Below, one piece after another: positions 1 through 64,000 of a stretch of 64,000 nt of DNA; positions within the stretch are counted from its first letter, which is position 1; each line of letters begins with the position of its first letter. The notes below the pieces were generated by a model. It saw nothing but the letters and a program-made list of their open reading frames with translations, was not told where the DNA came from and did not search any database. The translations under genes were made by a program, and so were the position numbers. The stretch is from positions 320,001 to 384,000 of the forward strand of contig CBDCXV010000010.1 of the NCBI GenBank assembly GCA_965223905.1. The letters are read 5' to 3'. The DNA comes from Candidatus Latescibacterota bacterium (GTDB taxonomy: Bacteria > Latescibacterota > UBA2968 > UBA8231).

Positions 1-555
1 CCCGACCGCTTCATCGGCTTCGCCTACGTCTCGCCGACGATGCCGCGGACCGTCCGTCCCGAGCTGGAGCGGGCCATCGACGAGCTGGGGCTGCGGGCGA
101 TCAAGATCTACCCACCCTACACCCCGTACCCTCTCGACGACCCTGCCTGGGACCCGGTGTACGGCTTCGCCGACGAGCGCGGCCTCGCCATCATCGCCCA
201 CACCGGGGGCGAGCCGACCGCGGCCCCGGAGCAGTTCGGCCGCGCCGCGGCGCGTTTTCCGAACGCCTTGTTCGTCGCCGGGCACAGCGGCAACGTCGAG
301 CCGTACCGGTCCCAGGCGATCGCCGCGGCCCGCGACAACGCCAACTACTACCTCGAGACCTGCTCGACCTTCCGGCAGCCGGGGGTCGTCGAAAGGCTGG
401 TCGCCGAGGCCGGGGCGGACCGGGTGATCTTCGGGTCCGACATCCCGTTGATGGACCCGCGGCCGCAGCTCGGCAAGATCGTCACCGCGGCCATCGACGC
501 CCGGGCCAAGCGCCTGATCCTCGGCGGCAACGCCCGCCGGCTGCTCAAGCTGTAG
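1..555 (+). CDS. Amidohydrolase-family protein (Amidohydro_2), 5' end outside window
   Basis: The frame is open from base 1. Motifs: IKIYP, AHTG, GHSG, GADRVIFGSDIP, ILGGNARRLL. Confidence 0.85.
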   Translation, partial: PDRFIGFAYVSPTMPRTVRPELERAIDELGLRAIKIYPPYTPYPLDDPAWDPVYGFADERGLAIIAHTGGEPTAAPEQFGRAAARFPNALFVAGHSGNVEPYRSQAIAAARDNANYYLETCSTFRQPGVVERLVAEAGADRVIFGSDIPLMDPRPQLGKIVTAAIDARAKRLILGGNARRLLKL

Positions 556-574
556 CTGCCCTGGAGCGGTTGCG

Positions 575-3499
575 ATGCCCGGCCGCCGCAATCCCGTGAG
601 CCCCGGCAGGGGCGCCCTTTCCCTTGCGATCCTCGTTCCCCTACTGACACTGGAGGTCCCCGACGTGCAGGCGACCGAGCTGTTCGTCGCGCCGGACGGC
701 AGCGACTCCAACCCCGGCACCCGCGACGCTCCCCTCGCCACCCCGGCCGCGGCCCGCGACGCCCTGCGGGCGCGGCGCGCAGCAGGAGCCTTGCCGGGGC
801 CTGCCGTCGTCAACCTGAGGGGCGGCGCCTACCGCATCACCGAAACCCTGCTGCTCGGGCCGGAAGACTCCGGCACCGGGGAGGCCCCCGTCATCTGGCA
901 GGCGGAGCCGGGCACCGGGGAGGTCCGCTTCGTCGGAGGGGTGCGGCTTTCCGAATGGCGACAGGTGGAAGACCGCGGCGTCCTCGAACGCCTGCGGCCG
1001 GAGGCCCGGGCCCGCGTCGTGCAGACCGACCTGCGGGCAGCCGGCGCCGCCGACCTCGGCATGCCGGCCCCTGTCGGCGGCCCCCGCGCCGAGCTGATCT
1101 GCAACGCCCGCTACATGCCGCTGGCCCGCTACCCGAACCGGGAGTGGCTGAAGGTCAGCGCCATCCCCGAGGGCGGGACCCTCGTCGAAACCCAGCGCGA
1201 CAGCCACTACGGCCGCTTCGCCTACGACGACGACCGCCCCGCGGGCTGGGCGGACACCGGCGACCTCTGGGTGCACGGGTACTGGGTCCACGACTGGAGG
1301 GATCAGTACCACCGCGTCGAGGAGCTCGACCTCGACAAGCGGGAAATCCGGCCGCAGCAGCCCTACCACCAGTACGGGTACCGCAAGGGGCAGCGCTTCT
1401 ACTTCCTCAACGTCCTCGAAGAGCTGGACGAGCCCGGGGAGTGGTACCTCGACCGCGGCAGCGGCATCCTCTACTTCTGGCCGCCCGCGGACCTCGCCGG
1501 GGCCGAGATCTTCTTTCCGCAGCTGGCCGAACCGATGCTCGTCATGCAGGAGACCCGCCACGTGCTGGTGCGGCGAATCACCTTCGAGGCGGCCCACGAC
1601 AAGGCGGTCGTCATCGAAAGCGGCAGCGACAACGAGATCGCCGGCTGCACGATCCGCAACTTCGGCGCCCGCATCGCCGTCGTCATCGGCGGCACCCGCA
1701 ACGGCATCCGCAGCAGCGACCTCTACGAGGTAGCCGGGGCCGGAATCCAGCTGGGAGGCGGAGACCGCACAACTCTCACTCCCGGCCGCAACCGGGCGGT
1801 CAACAACGACATCCACCGCACCGGCCGCGTCTACCGCACCTATCACGGCGCCTTCAGGCTCGAGGGGGTCGGCAACCGCATCGCCCACTGCTGGATCCAC
1901 GACCTGCCGCACCAGGGGATCGGCTACAAGGGGAACGACCACGTCATCGAGTACTGCGAGTTCGAGCGCATCGCCCTGGAGACCGGGGACGTCGGGGCGA
2001 CCTACACCGGCGCCGACTGGACCTTCATGGGGCACGAGTTCCGCTACAACTACTTCCACGACATCCACGGCCCGGGCAGGCTCGGCTGCTACACGATCTA
2101 CCCCGACCTGCCCTGCGGCGGCATCCACCTGCACCACAACATCTTCTACGACGTCGACCAGGTGTTCCACACCAACAGCGGCCGCGCCATGGTGATCGAG
2201 AACAACATCTTCCTGCGCGCCGACCGCGCCATGAGCTTCAGCGTCTGGAAGGACTCGGCGATGTTCCTGGAGGAGGGGCCCTGGAGGATGGTGGAGAATC
2301 TCGAGGCGGCCCGCTACGACCAGCCGCCCTACATCACCCGCTACCCGACGCTGCGGCAGCTCGCCGCGGACTTCAGCCTCGGCCCGGGCCAGCTCCTGCA
2401 GCGCCAGCTTCCCAAGGACAACCTGATCCGGCGCAACATCAGCCGCACCGGCCTGTTCCTGCGGCTCGGAGCGGAGGCGAGCCTCGACCACGTCCGGGTG
2501 GAGGGAAACCTGATAGCCGACGCCGAGGTCTTCCACGGCTCCTTCGACGGCAGCGGCGAGAGGGTCCTCTACAGGAACGGGGACGCAGAGGCCGCGGCCC
2601 GGCTCGGGGCGCGGGGGAACGTCATCCTCGACGGCGACCCCGGCTTCGGCGGCCTCGAGAGCCAGGACTTCCGGCTCGCCGCCGATTCCCCGGCGTGGGA
2701 CCTCGGGTTCGAGCCGATCCCCTTCCATGAGATCGGCCTGCGCGTCGACGAGTACCGGGAGTCCCTGCCGCGGCGGGCCGCGGCGCCGCTGATCACCCCC
2801 GGGTCCCGGGTCTTCCCCAACGAGGTGATGGTCAGCCTGACGCCGTCCCCCCTGCCCGGCGGCCCCGAGAGCGTGCTGCGCTACACCCTCGACGGCACCG
2901 ACCCGACCGCGTCCTCGGCGGTCTATTCCGGGCGGCTCCGCATCGATCGCGACGTCACCGTCAAGGCGGCCTCGTTCCGCGGGGGCGTGCAGTCGGAGGT
3001 GATTTCCGAGACCTACGAGCGCATCGATCTCGCGGAAGGGGCGGTGTATCTGAGCGATCTCGCGGAGCGGGAGGTCGAGGCGTATCCCGGCTGCTGGGCG
3101 CGGGACCGGAACTACCTCGGCGGGCCGATCCGCCTCGGGGGCAAGGCCTACCCCAAGGGGCTGCTCGTGCATCCGCGGGAGGCCGACGGCGGCGGCCGCG
3201 CCTGGGTCGTCTACGACCTGGAGGGCGCCCTGGATAAGGCCACGACCTTCACCGCCCTCATCGGCATCGACGACGAGATGGAGAGCTGGGGCCTCGGCTC
3301 CAGCATCTTCATCGTCGAGATCGACCGCGGCGGCGGCTGGGAGCGGGTGTTCGAGAGCGGCAGGCTCGCGGTCGGAGAGGCGCCGCAACGGATCAGCGTC
3401 GACATCTCCGGGGCCGGGAAGCTCAAGCTGATCACCACCGATGCGGGGGACGGCATCTCCTGCGACCACGCGGTCTGGGGGCTGGCGGAGCTGCATTGA
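575..3499 (+). CDS. Secreted right-handed parallel beta-helix protein with C-terminal FN3/CHB_HEX_C-like and NPCBM/NEW2 domains (putative glycan-active enzyme)
   Basis: LFVAPDGSDSNPGTRDAPLAT start, NVLEELDEPGEWYLD, YTLDGTDPT and CDHAVWG motifs. The start codon is uncertain. Confidence 0.8.
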   Translation: MPGRRNPVSPGRGALSLAILVPLLTLEVPDVQATELFVAPDGSDSNPGTRDAPLATPAAARDALRARRAAGALPGPAVVNLRGGAYRITETLLLGPEDSGTGEAPVIWQAEPGTGEVRFVGGVRLSEWRQVEDRGVLERLRPEARARVVQTDLRAAGAADLGMPAPVGGPRAELICNARYMPLARYPNREWLKVSAIPEGGTLVETQRDSHYGRFAYDDDRPAGWADTGDLWVHGYWVHDWRDQYHRVEELDLDKREIRPQQPYHQYGYRKGQRFYFLNVLEELDEPGEWYLDRGSGILYFWPPADLAGAEIFFPQLAEPMLVMQETRHVLVRRITFEAAHDKAVVIESGSDNEIAGCTIRNFGARIAVVIGGTRNGIRSSDLYEVAGAGIQLGGGDRTTLTPGRNRAVNNDIHRTGRVYRTYHGAFRLEGVGNRIAHCWIHDLPHQGIGYKGNDHVIEYCEFERIALETGDVGATYTGADWTFMGHEFRYNYFHDIHGPGRLGCYTIYPDLPCGGIHLHHNIFYDVDQVFHTNSGRAMVIENNIFLRADRAMSFSVWKDSAMFLEEGPWRMVENLEAARYDQPPYITRYPTLRQLAADFSLGPGQLLQRQLPKDNLIRRNISRTGLFLRLGAEASLDHVRVEGNLIADAEVFHGSFDGSGERVLYRNGDAEAAARLGARGNVILDGDPGFGGLESQDFRLAADSPAWDLGFEPIPFHEIGLRVDEYRESLPRRAAAPLITPGSRVFPNEVMVSLTPSPLPGGPESVLRYTLDGTDPTASSAVYSGRLRIDRDVTVKAASFRGGVQSEVISETYERIDLAEGAVYLSDLAEREVEAYPGCWARDRNYLGGPIRLGGKAYPKGLLVHPREADGGGRAWVVYDLEGALDKATTFTALIGIDDEMESWGLGSSIFIVEIDRGGGWERVFESGRLAVGEAPQRISVDISGAGKLKLITTDAGDGISCDHAVWGLAELH

Positions 3500-3737
3500 A
3501 CGGAGAAAACCGGACCGGCACGGGGCTCGATCCGTCGATGCCAGCCCCTGATCGTAACAACCCTTCGCGGCCTGCCGCGGTCGGTGAAGCCGTATCGCCG
3601 GCAGGTCCGGGCGGCAGACCGGACCGGTTCCGGCCTCGTCCATTTTTTCGAAGGAGCCACTTCGCAAAAGGTTCGGTCCAGGCACCAGGTCGGAAGGACC
3701 GGCAACCACCACATGGACATTCCCAGGAGATTCTGAA

Positions 3738-4838
3738 ATGAGCGCACCGCTCCGCGCCGCCGTGATCGGCCTAGGGCGCATGGGCAGCACCTTCGACGAC
3801 GAACGCACCGGCGGCGGCGCCGTGTACCTGCCGTACTGCCACACCCCGGCCTACCTCGCCTCGCCGCACACCGAGCTGGTCGGGGGAGCCGACCCGCACG
3901 ACGAGCAGCGCTCGATATACGCGGAGCGCTGGGGCCTGCAGGGGCACGTGTACGCCGACTACCGGGAGCTGCTCGAAAAGGAGAAGCCGGACATCGTCAG
4001 CGTCTGCACCAGCGCCCGGCCGCGGGCCGGGATCGTCGAAACCGCGGCGAACTCAGGAGTGACGGCGATCTGGGCGGAGAAGCCGATCGCCCTGACCCTG
4101 GCCCAGGCGGACCGCATGGTCGAGGTCTGCGCCGCCAACGGCGTCACCCTGGCGGTCAACTGCGCCCGGCGCTGGAACCCCCACTACGCCAGCGCCCGCG
4201 AGCTGATCATGGCCGGGGAGATCGGCGAGCTGCTGCAGGTGACGGCCTACTACCTGTGCGGCCTGTCCCACAACGGCAGCCACGGCATCGACGCCATGCG
4301 CTACCTCGCCGCCGACGCCGAGGTCCGCTGGGTGTTCGGGGAGATCGAGTCGGACGAGGCGGCCTTCGCAGAGGAGGATCCGCAGGGGAACGGGTACCTG
4401 GCGTTCGACAACGGCGTGCGCGGGTTCCTGCGCTCGATGGATTGCGGGCCGGTCACCGGGCGCGAGTTCGACGTCCTCGGGACCGGCGGGAGGATCCGCG
4501 TGGTCGAGAGCAACCTGCAGTTCGAGCTGTGGAAGCCGGTCCCCGGAGGTCCCCGGGGGGGCACGCAGGCGGCCCAGCTGCCTTTCCCCTACCCGACGCG
4601 CATCGAGGGGATGGGGCCGACCATCATCGACGACATCGTCAGGTCGGCCGAGGCCGGGAGCAAGCCGCGCTGCTCAGGCGCGGACGCGCGCGACGCTCTC
4701 GAGGTCGCCCTGGCGCTGCGGGAGTCGCACCGGCGGGGGTTCGTCCGGGTCGACCTGCCGCTGGAGGACCGCTCCCTCGGCATCGTATCGGCGGAAGCGC
4801 TGGAGGACGACCTGCCGGCGCGGGTGAGGCGGCTGTAG
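3738..4838 (+). CDS. Gfo/Idh/MocA family oxidoreductase
   Basis: AAVIGLGRMG Rossmann motif, AEKPIA motif and an AGGAG RBS upstream. Confidence 0.9.
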   Translation: MSAPLRAAVIGLGRMGSTFDDERTGGGAVYLPYCHTPAYLASPHTELVGGADPHDEQRSIYAERWGLQGHVYADYRELLEKEKPDIVSVCTSARPRAGIVETAANSGVTAIWAEKPIALTLAQADRMVEVCAANGVTLAVNCARRWNPHYASARELIMAGEIGELLQVTAYYLCGLSHNGSHGIDAMRYLAADAEVRWVFGEIESDEAAFAEEDPQGNGYLAFDNGVRGFLRSMDCGPVTGREFDVLGTGGRIRVVESNLQFELWKPVPGGPRGGTQAAQLPFPYPTRIEGMGPTIIDDIVRSAEAGSKPRCSGADARDALEVALALRESHRRGFVRVDLPLEDRSLGIVSAEALEDDLPARVRRL

Positions 4839-5079
4839 GCGGGGGGTTGAGGGGGGCGGTCACAATTCTGATGAAAATTGAACACCCCTTGATGTTGGAG
4901 CCGGAGGGCGGTTCCAGCCTCGAGTGTTCAGTTCGGGCGGCTGGCCGAACGGATTCAGCCCGATGAGGTCGGGCAAATCGAAAGCTGGCTACTTAACCAG
5001 ACCGTCGTCTGGCGTCGCCATACCGCGCTGATCCGGGTGACGAGGTCGTCGAGCGCTTAGACATTCTTGGGGGGGAATG

Positions 5080-5601
5080 TTAAGAGCGCACTCTCCAATC
5101 GGTGTGGAAGTCCAACTCTCGAATCAGCTCGAATGTGTTTATGGGCCGAACGTCGAAATCACGACTCACGTCAGGCAACTTTCGGTTAGCCCGGGTTCGG
5201 CTTGGCTTGGAATGCTCGGTGGTTACCACACACCTTCCTTGTATATCAACGAGAGCATAAGCGACCAAGAACGGGTCGCGTCCCATCTTTACAATTTCCT
5301 CGTCGGTCAAGTCACTGGCATACCCCCGCTCGGTGACGCGGGCAACCAAGTCTACGTCAGCCTCTTCATCTAGCACGATCGCATCTTTGTTTGTCTTTGA
5401 CCACTCGACCAATGGATCCGGCCGATCCTCTGGTGGCGGGGGAAGGATAACCTCATCAAAAAACTCCTGAGGAATTTTGATCCGGCCGAGTCTGCCCATC
5501 TCCAACAACCAAGCCCAAAACTCAGGAATCCTCGAAATAGGGTAGTAATCCCGATTCGCGTCAATGAGTACATTGGCGTCCAGAAGGTAAAGCACAGGCA
5601 T
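5080..5601 (-). CDS. DUF4411-family PIN-fold protein
   Basis: YLLDANVLI, DPFLVAYA, VVTTE and KLPDV motifs. It lies directly downstream of the ImmA-domain gene. Confidence 0.8.
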   Translation of the reverse strand: MPVLYLLDANVLIDANRDYYPISRIPEFWAWLLEMGRLGRIKIPQEFFDEVILPPPPEDRPDPLVEWSKTNKDAIVLDEEADVDLVARVTERGYASDLTDEEIVKMGRDPFLVAYALVDIQGRCVVTTEHSKPSRTRANRKLPDVSRDFDVRPINTFELIRELDFHTDWRVRS

Positions 5602-5604
5602 TGC

Positions 5605-6798
5605 CTATCCTGAACGGCCTGCGCCCAGCAGTGATTGTACCTGCCTCGGCTTGACCCCCAGGATTTGTGCCGCTTTGGAAGTTGACAGAACATCTGCCGC
5701 AATCATGCGCTCCGCCAGCCCGATAATCCGATTGCCCAGTCGATGGCGGCGCACCCTATAGTAGCTTGGTCCGCTTTCCTGCTCGCGTGCCTGCGCACGG
5801 CTCCTTTCCCGTTCCCCATGCCACGCTTGGCGATATATGCCTGCCAACTGGTCATAGGTCTCCCGGGAGATCAGATCAGACCGATATGCCTTGTAGGCAA
5901 CCATGGCGCTGCTCACTTTGAACTCGCTCGCAAACGCTGTGATTCGTTCTGAGATGTGGCGGATATCGCCACGACCGTCGAGAGTGAGTCGCTTCAGTTC
6001 CCGTGCAGGCAGCAGGAACTCCCCTGCAACATCATTGCAGAACCGTTCTACCTCGTTTTCCACATTGCTTCCGCTGATCCCGGTATGACCGAGCAGGAGA
6101 TGAACCGTTTCGTGCAACAGGGTGAACGACCAGGCAGATTGTGCATCCTGATCGTTGATCACAATGAAAGGGGCCACTTCGTCCGCGATAGCGAACCCTC
6201 GAAAGACCGTCGTATCCAAGGCTGTCTTGTAGTTACCCAAGTCCCCCTTTAGCAGGACAAATATCCCCGCATTTTCTGCGTTCCCGCGCAACAGGTTAAA
6301 AGCAGCCGAGGCGTTGGACTGGGCGCGGTAGTCCGCCGAATCGAGGCCCAGCATCCCCTGCAATGATTCCAAAACTGCTGGGCCTCCATCTTCAATGCGG
6401 TGAGAGCCGACGAAAGCCAGCGCCTCCGCTTCCTCTTCATCCTCCAGCATGACGCGAACCATGCTCTGACGCGCCCTTATCTCCCGGATCAACGCGTCCA
6501 ACCGCGCTTCATCAGAGCTCTGATTTCTTTGGGTCAGGGTGCGGAAATCCACCCCCCGCTTACCCATCTGCGGCGGTTTGGAGAGGTAAAACGTGAGCAA
6601 CGGACGGCGGTACTGTCCCGCCATTTTTACCAACTGGGGGCGGGAGGGCTCCTTTAGACCTTGCTCAATCCGGGCAAGTTTCTCTACCGCGGAAGATCTG
6701 GGGGTATTTTGAAAGCCCAGCTGCCTGGCCGCCTCCTCCTGAGTAAGACCGGCCGTCTCGCGGGCCCAAATCATGATGGCCGGGTTGACCCTGGGCAT
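5605..6798 (-). CDS. XRE HTH + ImmA/IrrE metallopeptidase-domain protein
   Basis: N-terminal WARETAGLTQEEAA helix-turn-helix, FTLLHETVH (HExxH) and ERFCNDVAGEFLLP. Confidence 0.88.
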   Translation of the reverse strand: MPRVNPAIMIWARETAGLTQEEAARQLGFQNTPRSSAVEKLARIEQGLKEPSRPQLVKMAGQYRRPLLTFYLSKPPQMGKRGVDFRTLTQRNQSSDEARLDALIREIRARQSMVRVMLEDEEEAEALAFVGSHRIEDGGPAVLESLQGMLGLDSADYRAQSNASAAFNLLRGNAENAGIFVLLKGDLGNYKTALDTTVFRGFAIADEVAPFIVINDQDAQSAWSFTLLHETVHLLLGHTGISGSNVENEVERFCNDVAGEFLLPARELKRLTLDGRGDIRHISERITAFASEFKVSSAMVAYKAYRSDLISRETYDQLAGIYRQAWHGERERSRAQAREQESGPSYYRVRRHRLGNRIIGLAERMIAADVLSTSKAAQILGVKPRQVQSLLGAGRSG

Positions 6799-6942
6799 CG
6801 TTCTGCAGTCCCTCTTCTATTCGTAATGCGTAGTCAGGTTTTCGTTGACAGGCATCGCCTGTCATTACTCAAAGAAGCTATGCCACCTCGCACACGGGCA
6901 ACCGCCCTGTTTTCCGGCGGCCAAGTCGAATAGTGGCCGCGG

Positions 6943-7920
6943 TCAGTCCAGGACGCGGTCCTGGCCCGCCGAGGCCTCGTCGAGACGGGCCCGGTCCTCC
7001 GGCGTGATCGACCAGCCCACCGCGCCGGCGTTCTCCTCCATGTGGGCAACCGTGTCGCCGCCGGTGATGGCGGCCGTCACCTCCGGGTGGGAGAGCACCC
7101 AGTTGATCGCCGTCTGCGCCACGGTGCGGCCGTGGGCGCCGGCGATCTCCCGCAGGACCTCCAGGGTGCGGCGCGCCGCCTCGTTCAGAGCCTGCTCCAG
7201 GTCGCCGGCACGACCCCTGGCGTAGAGGGTGCCTTCAGGCGCCGGCTCTCCCGGGGTGTACACGCCCGAGAGCAGGCCCACCCCGAGGGGGCTGTAGGTC
7301 ATGACCCCGAACCCCTGGTCGCGCTGCGCCGGCCACATCTCACGCTCCAGCTCGCGGTTGAGGAGGTTGTAGGGGTTCTGGATGCAGATCAGGGAATCGA
7401 GCCCGAGGCGGTCCTGCGTCCACAACGCCTTGAGCACCTGCCAGGCCTGGAAGTTGGAGACGCCCACGTAGCGGGTCTTGCCGGCGCGCACCGCGTCGTC
7501 GAGGGCGCGCAGCGTCTCCTCGAGGGGCGTCCCGTCGTCGTACTCGTGCAGGATGTAGATGTCGATGTGATCGGTTTCGAGGCGGGCCAGGGTGCGGTCG
7601 ATCTCCCGCAGGATGTGATATCGCGACAGCCCCGCGTCGTTCGGCCCGCCGCCAATGCGGGCGGCCACTTTCGAGGTGACCACGAGGTCGTCGCGGTGCC
7701 GCTTGAGGACGCGCGCAAGGAGCTGCTCCGACGTGCCGCGGGTCTCGTAACCGTCCCCGAGGCCGTAGATGTTGGCGCAGTCGATGAAGTTGATCCCGAG
7801 CTCGATGCCCCGCTCGATGGCGCGTTCCGCCACGTCCGCGTCCTTCTGCCCGCGCAGGCCCAGGCCGTAGGCCAGGCGCGACACTTTCAGGCCGGAGCGG
7901 CCGAAATTTACGTATTCCAT
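6943..7920 (-). CDS. Aldo/keto reductase
   Basis: GRSGLKVSRL, FIDCANIYG, DHIDIYILH, YVGVSN and YSPLG motifs. Confidence 0.92.
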   Translation of the reverse strand: MEYVNFGRSGLKVSRLAYGLGLRGQKDADVAERAIERGIELGINFIDCANIYGLGDGYETRGTSEQLLARVLKRHRDDLVVTSKVAARIGGGPNDAGLSRYHILREIDRTLARLETDHIDIYILHEYDDGTPLEETLRALDDAVRAGKTRYVGVSNFQAWQVLKALWTQDRLGLDSLICIQNPYNLLNRELEREMWPAQRDQGFGVMTYSPLGVGLLSGVYTPGEPAPEGTLYARGRAGDLEQALNEAARRTLEVLREIAGAHGRTVAQTAINWVLSHPEVTAAITGGDTVAHMEENAGAVGWSITPEDRARLDEASAGQDRVLD

Positions 7921-7973
7921 ACTCTCCTCCTTGGACTGTGTCTGAATCCGGGTCCCTCCATGCGCTCTATAAA

Positions 7974-8558
7974 CTAGGAGTTTTCCAGCAGACCGCCGGC
8001 GTCCAGCACATGCCAGAAGGCGTAGTCCGCATGATGCACTATCGTGTTCTCCAGGCTGCGGACGACCAGCTCACCCTCACCCGAATGGGCGCCTGCGGCG
8101 TGCGCGACCGCTTCCGGAAGCCCGACGGTCAGGCAGACGTGCACGCCGTAGCCGGGATGCCGGATCGAAGGGAACCCCGCGGCACTCGGCGATTCCCGCC
8201 AACGGGCCTGGTTCTCCGGGTCGAACTCCCACGGCTTGCCCACGTCATGGCACAGCGCGCAGGCAACCAGGAGGTCGCGGTTCACTTCGAGCTCGGGGAA
8301 CATCGCGGTCAGCTCGTCGCCGATGCGCATGGCGAGCAGCGTGACCCCGCGGATATGGTGGGTCTGTGTTCCCCGCTTGAGCGGCGGCGAGTCCGGATTG
8401 CCTGACGCACGGATTTCGTCAATCGATTTGAATGAGCTTTTGCCGAGAGCGTACGCCCACGCATCGATCACCTGGTTCCGCAGCGTTTCGTCGCCGATTT
8501 CGTTCACCTCGGGCAACGAGCGAACAACCGACTGCCGCAGCTCTTCAGAAATTTGCAC
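7974..8558 (-). CDS. HD-domain protein
   Basis: ALCHDVGK, H-rich motifs and VHHAD. Confidence 0.8.
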   Translation of the reverse strand: MQISEELRQSVVRSLPEVNEIGDETLRNQVIDAWAYALGKSSFKSIDEIRASGNPDSPPLKRGTQTHHIRGVTLLAMRIGDELTAMFPELEVNRDLLVACALCHDVGKPWEFDPENQARWRESPSAAGFPSIRHPGYGVHVCLTVGLPEAVAHAAGAHSGEGELVVRSLENTIVHHADYAFWHVLDAGGLLENS

Positions 8559-8732
8559 GGTCTCCTCCTGTGTAAATCGAAATACTCGAGAGCGTGTTCA
8601 TCGGGTAATCGGCAAGTATGGATGGACCCATGAAGAGGGGCAACCAGCGATTGCCCGCGCTCAACCCCAGGCATCGTCGTCGAGCAAAGACGAGGAAACG
8701 GGCGTCGCCGATGCGTTGGCCGCCTGTGCCCT

Positions 8733-9821
8733 TCAACCGTAGATCTGCCGGAGCCGCCGCGCCGCCTCGGCCTGGTACTGCAGCTTGCGGTAGACCTCGT
8801 CCAGGTCGACCCGCGCCGCCGATCCGGGGGCGAAGCCGCAGTCGGGGTTGAGGACGATGCGCTCGGCGCCGATCACCTCCGCCGCCTGCTGGACGCGCTC
8901 CACGATCCGCGCCGCGTCGTCGATCTCCCCCGGGTGCACCCCGACGCAGCCGAGCCCGATTTCCAGGTATTCGGGGAGCTGCTCCAGAACCTCGACGTCG
9001 CCGGCGCCCGGGTTGGTGAACTCCAGGGTCAGGTGGTCGGTGTCGAGCTCCCGAAGGGCGGGGACGATGGGGCCGTAGCCGCCGCTGTGGTAGGCCTCCC
9101 CGCGCACTCTGGCGCCGGCTCTGCGGCACAGGTGGACCGCCCGCACGGCCTCGCCGGCGATGCCCACGAGGACCTCGTTGTCCATGTCGACGGAGAAGGC
9201 GGCCTCCTCGTCGGCGCCCCAGTCCTCTTCGTCGTAATGGTCGCGGACCTCGGGATCGACGAGCAGGCACAGGTGCGGATCGTCCACCTGCACGATGTCG
9301 GCCCCGGCTTCGACGACCAGCTCCGCCTCGCGCTGCAGGATCGGCGCCACCGCCTCGGCAAAGGCGCGCGGCGTCCCGTAGGCCTCGAGGGAGAGGTCCG
9401 CGTCCCACATGCGCTCGCCCAGCAGGGCCGGCGACGGCAGCGCCACCTTGATCAGGCGGTCCGTCAGCGAGCGCAGGTGCTCGACCTCGGCCGCCGCCAC
9501 CCCCTGGTTCCGGACCGACACCGCTCCGGTGACCACGGTCCATGGACGGCCGTCCTCCGTCCGGCTCACCTCGAACCCGTCGGCCAGCTCGGCGATGACG
9601 CCGATGTAGGAAGCCCGCCGCCACTCGCCGTCGGAGATCACGTCGAGGCCGGCCGCTTCCTGCACCGAGACAGCGTGGGCAACGGCGGCGTCGAGCCGGC
9701 CCTTCCAGCCCTCGTCCCGGCGGCCGTCGACGACGATCTCGCGCACGTACTCGGGCCGCGGCAGGGAGCCGACCACCGACGTCGGGAACAGGGATCCGCA
9801 GCGCTCCACGAGGGTGGGCAT
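8733..9821 (-). CDS. Cobalamin-independent methionine synthase II family protein
   Basis: TSVVGSLPRP, GLDVISDGEWRR, VHLCR and LNPDCGF motifs. The real start is MPTLVER at 9821, overlapping the upstream stop. Confidence 0.88.
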   Translation of the reverse strand: MPTLVERCGSLFPTSVVGSLPRPEYVREIVVDGRRDEGWKGRLDAAVAHAVSVQEAAGLDVISDGEWRRASYIGVIAELADGFEVSRTEDGRPWTVVTGAVSVRNQGVAAAEVEHLRSLTDRLIKVALPSPALLGERMWDADLSLEAYGTPRAFAEAVAPILQREAELVVEAGADIVQVDDPHLCLLVDPEVRDHYDEEDWGADEEAAFSVDMDNEVLVGIAGEAVRAVHLCRRAGARVRGEAYHSGGYGPIVPALRELDTDHLTLEFTNPGAGDVEVLEQLPEYLEIGLGCVGVHPGEIDDAARIVERVQQAAEVIGAERIVLNPDCGFAPGSAARVDLDEVYRKLQYQAEAARRLRQIYG

Positions 9822-10582
9822 CAGGCGTACCTCCGCGGCCAGCTCTCGTTGGCCAGGGCGTAATCCTCCTCGGTGTCGACTTCGGCGTACTCGCCTCCCG
9901 TGGTCACCATGTGGATCCTTTCCTCCTGTTCGAGCATGTGCTGGTAGAGATGGATGAGATAGGCCTGGCGGAAGGGGGTTCCGTCCTGCCAGACCTGGCC
10001 GTCGAATCGCGCCCGCACCCGGTGGTAGTGGCGGCGCAGAGCGCGGGCCCCGGCGGCGGAAAACCGGGCCACGCCGATGTACTCCCCGCTGGCCTCGGAG
10101 GAGGGCAGTTTGCGGCTCACCCGCAGCACCCGGTCCCCCTCGGTGACCACCTTCTCGGCGTCGTCCTCCGGATGCTGGCTGCGGGCCGCGTAGCGCTCCC
10201 GCCAGCGGGTGTCGACGCAGAGCACGGCGTCGCCGGGATGGTCCAGTGCCCGGCGTACCACGGCCGCCCGGTAGAGGATGTCGGCGTAGGTGACGAGAAA
10301 GCCGCCGTCCATGTGGTCCTCGGCGCACATGAGCGAAGCGAGGATGTTCGTGCTCTCCCAGTCCGGATTGTGACAGAAGGTCAGTTGCGGGTAGTCGTGC
10401 CGGACCTGGTCGATGCGGTACCCGCCGATGAAGACGAAATCGCTCACGCCGGCATCGCGCAGGGCTTGCAGCAGCCAGTCGAGGATGCGCCGGCCGCCGA
10501 TGGGGGCGTACGGCTTCGGCTGTTCGTCGGTGAGGGCCTTGAGCCGGCGGCCCCGGCCCGCCCCCAGGATCAGTGCACGCAT
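9821..10582 (-). CDS. Phosphocholine cytidylyltransferase-family NTP transferase
   Basis: ALILGAGRGRRL...PK, YADILY, GEYIGV and EVDTEEDY motifs. Confidence 0.85.
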   Translation of the reverse strand: MRALILGAGRGRRLKALTDEQPKPYAPIGGRRILDWLLQALRDAGVSDFVFIGGYRIDQVRHDYPQLTFCHNPDWESTNILASLMCAEDHMDGGFLVTYADILYRAAVVRRALDHPGDAVLCVDTRWRERYAARSQHPEDDAEKVVTEGDRVLRVSRKLPSSEASGEYIGVARFSAAGARALRRHYHRVRARFDGQVWQDGTPFRQAYLIHLYQHMLEQEERIHMVTTGGEYAEVDTEEDYALANESWPRRYA

Positions 10583-10615
10583 GCGGGTAAGGATACTTTC
10601 TGCCCTGGACTCATC

Positions 10616-12895
10616 CTAACCTGCCCCGAGGTCCTGCGGAGATGGTTCGGGCCAGTTCAGATGACGATGGAGGAAACGGAACGTGGCTTCGGCGTTGATC
10701 CGATGTCCGCCGTCGAAAAACTCGATTTCTGTTCTGTCGGCGATACCGAGTTGCACATAAAGCCGCCGGACAACAGCGAACTCATGCGCGACCCATTCAT
10801 CCGGGGCAACGCCGTCCTCGTGTCCGCGCTCCACCATGAACGGCCGCGGCGCGATCAATCCCGCCATCTCCCCGTAGTTGAAGGTGTTGCCCAGATCGAA
10901 CTCCGGCATCTCGTATTCCCCGCCGAACATATAGCTGTAGCGAGAATGGAATGTGGCATTCTTGACGATCCATTCGTTGAAGTCGGCGGAACAGATCGAG
11001 CAGGCGTACCGTTCGAGCACTGCCGGAACCCGCATTGCCGTTTTCCCACCGTAGGACAACCCGTAAAACCCTATCCGTTCCGCATCGACGAATGGTTGTT
11101 CGGCGAGCCAGTCGAGGGTCCGCTCGTGTTGGCGAATGATCAACGAAAAGAGCGACCATTTTATCGGGTTCGCCTTGCGTTGGATGACCCGGAAGGCATC
11201 GCCGCCGATGTAGGGATTCTGTGGCGCGTAAGCGATGAACCCTCTGTCGGCCAGGGACGCAGCGTAGGAGTTATAGACGGTTTCCAACTTCGGGTCGGCG
11301 GTATCCTGCGGTCTCCCTTCAAGGCCGTGCTGACAGACGACGACAGGACGCCGTTCGCCCGATTGAAGATCGTTCGGGAGCAGCAGGATGCCATAGGCGA
11401 AAACGTCCTTCCAGACATCGAGAACGACTTCATACCCCTTCCAGTTGGGTTCGTCATAAAGGAGCCGCGTCCTCGGATCTGCCGGCGCATCGGGGGGAGG
11501 ACACCTGCCGATGACTTCGTCCTGCAAACAGGACTTGAGATCCTCGCATGTCTCCGCCCAGCGTGTGAGCGAACTGGTATCGGTCCTTTCCCAGAAGAAC
11601 TCCTGCCGCCGCGATGCCGCCTCCCGCAGAAAGCGTTGCGTAAGGTTTACCAGTTGCATGAACTGCCTCTTCTGGCGGGCTCCGCAATCGAAATCGCCGA
11701 CGTCTGGTTTCGAAAGAGGACGGTATCCTTCAACCTGCGCATCATGAACGCCGAGCTCGGCAAGCAGCGTACTCAAGGTCTCCCGGGACCCCGGCAATCC
11801 GTCTTCAGGGAAGACGAGGCGGATGGCCTTTTCACAGTCGAGTTGCCGATAAAAACCGCGTGCGCGTTCAAACTCCGCTTTCACCGATTCGCCCGGTGGA
11901 GACACCAGTTGTCCGGGTGCAGCGCCACCCCGTCCTTGCCGAGGCGCAGGTGGGCCGTCGACTTCCGGTCCGCGGCTTGTCTCGACGATCAACGGGCGCG
12001 GCGCGATTAGGCTGGCAATTTCGGCATCGCCGAATTCATGCAGCAGCCCCCATACGTTTCGGTAGATCGGCTCGCGCCAGACCTCCTGCCGCGATTGGAA
12101 ATAGCCGCTGACTGCTGCCGCCTGAATCCGTGTATCCACAGCCGCACTGTAGAGCGCAATCAGTCCCCCTTCGCCATAGCCGACAACACCGACCGGCACC
12201 TCGGAACGGGACATCCAGTCCACCAACGACAGTACCTTCTGAACCTCGTACCCGATGATGTTCCTTCCGAGCTCAAACGCCATCCGGTAGATGAATTCGC
12301 GATGGGGTTGATTCGTCATTGCCCCGAGGGCTGGATTTCCTGAACAGGTATCGTCGCGGTCAATGAGGAGCGGAACCACGACACGGCACCCCGCCTTTGC
12401 CAGATGCTGTGCGAAGCGGGCGTTGGCCGGCAAATCGTCGGTCACGCCGGCAACCATCTCGGGCGTCCAGTCGGCATCCGGCAGGGCGACAACCTGGGCG
12501 GCAACCGGCGCATCGTGCCCAGGCTCCAGCAAAAGCCCTTCACCCTCGACTTCATCGAAAACCTGCCAGCGGACACGGGATACGGTGTAATTCTCCCCTT
12601 CCGCGACCTGCGCGACGGTGCGGGTGGTGGCTATGTAGCTCAGTTCCTCAATCGGCAGACGCTCATCGAGGCAGCCGATCCGTTTTCTCAGACGTTCCCG
12701 ATTCGGTTCGACGGATCGGACATACGCGCCGTGAGAACTGTAATCCCGATGCCACAGCGCTTCCCGTTTTTCAGGAGAACGCGCCACCGCCCCGGTAACA
12801 TACCGGTCAAGGGCCTCAACCATCTGTGCGGCAAGATCTCCTTCCAACGTCAGGGGGGTTGTTCCAGGCAATACTTGCGCGGTTTCGTTTGACAT
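10616..12895 (-). CDS. Tandem alpha/beta-hydrolase (dienelactone hydrolase-like) protein
   Basis: Two nucleophile-elbow-like motifs (GYGEGG, GLSYGG), plus CQHGLEG and FDGGH. Confidence 0.75.
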   Translation of the reverse strand: MSNETAQVLPGTTPLTLEGDLAAQMVEALDRYVTGAVARSPEKREALWHRDYSSHGAYVRSVEPNRERLRKRIGCLDERLPIEELSYIATTRTVAQVAEGENYTVSRVRWQVFDEVEGEGLLLEPGHDAPVAAQVVALPDADWTPEMVAGVTDDLPANARFAQHLAKAGCRVVVPLLIDRDDTCSGNPALGAMTNQPHREFIYRMAFELGRNIIGYEVQKVLSLVDWMSRSEVPVGVVGYGEGGLIALYSAAVDTRIQAAAVSGYFQSRQEVWREPIYRNVWGLLHEFGDAEIASLIAPRPLIVETSRGPEVDGPPAPRQGRGGAAPGQLVSPPGESVKAEFERARGFYRQLDCEKAIRLVFPEDGLPGSRETLSTLLAELGVHDAQVEGYRPLSKPDVGDFDCGARQKRQFMQLVNLTQRFLREAASRRQEFFWERTDTSSLTRWAETCEDLKSCLQDEVIGRCPPPDAPADPRTRLLYDEPNWKGYEVVLDVWKDVFAYGILLLPNDLQSGERRPVVVCQHGLEGRPQDTADPKLETVYNSYAASLADRGFIAYAPQNPYIGGDAFRVIQRKANPIKWSLFSLIIRQHERTLDWLAEQPFVDAERIGFYGLSYGGKTAMRVPAVLERYACSICSADFNEWIVKNATFHSRYSYMFGGEYEMPEFDLGNTFNYGEMAGLIAPRPFMVERGHEDGVAPDEWVAHEFAVVRRLYVQLGIADRTEIEFFDGGHRINAEATFRFLHRHLNWPEPSPQDLGAG

Positions 12896-12997
12896 GCGAA
12901 CTCCTTTGCAGCGCGTCACTACCTGGATCGGTACGGCTGCGAAGTGGACGAATCGGGGGCGGTGCCGTACGAGACTTCCGGCCCGGTCCCGCTTTCG

Positions 12998-15900
12998 TCA
13001 CCCGTTGAGATCGTCTGCCTCGGTACCGTCGAACATGGATAGCGGCGGCGCATCGAGCAGGCCCCCGTCATCTATCCGTCGCGGCCTGGGTACCGTCGAA
13101 CTGCCAGCAGGCTCTGGCCAGGTCTGCGGAAGGCGGCGGGACGTACACTCGCCGGTTCGCAGGAACAGCAGCCCCGGGACCGGGGATCCGCCGACTGCCC
13201 TCTCCAGGGCGGAAGCGTACAGGGCGAGCTGAGGCAGGTAGGCTTCGGAAGCGTCGGCCAACGACCTGCCGCGCAGATCGTCGGTCTTGAAGTCGAGAAC
13301 ATGCCAGGCGCCCCCGGTCTCGTAGGCCAGGTCGATGGTTCCGTGCACCGGCACGCCGTCCCAGTCCCACGAAAAGGGCAGCTCGAACCAGGAGCGAGTA
13401 TCCCCGTCGCGCAGGGTGACCGCCAGCGGGCTGTCGTCGAAGATGTCGAGCATACCGTCGACTTCTGCCACAACCCCCCGCACTGCCTGCTCCCCCAGAC
13501 CCTCATCCACCCTGCGCATCAACTCGTCCAGAACAGGTCGCTGTCCGCTCTTGAACCATTCCTCGATGGCACCGTGCGCAAGGCTGCCGCGGACAAGGCC
13601 GAGACCGTCGCCGTGCTGAAAGAATTTGCGGGACGGCTCCTCCAGCCTCAGGGATGTCACGGGGGTGCTCGAGCGCAGGGGAATCACCGGCGGCCGGGCA
13701 ACCAGCGGCGCCATGAAGTCCTCCTCCTCGTTCTCCGGAGGTACCTGCACCGGCTCGGGCGCCGCCCTGTCAGCGATGGCCTCGAGGTCCACGGGAATGG
13801 ATGAACGGACCTCCACTCCTTCCGGGGCCGCACTGAGGGCACTCTGCGCGGCTGCTAGCCATCCGTCATCCCGTGCCGGATCATCGCCGGAGATGTACAG
13901 CGCGTCGGCCGCCCTGGTGGCCGCGACGTAGAAGAGACGCTTGTGCTCCGACGCCTCTTCCGCCTGGTCCTGAACCAGCAGATAGGAGTAGAACCCCGGG
14001 CGGCCGCGATTCTCTTCACCCGACCCTACCTTCTTCGCAAGCGTGAGAGAGATTCCCTCCCCGGTGCGCCATCGGACCGCATCGTAGCTCACACGCGATG
14101 ACAGATGTGCCTCCGGTACGAAGACGATGGGGAACTGGAGACCCTTGGCTCCATGTACGGTCAGCAGGCGCACGGCGTCCGACTGGTCGAGAACAGCCTG
14201 GCCTTCGCGGGCCTGGAGCTCGTCGCGGCGGCGCCGAACGTAGGTCACCAGCTCGTCCAGTGAGTGGCCGGCCAACTGGCGTGCGAGGTCCACGAACTTG
14301 CGGATGTTGGCCAATGCCTGATCCCCTCCCTGCAAAGGGGCCCAGGCCGCCTCGAATCCCGTGAGGGCGAGGGCTTTCTCCAGGAGTGCGTCCGGCGGCA
14401 GGAAAGGGACGCCGTCCCGCAATTCCTCGAGCACCTCGGCGGAGCGCCTGCAGAACAGGCGGACCTCCCCGGGTATGGACTCGGGCGGGTTGCCGAGGGC
14501 TCTCAGAAGGTTGCGGTCATGGGACCGAAGAGCCAGGAGGGATTGGTCATCTATCATGAACAGCGGCGACCGCAGGGCCCCCGCCAGGGCTATGGAGTCG
14601 TCCGGCTCGGCCAGCCACCCCAGGAGGTTGGTGAGGTCGAGAACCTCCTGCCTCGTGAAGAACCCGGCACCGGCTACTGTGCGGTAGGAACCCCGTGGTT
14701 CTCCAGCGCCTGCTCGAAGAGGTGAACGTTCGACAGCCGGCGGAGAAGTATCGCTACGTCCGACGCCCGCGCGGGGCGCGGTTTCTTCTCTTCCCTGTCC
14801 CATACGGTTGCCGGACGACTCAGCAGCGCGGCCGCTTCCGCGGCCACGGCATCCGCTTCCACTCTCCTGCGGTCATCTTCGCCGGCCCTTTCGTCCGCAG
14901 GCGTTCGATTCGAGACCGGCAGCAGCACCAGGTACGGTGATTCGGGCGAGTCGGGCCCTCGTCCGGTCATCGCCTGCATCGGCGCCTCGAACTCCTCCCG
15001 AGGGTCTTCGAACACCTTCTCGAAGAGGATGTTGAATGACTCGACGAGCGGATCGTGAGCGCGGAACGACTGGCTCAGGGCATGGATGGCGCCCCCGGAC
15101 TCGATCTCCTTGTGGAGCCGTGTGAAGTTCCGTACGTCGCTTCCGCGGAAGCGGTAGATCGCCTGCTTCACGTCGCCGACGAAGAAACGCTCAGGTCCCT
15201 TGGAGTCTGCTTGCCCGCCGCCGGTCAGGAGGTTGAGGAAGGCGATCTGGGTGGGGTTGGTGTCCTGAAGCTCGTCCACCATCAGGTGGCGCAGGCGGGA
15301 CCGGTAGGAAGCGGCAATGTCCGGATGTGAACTCAGCAGTTGCGTAGCCCTGATCTCGAGGTCCAGGTAGTCGAGAGCAATCAGCTCCCGTTTGCTGGCC
15401 GAGTAGCGATTGCAGGCGTCTTGAAAGAGGCTCCGCAGCGATGAGAGGGCCTCCAGCGCGATGTGGTCATGCTCGTTCCATCGAGGGAGACCACTGAGCT
15501 CGGCTGGCCCTATCCCGGATCGAGCGCATTGCCGACTTGACATCCTGGATGTCCTCCGCCCAGTTCCTTGCACTTCCGCCTCTCAGGTTGACTTTGCCGC
15601 CTGCGTCCAGCACGCGGGCCAGCAGGTCCGACCAGTCCCCGACATCGGGGTCACCCAATGCCGCCAGACAGTCTCGCATTCTCGAGGACAGGGCGTCGTC
15701 GCCGGGACCTGCATAGGCGGCTTGCAGCCACGCCGCTCGCTCCGCCAGCACCGGTCGCGCCTCTTCTACCGCCGCCCGGACCTTCGCATCCAACAGCTCC
15801 CGGACATGTTCGGCCCAGCCCTCCACAGTGTCTCCCGGAAGCGCCCGGTAAGCGGCCTCGACCTCGTCACGCCTCGCAACCATCTGGGGAAGCTGGGTTG

Positions 15901-16369
15901 TCGCCGCGAACATACCGAGCTCTCGCAGCGCCAGGGCCCGATGGTCGTCCGCGTCCGCGGCTGCTTCCAGCGCGTCGATGCAGGCCCCGGTCAGCTCGAA
16001 CTCGGCCTCGTCATCCGACAGCACCCTCGAGGCGGGATCGACGGCTGCCTCCACGGGATGCTCCCGCAACACCCGCAGGCACAGCGAGTGGATGGTTCCG
16101 ATGATGGCCTCATCGATGTCCGCCCGGTGACGGCTCAGCTCCTCCCTCGTGAGGACCTCCCTCCGCACTCGCTCACGCATCTCGGTGGCGGCGGCGTCGG
16201 TGAAGGTGACCGCAGCCATCTCGGAGATACGGTGTTCCCGGAGCAGGGAGACGTAGCGCTCCACAAGGACACGGGTCTTGCCGCTGCCGGCTCCGGCCGT
16301 GACCAGCATGTCACGACCGCGCTCGACCACGATCCCGGCCTGCTCCGATGTCAGTCCCAGCTCTTCCAT
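12998..16369 (-). CDS. addA: AddA/UvrD-like helicase with PD-(D/E)XK nuclease, split by two frameshifts (~15510, ~14685)
   Basis: AGAGSGKT, VDELQDT, VGDVKQAIYRFRG, TVHGAKGLQF, YVAATRA and GTIDL...DFKT are spread over ORFs 15467-16369, 14674-15573 and 12998-14803. Confidence 0.8.
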
Positions 16370-19278
16370 CGACTGAACCCGTTCACCCGGCAGATGTGGC
16401 GGAATGAGCAGTAGCTCGGACAGGGCTTCACCTGTGGATTGACTCTGAAGTCGCCCGAGTCGACCGCATCGCGCACATCCCGGGCGACCTCAACAACCTC
16501 CTCCAACAGGAGAACATCTTCCTCGCGCGAGGAGTCGATCTCCCACTCCCGGATCGCGGGATCGAGCCAGGCGTAGCGAGCGATGACCCTCTCCGCCCGG
16601 GTCTCGTCGCGTCCAGCATACCCATAGAGCTGAAGCTGGACACGGCGTCCCTCTTCCAGGTCGGACCGGGGAATCCCTTTCCCTGACTTGTAGTCGACGA
16701 TCACCACCCTGCCCTCCCCCTCCTCCAGTCGATCCATGGTTGCCGTCACGCGCAGGGGCGGGTCCAGCGGGAGCGAGGCCTCGATTTTCTTCTCGGCGCC
16801 GATGATTCGTGTCACGCCCGACCGCGCGCTCCAATCAGCCTCCCTTTCCAACAGTAATTCGATCTTCTGAAGGGTCTCCTCTGCATCCAGTCGCCAGAGG
16901 GCGGCCCGACCGAAGCCCATCCTTGCGGGTGCGCTGTTCCAAATATTCGGGCCGTTGGCCCCAAGACGCGCAAGTACATCGGGGAGGGTCTCGGGGACCA
17001 GTGGGCGTCCCCGCTCGACAAGGGGAGCAATGGCGTCCTGCAGAATCTCGTGAACGACGCTGCCTCGGATTGCGGCGTCAGCGCCTTCCAGTTCCTGCTC
17101 GATCTCCCGCAGACGCAGGGCGTACTGGCCGAAGAACTGGAAGGCGCAGGTCTTGTAGGACTCGATCCGGCTGGCGCTCCAGGTTGCGTCGGCATCCGTA
17201 AGCCGGGGCACCAACCCTTCGGTCATGCGGCCCTCGTACTTGCCTGCATTCGAGAATGAGCGGCGGCGCTGCTCGACCGCGACCGCGGAGCGCACGACGG
17301 GCCAGGCCGACTCTCCACGCGGTCGAAGCCGGCCATGGCTCGGCCACTGCCAGGTGCAGGCGATCGCCAGCTCGCGCGCGGAGCCGGTTTCTTCGGGCAT
17401 GGCCATCCCCGCCTCGATGGACTCGCCGGGCTGCAGCTTGCCGTAGTAGTACGAAGCCGATACAGGACGGCCACGTTCGTTGAGCCTGGTCCTCCACAGG
17501 GACAGGGCGCGGTCCGCACGGGTGGAAACAGACGCCCACAGCTCGTCTTCCGAAAGCCGGGCTTCCGGAGGAACTTCGAGCCCCCATCGATTCAGCTCGT
17601 CTACGGCGTCTCTATCGAGAAGCGTGCGGTAGCTGCGCGGCGCGGGGAACTCTCCCTCCACCAACCCTCCCACCGCAACGAAGTCGAAGCGCAGGCCGTG
17701 GAGGGTGTGCATCGGTGCAAGGAGGACGCCGCCGGGCTCGCGCAGCAACACCGTCGCAGCGTCGAACTTCGCTTCGAGTCGAGCCATGAATACCACTAAT
17801 GTCTCAAGCCCGCCTCCGAGTACCTCGTGTGTATGGATCAGGTCCTGAAGCTGGCCTCGCAGTGCATCGAGCTCCACGTCCACGCCGGGCTGCGCCCTGG
17901 ACCCGGGATCCGCCAGAGCCTGAATGCCGAACAGCGCCTCGTCGAAATGGCGCGCATGCTCTGCGGTCGTCCCTGGTGCCCGCTCCAGCAGGGCGCGCAG
18001 ATCCTCCAGGGCGGCTGACATTCCCGACGCAATCCCGCCCAGTCTCTGGCGGGCACGGTCGCTCTTTTCCGGGTCGTCCCCGCCACTGCGCAGACCCTCC
18101 ACGGCACGGCCAAGAGCGTCGAGTCCCGCCCAGAGGTTGTTCTCGCGTCCTCGCCGGGCAAAGACGGCCACGTCTTCGCGAGACAGCCCCCAGCGGCCAA
18201 GATCGACGAACCCGCTGGACAGCACTGCGACAACGTCACGCAGGTGCCAGCCGTCCCGGGCCAGGTGCATCAGGCGACGGAGCCAGGCCCCCAAGGGACG
18301 GGCGCTCAGCCGCTCTCCGGCGGCCGGGTCGAGCGGCAGGTCATACTCGGAGAAAACCTGCCGGGCAAGGCCCAGATGCGGCGAAACCTGCCGGAATGCG
18401 ACGGCGAAGTCGGACGGGCGAAGCGACGGCTCATCGGTCAGGCGCTGCTTGATCTGGCGCGCTATCGCACGCAGCTGGCCTTCCCTGTCGGCCGCATCGC
18501 CGGCCACCACGTTCGCGGGCGATGCAACATCGCACTCGAGCTCCTGGACTTTCGCATCCGGGAATCGACGGCGCAGCCGCTCGTAGTCGTGCCCGGCACG
18601 AACTCCAGCATTCGGGTCCAGCGTGACGACGACATCGGCCTTCTCAGCGAGGGCTTCGAGCAGGTCCATCTCTGTCTCGCGAAAGAGGTGGAAGCCATCC
18701 AGCATGATCGTCCCCGGCAGATCCGCTCCCGCCTTGACGACATCCGCTGCAGCCGCGCCGATCTGCATCGGATGAGTCCAATTCCCCTGTCTGAGTCCAT
18801 GGCTGTACTCCTTGTAGACGGCACCCAGTGCCTCCAGGCTCCGCGATCCCGATTTCGCGGCGGCTTCCGACAGGGCCTCGGGATCTACGCCTTCCGCCAG
18901 CAGATCACCGATGGCGCCGCCAAGGAGATTCCCCAGTCCCTTGGTCGCCGCAACAGGCCTGAAGTAAGCGGCAGACCCGCTTTCGATCCCGAGGCGTATG
19001 GTTCGTTGCAGGAGTTCCTCAGCCAGCGAGTGGGACGGTACCCTCGCATTGGAGGCCAGCTTCCGGCTGAACTGGGCAATAGTCTCGACACGCAGGCGCA
19101 GAGCCACCCCGCATCGACCGACCAGACGGCGGCGAAACTGGTCTCCGTGGCGTACCGTCGGTACCAGCACGATCGCTTCCGAGAACGGATCGGCCTCGTA
19201 TCGCGCAGCCAGCCTCGAGATGATCCGGTCTGTCTTTCCGCTGCCGGGACCGCCGACCAGGAGCGTCAGCTCAGGCAT
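16351..19278 (-). CDS. addB: AddB-like PD-(D/E)XK nuclease subunit
   Basis: GGPGSGKT, WSASRIESYKTCAFQF, MDRL...VDYKSG and C-terminal CPSYCSFRHICR Fe-S motif. It overlaps the start of addA. Confidence 0.8.
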   Translation of the reverse strand: MPELTLLVGGPGSGKTDRIISRLAARYEADPFSEAIVLVPTVRHGDQFRRRLVGRCGVALRLRVETIAQFSRKLASNARVPSHSLAEELLQRTIRLGIESGSAAYFRPVAATKGLGNLLGGAIGDLLAEGVDPEALSEAAAKSGSRSLEALGAVYKEYSHGLRQGNWTHPMQIGAAAADVVKAGADLPGTIMLDGFHLFRETEMDLLEALAEKADVVVTLDPNAGVRAGHDYERLRRRFPDAKVQELECDVASPANVVAGDAADREGQLRAIARQIKQRLTDEPSLRPSDFAVAFRQVSPHLGLARQVFSEYDLPLDPAAGERLSARPLGAWLRRLMHLARDGWHLRDVVAVLSSGFVDLGRWGLSREDVAVFARRGRENNLWAGLDALGRAVEGLRSGGDDPEKSDRARQRLGGIASGMSAALEDLRALLERAPGTTAEHARHFDEALFGIQALADPGSRAQPGVDVELDALRGQLQDLIHTHEVLGGGLETLVVFMARLEAKFDAATVLLREPGGVLLAPMHTLHGLRFDFVAVGGLVEGEFPAPRSYRTLLDRDAVDELNRWGLEVPPEARLSEDELWASVSTRADRALSLWRTRLNERGRPVSASYYYGKLQPGESIEAGMAMPEETGSARELAIACTWQWPSHGRLRPRGESAWPVVRSAVAVEQRRRSFSNAGKYEGRMTEGLVPRLTDADATWSASRIESYKTCAFQFFGQYALRLREIEQELEGADAAIRGSVVHEILQDAIAPLVERGRPLVPETLPDVLARLGANGPNIWNSAPARMGFGRAALWRLDAEETLQKIELLLEREADWSARSGVTRIIGAEKKIEASLPLDPPLRVTATMDRLEEGEGRVVIVDYKSGKGIPRSDLEEGRRVQLQLYGYAGRDETRAERVIARYAWLDPAIREWEIDSSREEDVLLLEEVVEVARDVRDAVDSGDFRVNPQVKPCPSYCSFRHICRVNGFSRWKSWD

Positions 19279-19320
19279 GGTAGTCGGCCCATATCAGAGG
19301 AATGCACGAGGCGGCTGGTT

Positions 19321-19557
19321 TCAGCCATGATTGGGGTTCTCCATCCCGTGTCCCGCGGCCCGCCGCTCCTGGACTATGCCCATGGTGGGCTGCAGGCGCT
19401 GGGCCTGGAGGCCGCGCTGCTGGCGGGCGAGGTCACGCGCCTCGTCGCAGAGGCGGCGCAGGTCGGCGATCAGGGAAAGCGGCAGGATCTGGCGGAAGAC
19501 GGTGTAGCCCTGAGTGCGGTACTCGTCGATGTGGCGGTCGCAAAAGGCGAAGGCCAT
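19321..19557 (-). pseudogene. N-terminal fragment of a phytanoyl-CoA dioxygenase (PhyH) family gene
   Basis: HIDEYRTQGYTVFRQILP N-terminus. Similarity stops after about 57 codons. Confidence 0.55.
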
Positions 19558-19597
19558 GGCGGAGCCTCGGACGCGCCTCACGTGAAAGCCCCGGGGC

Positions 19598-20302
19598 CTA
19601 CATGACACCGAATTTCTTGTAGGCCTCACCGGCTGTCATGCCGTTGCGCAGAGCGATTCGCACCTTCGATTCCGTCTTCACCTTCTCGTAGGCTTCGAGA
19701 ACCACTTCCTCGATCGAGTCGCCGGGTATCACCACGATGCCGTCCTCCGATCCCAGCAGGAGGTCGCCGGGCCGGACGGCGACATCGCCGCAGTAAACTG
19801 CTTCGTTGATGCCGGTTATCGTTCGGTGGTAGAGCAGGTCGCTCATGTGCGACCCGCGGCAGAAGAGCGGGAAGCCCAGTTTCCGCACGAGTTCCATGTC
19901 CCGGGAGAAGCCGTCGATCACGGCACCGTTTCCGCCGCGGCAGATCGCTGCCTCGGCGCACAGTTCCCCCCACACGCAACAATCCGTCCGGTCGGTGACC
20001 AGAACTTCCCCGGGTTGGAGCCCGTCGATTGCCGCGAAAAGCAGTTCGTACTCCCTGCCGGCCTGCGGGGGACCGACCAGGGGCTGGGACTGCATGGTAC
20101 GGGCAATGCCGGCCAGCCGGGTCGCGGTGTCGATGGGACCGATACCGTGGCGCATGACCTGGTTGTGGAAGCCGCGCGCGTGCAGGACATCGGACACGGC
20201 CGCCGGTTCCAGTTCCGCTGCCATGTCCCACACTTCGGTGCCGAGACGATCGGCCGGCCGGCTCAATTCAAAACTCCTGACGGACATGGGCGCTCCTACC
20301 AT
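19598..20302 (-). CDS. RraA/HMG-aldolase family protein
   Basis: AVSDVL, VWGEL, GAVIDGFSRD and VRPGDLLLGSEDGIVVIP motifs. Confidence 0.88.
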   Translation of the reverse strand: MVGAPMSVRSFELSRPADRLGTEVWDMAAELEPAAVSDVLHARGFHNQVMRHGIGPIDTATRLAGIARTMQSQPLVGPPQAGREYELLFAAIDGLQPGEVLVTDRTDCCVWGELCAEAAICRGGNGAVIDGFSRDMELVRKLGFPLFCRGSHMSDLLYHRTITGINEAVYCGDVAVRPGDLLLGSEDGIVVIPGDSIEEVVLEAYEKVKTESKVRIALRNGMTAGEAYKKFGVM

Positions 20303-20440
20303 TGGGACTTGACGGGCGGTATGCCGCTTCTGGCCTCGTCTTCAGCGTATATCGAGATATCGCCCTCGCGGCGGTGGGCTTCGGCGTAGAGAGCAAAGCG
20401 GTCCGGGTCCAGCGTTACGCCCAGCCCCGGTCCGAGGAGA
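20296..20440 (-). pseudogene. C-terminal fragment of an enolase/mandelate racemase family gene
   Basis: GPGLGVTLDPD motif at a protein C-terminus. The upstream sequence is unrelated and lower in GC. Confidence 0.45.
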
Positions 20441-20709
20441 TCGGTGCCTAGATCGTGCTTTTCGTTAGGTACCGAACCCCAGCCAATCAACTCGAAATGA
20501 GAACATACTGCACTCAATCCAGCATTCCCGGTCTGTTGCTGCCTACTCGCTCGCATCGGGTAGCCTAGAGGTGAGAATTGGTGGCGTCAGCGGTTCACGA
20601 ATCGCCGCCAGGAGGGCTGGCCGTGGAGGGAATGTTGGCTTCTAAAGAGGGGGACGAGTGCCATTGTCGGCCAGCCGCTTCTCCCACCCAGTAACTCCGG
20701 ATATTCTGG

Positions 20710-21460
20710 CCCCGCAGCACCTCCCCACGCCCTCCGTCTCCACGTTCCCCATCCGCTCGTTCCAGTTGTCCCCTCGGCGTCAGGTGTGGCTGGGCATGAG
20801 GTGCATAATGTAGCTGCGGCGCGGGTTGTCGGTGCGGTTGCCGTAGGAGCCGTGGAAGGTGCGGCAGTGGTGGAAGTGGCAGTGCCCGGCCTCGACCTCG
20901 CAGGAAACGGGGGTGAGGTCGGCGGCGGCGGAGATCCCCTCTTGGCGCAGCAGCCAGTGGGGAGTCGTGGACTACGGCTGTCCTCGCGGGCGTATCGCAT
21001 GGCCACAGGTGGCTGCCGGGTGCATGCAGCAGTTGTCTACGGTGGCGTTGTCGAGGGCGATCCAGCATGTGCCCAGATCAGCTGGCCCACGTGGTCCCAG
21101 GAGGTGTAGTCGGTGCCAAGCCAGGGCCGTCTCCTCGTCGTAGGGAGCTTGTAAACCATCTGGTCCTCCCACATGGGCACCGGGCCGGGCATGAGCTGGT
21201 GCGCCGGGCGCTGATGGCCGCATTGTCGAAGAAGGCCGAAAGAGGGGCTCGCGGCGCAAGATGTTGACCACCTTGACGGAGGGCGGCTGCCCCTTGGCCC
21301 TGGACCGCTCCACGGTCTCCCCCACAGGTGCCGGGGGAAGCTGGAGGATGTCCTCGATGCCCTCCTTGAGCTGGCCGATCTGCTCGTCGGAGAGCACGCG
21401 CAGGCCGGCCACGTAGCCCCGGGTCTTGTAATGCTCGACCTGGGCGTCGGTGCAGGGCAT
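20710..21460 (-). pseudogene. Phytanoyl-CoA dioxygenase family gene with several frameshifts
   Basis: QVEHYKTRGYV, LAWH, TCWIALDNATVDNCCM and HCHFHHCRTFHGSYGNRTDNPRR occur in different frames. Confidence 0.7.
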
Positions 21461-21465
21461 GCAGA

Positions 21466-21837
21466 TCAACTCGCCAAGTTCGTTGTCAGCCGTGTCCAGA
21501 AGTAGTCGAACGACGCCGAATGCTGTCTTGCCACCTCCGGATCGAATTGCGGCGCCATCATTCTCGAAAAACCGATTTTCCTGGGGGAAGAGTTCTGTCC
21601 GAATTGCCGTTCGAGGACAGATCCAGAACAGGGATCTCTCTCCCGGTCCACCAGGATGAAGCCCGCCGTGTATTGGAGGCTGCGGAAAGCCTCCAACAGC
21701 CGCGGTGTCTGACGTATCAGGGTCTCCTTGGACCCCATGGTGCGGACATCGAACTGGATGCCACCAAAGCGCTTGTGCAGGAACTCGTGCCAGAACACCC
21801 GGTCGGAGGGTCCCTCGACCCCGACGCCGATCTTCAT
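21466..21837 (-). CDS. DUF4276/TOPRIM-like protein, short (probable internal deletion)
   Basis: IGVGVEGPSD, ILVD and C-terminal HSASFDYF. It is coupled to the AAA ATPase stop and is only about 123 aa. Confidence 0.6.
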   Translation of the reverse strand: MKIGVGVEGPSDRVFWHEFLHKRFGGIQFDVRTMGSKETLIRQTPRLLEAFRSLQYTAGFILVDRERDPCSGSVLERQFGQNSSPRKIGFSRMMAPQFDPEVARQHSASFDYFWTRLTTNLAS

Positions 21838-23039
21838 GGGACCGCCCCGACCGCACCTTGTGACCACAGCTCTCCAAGGCTGAAGTGCTTTCGGAACTGG
21901 TCGATGTCGGCCACGTTCGATGCCCTCCGGAGTTTCGTGAATCCATCCTTTTTGTCACAGAGGATGACCTCCTGAGGTTCCAGGTGATCGAGCAGGGGGG
22001 GGCAGTGAGTGGTTACTATGACCTGACTCCGCTCCGACGCGGACCTCAAGATCTCCACAAGGTATTCCGCCAGGTGAGGATGCACGCCGTTTTCCGGCTC
22101 CTCGATCGTGATGAGGGATGAGTCTTGCACGCTCCTGGTAGTGACGACGAGCAGAGCGAGCAACCGGACGGTACCGTCCGAGACTGAAGCAGGATTGATT
22201 GCTGCCTTGAGCTTGTCCTCTACGATCTGAAAGGCCAGCGTGTCTTCAATCGGCAGCTTTGTTGTCTTTATTTCCCTGAGTCCCGGCACAATCGCCCTCA
22301 ATTCCCGGGATATCGAGGCTCGGTCCTCCTCGCTCATCCTGTGTAGAATCGCTGCGAGCTTCTCTCCTGCTGGACCGAGGGTAGCGTCGGGTTCTTCTCG
22401 ATATGGTTGTCTGGCAACACTTGGAATGAAGTTGTGAAATCTCCAGCCTCTGATCTCCTCCCTGAGGATGGTGGCCGGCAACGAAAAGAACCCGACTCCT
22501 ACGAGGGCGAGTCGAGTTGGTTCCTGCTCGGGGACGGCAAGCGTCCTTTTCGTGCCATACCCCTCCATGACGACAAGCGTCGTGCCACGCCTCTCCAGGC
22601 CCATGGTATTCGTCTCGCCCTGGCGCAGCAATTCCGCCCTAAGGGACTCTGCTTCGATGCTGGGGGTCCCATCGTCACTTCTCAAGTCAAGAACCAGTTG
22701 ATACTCGAAGGATCGGACCACATTCGAGTCTTTCTGCTGGTCTGAATCTCCCGGGAGGGAATGTTCGAACTCTTTCTCGAGTCTCAGCGACAATCGGACG
22801 GGTTTCAGCTCTTGGCGCTGTCGAAGGCGTTTGTTCCTTACTTCGGCATTGCCGCCCATCTCGCTCACGGCATATGACACGTCATGAATTACAGCGTTCT
22901 GCAGAAATCTCAAGGCAGAGAGCAGGTTGGTCTTTCCGGATGCGTTGGCCCCGACGACGAAGTTGAGCGGCCCCAACTCAACCGTTTCTTCTGGCGAGCC
23001 AAAGCTCTTGAAGCCTTCGATTTGAAGTTCAGTGATCAT
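21834..23039 (-). CDS. AAA_21/AbiEii-like ABC-type ATPase
   Basis: IEGFKSF, GANASGKTN, VSDGT, IEEPENGVHP and VTTH motifs. Confidence 0.88.
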   Translation of the reverse strand: MITELQIEGFKSFGSPEETVELGPLNFVVGANASGKTNLLSALRFLQNAVIHDVSYAVSEMGGNAEVRNKRLRQRQELKPVRLSLRLEKEFEHSLPGDSDQQKDSNVVRSFEYQLVLDLRSDDGTPSIEAESLRAELLRQGETNTMGLERRGTTLVVMEGYGTKRTLAVPEQEPTRLALVGVGFFSLPATILREEIRGWRFHNFIPSVARQPYREEPDATLGPAGEKLAAILHRMSEEDRASISRELRAIVPGLREIKTTKLPIEDTLAFQIVEDKLKAAINPASVSDGTVRLLALLVVTTRSVQDSSLITIEEPENGVHPHLAEYLVEILRSASERSQVIVTTHCPPLLDHLEPQEVILCDKKDGFTKLRRASNVADIDQFRKHFSLGELWSQGAVGAVP

Positions 23040-23198
23040 CGTGCTCTTGTCCTTCGGGGGTGCCCGGTCTTCCGGGCTCTCACTGGCAAGCCCGTCTTAT
23101 TTGGAAGGGCCAAGTCGTGTCCGCTGCCGATCATCTCGGTCGCGTTGCCGGGCGCTGGGGGCGACAGCACCAGCGCAGCCTGCCCAGAAACCGGCGAT

Positions 23199-23640
23199 GG
23201 ATCAGGAAAAATAAGGCACCGATATCGGTACTATGCGGTTCGCTGAAAACGTACGCAAGGGTCCAGCAGGGTCCCGATGAATCGCTTGTCGTCGCACAGA
23301 ATCGTTCGGGGATGCTCAGAGCACCGTTGTAAAGGATTTCGGCGCGTTTCAGGGGTCAACCTGGTACTTGAGGGCGCACTCCTCCGTCCGGCTCACGGCG
23401 CACAGCGAATTGCGGAGGAGGTCAGACGGCGAACTCGAATTGCAGCTGAGGCGGGGCACTCGGCGGCCGCTCAACCGGCAGCCCTAACCCCTCCCAGAAA
23501 GCGTCGGATCTCGCCTGGATCGGTCAGGGCGGCGATGATTCTCAAGGGACCTCCCCAAGCGGCGCATGCGCTGACCTGGGCGGCAAACCCTCGGGCAAGC
23601 AGGGCCGCCCACCCCAGCCGATGACCGCAGGAGAGAGCCC
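23199..23640 (-). mobile_element. Diverged ISCR/IS91-like remnant (oriIS-like end + transposase 3' end)
   Basis: GATCAGGAAAAATAAGGCACC resembles GTATAGGTAAAATGAGGCACC. The minus strand encodes SCGHRLGWAALLAR...LRIIAALTDP and FEFAV*. Confidence 0.65.
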
Positions 23641-23957
23641 TCGAAACGCGCTCGGCAGCCGGGGGCTGAGAATTCCAGCTTCGGAGGAATCCCCCGGGAA
23701 AGCACTACTACTTCCTGGAAGTCATGCATCCCGACCCCATCCCTCAATACCCGAACAACGTCACGCACACCATGGGCGCCAAAGGATGTAACACACCCAT
23801 CTTGGTGGAGACATCGGAATGACCGCCGCCGAGGTACCCGCGCCCGAAACTCGGGGAAAAAAGCGATCGCGCGGGTTTTTTCCTCCCATTATTTATTGCG
23901 TCCTGACATTACAACGCGCACCCGCATCCTGGAGCGATTTCGGGTGTTTCCAAGGAG

Positions 23958-24905
23958 CTAATCATCCACCCAGTTCTGATACTCTTCCCATGCGTCTTCA
24001 CGGCTCACGAACGGCTTGAAGACAACACGGGCACTGAAGGTATAGTGAGTCAGCGGTTGGCAGTCCTTGATGAGCATGGCAAAGTCCCACGCTGGATTCG
24101 TCAGTCCCCCGCCTGTCGGCTGAATCGCGAATCGAAGGGATTCCGTGCTCTTGAACATCAGTTCGAGCATCATATTCCGCCAGCATCCGTAAAAGAACGG
24201 ATGGACATATCGGATGGGGCGGATGTTGTGGAACAAGCCGCCGTCCGGATTGGGTTCACCCTGGATCAGGGTATCGGCTTCACTCGCAAAGACACGCGCG
24301 TTCAGTGGTTGTTCCATTAACGATTCAATCCATTGTTCGGGGCTGTTTTCGTCCGGACGGCCGAGGAAGCAGGTGGTCTTGTTTTCGGGGTTGTGGATAT
24401 AACTGGCCCAGAACTGCCCCAGCCAATCCCCCTCGAAAGCGCCGGGATGGGCAACGCATGTGGTTTCCAGGTCGATGAAATGCGGTGGAACCAGGGTAAA
24501 GGTCGTGCTGACCTCAATGCGACGGGGTTCGGGGATAGCGGTCGTCAATTGGACCGAGTTGTCATCAAGCCGGGTGAGTTGGCTTGGCGTTGGCGGAGTT
24601 CCGAGCTTGCCGCCAAGCCAACGGGGAATCATCGACCTGCCGGACCGGTCGTAGATGAACTCGAAATTGAGACTGCTTCCCCAGGATGACCGGAAGATGT
24701 TCTCCTGTGGGCCGCGTCGGCTGTAGAGTTGGCGCACACCGTTGTAACCGTTCGCCCGTTCAAAAGGGAAAGCGATGTTGTCGAAACGACCTTCCCTGTT
24801 CGCTCGAGAGAGTTCATCGACCCGTTTCTGGGGGAAACCTCCTCCGTCGTTGTTGTCTACCACTTCGACGAACAGGTCACCATCCATGAGAAATTGACTT
24901 GCCAT
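23958..24905 (-). CDS. Hypothetical protein (possible beta-sandwich/mutarotase-like fold)
   Basis: 315-aa ORF with protein-like composition (FWASYI, NPAWDF). No function is recognised. Confidence 0.6.
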   Translation of the reverse strand: MASQFLMDGDLFVEVVDNNDGGGFPQKRVDELSRANREGRFDNIAFPFERANGYNGVRQLYSRRGPQENIFRSSWGSSLNFEFIYDRSGRSMIPRWLGGKLGTPPTPSQLTRLDDNSVQLTTAIPEPRRIEVSTTFTLVPPHFIDLETTCVAHPGAFEGDWLGQFWASYIHNPENKTTCFLGRPDENSPEQWIESLMEQPLNARVFASEADTLIQGEPNPDGGLFHNIRPIRYVHPFFYGCWRNMMLELMFKSTESLRFAIQPTGGGLTNPAWDFAMLIKDCQPLTHYTFSARVVFKPFVSREDAWEEYQNWVDD

Positions 24906-25102
24906 AGAAAAAGCCCTTCAACTATCGGTTGAGTTTGGCCTGCCGTGTCGGTGGCAGGTGAGGTTTGTAGTCCAGCGATTGGTTGGGCATATCGGGAGCG
25001 AGAGCTCCCTCCCACAGACAAGAGGCGGAATGCACATAAACGTCGCCGGCAAGGATTCGCTGCTGCGGGAATTAAACTCGAACAAGCGGAAGCGGTAGCA
25101 CA

Positions 25103-26110
25103 ATGCCGAAACACCGAATAGCGATTGTGGGAGCCGGGAACATGGCCCGGGCACGGGGCAGGGCGTTTCTGGATACGGGCGGTGCGGAAATCTGCGGGGT
25201 CGCGGCCCGGCGCGCACAGCGTGCTGAAAGCTGCGCGGCCGAGTTGGGGTGCGACGTTTTCTGCGATGACTTTCGCCGATTGGGGGAGGCCGGGCCGGAC
25301 GCGATCCTGATCGAGGTTCCGCATCGGGTTCAGGACGAGGTCTCCATGTGGGCATTGGATTCCGGTTACGACCTCCTCGTGGGCGGATGTCTGGCTTCGA
25401 GTATGGAAAACGGGCGCCGGATCGTGGAATTGGCGGCCCGGAACAGTCGCATTGTGGAGGCCGGGTTCCAGCGCCGTTACGACCCTGCCTGGGAGGAGAT
25501 TCGGCGCCTGGTGGCGGGCCGACACCTGGGAGAGCCGGTGATGGCCGTGACCATGGCCCTGTGGAACCCGGACCCGGACGGGTGGTACTGTGACCAGGAG
25601 GCGAGCGGGGGGATGCCCCTGACCCACATGAGCTACTGCTATCTCAATGCCGTCCGCTGGATTCTCGGCAGGCCGACCACCGTGTCCGCAATGGCCAATC
25701 GGATGCGAAATACGGCTCCCGGTCACGTAGTGGAAGAGACATGCGGGGCCCTGATCGGATTTGAAAACGGGGCCTTCGCTTCGGCCACCGCCAGTTATAT
25801 CGGGCCGGAGGGCATGCCCGACCCACAGCCGCGATTTGTCTGCGCCGAGGGTGGAATCCTTTCCCATGCCGACCGCCCGCCCGGCAAGAATTCCATTACC
25901 GTTTTCCAGAGGGGCCGTTCCGAGGTGCGCGCTTTTGAGAACTCCCCTTCTCCGCTTGTCCGGCAGGCAACCGCCTTTCTGGATGCCATGGAAAGCCGTC
26001 GCGAAGCCCGCAATCCTCCGGAAGATGCCCTTCTGGATGTCGAAATCGCCGAAGCCGTCTCGGTTTCGGCCAGGGAACACAGGACGGTCTCGTTGGCGGA
26101 AATGGGGTAG
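25103..26110 (+). CDS. Gfo/Idh/MocA family oxidoreductase
   Basis: IAIVGAGNMA, AGFQRRYDP and SGG motifs. Confidence 0.85.
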   Translation: MPKHRIAIVGAGNMARARGRAFLDTGGAEICGVAARRAQRAESCAAELGCDVFCDDFRRLGEAGPDAILIEVPHRVQDEVSMWALDSGYDLLVGGCLASSMENGRRIVELAARNSRIVEAGFQRRYDPAWEEIRRLVAGRHLGEPVMAVTMALWNPDPDGWYCDQEASGGMPLTHMSYCYLNAVRWILGRPTTVSAMANRMRNTAPGHVVEETCGALIGFENGAFASATASYIGPEGMPDPQPRFVCAEGGILSHADRPPGKNSITVFQRGRSEVRAFENSPSPLVRQATAFLDAMESRREARNPPEDALLDVEIAEAVSVSAREHRTVSLAEMG

Positions 26111-26275
26111 GTCCAAAAAGATCCAGCAAAGATTTCCAGGCGATATTTGCACAATGGTCGATGTGAGACAGCGTGGGTAAGAGGTGATATGATGGGGTCT
26201 ATCCGGGTTTTTCAACGCCGAAACGTAAGTACGGAAAGTACCTGAGCCCTTGCTGTCCATCTGAGTACATGACAA

Positions 26276-27658
26276 GGCCATAGGTCGTTCCCTATGCTTG
26301 GTGTATCCCCATCAAGCACTCCCCAAGAAAGGGAAGGGAAGGCGACCTATGACCGCTATGAAGTTCGTCTCCAAGCTGTTCCAATTCAAGGGATTTCGCG
26401 CGGTGGGCGTGTGGTTCGAAGGACACGGGGAAGAAGCGGCCGTCGTGGTCGCGGTGAAGCCCCAAAGGAACGGGTGCCGGTGTCCCGAGTGTGGGCGCCG
26501 CGGCAAGATCGTACAGGTCATGGAGTTCCGCCGCTGGCGCGACGTCCGCGTTTGCGGCCGTACCCTCTGGTTGCACCACGCCCCTCGGGAGATCCGCTGC
26601 CCGACCCACGGCCGTCGCGTCGAGGAGGTGCCCTGGGCGGCGCCCTCGGCCCAGGTCAGCTACCGCTTCGAATACCTGCTGCTGAGGTACTGCCAGTGGA
26701 TGACGCAGGCCGCCGCCGCGCGCCTGCTGGGTCTGGCCCCGTCGACCCTGTCCGACCAGCTGCACCGGCTCATCGAGCGCCGGCGTACGGGGCACCGCAT
26801 CCGCCGGCTGAAGACCCTCGGCATCGACGAGATCTCCTACGCCAAGGGCCATAAATACGCTACCCTGGTCTACGACCTGGAACGCTCCCGTGTCGTCTGG
26901 GTCGGCAAGGGCAAGGCACGGAAGACCATCGACGCGTTTTTCCGGGACCATCTCAGCGCCTTCCAGAAGGACCGCATCCGCTGGGCCTGCTGCGACCTGA
27001 GCGAGACCTTCATCGGCGCCATCCGGCAGCATGGTCCCAACGCCGAGTTGGTCCTGGACCGATTCCACGTCGTCAAGGCCCTCAACGAAGCCGTCGACGA
27101 GGTGCGCAAGGAGCAGTGGCGGCAAGCCTGTGGCGAGGACCGCAAGCTGCTCAAGGGCCTGCGCTGGGTGCTGCTGCATCACTCCGCCCAGCGCTCGCGA
27201 AAGGATCGGCGCACGCTCCAAACCCTGGAGAAGGCCAACCGCCGCATCTACCGCGCCTGGCGCCTGAAGGACGAGTTCGAGCACTTCTGGCGCTACAAGG
27301 CGCGCTGGGCCGCCGAACGCTTCCTCAAGAAGTGGACGACGGCGGCCCTGCGCAGCCGCCTGCAGCCCCTGCGCAAGTTCGTCAACACGGTGCGCAAGCA
27401 GGCGGCCGGCATCACCGCCTTCGTCGACACGCACCTGACCAACGCCGCCGCCGAAGGGCTCAATCGCATTATCCGCATGGTCAAGAATCGAGCCAGTGGA
27501 TTTAAAACTCTGGATGCCTTTGCCGACCTGATTTACCTGTGCGTCGGAGACCTCGATATCCCTGCGCAGATTCCGGCCCGATTCCGTACAGTATGAAACC
27601 CTAAAAATCTCATTGGGGAAACGCTATAAATACCACGTTGAAAAACCCGTATATAGCC
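26276..27658 (+). mobile_element. ISL3-family insertion sequence
   Basis: It contains an ISL3 transposase. The ends GGCCATAG.../...TATATAGCC are imperfect, and no TSD is seen, so the boundaries are approximate. Confidence 0.65.
26349..27596 (+). CDS. ISL3-family transposase
   Basis: CPECG zinc finger, GIDEISYAKGHKY, LDRFHVVK and TNAAAEGLN motifs. Confidence 0.92.
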   Translation: MTAMKFVSKLFQFKGFRAVGVWFEGHGEEAAVVVAVKPQRNGCRCPECGRRGKIVQVMEFRRWRDVRVCGRTLWLHHAPREIRCPTHGRRVEEVPWAAPSAQVSYRFEYLLLRYCQWMTQAAAARLLGLAPSTLSDQLHRLIERRRTGHRIRRLKTLGIDEISYAKGHKYATLVYDLERSRVVWVGKGKARKTIDAFFRDHLSAFQKDRIRWACCDLSETFIGAIRQHGPNAELVLDRFHVVKALNEAVDEVRKEQWRQACGEDRKLLKGLRWVLLHHSAQRSRKDRRTLQTLEKANRRIYRAWRLKDEFEHFWRYKARWAAERFLKKWTTAALRSRLQPLRKFVNTVRKQAAGITAFVDTHLTNAAAEGLNRIIRMVKNRASGFKTLDAFADLIYLCVGDLDIPAQIPARFRTV

Positions 27659-27660
27659 AT

Positions 27661-28370
27661 ATGATGTACGGACAGAACGGGCGAATCGGCTTATTGGTGC
27701 CCTCGGCCAACACAGTCGTCGAACCGGAGTTCTACCGAATGGTTCCGGAGGGTATCGGCGTTTATGCGGCACGGATGCGGAACAGTCGGTCGGATGTAGA
27801 CGACTCCAAAGCGATGCTTCGACATGTGGAGCGTGCTGCGGATGAACTCGGGAGCGCACAGGCAGATGTGATAGCCTTTGCCTGCACGGCGAGCAGTTTT
27901 GTGGCGGCGTTGAAGGCGAAGTCGAGTTGCGGAACCGAATCGAACGGGCAGGAAAAGCAAAAGCGGTGACGACATCGGGTTCCGTTGCACGGGCGCTGCG
28001 GGCGCTCGGTACTCGGCGCGTCGCAGTCGCCACGCCTTACCCGGACGAGCTCAATGTGCTGGAGAGACAATTCCTGGAAGATGAAGGTTTTCAGGTCCTT
28101 ACTGTCGCCGGTATGGGCATTGTGGATGCATTCAGCATCGGGATGGTGACGCCGCAAGAGACGTATGAATTTGCCCGGCGTGTCTGGCAGGTCGATGCCG
28201 ACGGAATGTTCATCAGTTGTACCAACCTGCGCACCATCGATGTGCTAGCCCGACTGGAAGCCGAACTCGGTGTGCCGGTAATCTCCAGCAACCTAGCGAC
28301 GTGCTGGGGCTGTTTGCGAGCCTTGGGACATCGCGATCCCATTGACGGGTACGGGAGGCTATTGACAGAC
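27661..28370 (+). pseudogene. Maleate cis-trans isomerase/Asp-Glu racemase family gene, frameshift at ~27900, abutting a foreign fragment at its 3' end
   Basis: IGLLVPSANTVVEPEF, FACT, VATPY, FISCTNL and PVISSN are found across two frames. Confidence 0.8.
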
Positions 28371-29490
28371 ACCCGCTGCCCGGTCAGGGCGAACACCTCC
28401 ACTCGCGCCGGTCCCGGCCGCAGCAGGAACCAGGAAATCGCGGTTTCGCTGTTGAACGGATTGGGGGCGTTCTGCTGCAGCTGCGGCCCGTCGGGCAGTC
28501 CGATCATCTCCCGGGCCAAGGCCAACAGCTTGCTGCGGGCCGGCTGCCCGAAGTGGTCGGCGAAGAGGAAGAAGTCTCCGAAGTCGACGCTGCCGCTGCC
28601 GTCGAGGTCGAAGCGGGGGTCGCTGCCGCCGAAGGCGTCGGCGAGCAGGAAGAAGTCGGAGAAGCCGATCTCGCCGTCGCCATCGAAGTCGGGGGTGGCC
28701 TTGGCGGTGGCGGTGAAGGTCACGGGGTCGAGGCCGGCCACGGATACCGTGACGGTGTTGGCCCCCGGTTGGCTCCCCAGGGTCAGGGTGCTGGCGGCGC
28801 GGCCGTTGGCATCGGTTGTGGCGGTCGTTGTTGAGAGGCTCCCTCCGCCGCCGGTAACCGCGAAGGTGACGGTGGCCCCGGGAAACGCCGCCGCGTTCTG
28901 ATCCAGGACTGAAACCACGAACGGCTGGGCCAGTGAAGCGCCGGGGGCTCCCTGCTGCCCATCGCCGGAGAGCTTGGTCAGGGATTGGGGGATCGCCTGC
29001 CCAGCAGCGACAAAAGACACCGGGTTCAGCCGGGCGACCCTTGCCGTGACGGTGTTCCTCCCTGGCTGGGATCCCAGGGTCAGGGTGGTGGTAGCGCGGC
29101 CGTTGGCATCGGTGGTAGCGGTGGTTGCCGAAAGGGGGCCCCCACCGGCGGTGACCGCGAAGATGACGGTGGCTCCCGGAAACGGGTCCCCGTTTCTGAT
29201 CGAGCACCGAAACCACGAAGGGCTCGGTCAAGGCGGCTCCGGCGGGACGTTGCTGTTTATCGCCGGAAAGCTTTGTCAGGGTCCCGGGGTGTGGCAGAAC
29301 GAGCTGCACATCCCACAGCAGTATCGTGCCGTCGCCCGACCCGAAAGCGAGTGTCGTACCATCCGGGGAAAAGGATACCGAACTGACCGAATGGATATGC
29401 CCGAAGGTGGCGATAGTATTGCGTGTCGCCAGGTCCCATAGCAGGACCGATCCATCCTGTGATCCGGAAGCGAGTGTAGTTCCGTCAGGA
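28368..29490 (-). pseudogene. Internal fragment of a WD40 + bacterial Ig-like (Big) + EF-hand/dockerin-like + FlgD-Ig surface protein
   Basis: PDGTTLASGSQDGSVLLWD and FSPDGTTLAFGSGDGTILLWD, two LTKLSGD.QQ Ig repeats, DFDGDGEIGFSDF and QNAPNPFN. Both ends are truncated and there is a frameshift at ~29190. Confidence 0.8.
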
Positions 29491-29792
29491 GGGCCTGCGG
29501 CGGCTCAAGCATCCCGAGGAGCTGCACCCGGCGTACGACCGCATCTTCCGCGACAGCCGCGTTCTCGACGCTGCAGTACGGCGCCGCCGATGCCCGGCCC
29601 ATCAAGAACCCGCCGGAGGACATGGCCGCGTTCGACGCCTGCATCATCAGGGGGAAGCCGGTCGCCGCGCCGCGGCACACCGACGTTCCCACGGTGCCGG
29701 AGCCGGAAGTCATCCGCCCGGGGCGCAGCGGCTCCATCTACGAGAGCCAGACCCTTTTGAACCGCCCGATGGTGGTCGCCGGGGACCGCTGA
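29491..29792 (+). pseudogene. PhyH-family dioxygenase fragment with internal deletion
   Basis: LRRLKHPEELHPAY...VLD is joined directly to C-terminal LQYGAADA...GSIYESQ. Confidence 0.5.
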
Positions 29793-29890
29793 CAGCGGGG
29801 GATCCAGGAACCAGAGCCTGCGCGCAGTTCCGAGTGGATTCCGCCGCCTCCGCAAAAAACAACAACGAAAAGGAGAAGAAAAAACACTCA

Positions 29891-30818
29891 CACTACTGTC
29901 CGGTTGAGCGCTTTGAAGAATCGTGTAAGTAATGCATCTACAATGAGTTGTGCGAATAAATGACCGTTGTCGATTTGAAATCGATCGTAGATTTGGGCCA
30001 TTCAGCGCTGCATTTAGCGAGGGAGGGAATGGCCGATGCCTACGGGACGAATGGTATTCTCACAGCTCATGGATTTCCTGCCCAGGCACGAGTTCAACAG
30101 ATGCGTACGTCGGTACCATGGCAATTACAGGACACGGCACTTCAAGTGTCGCGATCAGTTTCTGTGCATGGCCTTTGCGCAGCTCACCGGTCGGGGAAGC
30201 CTACGGGACATCGAGACCTGCTTGCGGGCGATGCAGCCCAAGCTGTATCCTGCCGGCCTTCGATACCCGGTTTCCAGGAGCACCCTGGCCGATGCCAACG
30301 AGAACCGGGACTGGCGCATCTACGCCGACTTCGCTCAGGTGCTCATTGGCCACGCCCGCAAGCTATACAGTCAAGACGACTTCGGAGTACAACTCGAAGA
30401 GACCGCGTATGTCTTCGATTCCAGCACCATCGATCGGTGTCTTTCGCTGTTTCCGTGGGCCCGATTCCGTCAGCGCAAAGCCGCCATCAAGCTTCACACG
30501 TTGATGGATCTACGCGGCAATATCCCCTGTTTTATTCGCATTACAGAGGGGAAGACGCACGATGTCGGCCTGCTCGACGAATTGATTCTGGAACCGGGCG
30601 CCTTCTACATCATGGACCGCGGGTACATCGAGTTCGCGCGGCTGTATACCTTCACGCAGCAGGCCGCGTTCTTTGTCATCCGCGCCAAACGCAATCTGGA
30701 TTATACTCGGCGTATGTCGCGCCCGGTCGACAAATGCTTACGAGAATCAACTCCCAATACCAATCAGAGCATCTTTGTAACCAGTTGACTTTATTCGACT
30801 TATAACCGGACAGTAGTG
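29891..30818 (+). mobile_element. IS4-family (DUF4372-type) element with internal deletion
   Basis: Perfect 15-bp IRs CACTACTGTCCGGTT / AACCGGACAGTAGTG and a 9-bp TSD AAACACTCA (29882-29890, 30819-30827). Confidence 0.92.
30036..30805 (+). pseudogene. IS4-family transposase, third catalytic region deleted
   Basis: DUF4372 N-terminus, DSSTI and MDRGY are present. The sequence breaks at ~30735 and resumes out of frame in the typical C-terminus QLTLFDL*. Confidence 0.85.
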
Positions 30819-30865
30819 AAACACTCAATCAAATCGTTGAACACCCCCGGGTGCACCCGGGGGTG

Positions 30866-30895
30866 TTGACAGGCGCCTCCCAAGGACGCTATTCT
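30866..30895 (+). promoter_or_regulatory. Sigma70-type promoter overlapped by a perfect 28-bp palindrome (30840-30867)
   Basis: TTGACA-N18-TATTCT, with the palindrome AACACCCCCGGGTG|CACCCGGGGGTGTT. Confidence 0.55.
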
Positions 30896-31270
30896 GTTAC
30901 TCAAAGTGACTCGGAGGGCAACAAGGGCGTTGGAGGTTAAGCTCGCAGTCCAGGCATAAACGCCGACGACCGCTACGTGACTTTCCAATCGACTATGAAC
31001 AATCTGGTGCTGGGGGGCACCAACCCGACTGGTATCTTCGTACATGCTCGGGAGACTGGCGAGACGGCTCGTGTAGTGGCCTGAGATGGCACTCAGGGAG
31101 TGTCATTAGCACCTAACCATCAGGAAGGAGGGGGTCTAAAGGTGAGTTGTAATGTTTACGGAAACGCGGTGTGAGCAGTTTAGTACATCGTTCAGGGTAT
31201 CAAATACGGACGGGCATGGATCGCGTGGTGTAAACCCTTAAACTCTAATTTAAGTTGGAGGAATGGCATC

Positions 31271-32062
31271 ATGAAAATATTGAAAGCACTTGTACTAGCT
31301 CTGATGGCACTTCTTATACTTACACGATCGGAAGGCTTTGCCAGCGCAGAGTGGGTTGAAGTTGACGCATCTGGCAACATACCGGAGGGAAGTATAGTGG
31401 CAGGGTGTAATGATGGATCGAGCAGGGACAGGTGCACGACCCCTCTGTACGTATGTCGTGGTATGATTGAGGACGCATTATTCACAGGAAAAACAGGGCA
31501 AGGATGGGGATTCTGTAATGTAGAATGGGGCGGCCAGGAGCACCAAGTCACTCCACAATACGTTTTGCAAGGCAGGGTGAATGGTTATGCGCAGGCAGAA
31601 GCAGGCGGGACTATCACTGCAGGCAAGCAAGGTTTGTTCACTCAGGAACAACTGGATGCGGCCGTCGCTGCGGGCAAGCAAGGTTTGTTCACTCAGGAAC
31701 AACTGGATGCCGCCGTCGCTGCGGGCAAGCAAGCTTTGGGTACTCAGGAACAACTGGATGCGGCCATCGCTGCGGGCAAGCAAGGTTTGGGTACTCATGC
31801 ACTACTTCACAAGACGCGTGCAGAGCGTCCTCCGGGGCAATTTTGTAGTATAAATTGCCGCGAAGCCGGTAGATTACAGTGCCCCCAACACCATCTATCT
31901 GACATCTGTCACGGGGTTTCGGCTATTATTATGTATTCTCTTCAGCACTCTGAGAACGCAGAGGATATTGTGCAGGCCTGGAGCTTAAAGGAGCCCTCCA
32001 TGCGCCGTAGATTGGAATCGACCTGTAAAGATGCAGGTGTGCCGTTACCGGAGATCCGCTGA
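31271..32062 (+). CDS. Secreted DM9/DUF3421-like protein with 17-aa tandem repeats
   Basis: Signal peptide, W...IPEGSIVAG...PLYVCR...GK...C...GGQEH pattern, and lower GC than the flanks. Confidence 0.6.
   Translation: MKILKALVLALMALLILTRSEGFASAEWVEVDASGNIPEGSIVAGCNDGSSRDRCTTPLYVCRGMIEDALFTGKTGQGWGFCNVEWGGQEHQVTPQYVLQGRVNGYAQAEAGGTITAGKQGLFTQEQLDAAVAAGKQGLFTQEQLDAAVAAGKQALGTQEQLDAAIAAGKQGLGTHALLHKTRAERPPGQFCSINCREAGRLQCPQHHLSDICHGVSAIIMYSLQHSENAEDIVQAWSLKEPSMRRRLESTCKDAGVPLPEIR
31619..31797 (+). repeat. Coding tandem repeat, 51-bp unit x3.5 (AGKQGLFTQEQLDAAVA)
   Basis: Units start at 31619, 31670, 31721 and 31772. Confidence 0.92.
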
Positions 32063-32256
32063 CAATTAAAGTGACATCCAGCACGTAGAAGGGTGTACGC
32101 CTTGCTCGTAAAGCCGGCGGAATTTCTCAGCGAAGCGGCGCTCACCTTCTCAGTCCTCCTTTAAGCGATACCAGCTCTGCGATCCCGCTTCAAATCCTCT
32201 TTCGTCATTAGCGGTTTAGGCGGCTCTTTTGTAGGATCGGCACAGTGACGAAAAAA

Positions 32257-33812
32257 GGGTGTAGCCGCGTTTTTACGCAGCCATGGTGTAGGGTTGCGAG
32301 GTGGTTTTTTTAAGGTACCAGTTCCAGAAGGCCTCCCATCGTTTCGATTGAACGTGGACTCGCAGGTTGAGAATCTGCTGTCCGCCCTCGCGCCTCCAGC
32401 GCATGCCGCTGCGTTTGAGTCGATGGCCGACCAGAGTCTTGGCGGCCGCCTCCACGGGACCGCTGGAGAGGATCAAGCCCGAAGCGTGATAGCCAGCGTA
32501 GTCCATTTTATCCCGGTTGTTGCGGAAGTAGCCCAGTTCGGTGGTCGCCTGACGATGGCGTGGTGATCCTTTTGGGAGTGTGCGGCAATGGTAGACCAGG
32601 GAACGGATCAGGCCCTGAACGGCACCGGGCTCATGGCGCAGTTTGTGGCGCCATCGTCGATACCAGCGAAAAGCTTTTCCCGACCGCTTGCCGAAGAGGT
32701 GCTCGGCGGCCTTCGACAGATGCTGGGCGGCGTGGTAGAAGTCGAGAATGCGGGTGAAGCCGTCGAACACCCCGTGCTCCTCCACGGTACGCCAGATCTC
32801 GCGCTTGCCGTCGGCCAACACCACCCGGTGCTCATAGCTACCCTGCTGCAAGGCCCGACCTGTCTGGTTCACCAAGCCGTTGACCAAAGTTTCCATTTTC
32901 GCCTCCGGCATGCGCGCGGCATAGCGCACGTCGACGCGTTGGGGCTCTTCCCTGTCGGGATTCAGCGGCGTCAGGTAGGTGGCGACCATGCCCACCCCCG
33001 CCTCTTTCCAGGCCGTGGGGGCGCTGTCGGTTTCGCTGTCCATCGGTCGTTCGGCGGGCCGTCCGCGCTTGGGTGCCGGTTCCCGCAGGGGCACGGTAAC
33101 CCCGTCCCAACTGACCACCAGGGTGTCGCCTTCGGGATCCAGTGGCGCCGCTGCTTGCAAGGCCAGCTCGAGTTGTTCGGCGTGATCCTCCGCATACTGC
33201 CCTACAGTCGTCAACAGGTATTGAATGGCGGTGCGCGAGGGCGGCTCGGGCAGCAGCTCCCCCAAGCAGTCCCGGACCTCGGCAGGGACCATGCCGGCGC
33301 CCAGAAACGCCGTCAGGCGCTCCAGTTCCGGCACCATGAATCGCTTGACCATGCCGCAGCGCTCGTCCAGAGGCACCCGACTCGGTCCGCCGCGATCGGG
33401 CTGATACAGCCGCCGCGCCACCACAACCTTGCCCCACAGGGTCATCCACTCCTTGTCGACCACCTGCTTGAATCGGTACAACTTCCCCTGGTGTACCACG
33501 GTGTCGTCGCTCATTTCACAAGCTTGAGCCAAGCGTTGGAAGCCGCTTCGACCGATGTCGTCCAAACACGAACGAAACTCCCCCAGCATCTGGCGAAATG
33601 CATCCGGTCCTGCTTGCCCGGACTGCAGGCGATGTTCCCACTGCCGGACATTTTCCTGCAGGTTGGTCAGGCGAGCGCTCAAATCGTGCGTATCTTCCAT
33701 CTGGGACCCCTTTCCGGTTTTTGGGCTAAGTCGTTACCCCCAAAAGTACAACTCGTACCCGGACTTGGGGTCCCACTCTTGTTAAGAAATGCGTAAAATG
33801 GAGGCTACACCC
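32257..33812 (-). mobile_element. ISKra4/ISLre2-like insertion sequence
   Basis: 23-bp IRs with 3 mismatches (GGGTGTAGCC....TTTTACGCA) and an 8-bp TSD CGAAAAAA (32249-32256, 33813-33820). Confidence 0.88.
32273..33700 (-). CDS. ISKra4/ISLre2-like (UPF0236) transposase
   Basis: SWDG, LADGKREIW, ILDFYHA and SGPVEAAAK...RLKRSGMRW motifs. Confidence 0.88.
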   Translation of the reverse strand: MEDTHDLSARLTNLQENVRQWEHRLQSGQAGPDAFRQMLGEFRSCLDDIGRSGFQRLAQACEMSDDTVVHQGKLYRFKQVVDKEWMTLWGKVVVARRLYQPDRGGPSRVPLDERCGMVKRFMVPELERLTAFLGAGMVPAEVRDCLGELLPEPPSRTAIQYLLTTVGQYAEDHAEQLELALQAAAPLDPEGDTLVVSWDGVTVPLREPAPKRGRPAERPMDSETDSAPTAWKEAGVGMVATYLTPLNPDREEPQRVDVRYAARMPEAKMETLVNGLVNQTGRALQQGSYEHRVVLADGKREIWRTVEEHGVFDGFTRILDFYHAAQHLSKAAEHLFGKRSGKAFRWYRRWRHKLRHEPGAVQGLIRSLVYHCRTLPKGSPRHRQATTELGYFRNNRDKMDYAGYHASGLILSSGPVEAAAKTLVGHRLKRSGMRWRREGGQQILNLRVHVQSKRWEAFWNWYLKKTTSQPYTMAA

Positions 33813-33820
33813 CGAAAAAA

Positions 33821-34812
33821 GTATAGGTAATGAGGCACCTTTTTTGACTCTCGGTCAAGGCGCTGAGCGTACCGCAAGGGTCTGGCAACTCCCCTGAGGA
33901 TCGTTGCCAGTCCTTCGACCGAGCTCGCAGTACAGTTTGGTTGCCTGTCGGCCCGTATCCGCATCAATCCGGGGCCTGAGGGACCGTTGAGGGCACCCCC
34001 CCGCCGTACGCCCGGCGACGGCCACGGGTCGAGAAGGCAGGTCAGGCGGCGAACTCGAACGGCGGCTGCGGCGGGGGGCCTGGCAGGGGGCCAACGCCGG
34101 GGGCCGGGCCGGCAAACCGACCGCGGTCAAATAGCATCGGATCGAGGCCGGATCGGTCCGGGCGGCGATGATCCTCAGGCGCCCGCCACAGGCTTTGCAT
34201 TCGCTGAGGTCGGAGGAAAACACCCGCGCCAGCAGGGTCGCCCAGCGCAGTCGATGGCCGCAGGACGCAACGCTCGCATCGCCGTCCGCCGCCGACGGCT
34301 CGGCAACCGGCTTGGCCGCCACGATGCGCTCGCGGGCCCGGGCCCGGGGCGCCAGGACCCCGTGGTAGCGTAGGAGATGGAGCGTACGCACCCCGGTGGC
34401 CGCATCTTTCAGGACCCGGCGCAGGGCGTTGGCCGGCGCGTGCCCCGGTGGCGGTGATCCCTCGCACCGAAGCCGCGGTGAGAGCCGCCAGCACCGGCTC
34501 CTCGTCGGTGAGCGGATCCGCTGCGGTGTCGTCGAGCAGGCCGCGTTTCGTGCACCAGCGGATGATGCGGCGCGCACTCGTCTCCACGATCTGCTGAACG
34601 GCTTGGTCGGACAACGGCGGGGCCGGAACGGAAACCGGAGCGTCCTCCCCATCGACGTAGACCCCGTCGAGCATGAGCACGTGTACGTGGGGATTGAGGT
34701 TCAGGGAGGAACCGAATCTTTGGACGAAGGTCACCGAGCCCCACCGCGCGCGGTCATGGCCCATGGCCTGCGCCTGACGCCGATACCAACGGCCCACCAC
34801 GCGCAGAAACAC
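33821..34812 (-). mobile_element. ISCR/IS91-like remnant 1: oriIS + 5'-truncated, internally deleted transposase
   Basis: The oriIS end reads ...TTACCTATAC. The HUH motif NPHVHVL is present and TGVRT is joined to HLLRYHGV, so the catalytic Tyr region is missing. Confidence 0.88.
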
Positions 34813-35029
34813 GGGGCCAGATCGATTACACTAGCTCGCCCGAGGTGGTATCGAGCGACTTCGTCGGCAATGAGAGAAGCGGCATCGTCGACTCGGGGGC
34901 GACCATTACCCAGGGCAAGCGCTGCGTGCTGTACGTGTGGTACCCGACAACGAGTACGGCTACAGCGCCCAGGTGATCCGCATCCTGCAGCACATATCCG
35001 GTCTCGAACTGCCCTATTTCCCCAAGTAA
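34813..35029 (+). pseudogene. gap: C-terminal fragment of glyceraldehyde-3-phosphate dehydrogenase
   Basis: IDYTSSPEVVSSDFVG...LYVWY / DNEYGYSAQV (WYDNE.GYS signature, with a small frameshift). Confidence 0.75.
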
Positions 35030-35052
35030 TCCAATAGCTAGGACAGCTCTCC

Positions 35053-36206
35053 ATGCGAGAAAAGCGAGAAGCCAAATACCGGGTCGGCGTCATTGGCTGC
35101 GGACGGGCCGGCACCAGTCGGGCCCGGCCTTTGATGTGCACCCCTTGTGCGAGGTGGTGGCCATTGCCGATACGGATGCGGAAAATCTGGCGCTGGGTTG
35201 CCGCCGCTTCGGGGTGCCCGGCTACGCCACCTACGAGGAGATGTTGGCACGCGAGTCGATCGATATCGCCATGCCAGTGCTGCCGGTGGGAGCCAACGCC
35301 GGAGCAGTAGTGGCCGCGGCCCAGGCCGGGGTCAAGGCCATCTTTTGCGAAAAACCGCTGACGGCCCGGCTGTCCGCAGCCGACCGCATGGTGGAGAGCT
35401 GCCAGCGGCGGGGCGTGTATCTGGCCTCGGGCGTCATGGTGTCGAGCCATCCAGACTACCGCCGGGCCTGCGAGTTGGCCGCGCGCGGGGGGGGGGGGGC
35501 GATTGGCCAAGTGCAGGGCATCAATCTGTACGACGGCAACGGCCAGGGTGGCTGCCACGGTTTGAACTTGGCGCGCAAGTTCGCCGCCAGGGCGCCGGCG
35601 GAGTGGGTCGTCGGCCGGGTCGAGGGCGATCCCCATAGCGATCACGAGGAACCCTACGAGGAAGGAGCCACTGGTTTCGGCGGCGTGGGCGGGTACATTC
35701 GCTTTGACAATGGCATAGAGTGCTTCAGCAGCTTCCCGGGCCCGGCCTGGCGCGGCCTCGAGGTGGTGGGCAGCGAGGGACTGATCTGCAATTGGAACAA
35801 TACGGCCCTAGGTTTGCGCCTGTTCAAGCACAGCGGTCGAGGGGCCCCTTTGGTCGAGGTGGAAGGGGTGTTCGAGCAATACACCGAGGAGGAGAGGGGG
35901 TACGACGACGAGGGCTGGCAGGATTCCGGGCCGGTGATGCGGGCCATTGTCGAGGATATCGTCCGCGTCCTCGAAGAAGGCGGAGACTTGGCAATCACCA
36001 GCGGCGACGATTTGCGCCATGCCCTGGAGTTGGCCGTGGCCCTGCGCCAATCGCACCGGCAGGGCGGCGCCCGGGTGTCCCTGCCCTTGGCGGATCGCTC
36101 CCTGGTGATGTACCCGGAAAAGATGCGCTGGAACTACAAGAAAGACCTCATGGGTCGAGCCGCCTATATGGCGCAGATGGCGCGCCAGGTCGAGGAGGGC
36201 ACCTGA
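35053..36206 (+). CDS. Gfo/Idh/MocA oxidoreductase, frameshift at ~35128
   Basis: YRVGVIGCGRAG in the first frame and FCEKPL in the second. The C-terminus resembles that of the 3738 paralogue. Confidence 0.8.
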
Positions 36207-36236
36207 GAAGCTCTGGCGAAAGCGGTTAGTGCATGA

Positions 36237-37307
36237 TCAGGTGGTGAGCAGCTTTGCCAGTTCGGGCAAGACATCCTCGGCAAGACCCTCGACAAACCAG
36301 TCCTGTGCATGCATGAAGGCCGGTCTTTCTGGAGCCACAACGACGATTTGGAGGGCGTTGTCACGGGCATAGTCCAGCAGACCGTTATTTGCATCCATCG
36401 ACACGCCTGCAACCAAAGCTACCTGACCTTCCTCGATCCAAGCCCAGCCCTCGTCTGAGCTTTTAAAGTACTTGGGTTCGTTTATATGCACTTTTTGGCT
36501 ACCGGCCCATTCGTGCAGCCCGTCAAAATTGCCCGTAATGATATGCTTCAGTATTCCGTGTTTCTCCAATTGTGCAAGAGCCGCATGGGCTTCGGTGGGG
36601 CTGGCTGTCATAAAGCGGGTATAGAATGTTCCAAGTACTATAGCCGTCTCACGAGGTCGGTGTATTATCCAATCGGCAACAGCACCGGGAAAACGGTAAT
36701 TGTCGATGGGGAATTGCTCCTGCAGTCCACCTTTCCCGTCAAACGCGGGAATACCTGCCGCGGCCGATAACCCAGCGCCCGTGAACGCCACTAGTGGCTT
36801 GCCCTGAATGCGACGCGCAAGTTCCGCCACGTCAACAGCCTCAGCCTGTTCAGGGGCTTGCTCTGGACTTACGGGGTAGTAGCCCCTCCTGCGTTCCGAT
36901 CGTGCCCGCAAGGAGTTCCTAAAAATGGCGGGATCGTCGTGTGAGAGTAACAAATGAGTTGCGACCGTTCCATCGCGCGTTGGTTGGGAGAAAAACTCCA
37001 ACTTAAACTCCTCCCAGACAGCTTCGAGGCGATTTTCCTGGCGCAATGTAGCAGACCACAGACCATCCATGATAGTCTGTCGCAGAGCACTAATCTCGGC
37101 AATCATCTCCTCCTGCTCGTGTTCGCAAGAATGGGCTACCAGGAGGTTTGCCAAGTCAACCTGGCCTTCGCTGGAGATAGCAAACTCGCCATAGAAGCCG
37201 AAAAATCCCGATGGTCCTCCAAAATTGAAATCCATTCCATAGAAGCCCCCAGTTTGTTCTTTGTACCACTCCAACTGCTCTGAGGTTATTTGAGTCAGCC
37301 TGATCAT
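36237..37307 (-). CDS. SIR2/sirtuin-domain protein with N-terminal extension
   Basis: FTGAGLSAAAGIP.F, PTEAHAALA, IITGNFDGLH and GVSM motifs. Confidence 0.75.
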   Translation of the reverse strand: MIRLTQITSEQLEWYKEQTGGFYGMDFNFGGPSGFFGFYGEFAISSEGQVDLANLLVAHSCEHEQEEMIAEISALRQTIMDGLWSATLRQENRLEAVWEEFKLEFFSQPTRDGTVATHLLLSHDDPAIFRNSLRARSERRRGYYPVSPEQAPEQAEAVDVAELARRIQGKPLVAFTGAGLSAAAGIPAFDGKGGLQEQFPIDNYRFPGAVADWIIHRPRETAIVLGTFYTRFMTASPTEAHAALAQLEKHGILKHIITGNFDGLHEWAGSQKVHINEPKYFKSSDEGWAWIEEGQVALVAGVSMDANNGLLDYARDNALQIVVVAPERPAFMHAQDWFVEGLAEDVLPELAKLLTT

Positions 37308-37451
37308 ACGCCTCCAACCTTCATGCTCGATAGCATCTATCAGTTCTCTAAGAGGGCGGACAGGGTACTTGCCTCGGGACGAGTACCGAGCTTTTCGCTA
37401 GTCGTCTGCCGGGGCCCGCGTGGAATACCGTGGCGTCCAAAGGTGCTCTAA

Positions 37452-38612
37452 TCAGTAGTCCCGCAGGGCGCCGTCGGGTCCAATCACCGGCGACCGGGTA
37501 TAGGGCACAGGCGGATAGTGCGGGAACGCTTCGTCGTTCAGTTCAATTCCAATGCCGGGAGTCTGCGGCACAATCAGGAAACCGCCCTCGCGTCGCAGTG
37601 GCATCTCGACCAGATCCCGTTTCGGGGCATCGTACTCGTCCCGCGGGTACTCCTGGATGGCGACGTTGTGGATGGCGGCGTCGAGTTGCACGCACGCCGC
37701 GGTCAGGACGCAACTCAGAGGGTTGTGCGGGGCGACTCCCACGTAGCTTGCTTCGGCAAGCGCCGCGATCTTTTTGCAATTCGTGACTCCACCGGCGAGC
37801 GACAGGTCCGGCCGGATGTACGAGGCCCCCTTGTGGGCCAGCAACTCGCGGAACTGGTAGGTGGTGTAGAGCCGCTCGCCCATGGCCACGGGCACCGGCA
37901 TATTTGCCGCGATATGGCCCCACGCGTCCATGTTCTCGGGCTCGATGGGATCCTCGAAAAAAAACAGGCCATAGGGCTCAAGGGCCTTGGCCACCTCGAT
38001 GGCCTCCGGCGGCGTGAGGCGGTTGACCACGTCGACCATGAGATCGATCTCGTCACCCACGGCGTCGCGGACCGCCTGTAGGGTAGCCGCGGCGTGCTTA
38101 GCCATGCCGCGGAACGACAGTTGTTCTAGGCTTGTGCCCTCGCCGGACGCAAAGGCCCCGAACGGATAGAGGCGCAGGGCTGTGTAGCCGGCCTCGACCA
38201 TGCTCCGGGCGTCTGCGGCCAACTCCGCCGGGGTATCGCCCTGCAGATGGGAGTACACGCGCACGCGCTCCCGCGTAGGACCGCCTAGCAGCGAATGGAC
38301 GGGTAGCTCGGCTACCTTGCCCTTGATGTCCCATAGCGCGATGTCGATTGCACCGATCGCGGCCATGGTGTCTGCGCCGCCGCGAAACACGCAGCGGCGG
38401 AACATGTGCTGCCAGTTGCGCTCAATGTGGAGGGGATCCTTGCCGATCAGGTACTCGGCGCAGTAATCCACCGCCGCAATGGGCGCAAACGACGTGCCGC
38501 TGGTGCCGCTTGCGGGGTGCAACTCGCCGACCCCCGCTATGCCCTCGTCAGTGTGCACCCGCACGTAGATAAAGCGGCTGGCCCGCAGGGTCTCGATCTT
38601 CGTGACTTTCAT
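37452..38612 (-). CDS. Mandelate racemase/galactonate dehydratase family enzyme
   Basis: AIDIALWDIKGK, FEDP, GERL, PHNP and PGIGIE motifs. Confidence 0.9.
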   Translation of the reverse strand: MKVTKIETLRASRFIYVRVHTDEGIAGVGELHPASGTSGTSFAPIAAVDYCAEYLIGKDPLHIERNWQHMFRRCVFRGGADTMAAIGAIDIALWDIKGKVAELPVHSLLGGPTRERVRVYSHLQGDTPAELAADARSMVEAGYTALRLYPFGAFASGEGTSLEQLSFRGMAKHAAATLQAVRDAVGDEIDLMVDVVNRLTPPEAIEVAKALEPYGLFFFEDPIEPENMDAWGHIAANMPVPVAMGERLYTTYQFRELLAHKGASYIRPDLSLAGGVTNCKKIAALAEASYVGVAPHNPLSCVLTAACVQLDAAIHNVAIQEYPRDEYDAPKRDLVEMPLRREGGFLIVPQTPGIGIELNDEAFPHYPPVPYTRSPVIGPDGALRDY

Positions 38613-38642
38613 ATCCGTTCTACCTATCTGCCTTCCTAAAAA

Positions 38643-38780
38643 TTAGCTCGCCTCGCGTCCCCGCAGCGCCCCACTCCCCACCATCGCGATCTCCAACGCC
38701 CTCAGCCCATCGCGGTGATCAACGGCAAAGGGTGCTCCAGCACGGCACTGGTCGATATAGTGGGCCACCTCGGCCTTGAA
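38643..38780 (-). pseudogene. C-terminal fragment of a Gfo/Idh/MocA gene cut by an oriIS junction
   Basis: FKAEVAHYIDQC...DGLRALEIA begins exactly at the oriIS end. Confidence 0.55.
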
Positions 38781-40470
38781 GTATAGGTAAAATGAGGCAC
38801 CTTTTTTGGACTCTCGGTCAAGGCGCTGAGCGTACCGCAAGGGTCTGGCAACTCCCCGGAGGATCGTTTGCCAGTCCTTCGACCGAGCTCGCAGTACAGT
38901 TTGGTTGCCTGTCGGCCCGTATCCGGATCAATTCGGGGCCTGAGGGGCCGTTGAGGGCACACCCCGCCGTACGCCCGGCGACGGCGACGGGTCGAGAAGG
39001 CAGGTCAGGCGGCGAACTCGAAAAGCGGCTCAGGCGGGGCCCTCGGCGGGGGCATCCCCGGCAGCCCTACTCCCTCCAGATAGGTCCGGATCGAGGCCGG
39101 ATCGGTCAGGGCGGCGATGATTCTCAGGCCACCGCCGCATGCCGCGCATTCGCTGAGGTCGGAGGAAAACACCCGCGCCAGCAGGGTCGCCCAGCGCAGC
39201 CGATGGGAGCAGGACGCAGCGCTCGCCGAGCCGTCCTCCGCCGACGGCTCGGCACCCGGTTGGGCCGGCACGATGCGCTCGCGGGCCCGGGCCCGGGGCG
39301 CCAGGACCCCGTGGTAGCGTAGGAGATGAAACCGGGGCGGGGGGAACCAGAGCCGCCCGCTTCTCCAGCAGTTCCATCGGAGAGAGCAGGAGAGGGCGGG
39401 TCCCATCCGACCACGGCGTTTTGAGCGCGAAGGAAAGATGGTCGGCATCGAGAACGCGCAGACGCCCCCCCGCCAGGGCCGGCCGGGCCACGTAGCGGCA
39501 CAAGCGTTCGAGCCCGCGCCGGTCAGGGCCTGCGATCCGCGTTGCCGCATGCAGGGAAAATCCGCGCGAAGCAAAGCACAAGGACGCCGTACGCACCCCG
39601 GTGGCCGCATCTTTCAGGACCCGGCGCAGGCGTTGGCCGGCGCGTGCCCCGGTGGCGGTGAGCCCTCGCACCGAAGCCGCGGTGAGAGCCGCCAGCACGG
39701 GCTCCTCGTCGGTGAACAGATCGGCGGCGGTGTCGTCGAGCAGGCCGCGTTTCGTGCACAAGCGCATGATGCGGCGCGCACTCGTCTCCACGATCTGCTG
39801 CACGGCTTGGTCGGACAACGGCGGGGCGGGAACGAAAACCGGAGCGTCCTCCCCATCGACGTAGACCCCGTCGAGCATGAGCACGTGCACGTGGGGATTG
39901 AGGTTCAGGGAGGAACCGAACCGCTGGACGAAGGTCACCGAGCCCCACCGCGCGCGGTCATGGCCCATGGCCTGCGCCTGACGTCGATACCAGCGGCCCA
40001 CCACGCGCAGAAACACCGCCAGTACGGCCGAGACCCACTCGCCGTCGTAGGCGAGGCGGTAGCGAATCTCGTACGGAAAGCTGAGCACCCACTGGCGCAC
40101 CGGCACCCGGGGCAGCACGTCGTCGACCAGGCGCGCCGCCGTATCGGCCATGCGCCGGCCGCAGCACGAGGGGCAGCACCCCCGCTTCTTGCAGGAAAAG
40201 GCTAACGGCCCGGCTCTTCCCGCAGTCCTCACAACGGGCGCGCACGAACCCGTAGGCCAGAATGCCGCATTCGAGGTAGGCCCGCAGCTCTTTGTCGACA
40301 TGGAGGGGCAGTCGGTGCTCGGCCGTTCCGGCTTGCTGGAGAAAGGTTTCCAGATGCCCGGCGAGGACCTGGTAGAGGGGCTCCTTTTCCGGTTCGCGGC
40401 GACGGTACTCGGGTGGGCGGACAGGTGTGACCGGCATGGTGCCGGCCACACAGCAATGGGCGGACCACCC
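38781..40470 (-). mobile_element. ISCR/IS91-like element 2 (longest copy)
   Basis: oriIS end plus the whole transposase coding sequence. Foreign DNA begins about 20-30 bp upstream of the start, and no terIS is recognised. Confidence 0.9.
39005..40449 (-). CDS. ISCR-type rolling-circle HUH transposase, two frameshifts (~40200, ~39345)
   Basis: Zinc-binding CGILAYGF..CEDC..SCKKRGCCPSC, HUH motif NPHVHVL, single-Tyr RLCRY motif and RYHGVLAP. Confidence 0.88.
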
Positions 40471-40471
40471 G

Positions 40472-41216
40472 TGCTCGCGTCCGCTTTGAGTCGGACAAGG
40501 GCTCGGTCACCTACTTCGACGCCTGGTTCGACGACAACCCCACCGCCAGGATGAAGCTCGGCCACGTAAAAAAGGCCGACATCGTCATCGCCAGTCACGG
40601 CCACGGCGACCACATCGGCGACTCCTATGAAATCTGCAAGCGCACCAAGGCCAAGTTCGTCGGCAACTACGAGCGCTGCGTCGTCGCTGAGGAGGTGCAC
40701 GGGCTCAAGATGGGCTCGCGCGCGCTGTCGATGAACCCCGGCGGCACGGTCAAGGTGAAAGACGCCGAAATCACGATGGTGCAGTGCCACCACTCGCAGT
40801 CGCTGTCGACCCACGTGATCGGGGCCGAGTTGCCCGCCGGCCTGCTGTTCCACCCCGACAGCGCCGTCAATGGATTTGTCATCTCCTACAACAACGGCAT
40901 CACCATTTACGACACCGCCGATACCTGCCTCTTCAGCGACATGCAGCTGATCGGCCAGATGCATGGGCCGCAAGTGATGGTCATGCCGGTGGGCGGACAG
41001 TATACGATGGGCATTCGCGAGGCGGCGAGGGCGGCGAGTCTTGTCCGCCCCGATGTCGCCATTCCCTGCCACTACGGGCCGATAATGGGGCAGCCGGCAG
41101 ATATTGGCGAGTTGAAGAAGGCGGTGAAGTTTCTCTCTCCCAATACCGAGGTGGTTGAGCTGAAGGTGGGGCAGACGTTGACCTATACGGCGAGTCGCTA
41201 CAAGGTAGGGCGCTAA
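40472..41216 (+). CDS. UPF0173-like metallo-beta-lactamase-fold hydrolase, N-terminus apparently clipped by the ISCR junction
   Basis: SHGHGDHIGD, ADTCLFSDM and IPCHY motifs. The frame extends upstream of 40551 (VRFESDKGSVTYFDAWF) to the junction. Confidence 0.8.
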
Positions 41217-41251
41217 AGCCACGGTAGATCTGAGGTAGCACCTAATTATTG

Positions 41252-41289
41252 AAATGGGGAAGATCTATATAGAGATCCTCCCCATTTTT
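41252..41289 (+). terminator. Probable rho-independent terminator
   Basis: Hairpin AAATGGGGAAGATCT-atatag-AGATCCTCCCCATTT followed by a T-run, downstream of the 41216 stop. Confidence 0.65.
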
Positions 41290-41475
41290 GATCAGGATCT
41301 TTGGGCCACTATCCCCTCATGTTTAGATAAATCAACAGTTTAGCTCATGTTGTACGTTCGGCGCTGGGCCAAATGTGGAATTAATCCCACATTTGCTGGA
41401 CCCACTGGCAGGGCAAGGATGCACGACGGACCCGACGCTGTCCGCATTTCGAGTCTCCTCGTGGACTAAGGTGCC

Positions 41476-42384
41476 GTGATAGGCGAAGAGCCAAAATTTT
41501 CGGTCTCGGAGGTGACAACGTATCACCTCAGCTTCCAGGAAGATCTGGCCGTCTACCGGGAAGCGGGAGCTGGCGGTATCGGGATTTGGGAGTTCAAACT
41601 CCCCGAGGGCCGCGACCGCGAATCGCTGGACCAGTTGCGCGACAGTGGCTTGCAAGCAACTTTGTGTGCCCCGGCCGTAGTCGAGGTGATTCCCAGCGAG
41701 TTCGGTGGACCGACAGATGTGGAGGAAAGAGTGGAGGCGATGTGCGCGGGGATTCGCCGATTGGCTCCGTTCAATCCCGTTGCGATCGCGTGCCTACCCG
41801 GTCCCCGCGGTCAGCTGGAGCTCAACGAAGCACTCCGCATCGCAGCTGACGGCTTGCGCAAAGCGGCACAGACGGCCGCTGAATTCGGGATTCAAATCGC
41901 CGTTGAGCCACTGCATCCCGAGGTGTTGGGTGACAAGACCATCATCACTAGCCTGGCGCAGACGATCGAGTTGATTGATCGAATTGACCAATCCAATATT
42001 GGCATCCTGTTCGATCTCTACCATCATTGGGACCAGCCCGACATTCTATCGCAAATTCGGGAGCACGTGGGCCGCTTCGGCGGTGCCATTCACATCGACG
42101 ATTGGCGTGAACCCACCCGCAGCTGGGCGGACCGAGCCTTGCCCGGTGAGGGGGCGATGGACTTGCCGGCACTCCTTGGCGCACTGGAGGCCGCCGGCTT
42201 TGACGGGTGGTACGATCTGGAGATCTTCTCCGACGACGGTACCTTCGGAGCAGATTATCCCGACTCACTCTGGAAGCTCGATCCGCTGGAGATGCTGCGG
42301 CGGGCCAAGGGTGGGTTCCTGCGTGCGTGGCAGGCACGCAAAAAGCTTGGTTCCGTTCTTCCCACGCGGGAGAATATGCAGTGA
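41476..42384 (+). CDS. Sugar phosphate isomerase/epimerase (xylose isomerase-like TIM barrel)
   Basis: [23 protein letters not shown] and LEIFS motifs. Confidence 0.85.
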
Positions 42385-42974
42385 CACTGAACACGAAAAA
42401 TGTCATCTGGATCCTGGCTGGAATCCTCTTTGCGCTCGCAAGCATCTGGATTCACTACCTCGTCAAGGTCGAGATGGCGCCGGGTGGTCATGCCTCCACA
42501 GGCGAACTCGGGGACCTCCAGGTAGGCGGCGAGTCGCCGGACTTTTCCGGAACCGATCTGCAAGGACGACAGGTAGCGCTCTCGGAATTTCGCGATCGCA
42601 AGGTGGTCGTGCTGGATTTCTGGGCGACCTGGTGTGGCCCTTGCCTGATGGCGATGCCGGCTCTTCAAGAACTGTCCGATGAATTCGGGGCGCATGACGT
42701 GGAGGTTCTCGCTGTAAACATCCGGGAGAACCCCGAGCGCGTCCGGGATTTTATTGAACGGAAGGGCTATACCTTCCGGGTGGTGATGGATCGGGATGGC
42801 GCTATCGGCGATCGATTCGGGGTAACTGCCATTCCCGTGCTTGTGGTGGTGGGTGCCGATGGCCGCGTCGAGTGGATCAAGCTTGGTTACAGCCCGAAAA
42901 ACGATGATGGGCTGCGGGAGTTGCTGGTGCGTCTGAGGGCGGAGAGTCAGTCCGTCGGGTCGGCTACAATGTGA
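42381..42974 (+). CDS. TlpA-family thiol-disulfide oxidoreductase
   Basis: N-terminal membrane anchor and [10 protein letters not shown]. The GTG start overlaps the upstream stop. Confidence 0.88.
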
Positions 42975-42984
42975 GAGTGGGGGT

Positions 42985-43896
42985 ATGAGCGTCATTCGCA
43001 CCGAGAATCTGGGAAAGACCTACAAGGGGGGCACGGCCGCTCTGCGGGGGCTCGATCTCGAGGTGAACGCCGGCGAGGTGTTTGGCTTTCTCGGGCCCAA
43101 CGGCGCCGGTAAGTCTACGACCATTCAGCTGCTACTGAATTTCATCCGGCCCAGCTCGGGGACGGCCTATCTGTTTGATCAACCCGTTGCCTGCACGCGG
43201 ACCCGGCAAAGGCTCGGTTACCTGCCCGAGTCTGTAAACCTGCACAGCTACTACAGCGGCCAGCGCCTGCTCGAATTCTACGGCGGGCTGCTGGGGATCC
43301 AACGGGCAGACCGTTCACGGCGGGCCGCGGAGCTGCTCGAACGCGTGGGGCTGGTGGAGGCGGCTGGTCAGACGATTTCGAACTACTCCCAGGGTATGAC
43401 GCAGCGTCTGGGGCTGGCGCAGGCGCTGCTCAACGATCCCGAGCTGCTGATTCTCGATGAGCCCACCTCCAATCTCGACCCGGTCGCGCGACGGGATTTC
43501 CGCGATATTCTGCTGGAGCACAAGTCGAGTGGAAAAACGGTGTTCATTTGTTCGCACATCCTCTCCGAAGTCGAATCGGTGTGCGACCGGGTGGCAATTC
43601 TGCAACAGGGCGAGCTGAAAAAGGTAGGGACCTTGGAGGAGTTGTCTGCCGCCAAGGGGTCGAGGATCGTGGTCAGGGATCTGCCGACGCGGGCCATAGA
43701 GGCGTTGTCCGCCACGGCTGCGCGAATGACGATAGAAGGGGGAGTAACCACCATCGAGTGTGACGACGAGGCGGTGCGTCGCGACGTGGATCGCGTGTTG
43801 GCACAGGGCGGCGTAGGTGTCGAACGCGTCGAAACCGAGACGCAGTCGCTGGAGGAGATCTTCTTCGGCGTCATCGGCCGGGAGGGGGCGTCATGA
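42985..43896 (+). CDS. ABC transporter ATP-binding protein
   Basis: GPNGAGKST, YSQGM, LILDEPT and SH motifs. Confidence 0.92.
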   Translation: MSVIRTENLGKTYKGGTAALRGLDLEVNAGEVFGFLGPNGAGKSTTIQLLLNFIRPSSGTAYLFDQPVACTRTRQRLGYLPESVNLHSYYSGQRLLEFYGGLLGIQRADRSRRAAELLERVGLVEAAGQTISNYSQGMTQRLGLAQALLNDPELLILDEPTSNLDPVARRDFRDILLEHKSSGKTVFICSHILSEVESVCDRVAILQQGELKKVGTLEELSAAKGSRIVVRDLPTRAIEALSATAARMTIEGGVTTIECDDEAVRRDVDRVLAQGGVGVERVETETQSLEEIFFGVIGREGAS

Positions 43897-44696
43897 GAGC
43901 CGTGCTCCTGATCGCTGCCGACAGCATCCGAGCTCTGCTGCATCAGCGTCTGCTGGTGGCGCTCATGCTGGTCACGCTGGGTTTGACCGTCGTGTTCTCG
44001 GTGCTGTTCACCGAAGCGAAGGACTTTTGGCTCCAGATGGGCGACGCCGCCGCCGCCGCGCAGGAGAGCGGCGAAAAGGAGGAAGCCCTGGGGCAGATGC
44101 GTCAGGGCATGGACATGATGGGATCCGTGTTCCTGTCGGGGTTCTACTGGTTCACCGCCCTTGGAGGTACACTGGTGGCGCTATTCATCTGCTCCACCGC
44201 GGTGACGACCGACCTCCGTCGTGGGACCATCCGCATCACCCTCTCAAAACCGGTGTCTCGAGCGCAGTTTCTCTTGGGCAAATACTGCGGTGCGGTCGCG
44301 GTCATGTTGTGCTACTCGATATTGATCGGCGTTGCCCTGGTGATCTTCGCCCACGCCAATCACCTGGACCTGAACCTGGCAACCCGCTACGCCCCCTGGC
44401 TCATGCTCTGCCACAATCTCATGGCCGGATCGGTGGCCATGCTCCTGTCGCTCCTGGTGCACCCCCTCATCGCCGCTGTTGTGGCCTACTTCGCCAGCGC
44501 CAGTTTCCTGTCGTCGCCCAATCCTCTCTATTTCATCCTGCCGAGCTACGATCGCTACAACGTCTTCATGCTCATCCTCGGGGGAAAGCTGATCGCCCTG
44601 GAGGACATCGTAATGCTCACGCTCTACGCCTTCGATGTTTCGGCGATCTTCCTGCTGCTGGCGCTGTGGCGGTTTCGTTCCAAGGAGCTGTTGTAG
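43893..44696 (+). CDS. ABC-2 type transporter permease
   Basis: Multiple TM segments and GTIRITLSKPVSRAQFLLGKY. Confidence 0.85.
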   Translation: MRAVLLIAADSIRALLHQRLLVALMLVTLGLTVVFSVLFTEAKDFWLQMGDAAAAAQESGEKEEALGQMRQGMDMMGSVFLSGFYWFTALGGTLVALFICSTAVTTDLRRGTIRITLSKPVSRAQFLLGKYCGAVAVMLCYSILIGVALVIFAHANHLDLNLATRYAPWLMLCHNLMAGSVAMLLSLLVHPLIAAVVAYFASASFLSSPNPLYFILPSYDRYNVFMLILGGKLIALEDIVMLTLYAFDVSAIFLLLALWRFRSKELL

Positions 44697-44715
44697 GCGG
44701 GCCCGGGGCCCTCGC

Positions 44716-44898
44716 ATGAACGTCAGACCTATACCTTCCCGCCTGACCCTACCGCTGCTAACTGCGGCTCTCGCGACCATCTACTATGGGTCGGCGCGAC
44801 TCGGCCTGTTGCTGGCATTTGAGAACACGAACGCGTCTCCGGTGTGGCCGCCCTCGGGCATCGCATTCGCAACCCTTCTGCTCTTCGGATATCGAAAA
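44716..44898 (+). pseudogene. MASE1-domain gene truncated by an oriIS junction
   Basis: YYGSARLGL...ASPVWPPSGIAFATLLLFGYR ends at the oriIS. Confidence 0.75.
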
Positions 44899-45867
44899 GT
44901 ATAGGTAAAATGAGGCACCTTTTTTGGACTCTCGGTCAAAGGCGGACAGCGCACCGCCAGGGTCAGGCAGCTCCCGGAGGATCGTTTGCCAATCCTTCGA
45001 CCGAGCTCGCAGTCCGGTCTGGTTGCCTGTAGGCCCGTATCCGCATCAATTCGGGGCCTGAGGGACCGTTGAGGGCACACCCGTCGCCGTACGCCCGGCG
45101 ACGGCGACGGGTCGAGAAGGCAGGTCAGGCGGCGAACTCGAACAGCGGCTCAGGCGGGGCCCTCGGCGGGGGCATCGCCGGCAGCCCTACCCCCTCCAGA
45201 CAGGTCCGGATCGAAGCCGGATCGGTCCGGGCGGCGATGATTCTCAGGCGACCGCCACAGGCCGCGCATTCGCTGAGGTCGGAGGAAAACACCCGCGCCA
45301 GCAGGGTCGCCCACCGCAGCCGATGGCCGCAGGACGCAGCGCTCGCCGAGCCGTCCGCCGCCGCCGACGGCTCGGCAACCGGCTGGGCCGGCACGATGCG
45401 CTCGCGGGCCCGGGCCCAGGGCGCCAGGACCCCGTGGTAGCGCAGGAGATGAAACCGGGGCGGGGGAACCAGAGCCGCCCGCTTCTCCAGCAGTTCCATC
45501 GGAGAGAGCAGAAGAGGGCGGGTCCCATCCGACCACGGCGTTTTGAGCGCGAAGGAAAGATGGTCGGCATCGAGAATGCGCAGACGCCCCCCCGCCAGGG
45601 CCCGGCCGGGCCACGTAGCGGCACAAGCGTTCGAGCCCGCGCCGGTCAGGGCCTGCGATCCGCGTTGCCGCAGGCAGGGAAAAGCCGCGCGAAGCAAAGC
45701 ACAAGGGCGCCGTACGCACCCCGGTGGCCGGATCTTTCAGGACCCGGCGCAGGCGTTGGCCGGCGCCTGCCCCGGTGGCGGTGAGCCCTCGCACCGAAGC
45801 CGCGGTGAGAGCCGCCAGCACCGGCTCCTCGTCGGCGAGCGGATCGGCTGCGGTGTCGTCGAGCAGG
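44899..45867 (-). mobile_element. ISCR/IS91-like remnant 3: oriIS + 3' ~half of transposase
   Basis: Near-identical to element 2 from LLDDTAAD to FEFAA*. Confidence 0.9.
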
Positions 45868-46526
45868 GCACCCACATAGACTATGGGATGCGTCCCCTGG
45901 CTCAATTTAATGTTTTCCCGCGGATTAAATACGAGACTGGTGGTTAGATCGGGCATACTTTCCGTTATGGTCGTGCCCCCTCCTCCTACACCAGGAGGTA
46001 TTTCAAATGTCATTACGTAATCATCGTAATATGGCAAATGCGCCCCATGCAATAGATATTCCACGCCTAGTACTTCTATATCGTCAATATTGTCATGGAG
46101 ATGCCTCGTATTGACAATTACATGAATTCTCTGCCAGTCGCCCTCATGTCTGTTCCACCAGTGATTGTAGGGATAGAAGTAGAGATATTGAATTACAGTG
46201 ATGTCTCCCAACATATCGTGATTGCTGATATCGTATACATACACGTAGGCTGTATTCGGGAAGTTATCGCCCGCGTGAGGTCCGTCGCCAAAGTACGTGC
46301 CATTCCATCCGGGGGTTATGAGGTAATCTGGTCCATCCGGAAAAGGATTCGGGACCTTTTTCCCTTCTGGTTTCACACCGGGATAATCAAAGTAAGGAAC
46401 TACTTTGTAAAAGCCATTTTTAAAACCAGGGGGAGCACCGATGTATTCGAAGGGAGAGATCTCGGCGAAGGAGTTCCTGGCGAGAATGTCGAATACGGTT
46501 AACGCTATCGACCTCGTTTTGATCAT
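45868..46526 (-). pseudogene. Low-GC fragment of a Vps62/NPP1-like protein fused in frame to the transposase remnant
   Basis: IQYLYFYPYN...HEGDWQ...HG...THPIVYVG motif pattern. Confidence 0.5.
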
Positions 46527-46767
46527 GATCCGTGAAACGCTTAAACAAAAAGAAGGAGGTGAACGAGAAGGCTGTCAGCGGCTGGATGAGAAAGCCGGTA
46601 CGGGCTTACCAGAAGATCAAGGTGTGTGGGTGTCAGCTCAGCGAAGTCGCAATCGGCCGCGCGACGTCGCTACGGCAGCCCTGGCGAAATGTTCGTTCAG
46701 GATGTCTGGAAGGCTCTCGATAATGGCGAGATCATCGACGCGAAAAGTCGGATCGCGTTGCGGTGGC

Positions 46768-48924
46768 TCAGGAATCGGAACTCCCAATGCTGACCGGCTG
46801 TGTCGTCGGCCGAAGGGCCGTTGGAGTCATCTCCTTGTCCCAGCTGGCCAGCTGGGACATCATCTCGAACAGGTTTATCAGCGCCGCGAGCGATTCCACG
46901 CTCGCAGTCTCTTCCTTCTTCGACAACGGCACGGTGAAATCCCTGCACACCCTGATGAACTTCAGTTTTTTCGCTCTGGCGAACTCGCCATCTTTCTTAG
47001 AGTCTCCCACGAACACCACCTCTTCGGGTTTCAGCCCGTGGTCTTGTAGGATGGCGGTGATCTGTCTCCCTTTGTCAAACCCGGCTTTATAGCCAAACAC
47101 TCCATCTATCTGGTCCTGGAGTCCCGTCCGTGCCGCGTACTCCTCGACCAGCTCGACCCGAGTGCTGCTGCACACAAATGTGTTGAGCCCTTTTTGTTTC
47201 AAGTATGACAGGGTTGGGATGGCATCGCGGAACAGAGGCAGAGCAAAAATCCCATTACTCTTGCGCGCCTCGAACTGCTCCGCCACCTCTGCGTTCCTTT
47301 TGTGCTTTGGGAACATCTCCTCCACTTGGTCCGCAAACGGAAGCCCCGAGGTCTCCAAATACTGACTTCGGACTCTGGCCGCTGTGATGGAGTAATTCCG
47401 CGTGATCAATTCGGTAGCCAACTCGGTGAGGAAGGGCATCGTGTCGGCCAGAGTCCCGTCAAAGTCGAACACGACTGCCTTGACTCCCATGCCTGTAGCT
47501 GGGGTCACGGGTTGATAAGCTGAATCCTGGCGTTGGGACACGCCGTGACCCTTCGTCTGTCTCCACGAAAACAGCATCCGCCAGATAACGATGAGGTTCG
47601 TGTGCACCGCTGTGAGCGCCACTCCCAGCATCGCAAAGCCGGGGTGGAACCACGTCGCCAGCCCACAGCAGAAGAGCAAGAAGAGACGCACATCACGTCC
47701 TCGCCCTGCTGCGATCCATTTTCCCGTGTACTTGTGATTCAAGTTGACGACAGACTTAGCCGATGTATAGCTCACCATCAAATGGCCGACAATCGCCATC
47801 ACTGCGATGGCGAAGATCGCCACTGGATTCCACACGAGCCCGATGACCTCCCGGCCTCCGAGCTCCGACAGGGCATAGAAGGTGAGCCCGGCAAACATCA
47901 GACTATCTGCGTACCGATCGAGGACAGCGTCAAAGTAGTCCCCCATTTTGGATTGCAGATGCTTGAGCCGCGCAACTTCCCCATCACACCCGTCCAGAAT
48001 ACTGGAAAGCTGCATCACCACGGCGCCAGCGATCGCCTCGCCAGCGAAGAAGCACGCACTGCTCAAGGCGGCGACGACAAAGCTCACCACCGAAACTTGA
48101 TTAGGCGTAATAGCCGGGCAGAGCTTTAGAAGCAGAGGTGTGAGCAATCGGCTCGAAAGGGGCCGGTTTATGTAACGGGAAACCCAACCGTCAGCTGCTT
48201 TGGTCGACAGGTTCGACAACAGCTCGTGCTCGGCCTTGAAGAGCGCGGCCTCGTCGTCGACGTCCATCCAGAACCGCCCCTGTATGTCGAATGCCGCTAC
48301 CTTACCGCGATCAGCCAGGAGCTGGACAGCCCCCGACAGAGAGGTGTCGTCGCAGGCACGAATACAGGTCTTGATCGCCTTGAAAAGAGCGGGGGAGCAC
48401 AGGAAAATGCCTGCGTCGTACGCGTTGTACCGAGAAATTTGTTTGCCGATTTTGAGGATTCTTCCACCGTTGGCGAGTACGTTCGTCACATCATCCGGAT
48501 CCGCTCGGCCATTCGTGGCCAGGTCGTAATCTACTGCCAAGCGTACGTCGGCATTTCCCAGCGGCTCGCAGAGGAGTCTTTTGAGGATCTCCTCATCGAA
48601 GACGTGGTCTGCCATGAGCAAGACGAAATCGCCTTCCAGCAGATGGGCAGCCTTTAAAACCGACAGACCGTTTCCCTCTTGCCAGTCTTCGTTGATGACC
48701 GGCGTGATCCGCACGTTCATCTTCTGGCTCAGCTCGTCCAGAAAGGACCGAACCATCTCTCCTTGGTAACCCGTTACCACGTAGAGATCGGTCAGTCCAC
48801 TTCTGACTGCCGTACGAATTGTCCGTTCGACGAGCGGCATGCCCAGCAGGGGCACGAGCGGCTTTGAGGGCCCTCTGCGGGATAACCGGCTCCCCCTGCC
48901 GGCGGCGATAATGAGGCATTTCAT
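46768..48924 (-). CDS. Three-domain IPCT-like cytidylyltransferase / CDP-alcohol phosphatidyltransferase (DIPPS-like) / HAD phosphatase
   Basis: IIAAGRGSRL..SKP, LMADH, DGCDGEVAR...G..FD..LDR, FDFDGTL and FVGDS..D motifs. Confidence 0.82.
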   Translation of the reverse strand: MKCLIIAAGRGSRLSRRGPSKPLVPLLGMPLVERTIRTAVRSGLTDLYVVTGYQGEMVRSFLDELSQKMNVRITPVINEDWQEGNGLSVLKAAHLLEGDFVLLMADHVFDEEILKRLLCEPLGNADVRLAVDYDLATNGRADPDDVTNVLANGGRILKIGKQISRYNAYDAGIFLCSPALFKAIKTCIRACDDTSLSGAVQLLADRGKVAAFDIQGRFWMDVDDEAALFKAEHELLSNLSTKAADGWVSRYINRPLSSRLLTPLLLKLCPAITPNQVSVVSFVVAALSSACFFAGEAIAGAVVMQLSSILDGCDGEVARLKHLQSKMGDYFDAVLDRYADSLMFAGLTFYALSELGGREVIGLVWNPVAIFAIAVMAIVGHLMVSYTSAKSVVNLNHKYTGKWIAAGRGRDVRLFLLFCCGLATWFHPGFAMLGVALTAVHTNLIVIWRMLFSWRQTKGHGVSQRQDSAYQPVTPATGMGVKAVVFDFDGTLADTMPFLTELATELITRNYSITAARVRSQYLETSGLPFADQVEEMFPKHKRNAEVAEQFEARKSNGIFALPLFRDAIPTLSYLKQKGLNTFVCSSTRVELVEEYAARTGLQDQIDGVFGYKAGFDKGRQITAILQDHGLKPEEVVFVGDSKKDGEFARAKKLKFIRVCRDFTVPLSKKEETASVESLAALINLFEMMSQLASWDKEMTPTALRPTTQPVSIGSSDS

Positions 48925-49577
48925 GTGTGGGACGAACTCCTCGCGTGCGGTCATTTTTCCTTTGACAGTTGAGGACAGAAGGGGCAATCTTGGGGGCGGA
49001 GACATGAAAGGGCGCAAAAACCCCCTTCACTAGCCTCCACCCGGTCGTTAGTCCGCGCCCCTCCCCGGTCAGCGACTAACGGCCGTTTTGTTTAGATTTC
49101 CGCGACGACCGAGACCACGGAGGCTCTCCTCGATCAAGAGCCCTCTCTCGGCGACGGCTGATCGCCCGAATAAAAACAAAATCCGCACGGGCCTTCCTCG
49201 GCAGCGCGGGCGTTTGGGTAGGCTAGGTGGTCTCGCTTATGACCGCGACCGGTCCTCTCGGTCGCTTAGCGAAGGCCCCCAGATATCAGATCCGGCAGCT
49301 ATTAGCCGGAACGCCTCGTTTCGAATACGCACCCTCTGGTGACGAAAACCGCCACAACCTGAGCCGAAGAAGCCACAGCTGTCTCCTCCGTTATCTGTCA
49401 CCTGGATAGCGGAGGAGGTAGCGTACTCTGTATCGGCTTTTGAGTTTACCAGACACTGCGCCCAGTCGAACGCTGGATGCCGTTGAAGGTTGAAATTAGA
49501 AAACACGCTCGGAGGCGTCAAGGGGGTCGTTTCGGTCCTGGGCTGAGACGCCAATCCCGCCCGTCAATATCAACATA

Positions 49578-49685
49578 ACTATCGAATATTATCTAACGTC
49601 AATTCGGATGGGTCTCCCCCTTCTTATCATGACTATCGAATATTATCTAACTTATCATGCGTCAATTCGGATGGGTCTCCCCCTT
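49578..49685. repeat. Rearranged direct repeat A-B-c-A-c-B
   Basis: A=ACTATCGAATATTATCTAAC, B=GTCAATTCGGATGGGTCTCCCCCTT and c=CTTATCATG each occur twice. Confidence 0.85.
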
Positions 49686-49972
49686 GGTGCGACCGCAAGC
49701 TCAGCCGCCTAGCTGTTCGGGTTCGTCGCGTCCGTGAGCACGGAGCCTCTCGAAGCTGATGTCGCTCAGCAACTTTCAGAGGCTGACGAAATCTTCTGAG
49801 TGGCAGCTTGCAGGAACGATTCGACCTGAAGTTCAACGTCTATGATCCTTAAGGAATGGTCGTCGTTGGTGTTCACATCTTCCTCTCGTCCGTACGCCAA
49901 ATCACCCCGACCAGGAAGTACGGCAGGATCACAGCCTGAAACACTGGGCCGTCACGCCATCCCTGGATCCGT

Positions 49973-51040
49973 ATGAATAAGCCCAATGCAGTTGTCGTGG
50001 GTTACGGCTTCGCCGGCCGCTGCTTTCACGCCTACCTGGTTGGTATCACAGCAGATCTCAACCTGTACGGCGTCGTCTCCGGCCGTCCCGAGGCTCGCGA
50101 AGAAGTCCGCTCTCAGCTTGGCGTGAAAGCGTTCGAGCGTTTTGAAGAGGCTCTCGCCGATTCAAATGTCGACCTGGTTGTCCTCGCCACGCCCAACGAT
50201 ATCCACGCTCCGCAGGCCATAGCCGCCATGGAGGCTGGCAAGCACGTGGTCACGGACAAACCGATGTGTCTGAATCTACGAGAGGCAGACGATATGATCG
50301 CCGCCAGCCGCAGGACCGGACGTCTGCTCAGCATCTTTCAGAACCGGCGCTGGGATGGGGACTACCTCACTGTCCGGAAAGTGCTCGAGGAAGGCTTGAT
50401 CGGTGACCCGTACTACATCGAGATGGCATGGCAGCAGTACGGCCCTCCCCGGACCTGGCGCGGAGAAAGGCGGCGCGGCGGCGGCAAATTCGTGGATCTG
50501 GGAGCGCACATGATCGATCAAGCCCTCCAACTGATTCGCGCGTCCCTCGATCGGGTCTACGCCCGCTTTTTCTCGGAGGGGTGGCCGACCGAGGTGGAGG
50601 ACCACGCCCACTGTATTCTGAGTTTCGACAGCGGCGTCGATGTGCACGTTGTGACTTCGTCACTCACCACACACTCAAAGCCGAGATGGTACATATTGGG
50701 GACAAAGGGCGGACTCGTGAAGACGGGTCTGGATCCCCAGGAGAAGGCCATGGTCGCTGGAGATATCGACGCGGCCCGTGAGGATCCGGCCCACTATCCA
50801 CGGCTGTGGACGGCAGTCGCCGGGCAGCCGGCTGAGACCGTGATCGAACCCGTACCCGGACGGTGGCGGTCCTATTACGAGAATATCGCTGCAGCCATCC
50901 GAGGTACAGAGGAGCTGGCAGTCACCCCGGAAAGTGTCCGTGCCGTCATGGCTGTGTTGGAGGCGGCGCGCACATCAGTTGAGCGCGGTGAAGCAGTTTC
51001 GTTGGACGAAACAGCAGGCAGTAGCAGATCTGGCGCATAG
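49973..51040 (+). CDS. Gfo/Idh/MocA oxidoreductase (YdgJ/IolW-like)
   Basis: VVGYGFAG, GKHVVTDKP, FQNRRWDGDY and DLGAHMIDQA motifs. Confidence 0.9.
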   Translation: MNKPNAVVVGYGFAGRCFHAYLVGITADLNLYGVVSGRPEAREEVRSQLGVKAFERFEEALADSNVDLVVLATPNDIHAPQAIAAMEAGKHVVTDKPMCLNLREADDMIAASRRTGRLLSIFQNRRWDGDYLTVRKVLEEGLIGDPYYIEMAWQQYGPPRTWRGERRRGGGKFVDLGAHMIDQALQLIRASLDRVYARFFSEGWPTEVEDHAHCILSFDSGVDVHVVTSSLTTHSKPRWYILGTKGGLVKTGLDPQEKAMVAGDIDAAREDPAHYPRLWTAVAGQPAETVIEPVPGRWRSYYENIAAAIRGTEELAVTPESVRAVMAVLEAARTSVERGEAVSLDETAGSSRSGA

Positions 51041-51065
51041 CGCCACATTCCCGCATCACCATCAA

Positions 51066-51652
51066 GTATAGGTAAAATGAGGCACCTTTTTTGGACTCTC
51101 GGTCAAGGCGGACAGCGCACCGCCAGGGTCAGGCAGCTCCCGGAGGATCGTTTGCCAGTCCTTCGACCGAGCTCGCAGTACAGTTTGGTTGCCTGTCGGC
51201 CCGTATCCGGATCAATTCGGGGCCTGAGGGACCGTTGAGGGCACACCCCGCCGTACGCCCGGCGACGGCCACGGGTCGAGAAGGCAGGTCAGGCGGCGAA
51301 CTCGAACAGCGGCTCAGGCGGGGCCCTCGGCGGGGGCATCGCCGGCAGCCCTACCCCCTCCAGACAGGTCCGGATCGAAGCCGGATCGGTCCGGGCGGCG
51401 AGGATTCTCAGGCGACCGCCACAGGCCGCACATTCGCTGAGGTCGGAGGAAAACACCCGCGCCAGCAGGGTCGCCCACCGCAGCCGATGGCCGCAGGACG
51501 CAGGGCTCGCCGAGCCGTCCGCCGCCGACGGCTCGGCAACCGGCTTGGCCGGCACGATGCGCTCGCGGGCCCGGGGCCGGGGCGCCAGGACCCCGTGGTA
51601 GCGCAGGAGATGAAACCGGGGCGGGGGAACCAGAGCCGCCCGCTTCTCCAGC
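51066..51652 (-). mobile_element. ISCR/IS91-like remnant 4
   Basis: oriIS plus transposase from LEKRAALV to FEFAA*. Confidence 0.9.
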
Positions 51653-52044
51653 GTCTCGATGCGGATGTACGCCATCCCCTCCCCCTTCAGATGCTCGATG
51701 GCCGTCTCCACCAGTTTCAGCCCGATCCCCTTTCTCTGATGCCGCGGTAGCACAGCGTAGTTTGGAATCCCGCCTATTTTGGCTTCTTCGTCTACGCGGG
51801 TAGTGATGTAGCCCACCACCTCGCCGTCGACCTCAGCGACGAACATTCCGTCAGCATGCGCATCCACGTCCGCGTCGATATGCCGCTTCTTGCGCCAGCG
51901 CCAGCCGTGACCGGCGATCGGGCCGAACTCCTTCTCGATGTTCTGATCGATGGAGACACCGTCGAAGCAGATGGCGGTGATTTCTTTGACGATGTCGAGA
52001 TCGGCGTCGGTGCACTTCCTGTCGGTGCACTTCCTTATGTTCAT
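51289..52044 (-). CDS. GNAT acetyltransferase fused in frame to the ISCR transposase C-terminus
   Basis: FVAEVDGEVVGY and AVLPRHQRKGIG, then IETLE|KRAALVPPPRF. Confidence 0.75.
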   Translation of the reverse strand: MNIRKCTDRKCTDADLDIVKEITAICFDGVSIDQNIEKEFGPIAGHGWRWRKKRHIDADVDAHADGMFVAEVDGEVVGYITTRVDEEAKIGGIPNYAVLPRHQRKGIGLKLVETAIEHLKGEGMAYIRIETLEKRAALVPPPRFHLLRYHGVLAPRPRARERIVPAKPVAEPSAADGSASPASCGHRLRWATLLARVFSSDLSECAACGGRLRILAARTDPASIRTCLEGVGLPAMPPPRAPPEPLFEFAA

Positions 52045-52062
52045 GTCGTTTTCCGCTCGCGC

Positions 52063-52417
52063 CTACTGCCTCTGCACCAGTTCGATCAGCAACCCGTCCG
52101 GATCCCTCGCGCATACGACGCCGCCGTTTTCGTACATGAACGGGTCCGACACGAATTCCACACCTCGTCCCTGCAGTTGCGCCACCGTATCTTTCAGATC
52201 GGCCACGAAGAAAGTGATCCAGCGAACGCCGGCAGAGAAATCCCCGGAGCCCGAGGCCGGCGGCGACTCGATCTGCATCAGCTTGAGCAGGGTGTCACCC
52301 GCTTGGAGCCGCACCTGGCGGAAACCGCTGGGCGCCAGCCCCACCTGTGTGGCCAGTTCCGCGGAGATCTCCAGCTCCACGGCGATCTCGAATCCAAGCT
52401 GATCGCGATAAAACTCC
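52063..52417 (-). pseudogene. 5'-truncated copy of the VOC/glyoxalase gene
   Basis: Identical to 55211-55565 but lacking the first ~22 codons. Confidence 0.85.
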
Positions 52418-52924
52418 GCGTCCTGAGAAGAAGGGACGATCGACAACGGCCCTGAGCTTGGATACCTTTCGCCGGCGCTACCTGCGCGTGCCCTCGCGTA
52501 GTACGTTCCACGGTCGGGCGGTCGGAGTGACCATCGCGCAAGCGATCGCCGCCCGCTGGTACCGTCTCTGGAGATTCCTTGCCACGCTCAAACCCGTCGA
52601 CATGATTACCGCATGACGCTTGGCCCGGGTCGGTCCATGTGATCGGCTCGCAACGCAGCGTCATCGAGGGCGCGTACAATTTCAAGAAAGGTCAGTAGGG
52701 TCAGGAGAGGACGGGTTTGCCTAAGAAGGAGACTATAGCAGACACTCTGCCTATGTGCTTATGCGAAATCGATCTTCGTAGCGGCGAGCTTCGCTTCATG
52801 GCACGTTGAATGAATAACAAGGGCTCAGGGGACAACCAACCCCCCGCAGAGTCCACCTTAACCCCGCTACCAGCTGTCCAAAGGATGGGGACCACCTCGT
52901 AGCAAACAGACAAGGGAGGCAATT

Positions 52925-53746
52925 GTGCAGATCAAATTCACTTTAAAGTTCACGGGTGCGGTATGGAGTGCAATTTTACTCCTACCAGTTGCGTGCACCA
53001 ACTCGAACGCTCCTGGCTCTCCGGTTTCCGACGGCAATGACGCTGATGAAAACCTCTCTCGGGTGTCCATTGAGAACCATGAAGTTGTGTTCAGCCTCGA
53101 CCGGGAGGATCTCACCATCGGGTCTGCGGTTTTTAGTGTGATTTGTTTTCAGAAAGCTCAAAATCGCGCGAATGAACAGACATTTACAGATTGCGATATC
53201 TTCAGAGTTAACGGTGTAGATCAACCAAGATTGTCTCACCCTATGCAACCAATCGACTTGAATACATTTCTGCTTACCGCTAAAGACATTGAATTCTCCT
53301 TGGACGGTGAAGCCTATCTCTGCTTGACAGTCAAACCCTGGTTTAATGAGATACCAAATGAGTCTGATTGGCATTACTATGCTGAGGGCAACGACCGCTA
53401 TTCCATGCTTTCATATTGTAGCGTGGATGAGATTCCAGATTGGGGCCGGGACAATGTCCGGGTCACGCAAAATCGGGTTCAATCCCTGGAGGAGTTCAAG
53501 CGAAGACTCTCGGCGCCAATTGAAATCTACACATCTGATAGAGCGCTACCGCCAAGGTTTGGGTCAACAGAATTCAAAGGAGGAGATTTGCGCAATGATG
53601 AGCTCAGGCAATGCGGGCACGCGATCCCCATGCCAGCGGGTAGAATTCCAGAGAATCCATCATCAGAGCCAATCAGAATTCCGGTTGGTATCTACGCGGG
53701 ATGGCTTTTTGATGACAATACAACCTACCAGTGCCTGGAGGAGTAG
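52925..53746 (+). CDS. Hypothetical lipoprotein, low GC
   Basis: GGGAGG RBS and an LLLPVAC lipobox-like signal. Confidence 0.6.
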   Translation: MQIKFTLKFTGAVWSAILLLPVACTNSNAPGSPVSDGNDADENLSRVSIENHEVVFSLDREDLTIGSAVFSVICFQKAQNRANEQTFTDCDIFRVNGVDQPRLSHPMQPIDLNTFLLTAKDIEFSLDGEAYLCLTVKPWFNEIPNESDWHYYAEGNDRYSMLSYCSVDEIPDWGRDNVRVTQNRVQSLEEFKRRLSAPIEIYTSDRALPPRFGSTEFKGGDLRNDELRQCGHAIPMPAGRIPENPSSEPIRIPVGIYAGWLFDDNTTYQCLEE

Positions 53747-54213
53747 GGGACCGGGAGTGCTTGATCGACGGGTGAGCGCGTACTCAAATGGCTGCGAGAC
53801 TTCTCAGAATATACGTAAGTTCCACTTTCGCTACCACCCAGGTCCCGCTGCGGCGACTTCGCCGCCTTGGCCTCCGGAAACCTGGCTGCGCCAGGTTCCC
53901 AAACCGTGAGACGTTATGCGGAATTTTCAGGATAGAGACGAGGTGCATTGGAGTTGAGCCTAATTGACAAACTGCCAAGCCCCGAATGGGTCAGGAAGGA
54001 ATATGGGATTCTCTGGGATGGACAGTACTGCGACATGACCGGCAGTATCGCCCATGTTGTCAGGATCGAGCCAAAGAATGTTGGGGGATCCTATGTGGTT
54101 CGAATCTCCGATCCCAAGCGGATCTGCAGCGGCGGCTGTCGCTAGTTCACCGGTTCCAGACTCACCTGACCACTAGAGGTGTGCGGACCGTTCTGCCGCT
54201 GAAGGCCCTTAAA

Positions 54214-54800
54214 GTATAGGTAAAATGAGGCACCTTTTTTGGACTCTCGGTCAAGGCGGACAGCGCACCGCCAGGGTCAGGCAGCTCCCGGAGGATCGTT
54301 TGCCAGTCCTTCGACCGAGCTCGCAGTACAGTTTGGTTGCCTGTCGGCCCGTATCCGGATCAATTCGGGGCCTGAGGGACCGTTGAGGGCACACCCCGCC
54401 GTACGCCCGGCGACGGCCACGGGTCGAGAAGGCAGGTCAGGCGGCGAACTCGAACAGCGGCTCAGGCGGGGCCCTCGGCGGGGGCATCGCCGGCAGCCCT
54501 ACCCCCTCCAGACAGGTCCGGATCGAAGCCGGATCGGTCCGGGCGGCGAGGATTCTCAGGCGACCGCCACAGGCCGCACATTCGCTGAGGTCGGAGGAAA
54601 ACACCCGCGCCAGCAGGGTCGCCCACCGCAGCCGATGGCCGCAGGACGCAGGGCTCGCCGAGCCGTCCGCCGCCGACGGCTCGGCAACCGGCTTGGCCGG
54701 CACGATGCGCTCGCGGGCCCGGGGCCGGGGCGCCAGGACCCCGTGGTAGCGCAGGAGATGAAACCGGGGCGGGGGAACCAGAGCCGCCCGCTTCTCCAGC
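54214..54800 (-). mobile_element. ISCR/IS91-like remnant 5
   Basis: Same sequence as remnant 4 but with a different oriIS flank. Confidence 0.9.
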
Positions 54801-55192
54801 GTCTCGATGCGGATGTACGCCATCCCCTCCCCCTTCAGATGCTCGATGGCCGTCTCCACCAGTTTCAGCCCGATCCCCTTTCTCTGATGCCGCGGTAGCA
54901 CAGCGTAGTTTGGAATCCCGCCTATTTTGGCTTCTTCGTCTACGCGGGTAGTGATGTAGCCCACCACCTCGCCGTCGACCTCAGCGACGAACATTCCGTC
55001 AGCATGCGCATCCACGTCCGCGTCGATATGCCGCTTCTTGCGCCAGCGCCAGCCGTGACCGGCGATCGGGCCGAACTCCTTCTCGATGTTCTGATCGATG
55101 GAGACACCGTCGAAGCAGATGGCGGTGATTTCTTTGACGATGTCGAGATCGGCGTCGGTGCACTTCCTGTCGGTGCACTTCCTTATGTTCAT
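54437..55192 (-). CDS. GNAT acetyltransferase-ISCR C-terminus fusion (second copy)
   Basis: Identical translation to 51289-52044. Confidence 0.75.
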   Translation of the reverse strand: MNIRKCTDRKCTDADLDIVKEITAICFDGVSIDQNIEKEFGPIAGHGWRWRKKRHIDADVDAHADGMFVAEVDGEVVGYITTRVDEEAKIGGIPNYAVLPRHQRKGIGLKLVETAIEHLKGEGMAYIRIETLEKRAALVPPPRFHLLRYHGVLAPRPRARERIVPAKPVAEPSAADGSASPASCGHRLRWATLLARVFSSDLSECAACGGRLRILAARTDPASIRTCLEGVGLPAMPPPRAPPEPLFEFAA

Positions 55193-55210
55193 GTCGTTTT
55201 CCGCTCGCGC

Positions 55211-55630
55211 CTACTGCCTCTGCACCAGTTCGATCAGCAACCCGTCCGGATCCCTCGCGCATACGACGCCGCCGTTTTCGTACATGAACGGGTCCGACAC
55301 GAATTCCACACCTCGTCCCTGCAGTTGCGCCACCGTATCTTTCAGATCGGCCACGAAGAAAGTGATCCAGCGAACGCCGGCAGAGAAATCCCCGGAGCCC
55401 GAGGCCGGCGGCGACTCGATCTGCATCAGCTTGAGCAGGGTGTCACCCGCTTGGAGCCGCACCTGGCGGAAACCGCTGGGCGCCAGCCCCACCTGTGTGG
55501 CCAGTTCCGCGGAGATCTCCAGCTCCACGGCGATCTCGAATCCAAGCTGATCGCGATAAAACTCCAGCGATTTGTCGAAGTCGCTGCAGACGATGGCGAT
55601 GTCGACGACGGTGTGAGTTTGTTTGATCAT
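55211..55630 (-). CDS. VOC/glyoxalase family protein
   Basis: IAIVCSDFDKSLEFYRDQLGF and RDPDGLLIELV motifs. Confidence 0.88.
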   Translation of the reverse strand: MIKQTHTVVDIAIVCSDFDKSLEFYRDQLGFEIAVELEISAELATQVGLAPSGFRQVRLQAGDTLLKLMQIESPPASGSGDFSAGVRWITFFVADLKDTVAQLQGRGVEFVSDPFMYENGGVVCARDPDGLLIELVQRQ

Positions 55631-55685
55631 GTTCGCCTACCTCCTCTTTGGTCGAACGAGCCCCGAGGCGCTGGCGCAGCCCGGC

Positions 55686-56675
55686 TCATCGCATCCGGGA
55701 GTCGGACATCCACATGTCAGGGTTCCGGCCGATGGCGTCTTTGACAGGTTGTGTCAGGCGCTCTAACTCGGCCATCGTAGCTGCGTCGAGCTCCAACGAA
55801 AGCGTCGGCAGGTTGGTCTCCAGTTCGTCCGCATCCCGGGCGCCGACCAGGAAGGATGTCACTCCCCTCTGCTGTCTCACCCAGGCGAGTGCCACGCTCG
55901 CCATCGGGGCGCCAACCTGGCGGCTCAACTCGCGAATGCCGGAGATGGCGCTGAAAACAGCTGCCTCGCATCCCGGCTCGCCGTGTCCGGCCTGCGCGCG
56001 GGAGCTCGCATACCATCGCGTCCGGGCCAGCCCCTCCGGAACCTCGTCAGCCGTCGCATACCTTCCCGTCAGCAGCCCCTGCGCCAGCGGACTGTAGCAT
56101 ATCAACCCGATCGCGCTCTCGCGGCAGAGCGGCAGGATTTCAAACTCGATTGCCCGCCACAGAAGGCTGAAGGGCAGCTGGTTCGTCTCCGGCCGGCCAA
56201 CCTCGATCAGATCGGACAGGTCGCCGACGGCGAAGTTCGCGACACCGAGCGCGCGCACCTTGCCCTCCCTCACCAGATCCTCGAGCGCGCGCCAGGACGT
56301 GTCGATCGGGATGTCGTGATTTGGCCAGTGGATCTGGTACAGGTCGATGTAGTCCGTATTCAGATTTTTGAGGCTCTCCTCGCAGGCGGACGCGATCCCT
56401 TCCGCAGTCAGGTGGTTCGGGGCTACCTTGGTTGCGATCACCGCCTGCTGGCGCCTCCCTTCCAGACCACGTGCGAGAACACGCTCGGACTCACCCTTCT
56501 CGTATGCCTCTGCCGTGTCGAAGAGGTTGATGCCCGCGTCCAGTGCGGCGCGCACCGTCGCAATCGATTGATCGTCGTCCTGATCGCCCCAGATCGAGCC
56601 GCCCGCGAAGGGCCAGCAACCCAGACCCATCACCGAGACTTCGATACCCAAATTGCCCAGCCTCCGGTATTCCAC
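55686..56675 (-). CDS. Aldo/keto reductase
   Basis: GINLFDTAEAY, DYIDLYQIHWP and YSPLAQGLLTG motifs. Confidence 0.92.
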   Translation of the reverse strand: MEYRRLGNLGIEVSVMGLGCWPFAGGSIWGDQDDDQSIATVRAALDAGINLFDTAEAYEKGESERVLARGLEGRRQQAVIATKVAPNHLTAEGIASACEESLKNLNTDYIDLYQIHWPNHDIPIDTSWRALEDLVREGKVRALGVANFAVGDLSDLIEVGRPETNQLPFSLLWRAIEFEILPLCRESAIGLICYSPLAQGLLTGRYATADEVPEGLARTRWYASSRAQAGHGEPGCEAAVFSAISGIRELSRQVGAPMASVALAWVRQQRGVTSFLVGARDADELETNLPTLSLELDAATMAELERLTQPVKDAIGRNPDMWMSDSRMR

Positions 56676-56692
56676 TTCACTCCTTCATGTGA

Positions 56693-57270
56693 TCAAAGCT
56701 CGTTGAGGCCTGTCAGGCTGTCAGTCCTGAGTGCCACAGCCTGTGAAAACGCCCCGACCTCAGCAGAAGATCTAAGACGCACAAATCGTATGTGGTTCCA
56801 AGACGATTCAGTAGTATATGCCAGCATACTGCGACGCGTGCGCCGGTGCTGCGTGACAATCCACCATAGCAGCGAATCCTCCTTGCGCCAGACCATGAGC
56901 TGGGGCCAGAAACGCTCGTAGTTTGTCCCCCAAAGCGGCTCCTGCGACCGCCAGCGACGCCACGAATCGAATCAGCATTCGCCAGATGAGTGGAACCATG
57001 GGCAAATCCAGCCAGCGATCGTCTCCAGGCGTGGCCAGAAAATGCGTTGTGAAAATTGCATGTAGGAGCCGGCCACAACCCATCCATCACCACGGGTTGC
57101 TTCGCCTATTCTCCGTTCGAGTTCCTCGGGGTTTGTGTCGCTCAGAGCAACCCAGCCAGGTTGCCAATTGAGCGCGTCCAACTCCACCAAGGGGACGCCG
57201 AGGGCGGCCGACAGCTGCGCTCCCAAGGTGCTTTTTCCAGCGCAGCTATTCCCAACTATTACGGGGAGCG
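56693..57270 (-). pseudogene. Adenylate-kinase-like/FlaR P-loop protein, frameshifted and 5'-truncated
   Basis: IVGNSCAGKSTL, ELDALNWQPGW, WLDLP and FVRLRS are found over three frames. Confidence 0.7.
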
Positions 57271-57378
57271 GTAAATAGGTGACATAGATGGCACCATTTC
57301 CCCTTCGAGAGTGTTGTAAACTTTCAATTACTCCCCGTAGTATGTGAATCCTGTGGCCGGTCCGTAAGCCAGTGTGCG

Positions 57379-57819
57379 TCACTCGAACTGCCGTTCGCTC
57401 TGGCGGACCGCCTTGCCTTTGCCTCGAATGATATCCCGGCGCTTCCAGGTCTGGACGGCGCGACAGATCCAGTCGCTCTCACCGAGGAGTCGCCGTAGCT
57501 GGTCTTTCGTGAACCACTCATGCCGATCGCGGGCCAGTTGGTCAGGAGGCAATGTTTCATCGGAGTAGCCGTACAGTCGGCAGACACCGTCTTTCGTTTC
57601 AACATCCTCGATGTAGGACATCCACGGGATGTCCAGTCCGAGCTGTGTCTTTGTATAGAGCCTTATCGCCGCATCGATATTCCCGAGCCGTGACTCCTCG
57701 CTGGCCAAGCCCCGCGACCGGGCAAGCGCCTCCTGCGAAACTGTGCCATCGTCGGCTGCGGATACAGTTGGGCAGTCAGCTGACCTGCTCTGCCAGTGTC
57801 GAGGCACCGCAGAAGTCAT
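57379..57819 (-). CDS. Hypothetical protein or gene fragment
   Basis: 146-aa ORF with no recognised family. Confidence 0.35.
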   Translation of the reverse strand: MTSAVPRHWQSRSADCPTVSAADDGTVSQEALARSRGLASEESRLGNIDAAIRLYTKTQLGLDIPWMSYIEDVETKDGVCRLYGYSDETLPPDQLARDRHEWFTKDQLRRLLGESDWICRAVQTWKRRDIIRGKGKAVRQSERQFE

Positions 57820-57956
57820 TGCTGATTGCCACTGATTGTCACGCTTCCCGTGAACCCACTTGCCACCAATCTATCTGCGACAGCCTGAGCTGACGAATCG
57901 GTCAGCGCGTGCGCGAGCTCTCGGTCCCCAAACCGAATGCTACGCGACGGTCGTTC

Positions 57957-59924
57957 TTAGTACATCATGCTCAGTCCGTTACCCAGCATCCCGGTAAAGT
58001 AGTCGACGATCAGCCAGAATCCCCCGGCCACGAACTGACCCAGAATCAACCCGTAGAACACGGGGATGAGCGACTGATAGGCTTTGAGGCCGCCGTACTT
58101 CAAGAGGACCGTCTTGATCAACCAGGCCAGAAAGACCGGAAACCAGGCGGTGTCCATCACCCGGTCCATGCTGACCACGAATCCCAGAGGATGCAGCGGC
58201 CACCACAGGAATCGGCGCTGCATGAGCAGCAGACCCGTCATCACCCCGGCCCCGATCAGCCGAATGAGCCAACCCAGCCCGTTCGGTCCCGCGTTCTCCT
58301 CGACCCGGCTCGCCACGTACGCCCAGGTGAAGTCGGGGAGGTAACTGACGGAACGCGCTACGTTGATGCCTCCCTCGCGATAGGCTACCGACAGCGACAT
58401 CCAGAAGGTGCTGACAGCGGAGACCAAAATGGCAATTGCCAGCGCCAGCAGCAGCCAGCGCTTGCGAGAGGCGATCTCGCCGGTCAGCTTCAACCCGGTG
58501 GCAGTGTGCGCCATCATCGTGCTCGCCAGGGACTCCGTCCATATCACCGTGGGGCCCAGCGCCGCCATCCCCGCAGGCCCTATGTAGCGCACCCCGATCC
58601 CCGAGACCACGAAGTCCAAGGGGATGTTGCGGGGAAACACCATGGGCAGTCCCGCCTCGGCGATGATGCGCGTCAGGCTGACGAAGGTTACCAGCGCCCC
58701 GAACAGAAACAGCAGACCCGCCCACAGGGGCAAACCCGCCCGCCACAGCCACACGCTCATTCCGATCACCCCGAGAATCACCCCCCATACGGCGGTGCGG
58801 TAGGACATGATTTCATCGGAATCGTCCACGGACGCGTCGCCTCTGAACGCCTTGCGGAACACCTCCCGCAGGTGCCCCCGGGCCATCCACAGCCCGAAGA
58901 GGACGAGCGCTAACATCGCGCCGATGCTCTGATGAGCCAGCAAGCCCCTCACACCGCCGCCGCCGCCATAATTGGACAGCGCTTCTCCTATGCCGAGCCC
59001 CGTCATGTGCAGCACACCCTCCTCCAGGCGCCTCAGGGCATAGAACACCCACATCCCGAACATGACGTCCGCCTTGAGGAAATACGCGAACCCCAGAATC
59101 ATCAGATTCAGCGAAAAGCCTACATTCGCGAATCGCGGCAGCAGTGTGAGTGAGCCGAAGTGGGTCGGAACCACGGGAACGATGGGGAAGTAGTGGTGCA
59201 GGGCGTTGAGACTCTCGCGACCGAACGACAGCGACAAACCCACCCACATCAGACCGCTCTTGAAGAAAGGCGCCACCAGCGAACCGCCCGGTGGCGGCTG
59301 CACCATGGCCAGCGGCACTTTGGTGATGGGATAGATGAGATGTTCGTGCTCCACCCACTGGCGGCGAAGGATAACCATCGCGCAGATGCTCGCCATCCAC
59401 AACGCCACCATGAACAGCAACCACCACAACAGCGGCGACAACCACATGCCCCAGGGAATGGACTCGCCCTCCGGTATGCCCTCGAAAAACCACCGGATCC
59501 CCAGCTCATCCTGAGGGACCATCCACTTCGCCACGTAGGGATGAACACGCTCCGCCCAGTTGTTCTCCGGAGTCGCCAGGTAGGATACCCCGGCCGCGGA
59601 CCCCAACAGCATCATGCAGAAGCCGTTGCGCTCGCCACCCGAGAACGCCGTGGCTACGACCATCATGATGTAGATGGTCAGCAGCTCTCCCTTGCCCAGG
59701 ACCAGCCTCCGGTGAATGAGCCCCAACACCACCTGGACGACACCCACCCACAGAAAGAACAGGAAGAATGCGGCGGGACCATTCAACCCGCTCATGCGGG
59801 TGCCCATGATGACGAACGCACCGTAGGGCTCTCCCACGCCGATCGCCAGACTGAGTGCGGCGCCGATGACGAGCGAGCGCAGCGTCACCCCCGACGCCGA
59901 CCGGTCCTCTAGCCCCCCTGACAA
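57957..59924 (-). CDS. DUF6785/DUF6784-type polytopic membrane protein (putative transporter)
   Basis: YLATPENNW, LRRQWVEHEHLIYP, WWPLHPLGF and LKYGG motifs, with many TM helices. Confidence 0.8.
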   Translation of the reverse strand: MSGGLEDRSASGVTLRSLVIGAALSLAIGVGEPYGAFVIMGTRMSGLNGPAAFFLFFLWVGVVQVVLGLIHRRLVLGKGELLTIYIMMVVATAFSGGERNGFCMMLLGSAAGVSYLATPENNWAERVHPYVAKWMVPQDELGIRWFFEGIPEGESIPWGMWLSPLLWWLLFMVALWMASICAMVILRRQWVEHEHLIYPITKVPLAMVQPPPGGSLVAPFFKSGLMWVGLSLSFGRESLNALHHYFPIVPVVPTHFGSLTLLPRFANVGFSLNLMILGFAYFLKADVMFGMWVFYALRRLEEGVLHMTGLGIGEALSNYGGGGGVRGLLAHQSIGAMLALVLFGLWMARGHLREVFRKAFRGDASVDDSDEIMSYRTAVWGVILGVIGMSVWLWRAGLPLWAGLLFLFGALVTFVSLTRIIAEAGLPMVFPRNIPLDFVVSGIGVRYIGPAGMAALGPTVIWTESLASTMMAHTATGLKLTGEIASRKRWLLLALAIAILVSAVSTFWMSLSVAYREGGINVARSVSYLPDFTWAYVASRVEENAGPNGLGWLIRLIGAGVMTGLLLMQRRFLWWPLHPLGFVVSMDRVMDTAWFPVFLAWLIKTVLLKYGGLKAYQSLIPVFYGLILGQFVAGGFWLIVDYFTGMLGNGLSMMY

Positions 59925-60108
59925 ACCCAGTAGTCCCTCTCTCGAGTGTCGCCAGGAAACCTCGACGACCTACTCAATTCCAATGGTCACAAGATGAAAC
60001 GGTAGCGGAGGAATGGAAAGAAAAGATGGATATGGAGATGCGGATGGGGATGGAGAAATGGAGATGGGCACCAGTGGAGACGTGGGAGGAGTACTACTCG
60101 ATCTCCAA

Positions 60109-60698
60109 GTATAGGTGAAATGAGGCACCCTTTTGGACTCTCGGTCAAGGCGGACAGCGCACCGCAAGGGTCCGGCAACTCCCCTGAGTGTGGATCGTTT
60201 GCCAGTCCTTCGACCGAGCTCGCAGTACAGTTTGGTTGCCTGTCGGCCCGTATCCGCATCAATCCGGGGCCTGAGGGACCGTTGAGGGCACCCCCCGCCG
60301 TACGCCCGGCGACGGCGACGGGTCGAGAAGGCAGGGCCGGCGGCGAACTCGAACAGCGGCTCAGGCGGGGCCCTCGGCGGGGGCATCGCCGGCAGCCCTA
60401 CCCCCTCCAGACAGGTCCGGATCGAGGCCGGATCGGTCCGGGCGGCGATGATTCTCAGGCGACCGCCACAGGCCGCGCATTCGCTGAGGTCGGAGGAAAA
60501 CACCCGCGCCAGCAGGGTCGCCCAGCGCAGCCGATGGCCGCAGGACGCAGCGCTCGCCGAGCCGTCCGCCGCCGCCGACGGCTCGGCAACCGGCTTGGCC
60601 GGCACGATGCGCTCGCGGGCCCGGGCCCGGGGCGCCAGGACCCCGTGGTAGCGCAGGAGATGAAACCGGGGCGGGGGAACCAGAGCCGCCAGCTTCTC
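60109..60698 (-). mobile_element. ISCR/IS91-like remnant 6
   Basis: oriIS GTATAGGTGAAATGAGGCACC plus transposase from EKLAALV onward. Confidence 0.9.
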
Positions 60699-60816
60699 GC
60701 TAAGGGAGAAACTGGTTGCTCGGCATGAGTAACCATACGGCGTATAACATTCCGTGCGAGGTAGGTGCGAATCGTCCGATGATACGCATCTATGGACCGT
60801 CTACCGCGAGGAACTC

Positions 60817-61884
60817 ATGAATCCGACGAAAGTCGCCGTGATCGGGTGCGGCCAGATCGCAACCTCACAACATCTGCCGGCCTACCGGGAGGCAGCAGAG
60901 GCCGGGGTCTGCTGCCTCGTGGGCGTATGCGATCTGGACCCCGAACGGGTGGCGCAGGCCGGAAAGCAGTTTGCAGTCGCCGGATTTCAGGACGCGGCAG
61001 AGATGCTCGAAAAGACCAAGCCCGATGTCGTGAGCATCGCCACGCTGCCCTCGAGTCATCGCAACCTCGCGGTGATGTGCCTGGAGGCGGGATGTCACGT
61101 CCTGTGCGAGAAGCCCGTGGCGCTGGATGCGGGCGAGGCCCGGGACATGGTCCGCGCCGCCGAAGCGAACAATCGACTGCTGAGCATCTGCTTCGAATAC
61201 CGAACCTGGGACGAATCCCGGTACCTGAGAGACCGCATCGCAGACGGCGTCCTCGGTCGCGTACACGCCGTTCGAACGTGGGGCGGGTGTGCCTACGGAC
61301 TGCCGGCGAGAGCGCACCGGTCGCATGGCTCGAACGGCGGCGGCGTTCTCGCGCACTGGACGATCCACAACCTCGACCTCGTGCTCTGGCTGCTTGGCAA
61401 CCCCGAACCGCTGACCGCCAGCGCATTCTGCCATCAGCGGGTCTCCGCTTACCCGGCGGCGGCTGGATCCATGCGAGACGACATCGATCCGGCGTCGCTC
61501 GATCCAGATTTCGAGGACTTCGGCACCGGCTTCGTCCGGCTGTCCGGCAACACCATCCTGACGGTGGAAGCGGATTTCCTTCAGGCGCCCTCTGACCGAC
61601 GCGAAGGCTTGGCCTTTCTCGGAGACCGGGGTGCCGCGTCCATCTCACCACTCAGAATCTGGACCGACGACGGACGATCGTGGCGCGAGGAGACCCCCGC
61701 CAAGGGCACGTTGAAGCCTTGCGACTACGATATGAGGAGACTGATCAACGATTTTCTGCGCGCCGTCCGCGAGGGTGAGGCGTCCCCCGTTGCGGGCGAG
61801 GAAATCGTGCGAATTCAGCGGCTCATGGACGCGCTCTATGCCTCGGCAGCGTCCGGGCAAGAGGTCGCTGTGGCAGGAGCCTGA
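60817..61884 (+). CDS. Gfo/Idh/MocA oxidoreductase
   Basis: VAVIGCGQIA, HVLCEKP and GGGVLAHWTIHNLD motifs. Confidence 0.9.
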   Translation: MNPTKVAVIGCGQIATSQHLPAYREAAEAGVCCLVGVCDLDPERVAQAGKQFAVAGFQDAAEMLEKTKPDVVSIATLPSSHRNLAVMCLEAGCHVLCEKPVALDAGEARDMVRAAEANNRLLSICFEYRTWDESRYLRDRIADGVLGRVHAVRTWGGCAYGLPARAHRSHGSNGGGVLAHWTIHNLDLVLWLLGNPEPLTASAFCHQRVSAYPAAAGSMRDDIDPASLDPDFEDFGTGFVRLSGNTILTVEADFLQAPSDRREGLAFLGDRGAASISPLRIWTDDGRSWREETPAKGTLKPCDYDMRRLINDFLRAVREGEASPVAGEEIVRIQRLMDALYASAASGQEVAVAGA

Positions 61885-61889
61885 GCGCT

Positions 61890-62496
61890 ATGGGACTTGT
61901 GTACATCGAGTACATCAGCCGTCTGCCGGGCATCGATCTGGAGACGTTTCGCGCGCAGGCTGCACAAGGCCAGGAGGGATGGGACAGCGGGTATGAGGAC
62001 GAGTTGGTTCTGTCCGTCGGTCGCACGTGGCGATTGGGTCCCGACCCGGGCTACATGACGGTCTGGCACGCGCGGAACGCCAGCCTTGACCGGATCGACG
62101 CGTGGGACCGGATCTTTCGCAGCGGCGAGGCGGACGACCTGGAACAGCCGTTCTTTCAGGTCGCGCGGATCGACGTGGCCGGCTGCTACGATCCGCTGCT
62201 CGAACCGGTCCCGGCCCGCAACGGTACCTACTACGCCGAGTTTTTCGCTGCCCGCGACACCGCGGATACCATCAGGGGCTTCTACGAGAGCCGGGCAAAA
62301 CAGCATCCTGAGTTCACCCTCAATCTCCTCGTCCAGAGAATCGGGAAGCTGGCTCCCGAACCCGGCGGCCTAGCCGTCTGGACCATCCCCCTTCGCAGCG
62401 CTGGATTCCGTGGCAACCGAGCTGGACGGAGCCAACGCCCCGATCAGGCTTTCCGCCGCAGGGACCTATGCCGACTTCGGCAGGGAGATCCTGTGA
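61890..62496 (+). CDS. Hypothetical protein, probable frameshift at ~62390
   Basis: It follows the Gfo gene closely. The alternative frame ends with a plausible GTYADFGREIL*. Confidence 0.55.
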
Positions 62497-62584
62497 GAGG
62501 CGGGCGGTGGCAAACCTTCGGATAAGTTCCGCGGTATCGTCACGAGCGAAGAATTTGTCTGGCTACTTCCACGCAACCTTCCTG

Positions 62585-62903
62585 CCGGGGCGGGGGAACC
62601 AGAGCCGCCCGCTTCTCCAGCAGTTCCATCGGAGACAGCAGGAGAGGGCGGGTCCCATCCGACCACGGCGTTTTGAGCGCGAAGGAAAAATGGTCGGCAT
62701 CGAGAATGCGCAGACGCCCCCCCGCCAGGGCCGGCCGGGCCACGTAGCGGCACAAGCGTTCGAGCCCCCGTCGAGCATGAGCAGTGCATGTGGGGATTGA
62801 GGTTCAGGGAGGAGCCGAACCGCTGGACGAAGGTCACCGAGCCCCAGCGCGCGCGGTCATGGCCCATGGCCTGCGCCTGACGTCGATACCAACGGCCCAC
62901 CAC
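62585..62903 (-). mobile_element. Orphan ISCR transposase piece with internal deletion
   Basis: VVGRWY...MLDG is joined through a G-run to GLERLCRYVARP...VPPPR. No oriIS is present. Confidence 0.88.
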
Positions 62904-63032
62904 ACCTCGAGTTCATTCAGGGCGTGATCGCCCCCCTCGCCGGTAACTCCTTCCACCTGAAGAGCTGGGCCGTCCTCCTGGTTTCGGCGCTGCTGGTCTT
63001 CCTGACTTGGAAAGGGAGGGTCGAGTTGGCCC
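62904..63032 (+). pseudogene. ~130-bp fragment of a small membrane protein gene
   Basis: It translates as HLEFIQGVIAPLAGNSFHLKSWAVLLVSALL. Confidence 0.6.
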
Positions 63033-63212
63033 CCGCAGCCGATGGCCGCAGGACGCAGCGCTCGCAGCGCAGTCCGCCGCCGACGGCTCGGCAACCGGCT
63101 GGGCCGGCACGATGCGCTCGCGGGCCCGGGCCCGGGGCGCCAGGACCCCGTGGTAGCGCAGGAGATGAAACCGGGGCGGGGGGACCAGAGCCGCCCGCTT
63201 CTCCAGCAGTTC
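63033..63212 (-). mobile_element. Orphan ISCR transposase piece
   Basis: It translates as ELLEKRAALVPPPRFHLLRYHGVLAP...SCGHRLR. Confidence 0.88.
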
Positions 63213-63519
63213 GCGGCGGCTGGCGGGGAGCGGCGCGATGATTGCGGGCGGGCTACGCCGCGCAGAAGAAAGTGTATTTGAAGCAGACCGAGGCGGCGGG
63301 CCTGGAGCGCATGCACGGGCTGCGCCACGGCTACTCTCTCGATGCGCTAACGGGAACCTGACGCATGGAAGGCGCCAGTGCGGAGAGTCCCCCGACACCC
63401 GCGGCGGCCGGAACGGCCGAACGAAGACGGCCCCGAATGGGTCGAGGCCCAAGGCCAGGGCCAGCGGGTCGGACCCGTGCTCGAACCTCGGTAATGTGTA
63501 TATTTATACACAATAAGGA

Positions 63520-63717
63520 ATGGTTGTGGAACGCAACAGCGGCAGGCTCATCCGGATGCTCCAACAGGACGGCTGGGTGCATGTCGCCACCAAGGGCAGC
63601 CACTGGCAGTTCACGCATCCCGCCAAGCCGGGGCGCGTCACCGTGCCGCACCCGAACAAGGACATCCCGCGCGGAACGGTGGCGTCGATCTACCGGCAGG
63701 CAGGCTGGAAGGCGTAA
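63520..63717 (+). CDS. hicA: HicA-family toxin
   Basis: DGW...KGSHWQFTHP..PGRVTVPHPNKDIPRGT motif. Confidence 0.92.
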   Translation: MVVERNSGRLIRMLQQDGWVHVATKGSHWQFTHPAKPGRVTVPHPNKDIPRGTVASIYRQAGWKA

Positions 63718-63729
63718 GGAGGACGACTG

Positions 63730-64000
63730 ATGCGCTACGTATCCTTCATCCACCGGGACGACGCCGGCTACGGGGTCAGCTTCCCGGACTTCCCGGGTTG
63801 CGTCTCGGTCGGCGACACGGTTGACGACGCCGTCAGGCAAGGCGGCGAAGCCCTCGCGTTCCACGTTGAGGGGCTCCGCGACGACGGCGAGCCGATTCCC
63901 GCGCCCCGCTCGATCGACGCCATCAAGGCCGACCCGGACCTCGCCGAGTGGCGGCGCGGCGCCGACTTCGTGCTGATCCCGCTCCTCCTGGACCGCGGAT
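63730..64000 (+). CDS. hicB: HicB-family antitoxin, runs off the window
   Basis: AGGAGG RBS and YGVSFPDFPGCVSVGDT...EALAFHVEG...PIPAP. Confidence 0.92.
   Translation, partial: MRYVSFIHRDDAGYGVSFPDFPGCVSVGDTVDDAVRQGGEALAFHVEGLRDDGEPIPAPRSIDAIKADPDLAEWRRGADFVLIPLLLDRG

Follow-up and report, generated by a model that had tools for sequence, protein, structure and literature searches.

The window analysed here, a 64,000-nt stretch of chromosome from an uncultured Candidatus Latescibacterota bacterium, contains a same-direction row of mostly beheaded transposon copies interleaved with metabolic genes. Six sharply bounded oriIS ends are marked by exact + strand matches to AAGTATAGGT at 33819, 38779, 44897, 51064, 54212 and 60107. 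With up to one mismatch allowed there were seven matches against 0.47 expected, a number reached in 0 of 100 shuffles, and a repeat search of the window returned families of five to seven copies, 180-300 nt long and in register. The transposase frame, all six ends, a diverged remnant and the scrambled pieces lie on the minus strand. The analysis bears out the original observation of six near-identical ends, one diverged end and orphan pieces, all on that strand; its coordinates for the six ends were 2 bases too high. In the following list, q denotes positions in a reference copy that has an intact transposase gene (C11:524000-526100).

23205..23661, minus strand: diverged remnant of a second subfamily, transposase 3' part and variant ori region
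33819..34379, minus strand: copy 1 ori module, reference q1332 to the ori tip; 84-91% to the other copies
34383..34812, minus strand: internal transposase fragment, q645-1073, joined to the copy 1 module by a q1073/1332 break
34383..38613: segment A, 4231 bp, 99.93% to C10:1608868-1604638
38779..40483, minus strand: copy 2, nearly full length, q179 to the ori tip
44897..45867, minus strand: copy 3 ori module, q917 to the ori tip
44897..49010: unit 3, module 3 plus 3.1 kb of cargo
51064..52417, minus strand: unit 4, ori module (q1292 to the tip), GNAT gene and 3' part of a glyoxalase gene
54212..55565, minus strand: unit 5, module breaking at q1292, identical to unit 4
55566..57654: segment B, glyoxalase start, aldo/keto reductase gene and flank
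60107..60698, minus strand: copy 6 ori module, q1296 to the tip
62585..62903, minus strand: scrambled internal transposase pieces, q1145-1328 and q657-795
63030..63212, minus strand: internal transposase piece without an ori tip, q1287-1463

Judged by sequence similarity, the repeats are a previously undescribed ISCR-type member of the IS91 family of HUH rolling-circle insertion sequences in Candidatus Latescibacterota, and the predicted family, ISCR type and single tyrosine all stand. The transposase is 38-43% identical to those of ISCR1 and ISVsa3/ISCR2 over more than 90% of its length, contains the Pfam domains Zn_Tnp_IS91 and Y2_Tnp, and in alignment with ISCR has invariant HUH (H182, H184) and single-tyrosine (R/K)LCRY315 motifs. 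Its top NCBIfam model is ISCR clade Ia (E=1e-108), with 364 bits, far under that model's cut-off of 925. No helicase domain was found in it by Pfam, and the earlier label “Helitron-like” is an analogy only. Eukaryotic Helitrons, in the descriptions drawn on here, share with the present system an HUH rolling-circle mode, one initiating end, read-through capture of host gene fragments and many non-autonomous copies; our element differs in being bacterial, in having no helicase domain and in being related to ISCR, not RepHel. Over its full length of ~1.8 kb the element runs from terIS, which has a hairpin, through a transposase gene (480 aa) and ~220 nt of untranslated sequence holding subterminal palindromes to the closing oriIS tip, ...GGTGCCTCATTTTACCTATACTT, which lies downstream of the transposase gene as predicted. 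In ISCR1 and ISVsa3 this tip has an alignable counterpart at the end downstream of the transposase gene, AAAAGG(T/C)G...TTCCTATAC, the ISCR oriIS tip being ...CCTATAC. Only CTT at the tip is invariant and no consensus outside it was found among the flanks compared, whereas IS91 is described in the relevant part of PMC13181058 as using CTTG/GTTC targets, with CTCG at ter.

The likeness to ISCR elements (ISCR1; ISCR2, which is ISVsa3) thus covers the zinc-binding and HUH motifs, the single tyrosine in (R/K)LCRY, the location of oriIS ~220 nt beyond the 3' end of the gene, its tip being homologous, and the existence of terIS-less copies that adjoin unrelated genes. Resistance islands are known to hold multiple co-oriented ISCR copies that adjoin different genes (PMC7707992, PMC13393415). 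The ISCR hosts are plasmids or integrons of Proteobacteria and the cargo consists of resistance genes, whereas here we are dealing with a Latescibacterota chromosome and with a cargo of ordinary metabolic genes, whole or in fragments; each genome has truncated ori modules by the dozen, in arrays that reach 12 tips. Elements of this kind are already known, but have not been described in a Latescibacterota host or at such a scale.

The individual copies are broken in different ways. The diverged remnant lacks the final 6 nt of its tip (the subfamily tip is TATTTTTCCTATACAT) and is 74.9% identical to reference q1417-1720, as compared to 83-89% to C10:1368426, 1459899, 1465381 and 1647165. Copy 1 breaks at q645 and has an internal deletion, q1073/1332; its internal fragment is 95.8% identical to copy 2 and 99.9% to C10:1608439-1608868, while the adjoining ori module is only 91% identical to the C10 locus, so the fragment comes from another copy lineage than the module. 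Copy 2 retains the entire transposase frame, frameshifted close to the C-terminus, and has lost just ~85 nt of the ter end, including the hairpin; for this copy the earlier description of ends cut and joined to unrelated DNA is too simple. An MBL-fold hydrolase gene that to the eye seems 5'-shortened abuts it, and a divergent Gfo/Idh/MocA gene has its start ~27 nt from the junction with the copy 6 module. The cut points are variable as proposed (q645, q179, q917, q1292 in copies 4 and 5, and q1296), and the copies do differ by substitutions (87-97% identity), with the exception of 4 and 5 at 100%.

Units 4 and 5 are the clearest instance of duplicated cargo: 51064-52417 equals 54212-55565 over 1354 bp at 100%, and the match opens exactly at the ori tip. 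It stops within a glyoxalase gene, of which only copy 5 has the intact version; there the gene (55214-55636; Pfam profile positions 5-121 of 121) runs across 55565/55566 into segment B; the far end of unit 4 is a non-homologous junction, 52417/52418, located 1.8 kb before the next ori tip. Unit 5 is the probable source of unit 4. Unit 3 extends from exactly the ori tip to 5 nt before the ATG of a 749-aa gene included in its cargo, with nucleotidyltransferase, CDP-alcohol phosphatidyltransferase and HAD domains by Pfam. Segment A, in which Pfam identifies a partial Gfo/Idh/MocA gene, a SIR2-domain gene and an enolase-superfamily gene beside the transposase fragment and a GAPDH tail, is duplicated in an array at 1.6 Mb and stops 1 nt past the enolase-family start codon. 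In that array, segment B (100% to C10:1604638-1602945, 99.4% to 1602947-1602634, 99.5% to G002, a congener) is fused at the same nucleotide, 55565/55566, to the end of segment A.

With regard to the predicted cargo, Pfam agrees with the labels MBL-fold hydrolase, GNAT and, beside copy 6, Gfo/Idh/MocA; it confirms the GAPDH C-terminal tail weakly (Gp_dh_C, E=4e-4, under the gathering score) and gives no support to a Vps62-like piece. Intact donor genes were to be sought elsewhere, and sequence comparison within the present genome found none for any cargo fragment. Among 244 ori-anchored pairwise alignments, cargo is common to units 4 and 5 only, a single case of module-plus-cargo duplication. 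The gene capture that was proposed is partly supported, by the duplication of units 4 and 5, and partly not, as regards donors.

Could the junctions be misjoins or chimeras driven by the repeats? The copies are repeats of 590-1700 bp with 87-100% identity, and none of the public-run contigs compared spans a whole module, so the long-range order is that of the assembly. Nevertheless, every unique junction examined is present in contigs of four public runs from three studies: flank/ori3, cargo3..Gfo/ori4, 52417/52418 through to ori5, and the crossing of 55565/55566, with contigs of the four runs spanning 52388-54240. In addition, unit 3, the ori/Gfo junction and segment B recur in G002, which was independently assembled as a single contig, and the assembly resolved ~20 near-identical ISL3 copies. 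We regard an assembly artefact as extremely improbable.

Genome-wide we counted 51 copies, of which 23 keep the ori end, 5 the ter end, 3 both and 26 neither. Ori-only copies outnumber ter-only copies 20:2 (p=1.2e-4), a polar retention that agrees with the original prediction, and 138 of the 244 pairwise alignments end within 3 nt of the ori tip. The copies are also clustered and strand-biased: in all 28 neighbouring pairs with a distance below 15 kb both copies face the same direction (p=7e-9), and random placement produces a mean of 4.6 such pairs, with a maximum of 11 in 2000 trials. Random orientation at even density, named at the outset as refuting the idea, is thus not what is seen. In orientation the copies do not fit a simple two-replichore pattern. 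The idea of accumulation at one locus has to be given up, as five contigs hold several arrays between them (C10 by itself has at least four) and related genera have arrays too. Most copies are non-autonomous, having kept the ori tip and a variable transposase 3' part and lost terIS. The one intact transposase gene in the genome (480 aa, C11:524224-525663) lies outside the window, a possible source in trans of the kind envisaged; its copy is short of 16 nt at the ori tip and of ~30 nt at the ter tip, and none of the 51 copies combines an intact gene with both tips. Internal deletions account for at least four of the breaks, in one case with 12-nt microhomology, and no tetranucleotide termination consensus was found at the truncated ends. 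One internal fragment of 1186 bp, in which both ends are missing, lies 27 kb from the intact copy and matches it at 100% identity, which indicates that mechanisms not anchored at ori also move pieces.

Related genomes extend this picture, with similar arrays in related genera; the spacing within arrays is 2-14 kb. Ori tips and ter motifs number 18 and 4 in G002, 20 and 0 in G004, and 6 and 0 in G012. G004 has no intact transposase gene; a 58-kb stretch of it holds 12 perfect or near-perfect ori tips, all on the same strand, and ten of its copies have a letter-perfect tip (23/23) while the remaining module sequence is 75-81% identical to the reference. Array blocks of the present genome (G000) are 97.6-99.8% identical to G002, above the 93-95% of adjoining core DNA, and the orthologous site in G002 is a variable island as well. 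Unit 3 is 97.5% identical to G002:C1:6015092-6010992, with a different flank beyond the ori tip in each genome. The ori/Gfo junction at ori4 is present in G002 too, and its position may therefore be ancestral; upstream of the ori module at this junction lie q1292 and GNAT in the window, as compared to q917 and the cargo of unit 3 in G002, and unit 3 together with Gfo makes up a block that is circularly permuted between the two genomes. Over 600 nt, the window modules differ by 26 among themselves and by 73-77 from the G002 module, which suggests recombination among them.

We consider it probable, though by no means certain, that the ter-less ori modules were made and moved by one-ended rolling-circle transposition and afterwards shuffled by recombination. 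The transposase, supplied in trans by the single intact gene, would nick the ori tip, and replication would displace a strand through the element towards ter. Imprecise termination with early stops would yield ter-less ori modules, and such a module could terminate only in upstream DNA, whatever that is, so that every later mobilisation would take that DNA along. Homologous and illegitimate recombination between co-oriented modules might then duplicate, delete and re-sort the intervening genes. There are precedents in the family, as far as the portions of the literature used here go. For instance, IS801 of Pseudomonas syringae gives rise to right-end (ori) fragments of 229-679 nt by early termination (Bardaji et al. 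2011, PMC3189936), it captures upstream DNA by one-ended transposition, full copies carrying 290-1431 nt, and its transposase works in trans. For IS91 and IS1294, failure of termination is put at 1-14% of events, and it mobilises adjacent DNA; their oriIS and terIS are functionally distinct, target duplication is absent and intermediates are circular (PMC13181058). In Sphingobium herbicidovorans, IS91-type elements adjoin catabolic genes, a circle carrying sdpA was observed, and repeated conserved terminal regions serve as duplication substrates (PMC5737581), although that case concerns a megaplasmid with few, full-length elements, in contrast to the present chromosomal arrays of truncated modules. 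IS801 fragments end in a consensus tetranucleotide, by which its one-ended products were recognised (PMC3189936); none was found at the truncated ends here. Only 5 of 17 natural fragments in P. syringae genomes keep the right end alone in that study, as compared to the 20:2 of ori-only to ter-only copies here. We also count against one-ended transposition the internal deletions, the 26 end-less copies, the identical 1186-bp internal fragment, the presence of the ori4/Gfo junction in G002, the missing cargo donors, the non-replichore orientation, the restriction of common cargo to units 4 and 5, and the absent tips at the intact gene.

Several of these points also fit an alternative that we consider unlikely, namely that full-length copies were repeatedly inserted into a permissive, fast-changing island and then eroded by deletions, other insertion sequences and recombination, the intervening genes being mere island genes, with neither mobilisation in trans nor capture. 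Copies lacking both ends, internal deletions (one with microhomology), truncated ends without a consensus, cargo donors not found in this genome and a variable island in G002 all accord with erosion, ISL3, ISKra4-like and IS4-like elements share the region, and most natural IS801 fragments arise by reorganisation, per the relevant part of PMC3189936. Random erosion, however, predicts similar numbers of ter and ori ends. The observed ratio of ori-only to ter-only copies is 20:2, and G004 has its 20 tips, no ter motif and perfect tips on diverged modules. Nor would erosion be expected to open a 100% duplication exactly at the ori tip, or independent insertions to be co-oriented in 28 of 28 pairs.

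Alternatively, the ori tips might act as paired recombination sites, so that the segment between co-oriented tips is released as a circle of one ori and a gene block, whether by the transposase running from one tip to the next or by host recombination, and the circle integrates at another resident ori module; the arrays would then be a gene-shuffling platform, integron-like in effect. Strict co-orientation and spacing, the permuted unit 3 block with one ori/Gfo junction and differing upstream content, the mutual similarity of the window modules and the tip-rich, transposase-less G004 fit this proposal, as weakly do contigs from three of four runs in which an ori tip directly abuts module 3 at its truncated end, with only 21-28 nt on the shorter side. 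Yet blocks common to arrays mostly neither start nor stop at ori tips (from the end of segment B the distances to two tips are 389 bp and 2.4 kb, and unit 4 stops well before the next tip), and no ori-to-ori unit was found in two different contexts. We know of no report of termination at a second ori in this family, which also counts against it. We hold this to be quite unlikely.

Returning to one-ended transposition followed by recombination, what the sequences show is the family identity, the preferential keeping of ori, the clustered and co-oriented copies, a single ori-anchored unit duplicated with its cargo at 100%, and blocks shared with G002 at an identity above that of nearby core DNA. 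We infer that transposase action, not recombination, made the junctions, and that the element may be active at present. Unit 4 itself could be a conversion or template-switch copy, not a fresh insertion. For part of the shuffling, recombination between modules is at least as good an explanation as transposition, and such recombination would maintain the co-orientation and clustering of the arrays.

The ends of the six ori modules in the window share the tip AAGTATAGGT, found on the + strand at 33819, 38779, 44897, 51064, 54212 and 60107, in each case two bases below the position first assigned; the coding sense of the copies is the minus strand. With at most one mismatch allowed, the tip has seven matches in the window where 0.47 would be expected, a number that was not attained in any of 100 shuffles. 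A repeat search of the window returned families of five to seven copies, 180-300 nt long, in register at the ori ends. All six copies extend to the ori tip when measured against a reference element on another contig (C11:524000-526100; q positions count along it), and their starts are as follows.

Copies of the element in the window, by match to the reference
Copy 1, minus strand: starts at q645, with an internal break at q1073/1332
Copy 2, minus strand: starts at q179
Copy 3, minus strand: starts at q917
Copies 4 and 5, minus strand: start at q1292
Copy 6, minus strand: starts at q1296

Copy 2 holds the entire transposase gene, with a frameshift close to the C-terminus, is complete but for about 85 nt at the ter end, and gives a 730-aa frame with the Pfam domains Zn_Tnp_IS91 and Y2_Tnp. 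The diverged end that had been noticed is real, but it is a remnant of a second subfamily, with the final 6 nt of the tip missing in the window; at other places in the genome the tip of this subfamily is TATTTTTCCTATACAT. The two orphans noticed at 62585-62903 and 63030-63212 consist of internal transposase fragments in scrambled form, and a ter-end orphan lies 2 kb outside the window (C10:320001-384000), at C10:385972-386174.

Judged by its sequence, the element almost certainly belongs to the ISCR group of the IS91 family. Aligned along more than 90% of its length, the intact transposase has 38-43% identity to those of ISCR1 and ISVsa3 (ISCR2) in plasmid records, and an alignment of the four proteins keeps the zinc-domain cysteines, H182 and H184 of the HUH motif, and a single tyrosine in (R/K)311-L-C-R-Y315; the transposase of IS91 proper has two catalytic tyrosines. 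Pfam places PF14319 and PF04986 on copy 2, and the same pair is precomputed for the intact protein. The best NCBIfam model was NF052416, ISCR element clade Ia (E=1.1e-108; 364 bits as compared to a cut-off of 925), and NF033538, the IS91 family transposase, scored 108.3 bits, under its cut-off of 125, so that this is a distant member lying outside the named ISCR clade Ia. The oriIS, with a conserved terminal motif and subterminal palindromes, is downstream of the transposase gene, and its tip ...AAAAAAGGTGCCTCATTTTACCTATACTT has counterparts in ...AAAAAGGTGGTTTATACTTCCTATAC, some 220 nt past the end of the ISCR1 gene, and in ...AAAAGGGCGTTTATTCTTCCTATAC, downstream of the ISVsa3 gene. The subterminal hairpin CTGGCAA/TTGCCAG sits in a longer imperfect palindrome, with a modest fold z-score of -1.86. 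In ISCR elements terIS lies upstream of the gene and is often missing; here a ter region with a TGTGAGG..CTTCACA hairpin occurs at five places genome-wide and at none of the six window copies. Elements of the IS91 family have neither terminal inverted repeats nor target-site duplications, and a specific target tetranucleotide adjoins ori. Here unit 4 (the ori module and cargo at 51064-52417) is flanked without duplication; CTT at the tip, which may belong to either element or target, is invariant in the subfamily, the next base is variable, and no target consensus was found outside this CTT at the ori tips.

The likening of the system to Helitrons is an analogy at most, since Pfam finds Zn_Tnp_IS91 and Y2_Tnp and no helicase in the frames of 480-730 aa, whereas a Helitron has an HUH Rep domain fused to a superfamily 1 helicase. 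An integron, for its part, is defined by a tyrosine-recombinase integrase, attI and attC cassettes, and Pfam gave no integrase domain in the 84 ORFs of the window. No paper in the literature searched contained both “Latescibacter*” and “IS91”. The element thus adds a new and distant member to the ISCR group, from a phylum new to it, and is present at an unusual density and with non-resistance cargo.

In the genome as a whole (7.92 Mb in 11 contigs), blastn with the reference gave 56 HSPs, merged into 51 copies, of which 23 retain the ori end, five the ter end, three both and 26 neither. Ori-only copies outnumber ter-only copies 20:2 (binomial p=1.2e-4), and these 20 of the 51 show the intact ori end and absent left end that PMC3189936 uses to recognise miniature fragments from one-ended transposition. 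The ori boundary is sharp: of 244 pairwise alignments, 138 end within 3 nt of the ori tip, 93 fall short and 13 extend up to 16 nt further. Neighbouring copies less than 15 kb from each other form 28 pairs, every one of them co-oriented (p=7e-9), as compared to a mean of 4.6 and a maximum of 11 such pairs in 2000 trials of random placement; the pattern that would have refuted the original prediction, random orientation at even density, is therefore not seen. The arrays are not confined to one locus, as had been proposed, and instead lie on five contigs.

Arrays located by blastn with the reference
C10: 343-386 kb
C10: 527-562 kb
C10: 1.46-1.48 Mb
C10: 1.60-1.65 Mb
C1, C2, C9 and C11: further arrays

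Replichore orientation was considered as an explanation for the strand bias and rejected, as the cumulative GC skew of C10 is weak with no clear turn and the orientation switches at least seven times along the single contig of a congener (G002).

The genome contains no copy that is fully autonomous. The sole intact transposase frame (480 aa, C11:524224-525663) belongs to a copy whose ori tip stops 16 nt short and whose distal ter region is missing about 30 nt, and a copy on C1 has both tips and a C-terminal frameshift in the gene. The C11 transposase is a candidate helper. At C11:525873-525900 the ori tip of the intact copy is replaced after ...GGTGCCT by TGGGGGTATCCATTTAAC..., and similar letters follow another damaged ori tip and recur at a third place (C11:1260906, C10:~55860); a second kind of mobile element, with ISCR ori tips as its insertion target, may end here.

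Three observations speak for movement of ori modules with cargo. Unit 4 and unit 5 (54212-55565) are 100% identical over 1354 bp, in a match whose first base is that of the ori tip; it takes in the transposase remnant and a GNAT gene and breaks off within a glyoxalase gene. This last gene is uninterrupted at copy 5 across 55565|55566 (Pfam profile positions 5-121 of 121) and cut at copy 4, so copy 5 represents the source context, and copy 4 appears to be the copy that carried along 766 bp of upstream DNA. Unit 3 (44897-49010; module 3 with 3.1 kb of cargo) has a 97.5% match in G002 that also starts exactly at the ori tip and stops 5 nt before the ATG of a 749-aa gene, the flank outside the tip being different. 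Finally, the 1.6-Mb array of C10 has second copies, at 99.9-100% identity, of segment A (34383-38613) and segment B (55566-57654), and there the two are joined directly at 55565|55566, the nucleotide that ends unit 4; one break point has thus served two rearrangements. Intact donor genes for the cargo did not emerge when positions 1-70000, counted from the window start, were compared with the genome by blastn: the MBL, GAPDH-tail and 45868-46500 pieces gave only paralogues of 66-83%, and nothing matched 38614-38778.

We note a number of further features in and around the array. The stretch 38614-38778 (minus strand), directly outside ori2, looks by eye like the 3' end (~48 codons) of a Gfo/Idh/MocA-type oxidoreductase gene, with an enolase-family gene next to it; 44 aa of this tail gave no Pfam match, and if the reading by eye is right ori2 would abut a beheaded gene. 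On the minus strand of unit 4 (51289-52044) and of unit 5 (54437-55192) the GNAT gene is in frame with the last ~125 transposase codons, giving a fusion frame of 251 aa that ends at the natural transposase stop codon. A unique 644-bp spacer (49011-49654) separates unit 3 from the Gfo gene. It contains an inverted repeat at about 49030-49075 and, immediately before the Gfo gene, ~25-45 nt that are locally duplicated; it has no Rfam family, and an Rfam scan of 20000-64000 gave none at gathering score. Within segment B, 84 bp (57257-57340) are missing from the 1.6-Mb duplicate and from G002, and the deleted form occurs in all four assembled runs. A 51-bp tandem repeat is present four times at 31563-31806, within a frame matching the Pfam DM9-repeat, with a related copy at C10:390938-392039. 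The piece described as Vps62-like had no Pfam match. An ISL3-family insertion sequence (26195-27658; Pfam DDE_Tnp_ISL3) has some 20 copies genome-wide at 99-100% and so is probably active. A 1.56-kb repeat (32257-33812) ends 6 nt from the ori1 tip and encodes a 475-486-aa protein with no Pfam domain and a sub-threshold NCBIfam match to an ISKra4 family transposase (182 bits as compared to a cut-off of 205); its copies at C11:1060272, C10:207833 and C2:56586 have 96.6-99.7% identity.

The junctions themselves can be followed in contigs from independent sequencing runs. For 49500-58000, at least 0.87 of the sampled words were found in six of the nine listed runs (three studies).

Window junctions covered by contigs of sequencing runs
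44001-44923: flank|ori3, four runs
46154-51092, whole or as two overlapping pieces: cargo 3 through Gfo into ori4, four runs
52388-54240: 52417|52418 through to ori5, four runs
55536-56354: 55565|55566, two runs

A whole 590-bp module is nowhere spanned by one contig, and the long-range order of the units therefore depends on the assembly and its agreement with G002; with the junctions covered as listed, we regard an assembly artefact as very unlikely. In three of the four runs the depth of the contig 52388-54240 is about half that of the unique contigs beside it; since contig depths cannot be ranked we do not count this as evidence, though it would fit a subpopulation that has lost one unit by recombination between identical repeats. 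Contigs of three of the four runs (X5, X7 and X9) join the truncated end of module 3 (45867/45869) to the ori tip at 54212, which would be a head-to-tail or circle-type junction and is the one hint of a single-strand circular intermediate; the shorter side is only 21-28 nt, so the joint may stem from another strain or repeat.

Papers on IS91-family elements (PMC13181058, PMC3189936, PMC13393415, PMC5737581) describe a transposition that starts at oriIS and ends at terIS, with termination failing in 1-14% of events, no target duplication, a transposase acting in trans and circular intermediates; IS801 is described there as yielding right-end fragments as well as full copies carrying upstream DNA. 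The arrays fit such a scheme: early termination would generate ori modules lacking ter, any such module, whenever mobilised, would have to end in upstream DNA, and the resulting co-oriented repeats would invite homologous recombination. We consider this combined scheme of early termination, upstream carry-over and recombination the probable, if far from certain, explanation for the arrays. Gene capture as set out in the original prediction is supported in part: the feature is real and well defined, the single locus falls away and the Helitron stays an analogy.

The main rival, which we rate as rather unlikely, holds that the arrays arose by erosion and reorganisation with no mobilisation in trans; the 20:2 excess of ori-only copies speaks against it. 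Alternatively, the units might move as cassettes from ori to ori, which we think improbable.

Recombination, too, appears to shape the arrays. Several of the truncations are internal deletions (q501/1233, q795/1145, q1073/1332 and q977/1301, the last with 12-nt microhomology), and an internal fragment of 1186 bp that keeps neither end matches the intact copy, 27 kb away, at 100%. One-ended products of IS801 have a left end marked by a tetranucleotide like that of the wild-type left end, according to PMC3189936; here the listed truncated ends have no tetranucleotide in common, and the only repeated break points are q1235, q1296 and q1332 (two each). As compared to G002, one module of the 1.6-Mb array is without its ori end in our genome (q1541 joined to the downstream flank) and another has a different upstream break in G002, which indicates that junctions change in place. 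The ori|Gfo junction at ori4 is also present in G002, where it is backed by a unit 3-type module, and the block of unit 3 and Gfo is circularly permuted between the two genomes. The ori4 module is not further from the G002 module than ori3 is (77 vs 73 differences), which gives no argument for independent insertions at one site. Over 600 nt, modules within the window differ at 26 positions vs 73-77 to the G002 module, which suggests that window modules exchange sequence among neighbours.

Similar arrays are found in relatives. Transposase matches occur in 18 of 31 related genomes (ours counted), mostly as C-terminal fragments in co-oriented clusters. Searching for a 23-nt ori tip and a 21-nt ter motif with at most three mismatches gave tip/motif counts of 18/4 in G002, 20/0 in G004, 6/0 in G012, and 0/0 in both G010 and G016, the last of which has a different subfamily with other tips. 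In G004, a member of a different genus with no intact transposase, 12 tips lie on one strand in 58 kb, heading modules of ~55 to 550 nt; no cargo common to this array and our genome exceeded 84% identity. The orthologous position in G002 also holds an array, of the same orientation and different content. Array blocks shared with G002 have 97.6-99.8% identity as compared to 93-95% for neighbouring core DNA, which points to recent exchange. No empty sites, with contiguous flanks of window copies, were found in G001, G002 and G016, as the content of the islands differs too much. In another Latescibacterota chromosome (OZ244619.1, 11650-11734) a pair of co-oriented ori tips, each from a different subfamily, is separated by 78 nt, and their flank also follows an ori tip in G004 at 2531091.

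A more far-reaching reading, which we rate as rather unlikely, is that ISCR ori modules lacking ter form heritable, co-oriented cassette arrays that serve as a gene-shuffling platform in Latescibacterota chromosomes. Every mobilisation from an ori tip would take upstream DNA along, shared modules would allow excision and re-insertion of blocks and their transfer from one species to another, and the array would outlast the loss of the transposase from the genome.

To our knowledge, nearly all work on ISCR elements has concerned their role in carrying resistance genes in clinical Proteobacteria, and that they are mobile still rests largely on inference. Here a distant relative has dozens of ori-only modules, strictly co-oriented and with metabolic genes between them, in the chromosomes of an uncultured phylum, and blocks of its arrays are exchanged between species at an identity above that of neighbouring core DNA. 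Across natural modules of 1.7 kb to ~55 nt, what every one of them retains comes to ~60 nt at the ori tip. Both the kind of element and the mechanism of capture were already known, so the finding extends knowledge and adds no new principle; it offers a resistance-free system, with a candidate helper transposase, for the study of gene capture by rolling-circle elements that lack ter. If the platform reading is true, the role of ISCR elements would reach beyond antibiotic resistance, to driving the flux of accessory genes in environmental bacteria generally.

Follow-up and report, generated by a model that had tools for sequence, protein, structure and literature searches.

How was an exact direct repeat that begins at a transposon origin made, and does a boundary at that origin speak for a transposase? 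Within the window, that is, the whole 64,000-nucleotide stretch of a Candidatus Latescibacterota bacterium contig analysed here, nucleotides 51064–52417 (copy 1, or D) equal 54212–55565 (copy 2, or E) over 1354 bp with 0 mismatches and 0 gaps at an offset of 3148 bp, by diagonal comparison and self-BLAST. A preliminary description had taken the two copies to be identical, which the comparison confirms at 100% over the 1354 bp. Identity is lost sharply at both edges, the scattered matching bases at 51059–51062 being chance. The repeat has 41 matches in the whole genome, just 2 of them full length at 100%, and the remaining ISCR copies of the window share only 88–97% with one another (self-BLAST). 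Both copies start at the oriIS terminus, their first base being that of AAGTATAGGT, and their left flanks differ, ending in CATC at 51063 for D and in CTTA at 54211 for E; the preliminary description was right on both points. Spacer Y, between D and E, occupies 52418–54211. Because its left junction is inherited, we class the origin-anchored repeat as an unexceptional though instructive rearrangement within a large ISCR array, not as a clean snapshot of transposition.

The genome holds about 40 copies or remnants of this ISCR/IS91-like element in head-to-tail arrays, which contain 6–14 origin ends on the same strand. Six copies in the window (33819, 38779, 44897, 51064, 54212 and 60107) start with the same terminus next to six unrelated left flanks, and all six have one orientation. 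The identical terminus recurs at 12 copies in the studied genome and at 30 loci from five relatives (n = 42). It sits downstream of the transposase 3′ end, as in the IS91/ISCR superfamily, and includes a CCTATAC-type motif that we take to be typical of ISCR oriIS ends. No inverted repeats turned up when the window was scanned for repeats. No IS91-like target tetranucleotide of the CTTG or GTTC type lies beside oriIS across the 42 flanks, where the commonest tetranucleotides occur only twice; there is a weak bias toward a purine at −1 (32/42) and a C at −4 (19/42). The terIS end is poorly defined, since four copies pass position 1705, share sequence to about 1770–1800 and diverge at different points. 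The longest copy in the window, copy B (38779–40483, minus strand), covers positions 1–1705 without the terIS end, and its transposase reading frame carries two frameshifts.

A single intact transposase gene of 480 aa lies elsewhere in the genome (C11:524224–525663), where one ORF covers all 480 aa in one frame (tblastn). Its product has the domains Zn_Tnp_IS91 (5–89 of 90) and Y2_Tnp (1–178 of 183), and the terminal 17 nt of this copy deviate from the canonical terminus. The same two domains are partially present in copy B, together with H-x-H and RYVARP motifs. The best family match of copy B is ISCR element clade Ia, at 209.2 bits versus a cut-off of 925, and the NCBIfam IS91 equivalog scores 44.7 bits against a cut-off of 125. 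Amino acid identity to plasmid genes annotated as IS91 family or ISVsa3 family transposase is 41–42% over 92–94% of the protein in the 12 best matches. The window element is thus a distant relative, outside the curated IS91 and ISCR clade Ia families. The repeat itself has no functional transposase, and therefore any transposition of it requires one supplied in trans.

The ISCR share of the repeat is 589 bp, made of 225 bp of non-coding sequence and 364 bp of the transposase 3′ end, the latter in agreement with the roughly 360 bp first estimated. In copy 1 this remnant (51064–51652, minus strand) consists of the oriIS non-coding part at 51064–51288 and the transposase 3′ end at 51289–51652; it aligns to copy B positions 1–591 at 94.6% and covers aa 354–458 of the intact transposase (tblastn). 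The identity of the D/E remnant to that transposase is only about 76% at the protein level, which, like the atypical terminus of the copy that encodes it, counts against copying by it. The transposase C-terminal tail is joined in frame to a GNAT acetyltransferase in a fusion ORF of 251 aa (51289–52044, minus strand; Pfam Acetyltransf_1 19–102 of 116 and Y2_Tnp 153–180 of 183), which has a 15-nt tandem duplication near its N-terminus. Compared with the full-length GNAT of the genome G013, about the last 30 residues are missing. The GNAT, initially regarded as cargo, is therefore a 3′-truncated remnant fused to the transposase tail. This ISCR|GNAT joint is older and has 6 nt of microhomology; microhomology-mediated deletion thus does occur in the arrays, which also weighs against a transposase as the maker of the copy. 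The VOC/glyoxalase gene of copy 1 (52063–52417, minus strand; Pfam Glyoxalase 17–121 of 121) lacks its first ~22 codons owing to the break at 52417|52418. In copy 2 the gene is intact (55211–55630, minus strand, 139 aa; Pfam Glyoxalase 5–121 of 121); the repeat end at 55565|55566 falls inside it, and the same sequence is contiguous in G013. An aldo-keto reductase (AKR) gene follows at 55686–56675 (minus strand; Pfam Aldo_ket_red, 231 bits), so that the gene calls agree with the first reading, in which copy 2 continues into intact VOC and AKR and copy 1 ends within VOC.

The left junction of copy 1 is inherited. Its flank is gene X (49973–51040, plus strand), a GFO/IDH/MocA-type oxidoreductase gene with Pfam GFO_IDH_MocA N- and C-terminal domains, which closes array unit C (44897–51063; oriIS, 966 bp of ISCR, cargo and X). 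The congener G002 has the X|oriIS junction (51063|51064) at the very same base; X is 98.4% identical there, and the junction is followed by unit-C-type ISCR and then 3.1 kb of unit-C cargo, i.e., by a different ISCR body and cargo; unit C is circularly permuted in that genome. Consequently oriIS was already beside X, and copy 1 is no simple insertion into a virgin target. The earlier proposal that the unit was copied into a new target is thus not supported. As this junction predates the copy, copying by a transposase would require one additional step or more, which is a further point against it. No empty site X|Y was found, and the flank of copy 1 had no match in a metagenome scan. In the portion of PMC3189936 used here, one-ended transposition is recognized by the origin end, a terIS-like tetranucleotide, contiguous flanks and a trans-acting transposase; copy 1 has the intact origin end, and its flanks are not contiguous in an unoccupied site.

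On its right, copy 1 adjoins the truncated transposase gene of an IS1380-family remnant (52418–52825, plus strand) with an internal cut at 52418. The remnant retains the last ~65 codons (52419–52616) and the end region that lies downstream of them. It is 73.8% identical to aa 322–382 of a genomic IS1380-family transposase (tblastn) and scores 173 bits with NCBIfam IS1380, below the cut-off of 180. A 90% nucleotide match in G012 begins exactly at 52418. The missing 5′ part is absent both from the left of copy 1 and from the rest of the window. A lower-GC part of spacer Y (about 52%) contains a 273-aa ORF (52925–53746, plus strand) with a lipoprotein-like N-terminus, its lipobox read by sequence inspection; it has no Pfam or NCBIfam match.

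A third segment of 100% identity lies 1.2 Mb away, and its breakpoint coincides to the base with VOC coordinate 55565, where the repeat ends on the right. At this locus, Q (G000:C10:1604638–1602634, opposite strand), the common segment corresponds to 55566–57654 and starts one base past the repeat; 55566–57259 is 100% identical and 57341–57654 is 99.4% identical. Between them, E carries an insertion of about 82 bp (57257–57342) that is MITE-like, with terminal inverted repeats; it has 4 identical copies in the genome and is absent from Q, G002 and G013. To the base, D stops on its right where the Q copy starts on its left, a complementarity that two independent random breaks would hardly produce. 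Microhomology amounts to 0 nt at 52417|52418 and 1 nt at the Q joint, so that both novel joints are blunt. The sequence joined directly to 55566 at Q is C10:1608868–1604638, 99.93% identical to segment M of the window (34383–38613), which holds ISCR positions 810–1238, cargo and a galactonate-dehydratase-like gene (37452–38612, minus strand). G013 and locus Q both show the native order GNAT-VOC-AKR and what follows it. Unit E spans oriIS to 57654 and then departs from this native continuation, and D spans oriIS to 55565; together with the native locus, the two copies make up a nested series whose oriIS end stays fixed. The last four nucleotides of the repeat are CTCC, which also end the left flank of the next oriIS-bearing ISCR remnant, copy F (60107–60698, minus strand); with the terIS end so poorly defined, CTCC is at most a candidate termination signal. 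A hypothetical end-to-origin joint, as of a circle, had 0 matches in a scan of this genome assembly alone; the missing empty site, circle joint and target tetranucleotide all count against copying by a transposase.

We give about an even chance to the repeat having been made by origin-anchored rolling-circle copying and later recombination between ISCR copies. Seen from oriIS, the copied DNA extends in the terIS direction, the one that rolling-circle read-through would copy, and runs through the transposase remnant. A transposase acting in trans would have nicked at the oriIS ahead of the remnant joined to GNAT′-VOC-AKR, and the strand would then have been peeled off or copied rightwards from that oriIS. 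At least two products with the same left end may have resulted, one of roughly 3.4 kb to 57654 (unit E) and one of 1354 nt to 55565 (copy D). The 1354-nt product would have entered at, or later recombined onto, the pre-existing oriIS junction beside X, and the DNA between that junction and the IS1380 interior would have been lost by ISCR–ISCR recombination or an origin-to-origin deletion. The Q breakpoint at 55565|55566 could represent the donor joint left by that excision; alternatively, the arrival of another unit in VOC may have set off the 1354 nt between two origins. That the transposase acted, in what sequence the steps took place and that the DNA in between was lost are our inferences. 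IS91 forms single-strand circles, and about half of its events are one-ended without Orf121, according to the part of PMC13181058 cited here; for IS801, the cited part of PMC3189936 describes origin-end miniature fragments, mobilization of adjacent DNA and a transposase acting in trans. The one-ended transposition by a non-autonomous unit that was proposed at first is partly supported, by the oriIS start, the read-through side, the lack of an own transposase, the abrupt right junction free of microhomology and the nested series, and is unsupported as regards the new target and the snapshot.

The main rival, possible though in our judgment on the unlikely side, is an origin without a transposase. 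An illegitimate joint of VOC 55565 to the IS1380 interior, by end-joining or template-switch, would produce a tandem duplication of 3148-bp period, after which ISCR homologous recombination would delete the DNA between the resident and the new copy. The oriIS-exact boundary would then be simply the start of homology between two ISCR copies. Recombination with a resident ISCR copy would give the same apparent boundary, and the earlier argument that a boundary exactly at the origin excludes ordinary recombination does not hold. This origin suits an oriIS already beside X, and a crossover within ISCR positions 1–206, which have no D/E-specific site, would be invisible. Arrays of 88–97% identical direct repeats are good substrates for recombination. 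Plain recombination also fits the ori-to-ori indel of one period (3929 bp) by which G004 and G020 differ, as well as the circularly permuted unit C of G002, and was the conclusion drawn for most IS801 fragments in the cited part of PMC3189936. Nevertheless, it likewise requires two steps, leaves the base-exact coincidence of 55565|55566 at Q unexplained, has no microhomology at its joint, and gives no reason why D and E both start at the origin and extend on the read-through side.

A broader conjecture, which we regard as doubtful, would hold that the oriIS-bearing remnants of these Latescibacterota chromosomes are still active and would treat each oriIS-to-oriIS stretch as a cassette. The HUH transposase would start at an origin and stop at the next origin or a chance site, and the unit would be re-inserted before a resident origin, so that arrays of 6–14 metabolic-gene units would be built and shuffled in an integron-like manner, with Q as a cut-and-paste donor joint. 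Cut-and-paste one-ended excision is undocumented for the IS91 family in the cited portions of PMC13181058 and PMC3189936.

It is quite unlikely that a 3148-bp circle, one origin-to-origin period made up of the 1354 bp and spacer Y, was integrated through homologous recombination with a single resident X|oriIS-GNAT′-VOC-AKR. Such an event would resemble the duplicated 3′-conserved segments around ISCR1. A single crossover would yield exactly a direct repeat flanking Y and preserve the old X|oriIS junction, and the permuted unit C of G002 hints at circular or tandem forms of units. However, the donor must already hold the 52417|52418 joint, which was not found anywhere else in the genome, with its only two repeat copies; a circle therefore relocates the problem without solving it.

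That one real copy was doubled by mis-assembly is highly improbable, judging from contigs of four public runs (X2, X3, X4 and X6). In three of the four (X2, X3, X4) a contig of 1853 nt spans all of Y and overlaps the end of copy 1 by 30 nt and the oriIS of copy 2 by 29 nt, one letter under the 31-letter bridging rule. The listed repeat contig of these three runs (54771 or 54849 to 55565) stops at 55565, and the listed piece of X6 at 55222; in two of the four (X3, X6) a contig begins at 55536 and continues into AKR. These ends read as graph branch points at the repeat boundaries, as expected of two contexts for one sequence, and because 55565|55566 is contiguous in G013, and hence natural, the VOC fragment must occur in both contexts. 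Contigs of runs that carry the labels of three organisms and come from three studies end at these boundaries of the repeat too; the structure is therefore inherited, which leaves its description as a snapshot unsupported.

If a transposase made the copy, the locus is a natural chromosomal case of a transposase-less origin remnant moving neighbouring genes, outside Proteobacteria and antibiotic resistance. Remnant-driven gene mobilization has long been proposed for ISCR elements, largely by inference from plasmids that carry resistance. Even if the copy was made otherwise, the locus cautions that an exact origin boundary is no evidence of transposition where the site already held an origin. The native locus, the 3.4-kb copy, the 1.35-kb copy and the complementary breakpoint offer concrete substrates for a mating-out assay.

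Among known systems, Helitrons resemble the element by description only, in using an HUH transposase, reading through the terminator and capturing pieces of genes, as outlined in the cited part of PMC4778049; they differ in their Rep plus helicase architecture and eukaryotic hosts. The likeness to IS91 and IS801, as far as the cited parts of PMC13181058 and PMC3189936 describe them, lies in an HUH transposase that combines Zn_Tnp_IS91 and Y2_Tnp domains, an oriIS distinct from a putative terIS, a fixed origin end opposite a variable one, origin-end miniature fragments and, if the copy is a transposition product, terIS-side DNA mobilized by a transposase presumably acting in trans. Unlike them, the element here has no conserved target tetranucleotide, an inherited left junction, no empty site and a score under the NCBIfam IS91 cut-off. 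Similarly to plasmid ISCR elements of the ISCR2/ISVsa3 type, it leaves truncated copies beside captured genes, with several copies per replicon. In contrast to the ISCR elements of resistance plasmids, it scores far under the clade cut-off and is chromosomal, in an uncultivated environmental phylum, where its cargo consists of genes of ordinary metabolism and its arrays hold 6–14 same-strand origin ends.

The segments 51064–52417 (copy 1) and 54212–55565 (copy 2) are identical over 1354 bp, with 0 mismatches and 0 gaps at an offset of 3148 bp in diagonal comparison and self-comparison. The identity proposed in the preliminary description is confirmed by pairwise alignment (100% across 1354 bp), and an exact match of this length rules out chance as the source of the repeat. 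A search of the whole genome (G000, 7.9 Mb in 11 contigs, with the window at C10:320001–384000) gave 41 matches, exactly two of which, copies 1 and 2, are full-length. The remaining 39 cover the first ~590 bp or part thereof at 71–97% identity, the exception being one exact match of 37 bp. The first 589 bp of the repeat are the origin end of an ISCR/IS91-like insertion sequence, consisting of a non-coding origin region of 225 bp followed by 364 bp of transposase 3′ end. The tail of the transposase is fused in frame to a GNAT gene missing its last ~30 codons, with 6 nt of microhomology at the joint, and the final part of the repeat holds 117 C-terminal codons of a VOC/glyoxalase gene. As previously described, copy 2 continues into complete VOC and aldo-keto reductase (AKR) genes and copy 1 is cut within VOC at 52417.

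Close to the GNAT start, both copies carry a 15-nt tandem duplication (52006–52020 and 55154–55168; RKCTD twice) that is absent from G013, a genome of another genus. In three of four public runs (X3, X4 and X6) the sole contig across 55154 is without this duplication, and the contigs of X3 and X6 additionally have T>G at 55174. Such contigs would point to gene conversion or concerted evolution of both copies as a possibility; it is not counted here, since a contig may combine two variants and slippage may remove a tandem 15-mer.

The terminus AAGTATAGGT is common to all six ISCR copies of the window (33819, 38779, 44897, 51064, 54212 and 60107) in one orientation, and the left flanks of the six are mutually unrelated. 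The repeat therefore begins at the true oriIS terminus, as had been claimed for both copies. Counts of the same terminus in five related genomes are 15, 2, 5, 50 and 10 (reversed control pattern, 0), and most of these copies lie in clusters on one strand, with up to 14 within 70 kb. For instance, same-strand arrays of 10–14 oriIS termini at 2–14 kb spacing lie at G020:C1:1740471–1803787 and G020:C1:3718761–3760077, in the relative with 50 termini in the pattern search (reversed control 0), and at G004:C1:2488477–2546685 in another. These two genomes have two junctions in common and differ by one whole origin-to-origin period of 3929 bp. The minus strand of the longest copy in the window (38779–40483) codes for Zn_Tnp_IS91 and Y2_Tnp domains, with two frameshifts; the best NCBIfam match of this copy, 'ISCR element clade Ia', scores 209 bits, the cut-off of 925 lying far above. 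An uninterrupted 480-aa transposase gene with both domains complete is found in one G000 copy at C11:524224–525663, whose terminal 17 nt are atypical. Plasmid genes annotated as transposases of the IS91 or ISVsa3 family share 41–42% protein identity with this intact homologue. The 42 oriIS flanks compiled yield no usable consensus for a target or termination tetranucleotide, so the CTCC at the repeat end proves nothing. As single strands, the oriIS region and both break sites fold no better than shuffles (z 0 to −1.4), and 48–58 kb holds no tRNA or Rfam features.

From the base after the repeat end, 55566–57259 is 100% identical to C10:1604638–1602945 (locus Q, 1.2 Mb away on the opposite strand), and 57341–57654 matches the adjoining stretch of Q at 99.4%. 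In G013, a full-length GNAT, a VOC with an internal deletion and the AKR gene are followed by the Q-type continuation with no ISCR. This gene order without ISCR indicates that the sequence across 55565/55566 in copy 2 is natural, and the shared continuation indicates that Q retains the native right-hand context, from which the unit of copy 2 (unit E) departs at 57654/57655. The native locus, unit E (oriIS to 57654) and copy 1 (oriIS to 55565) thus make up a nested set in which the origin end is fixed. At Q, the AKR segment is joined to a galactonate-dehydratase-like gene at its start codon (1 nt ambiguous), and this gene belongs to a 4231-bp block 99.93% identical to 34383–38613 of the window. 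Copy 1 and Q complement each other at a single base. The congeneric genome G002 contains an analogue of the Q joint with different endpoints, dehydratase +208 being joined to 55548. Precise cut-and-paste from Q was rejected: the joint lies at the dehydratase start codon, but in the window 166 bp separate this gene from the next oriIS, so that precise excision needs an extra assumption. The 18-mer left of 55565 occurs at 36 loci in the genome collection; two of these appear to be those of G013 and G002, and most of the other 34 we assume to be chance or codon-level matches.

Other features of the window were also noted. The copy at 33819–34812 is a chimera: its origin part (positions 1–550) is divergent (88%) and is joined at 34380–34382 to a Q-like part (810–1238), exactly where the 99.93% identity to Q starts. 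An insertion sequence at 32257–33812 (475-aa ORF; two more copies at 99.5–99.7%) stops a few bases from the oriIS at 33819. Another of 1465 bp (26194–27658), unrelated to the ISCR family, has at least 17 genome copies at 99.3–100% identity and is probably active. A 51-nt period occurs four times in tandem at 31563–31806, inside an ORF (31271–32062). Within unit E, a MITE-like element of ~82 bp (57257–57342; terminal inverted repeats TACGGGGAG...CTCCCCGTA), with four 100% identical genome copies, is absent from the otherwise identical Q, from G002 and from G013, and was thus inserted after the E/Q duplication. The stretch 55566–57259 is 99.5% identical to G002:C1:6313687–6315398 (~100% across the 1.7-kb AKR part in another search), and the shared DNA neighbouring the AKR segment is 97.5–98.4% identical; the higher identity of the AKR segment suggests a recent exchange between lineages.

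To the right of copy 1, the 1794-bp spacer between the copies (52418–54211) opens with an internally cut IS1380-family transposase gene, of which the last ~65 codons and the end region are left. Beyond this remnant the GC content is lower, and the remainder holds a lipoprotein-like ORF with no family match. The window does not contain the 5′ half of the IS1380 gene, either to the left of unit C (44897–51063), the array unit preceding copy 1, or elsewhere. Metagenome scans gave 0 matches for the 32-mer right of 52417/52418 and 0 for the 33-mer of the ISCR/GNAT junction.

Directly left of copy 1 lies a GFO/IDH/MocA oxidoreductase gene (X). In G002, X (98.4% identical) is joined to an oriIS at the same base, and the element that follows is of the unit-C type, as are the 3.1 kb of cargo behind it (97.5% identity to 44897–49010). 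Since the 42 flanks show no target consensus, it is unlikely that a second insertion hit the same base independently; an origin already adjoined X, and the left junction of copy 1 is old. Within the ISCR part, positions 1–206 contain no site that separates the type of copies 1 and 2 from the consensus, and the five private substitutions common to both lie at positions 207–513. The same exact boundary would therefore result from crossing over with a resident copy, and the oriIS boundary loses the force of proof of transposition that it had been given. A hybrid ISCR comparison in G002 was uninformative, since units C and D (that of copy 1) each have private changes and G002 is mostly in the consensus state. 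Unit C is circularly permuted in G002 (C1:6010992–6016516), running from X directly into the unit-C oriIS and its cargo to 49010, an arrangement compatible with an origin-to-origin unit in circular or tandem form. Window 49011–49654 is absent from the G002 unit; in this stretch, a 34-nt motif occurs twice, 63 nt apart (49589–49685), in the divergent intergenic region between a HAD-fusion gene and X.

Origin-anchored copying by the transposase would generate the units of both copies. It accounts for the fixed left end in the two, the side of the copied DNA and the blunt joints and, given one further assumption, for the shared 55565/55566 breakpoint. To account for the inherited X/oriIS junction and for the absent half of IS1380, a second step is still required, either recombination or origin-to-origin deletion. 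The transposition reading of the preliminary description is retained for the oriIS-anchored copy and amended for the junction at X, which is older; with the second step included, we give it about an even chance. Alternatively, illegitimate tandem duplication and recombination between ISCR copies could have acted without transposase. This pathway involves the same number of steps and explains the left boundary trivially, while the base-exact coincidence at 55565/55566 is left to chance; we consider it possible, if rather less probable. Integration of a circle is improbable, and an assembly artefact, given the contigs of public runs, very improbable indeed.

The evidence from four public runs consists of contigs, and no single read spanning both copies was seen. 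In three of the four, a contig of 1853 nt spans the whole spacer and overlaps copy 1 at its end by 30 nt and the oriIS of copy 2 by 29 nt. In the same three runs (X2, X3 and X4) the listed contig across the repeat stops at 55565, and a contig beginning at 55536 and running into AKR is present in two of four. The overlaps at the repeat edges, one letter below the 31-letter bridging rule, are interpreted as branch points in the graph where the repeat starts and stops. The run contigs fit the assembly with few substitutions relative to the window. The runs belong to three studies and bear three organism labels, so the structure is inherited, not a fresh event in one clone, and the earlier term 'snapshot' does not hold. 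The depth of the repeat contig is 1.1–3.4 times that of X or the spacer in the four runs, and the spacer/X ratio is 0.47–0.59 in three and 1.45 in one; contig depth is not equal to copy number, and no conclusion on copy number is drawn from it.

The listings from our literature search contained no description of such arrays in Latescibacterota, which does not in itself prove their absence. IS91 forms single-strand circles and inserts beside a tetranucleotide without target duplication, and ~50% of its events are one-ended in the absence of Orf121 (PMC13181058). IS801 produces miniature fragments of the origin end and mobilises adjacent DNA, but the natural IS801 fragments are, in the authors' judgement, mostly products of reorganisation (PMC3189936).
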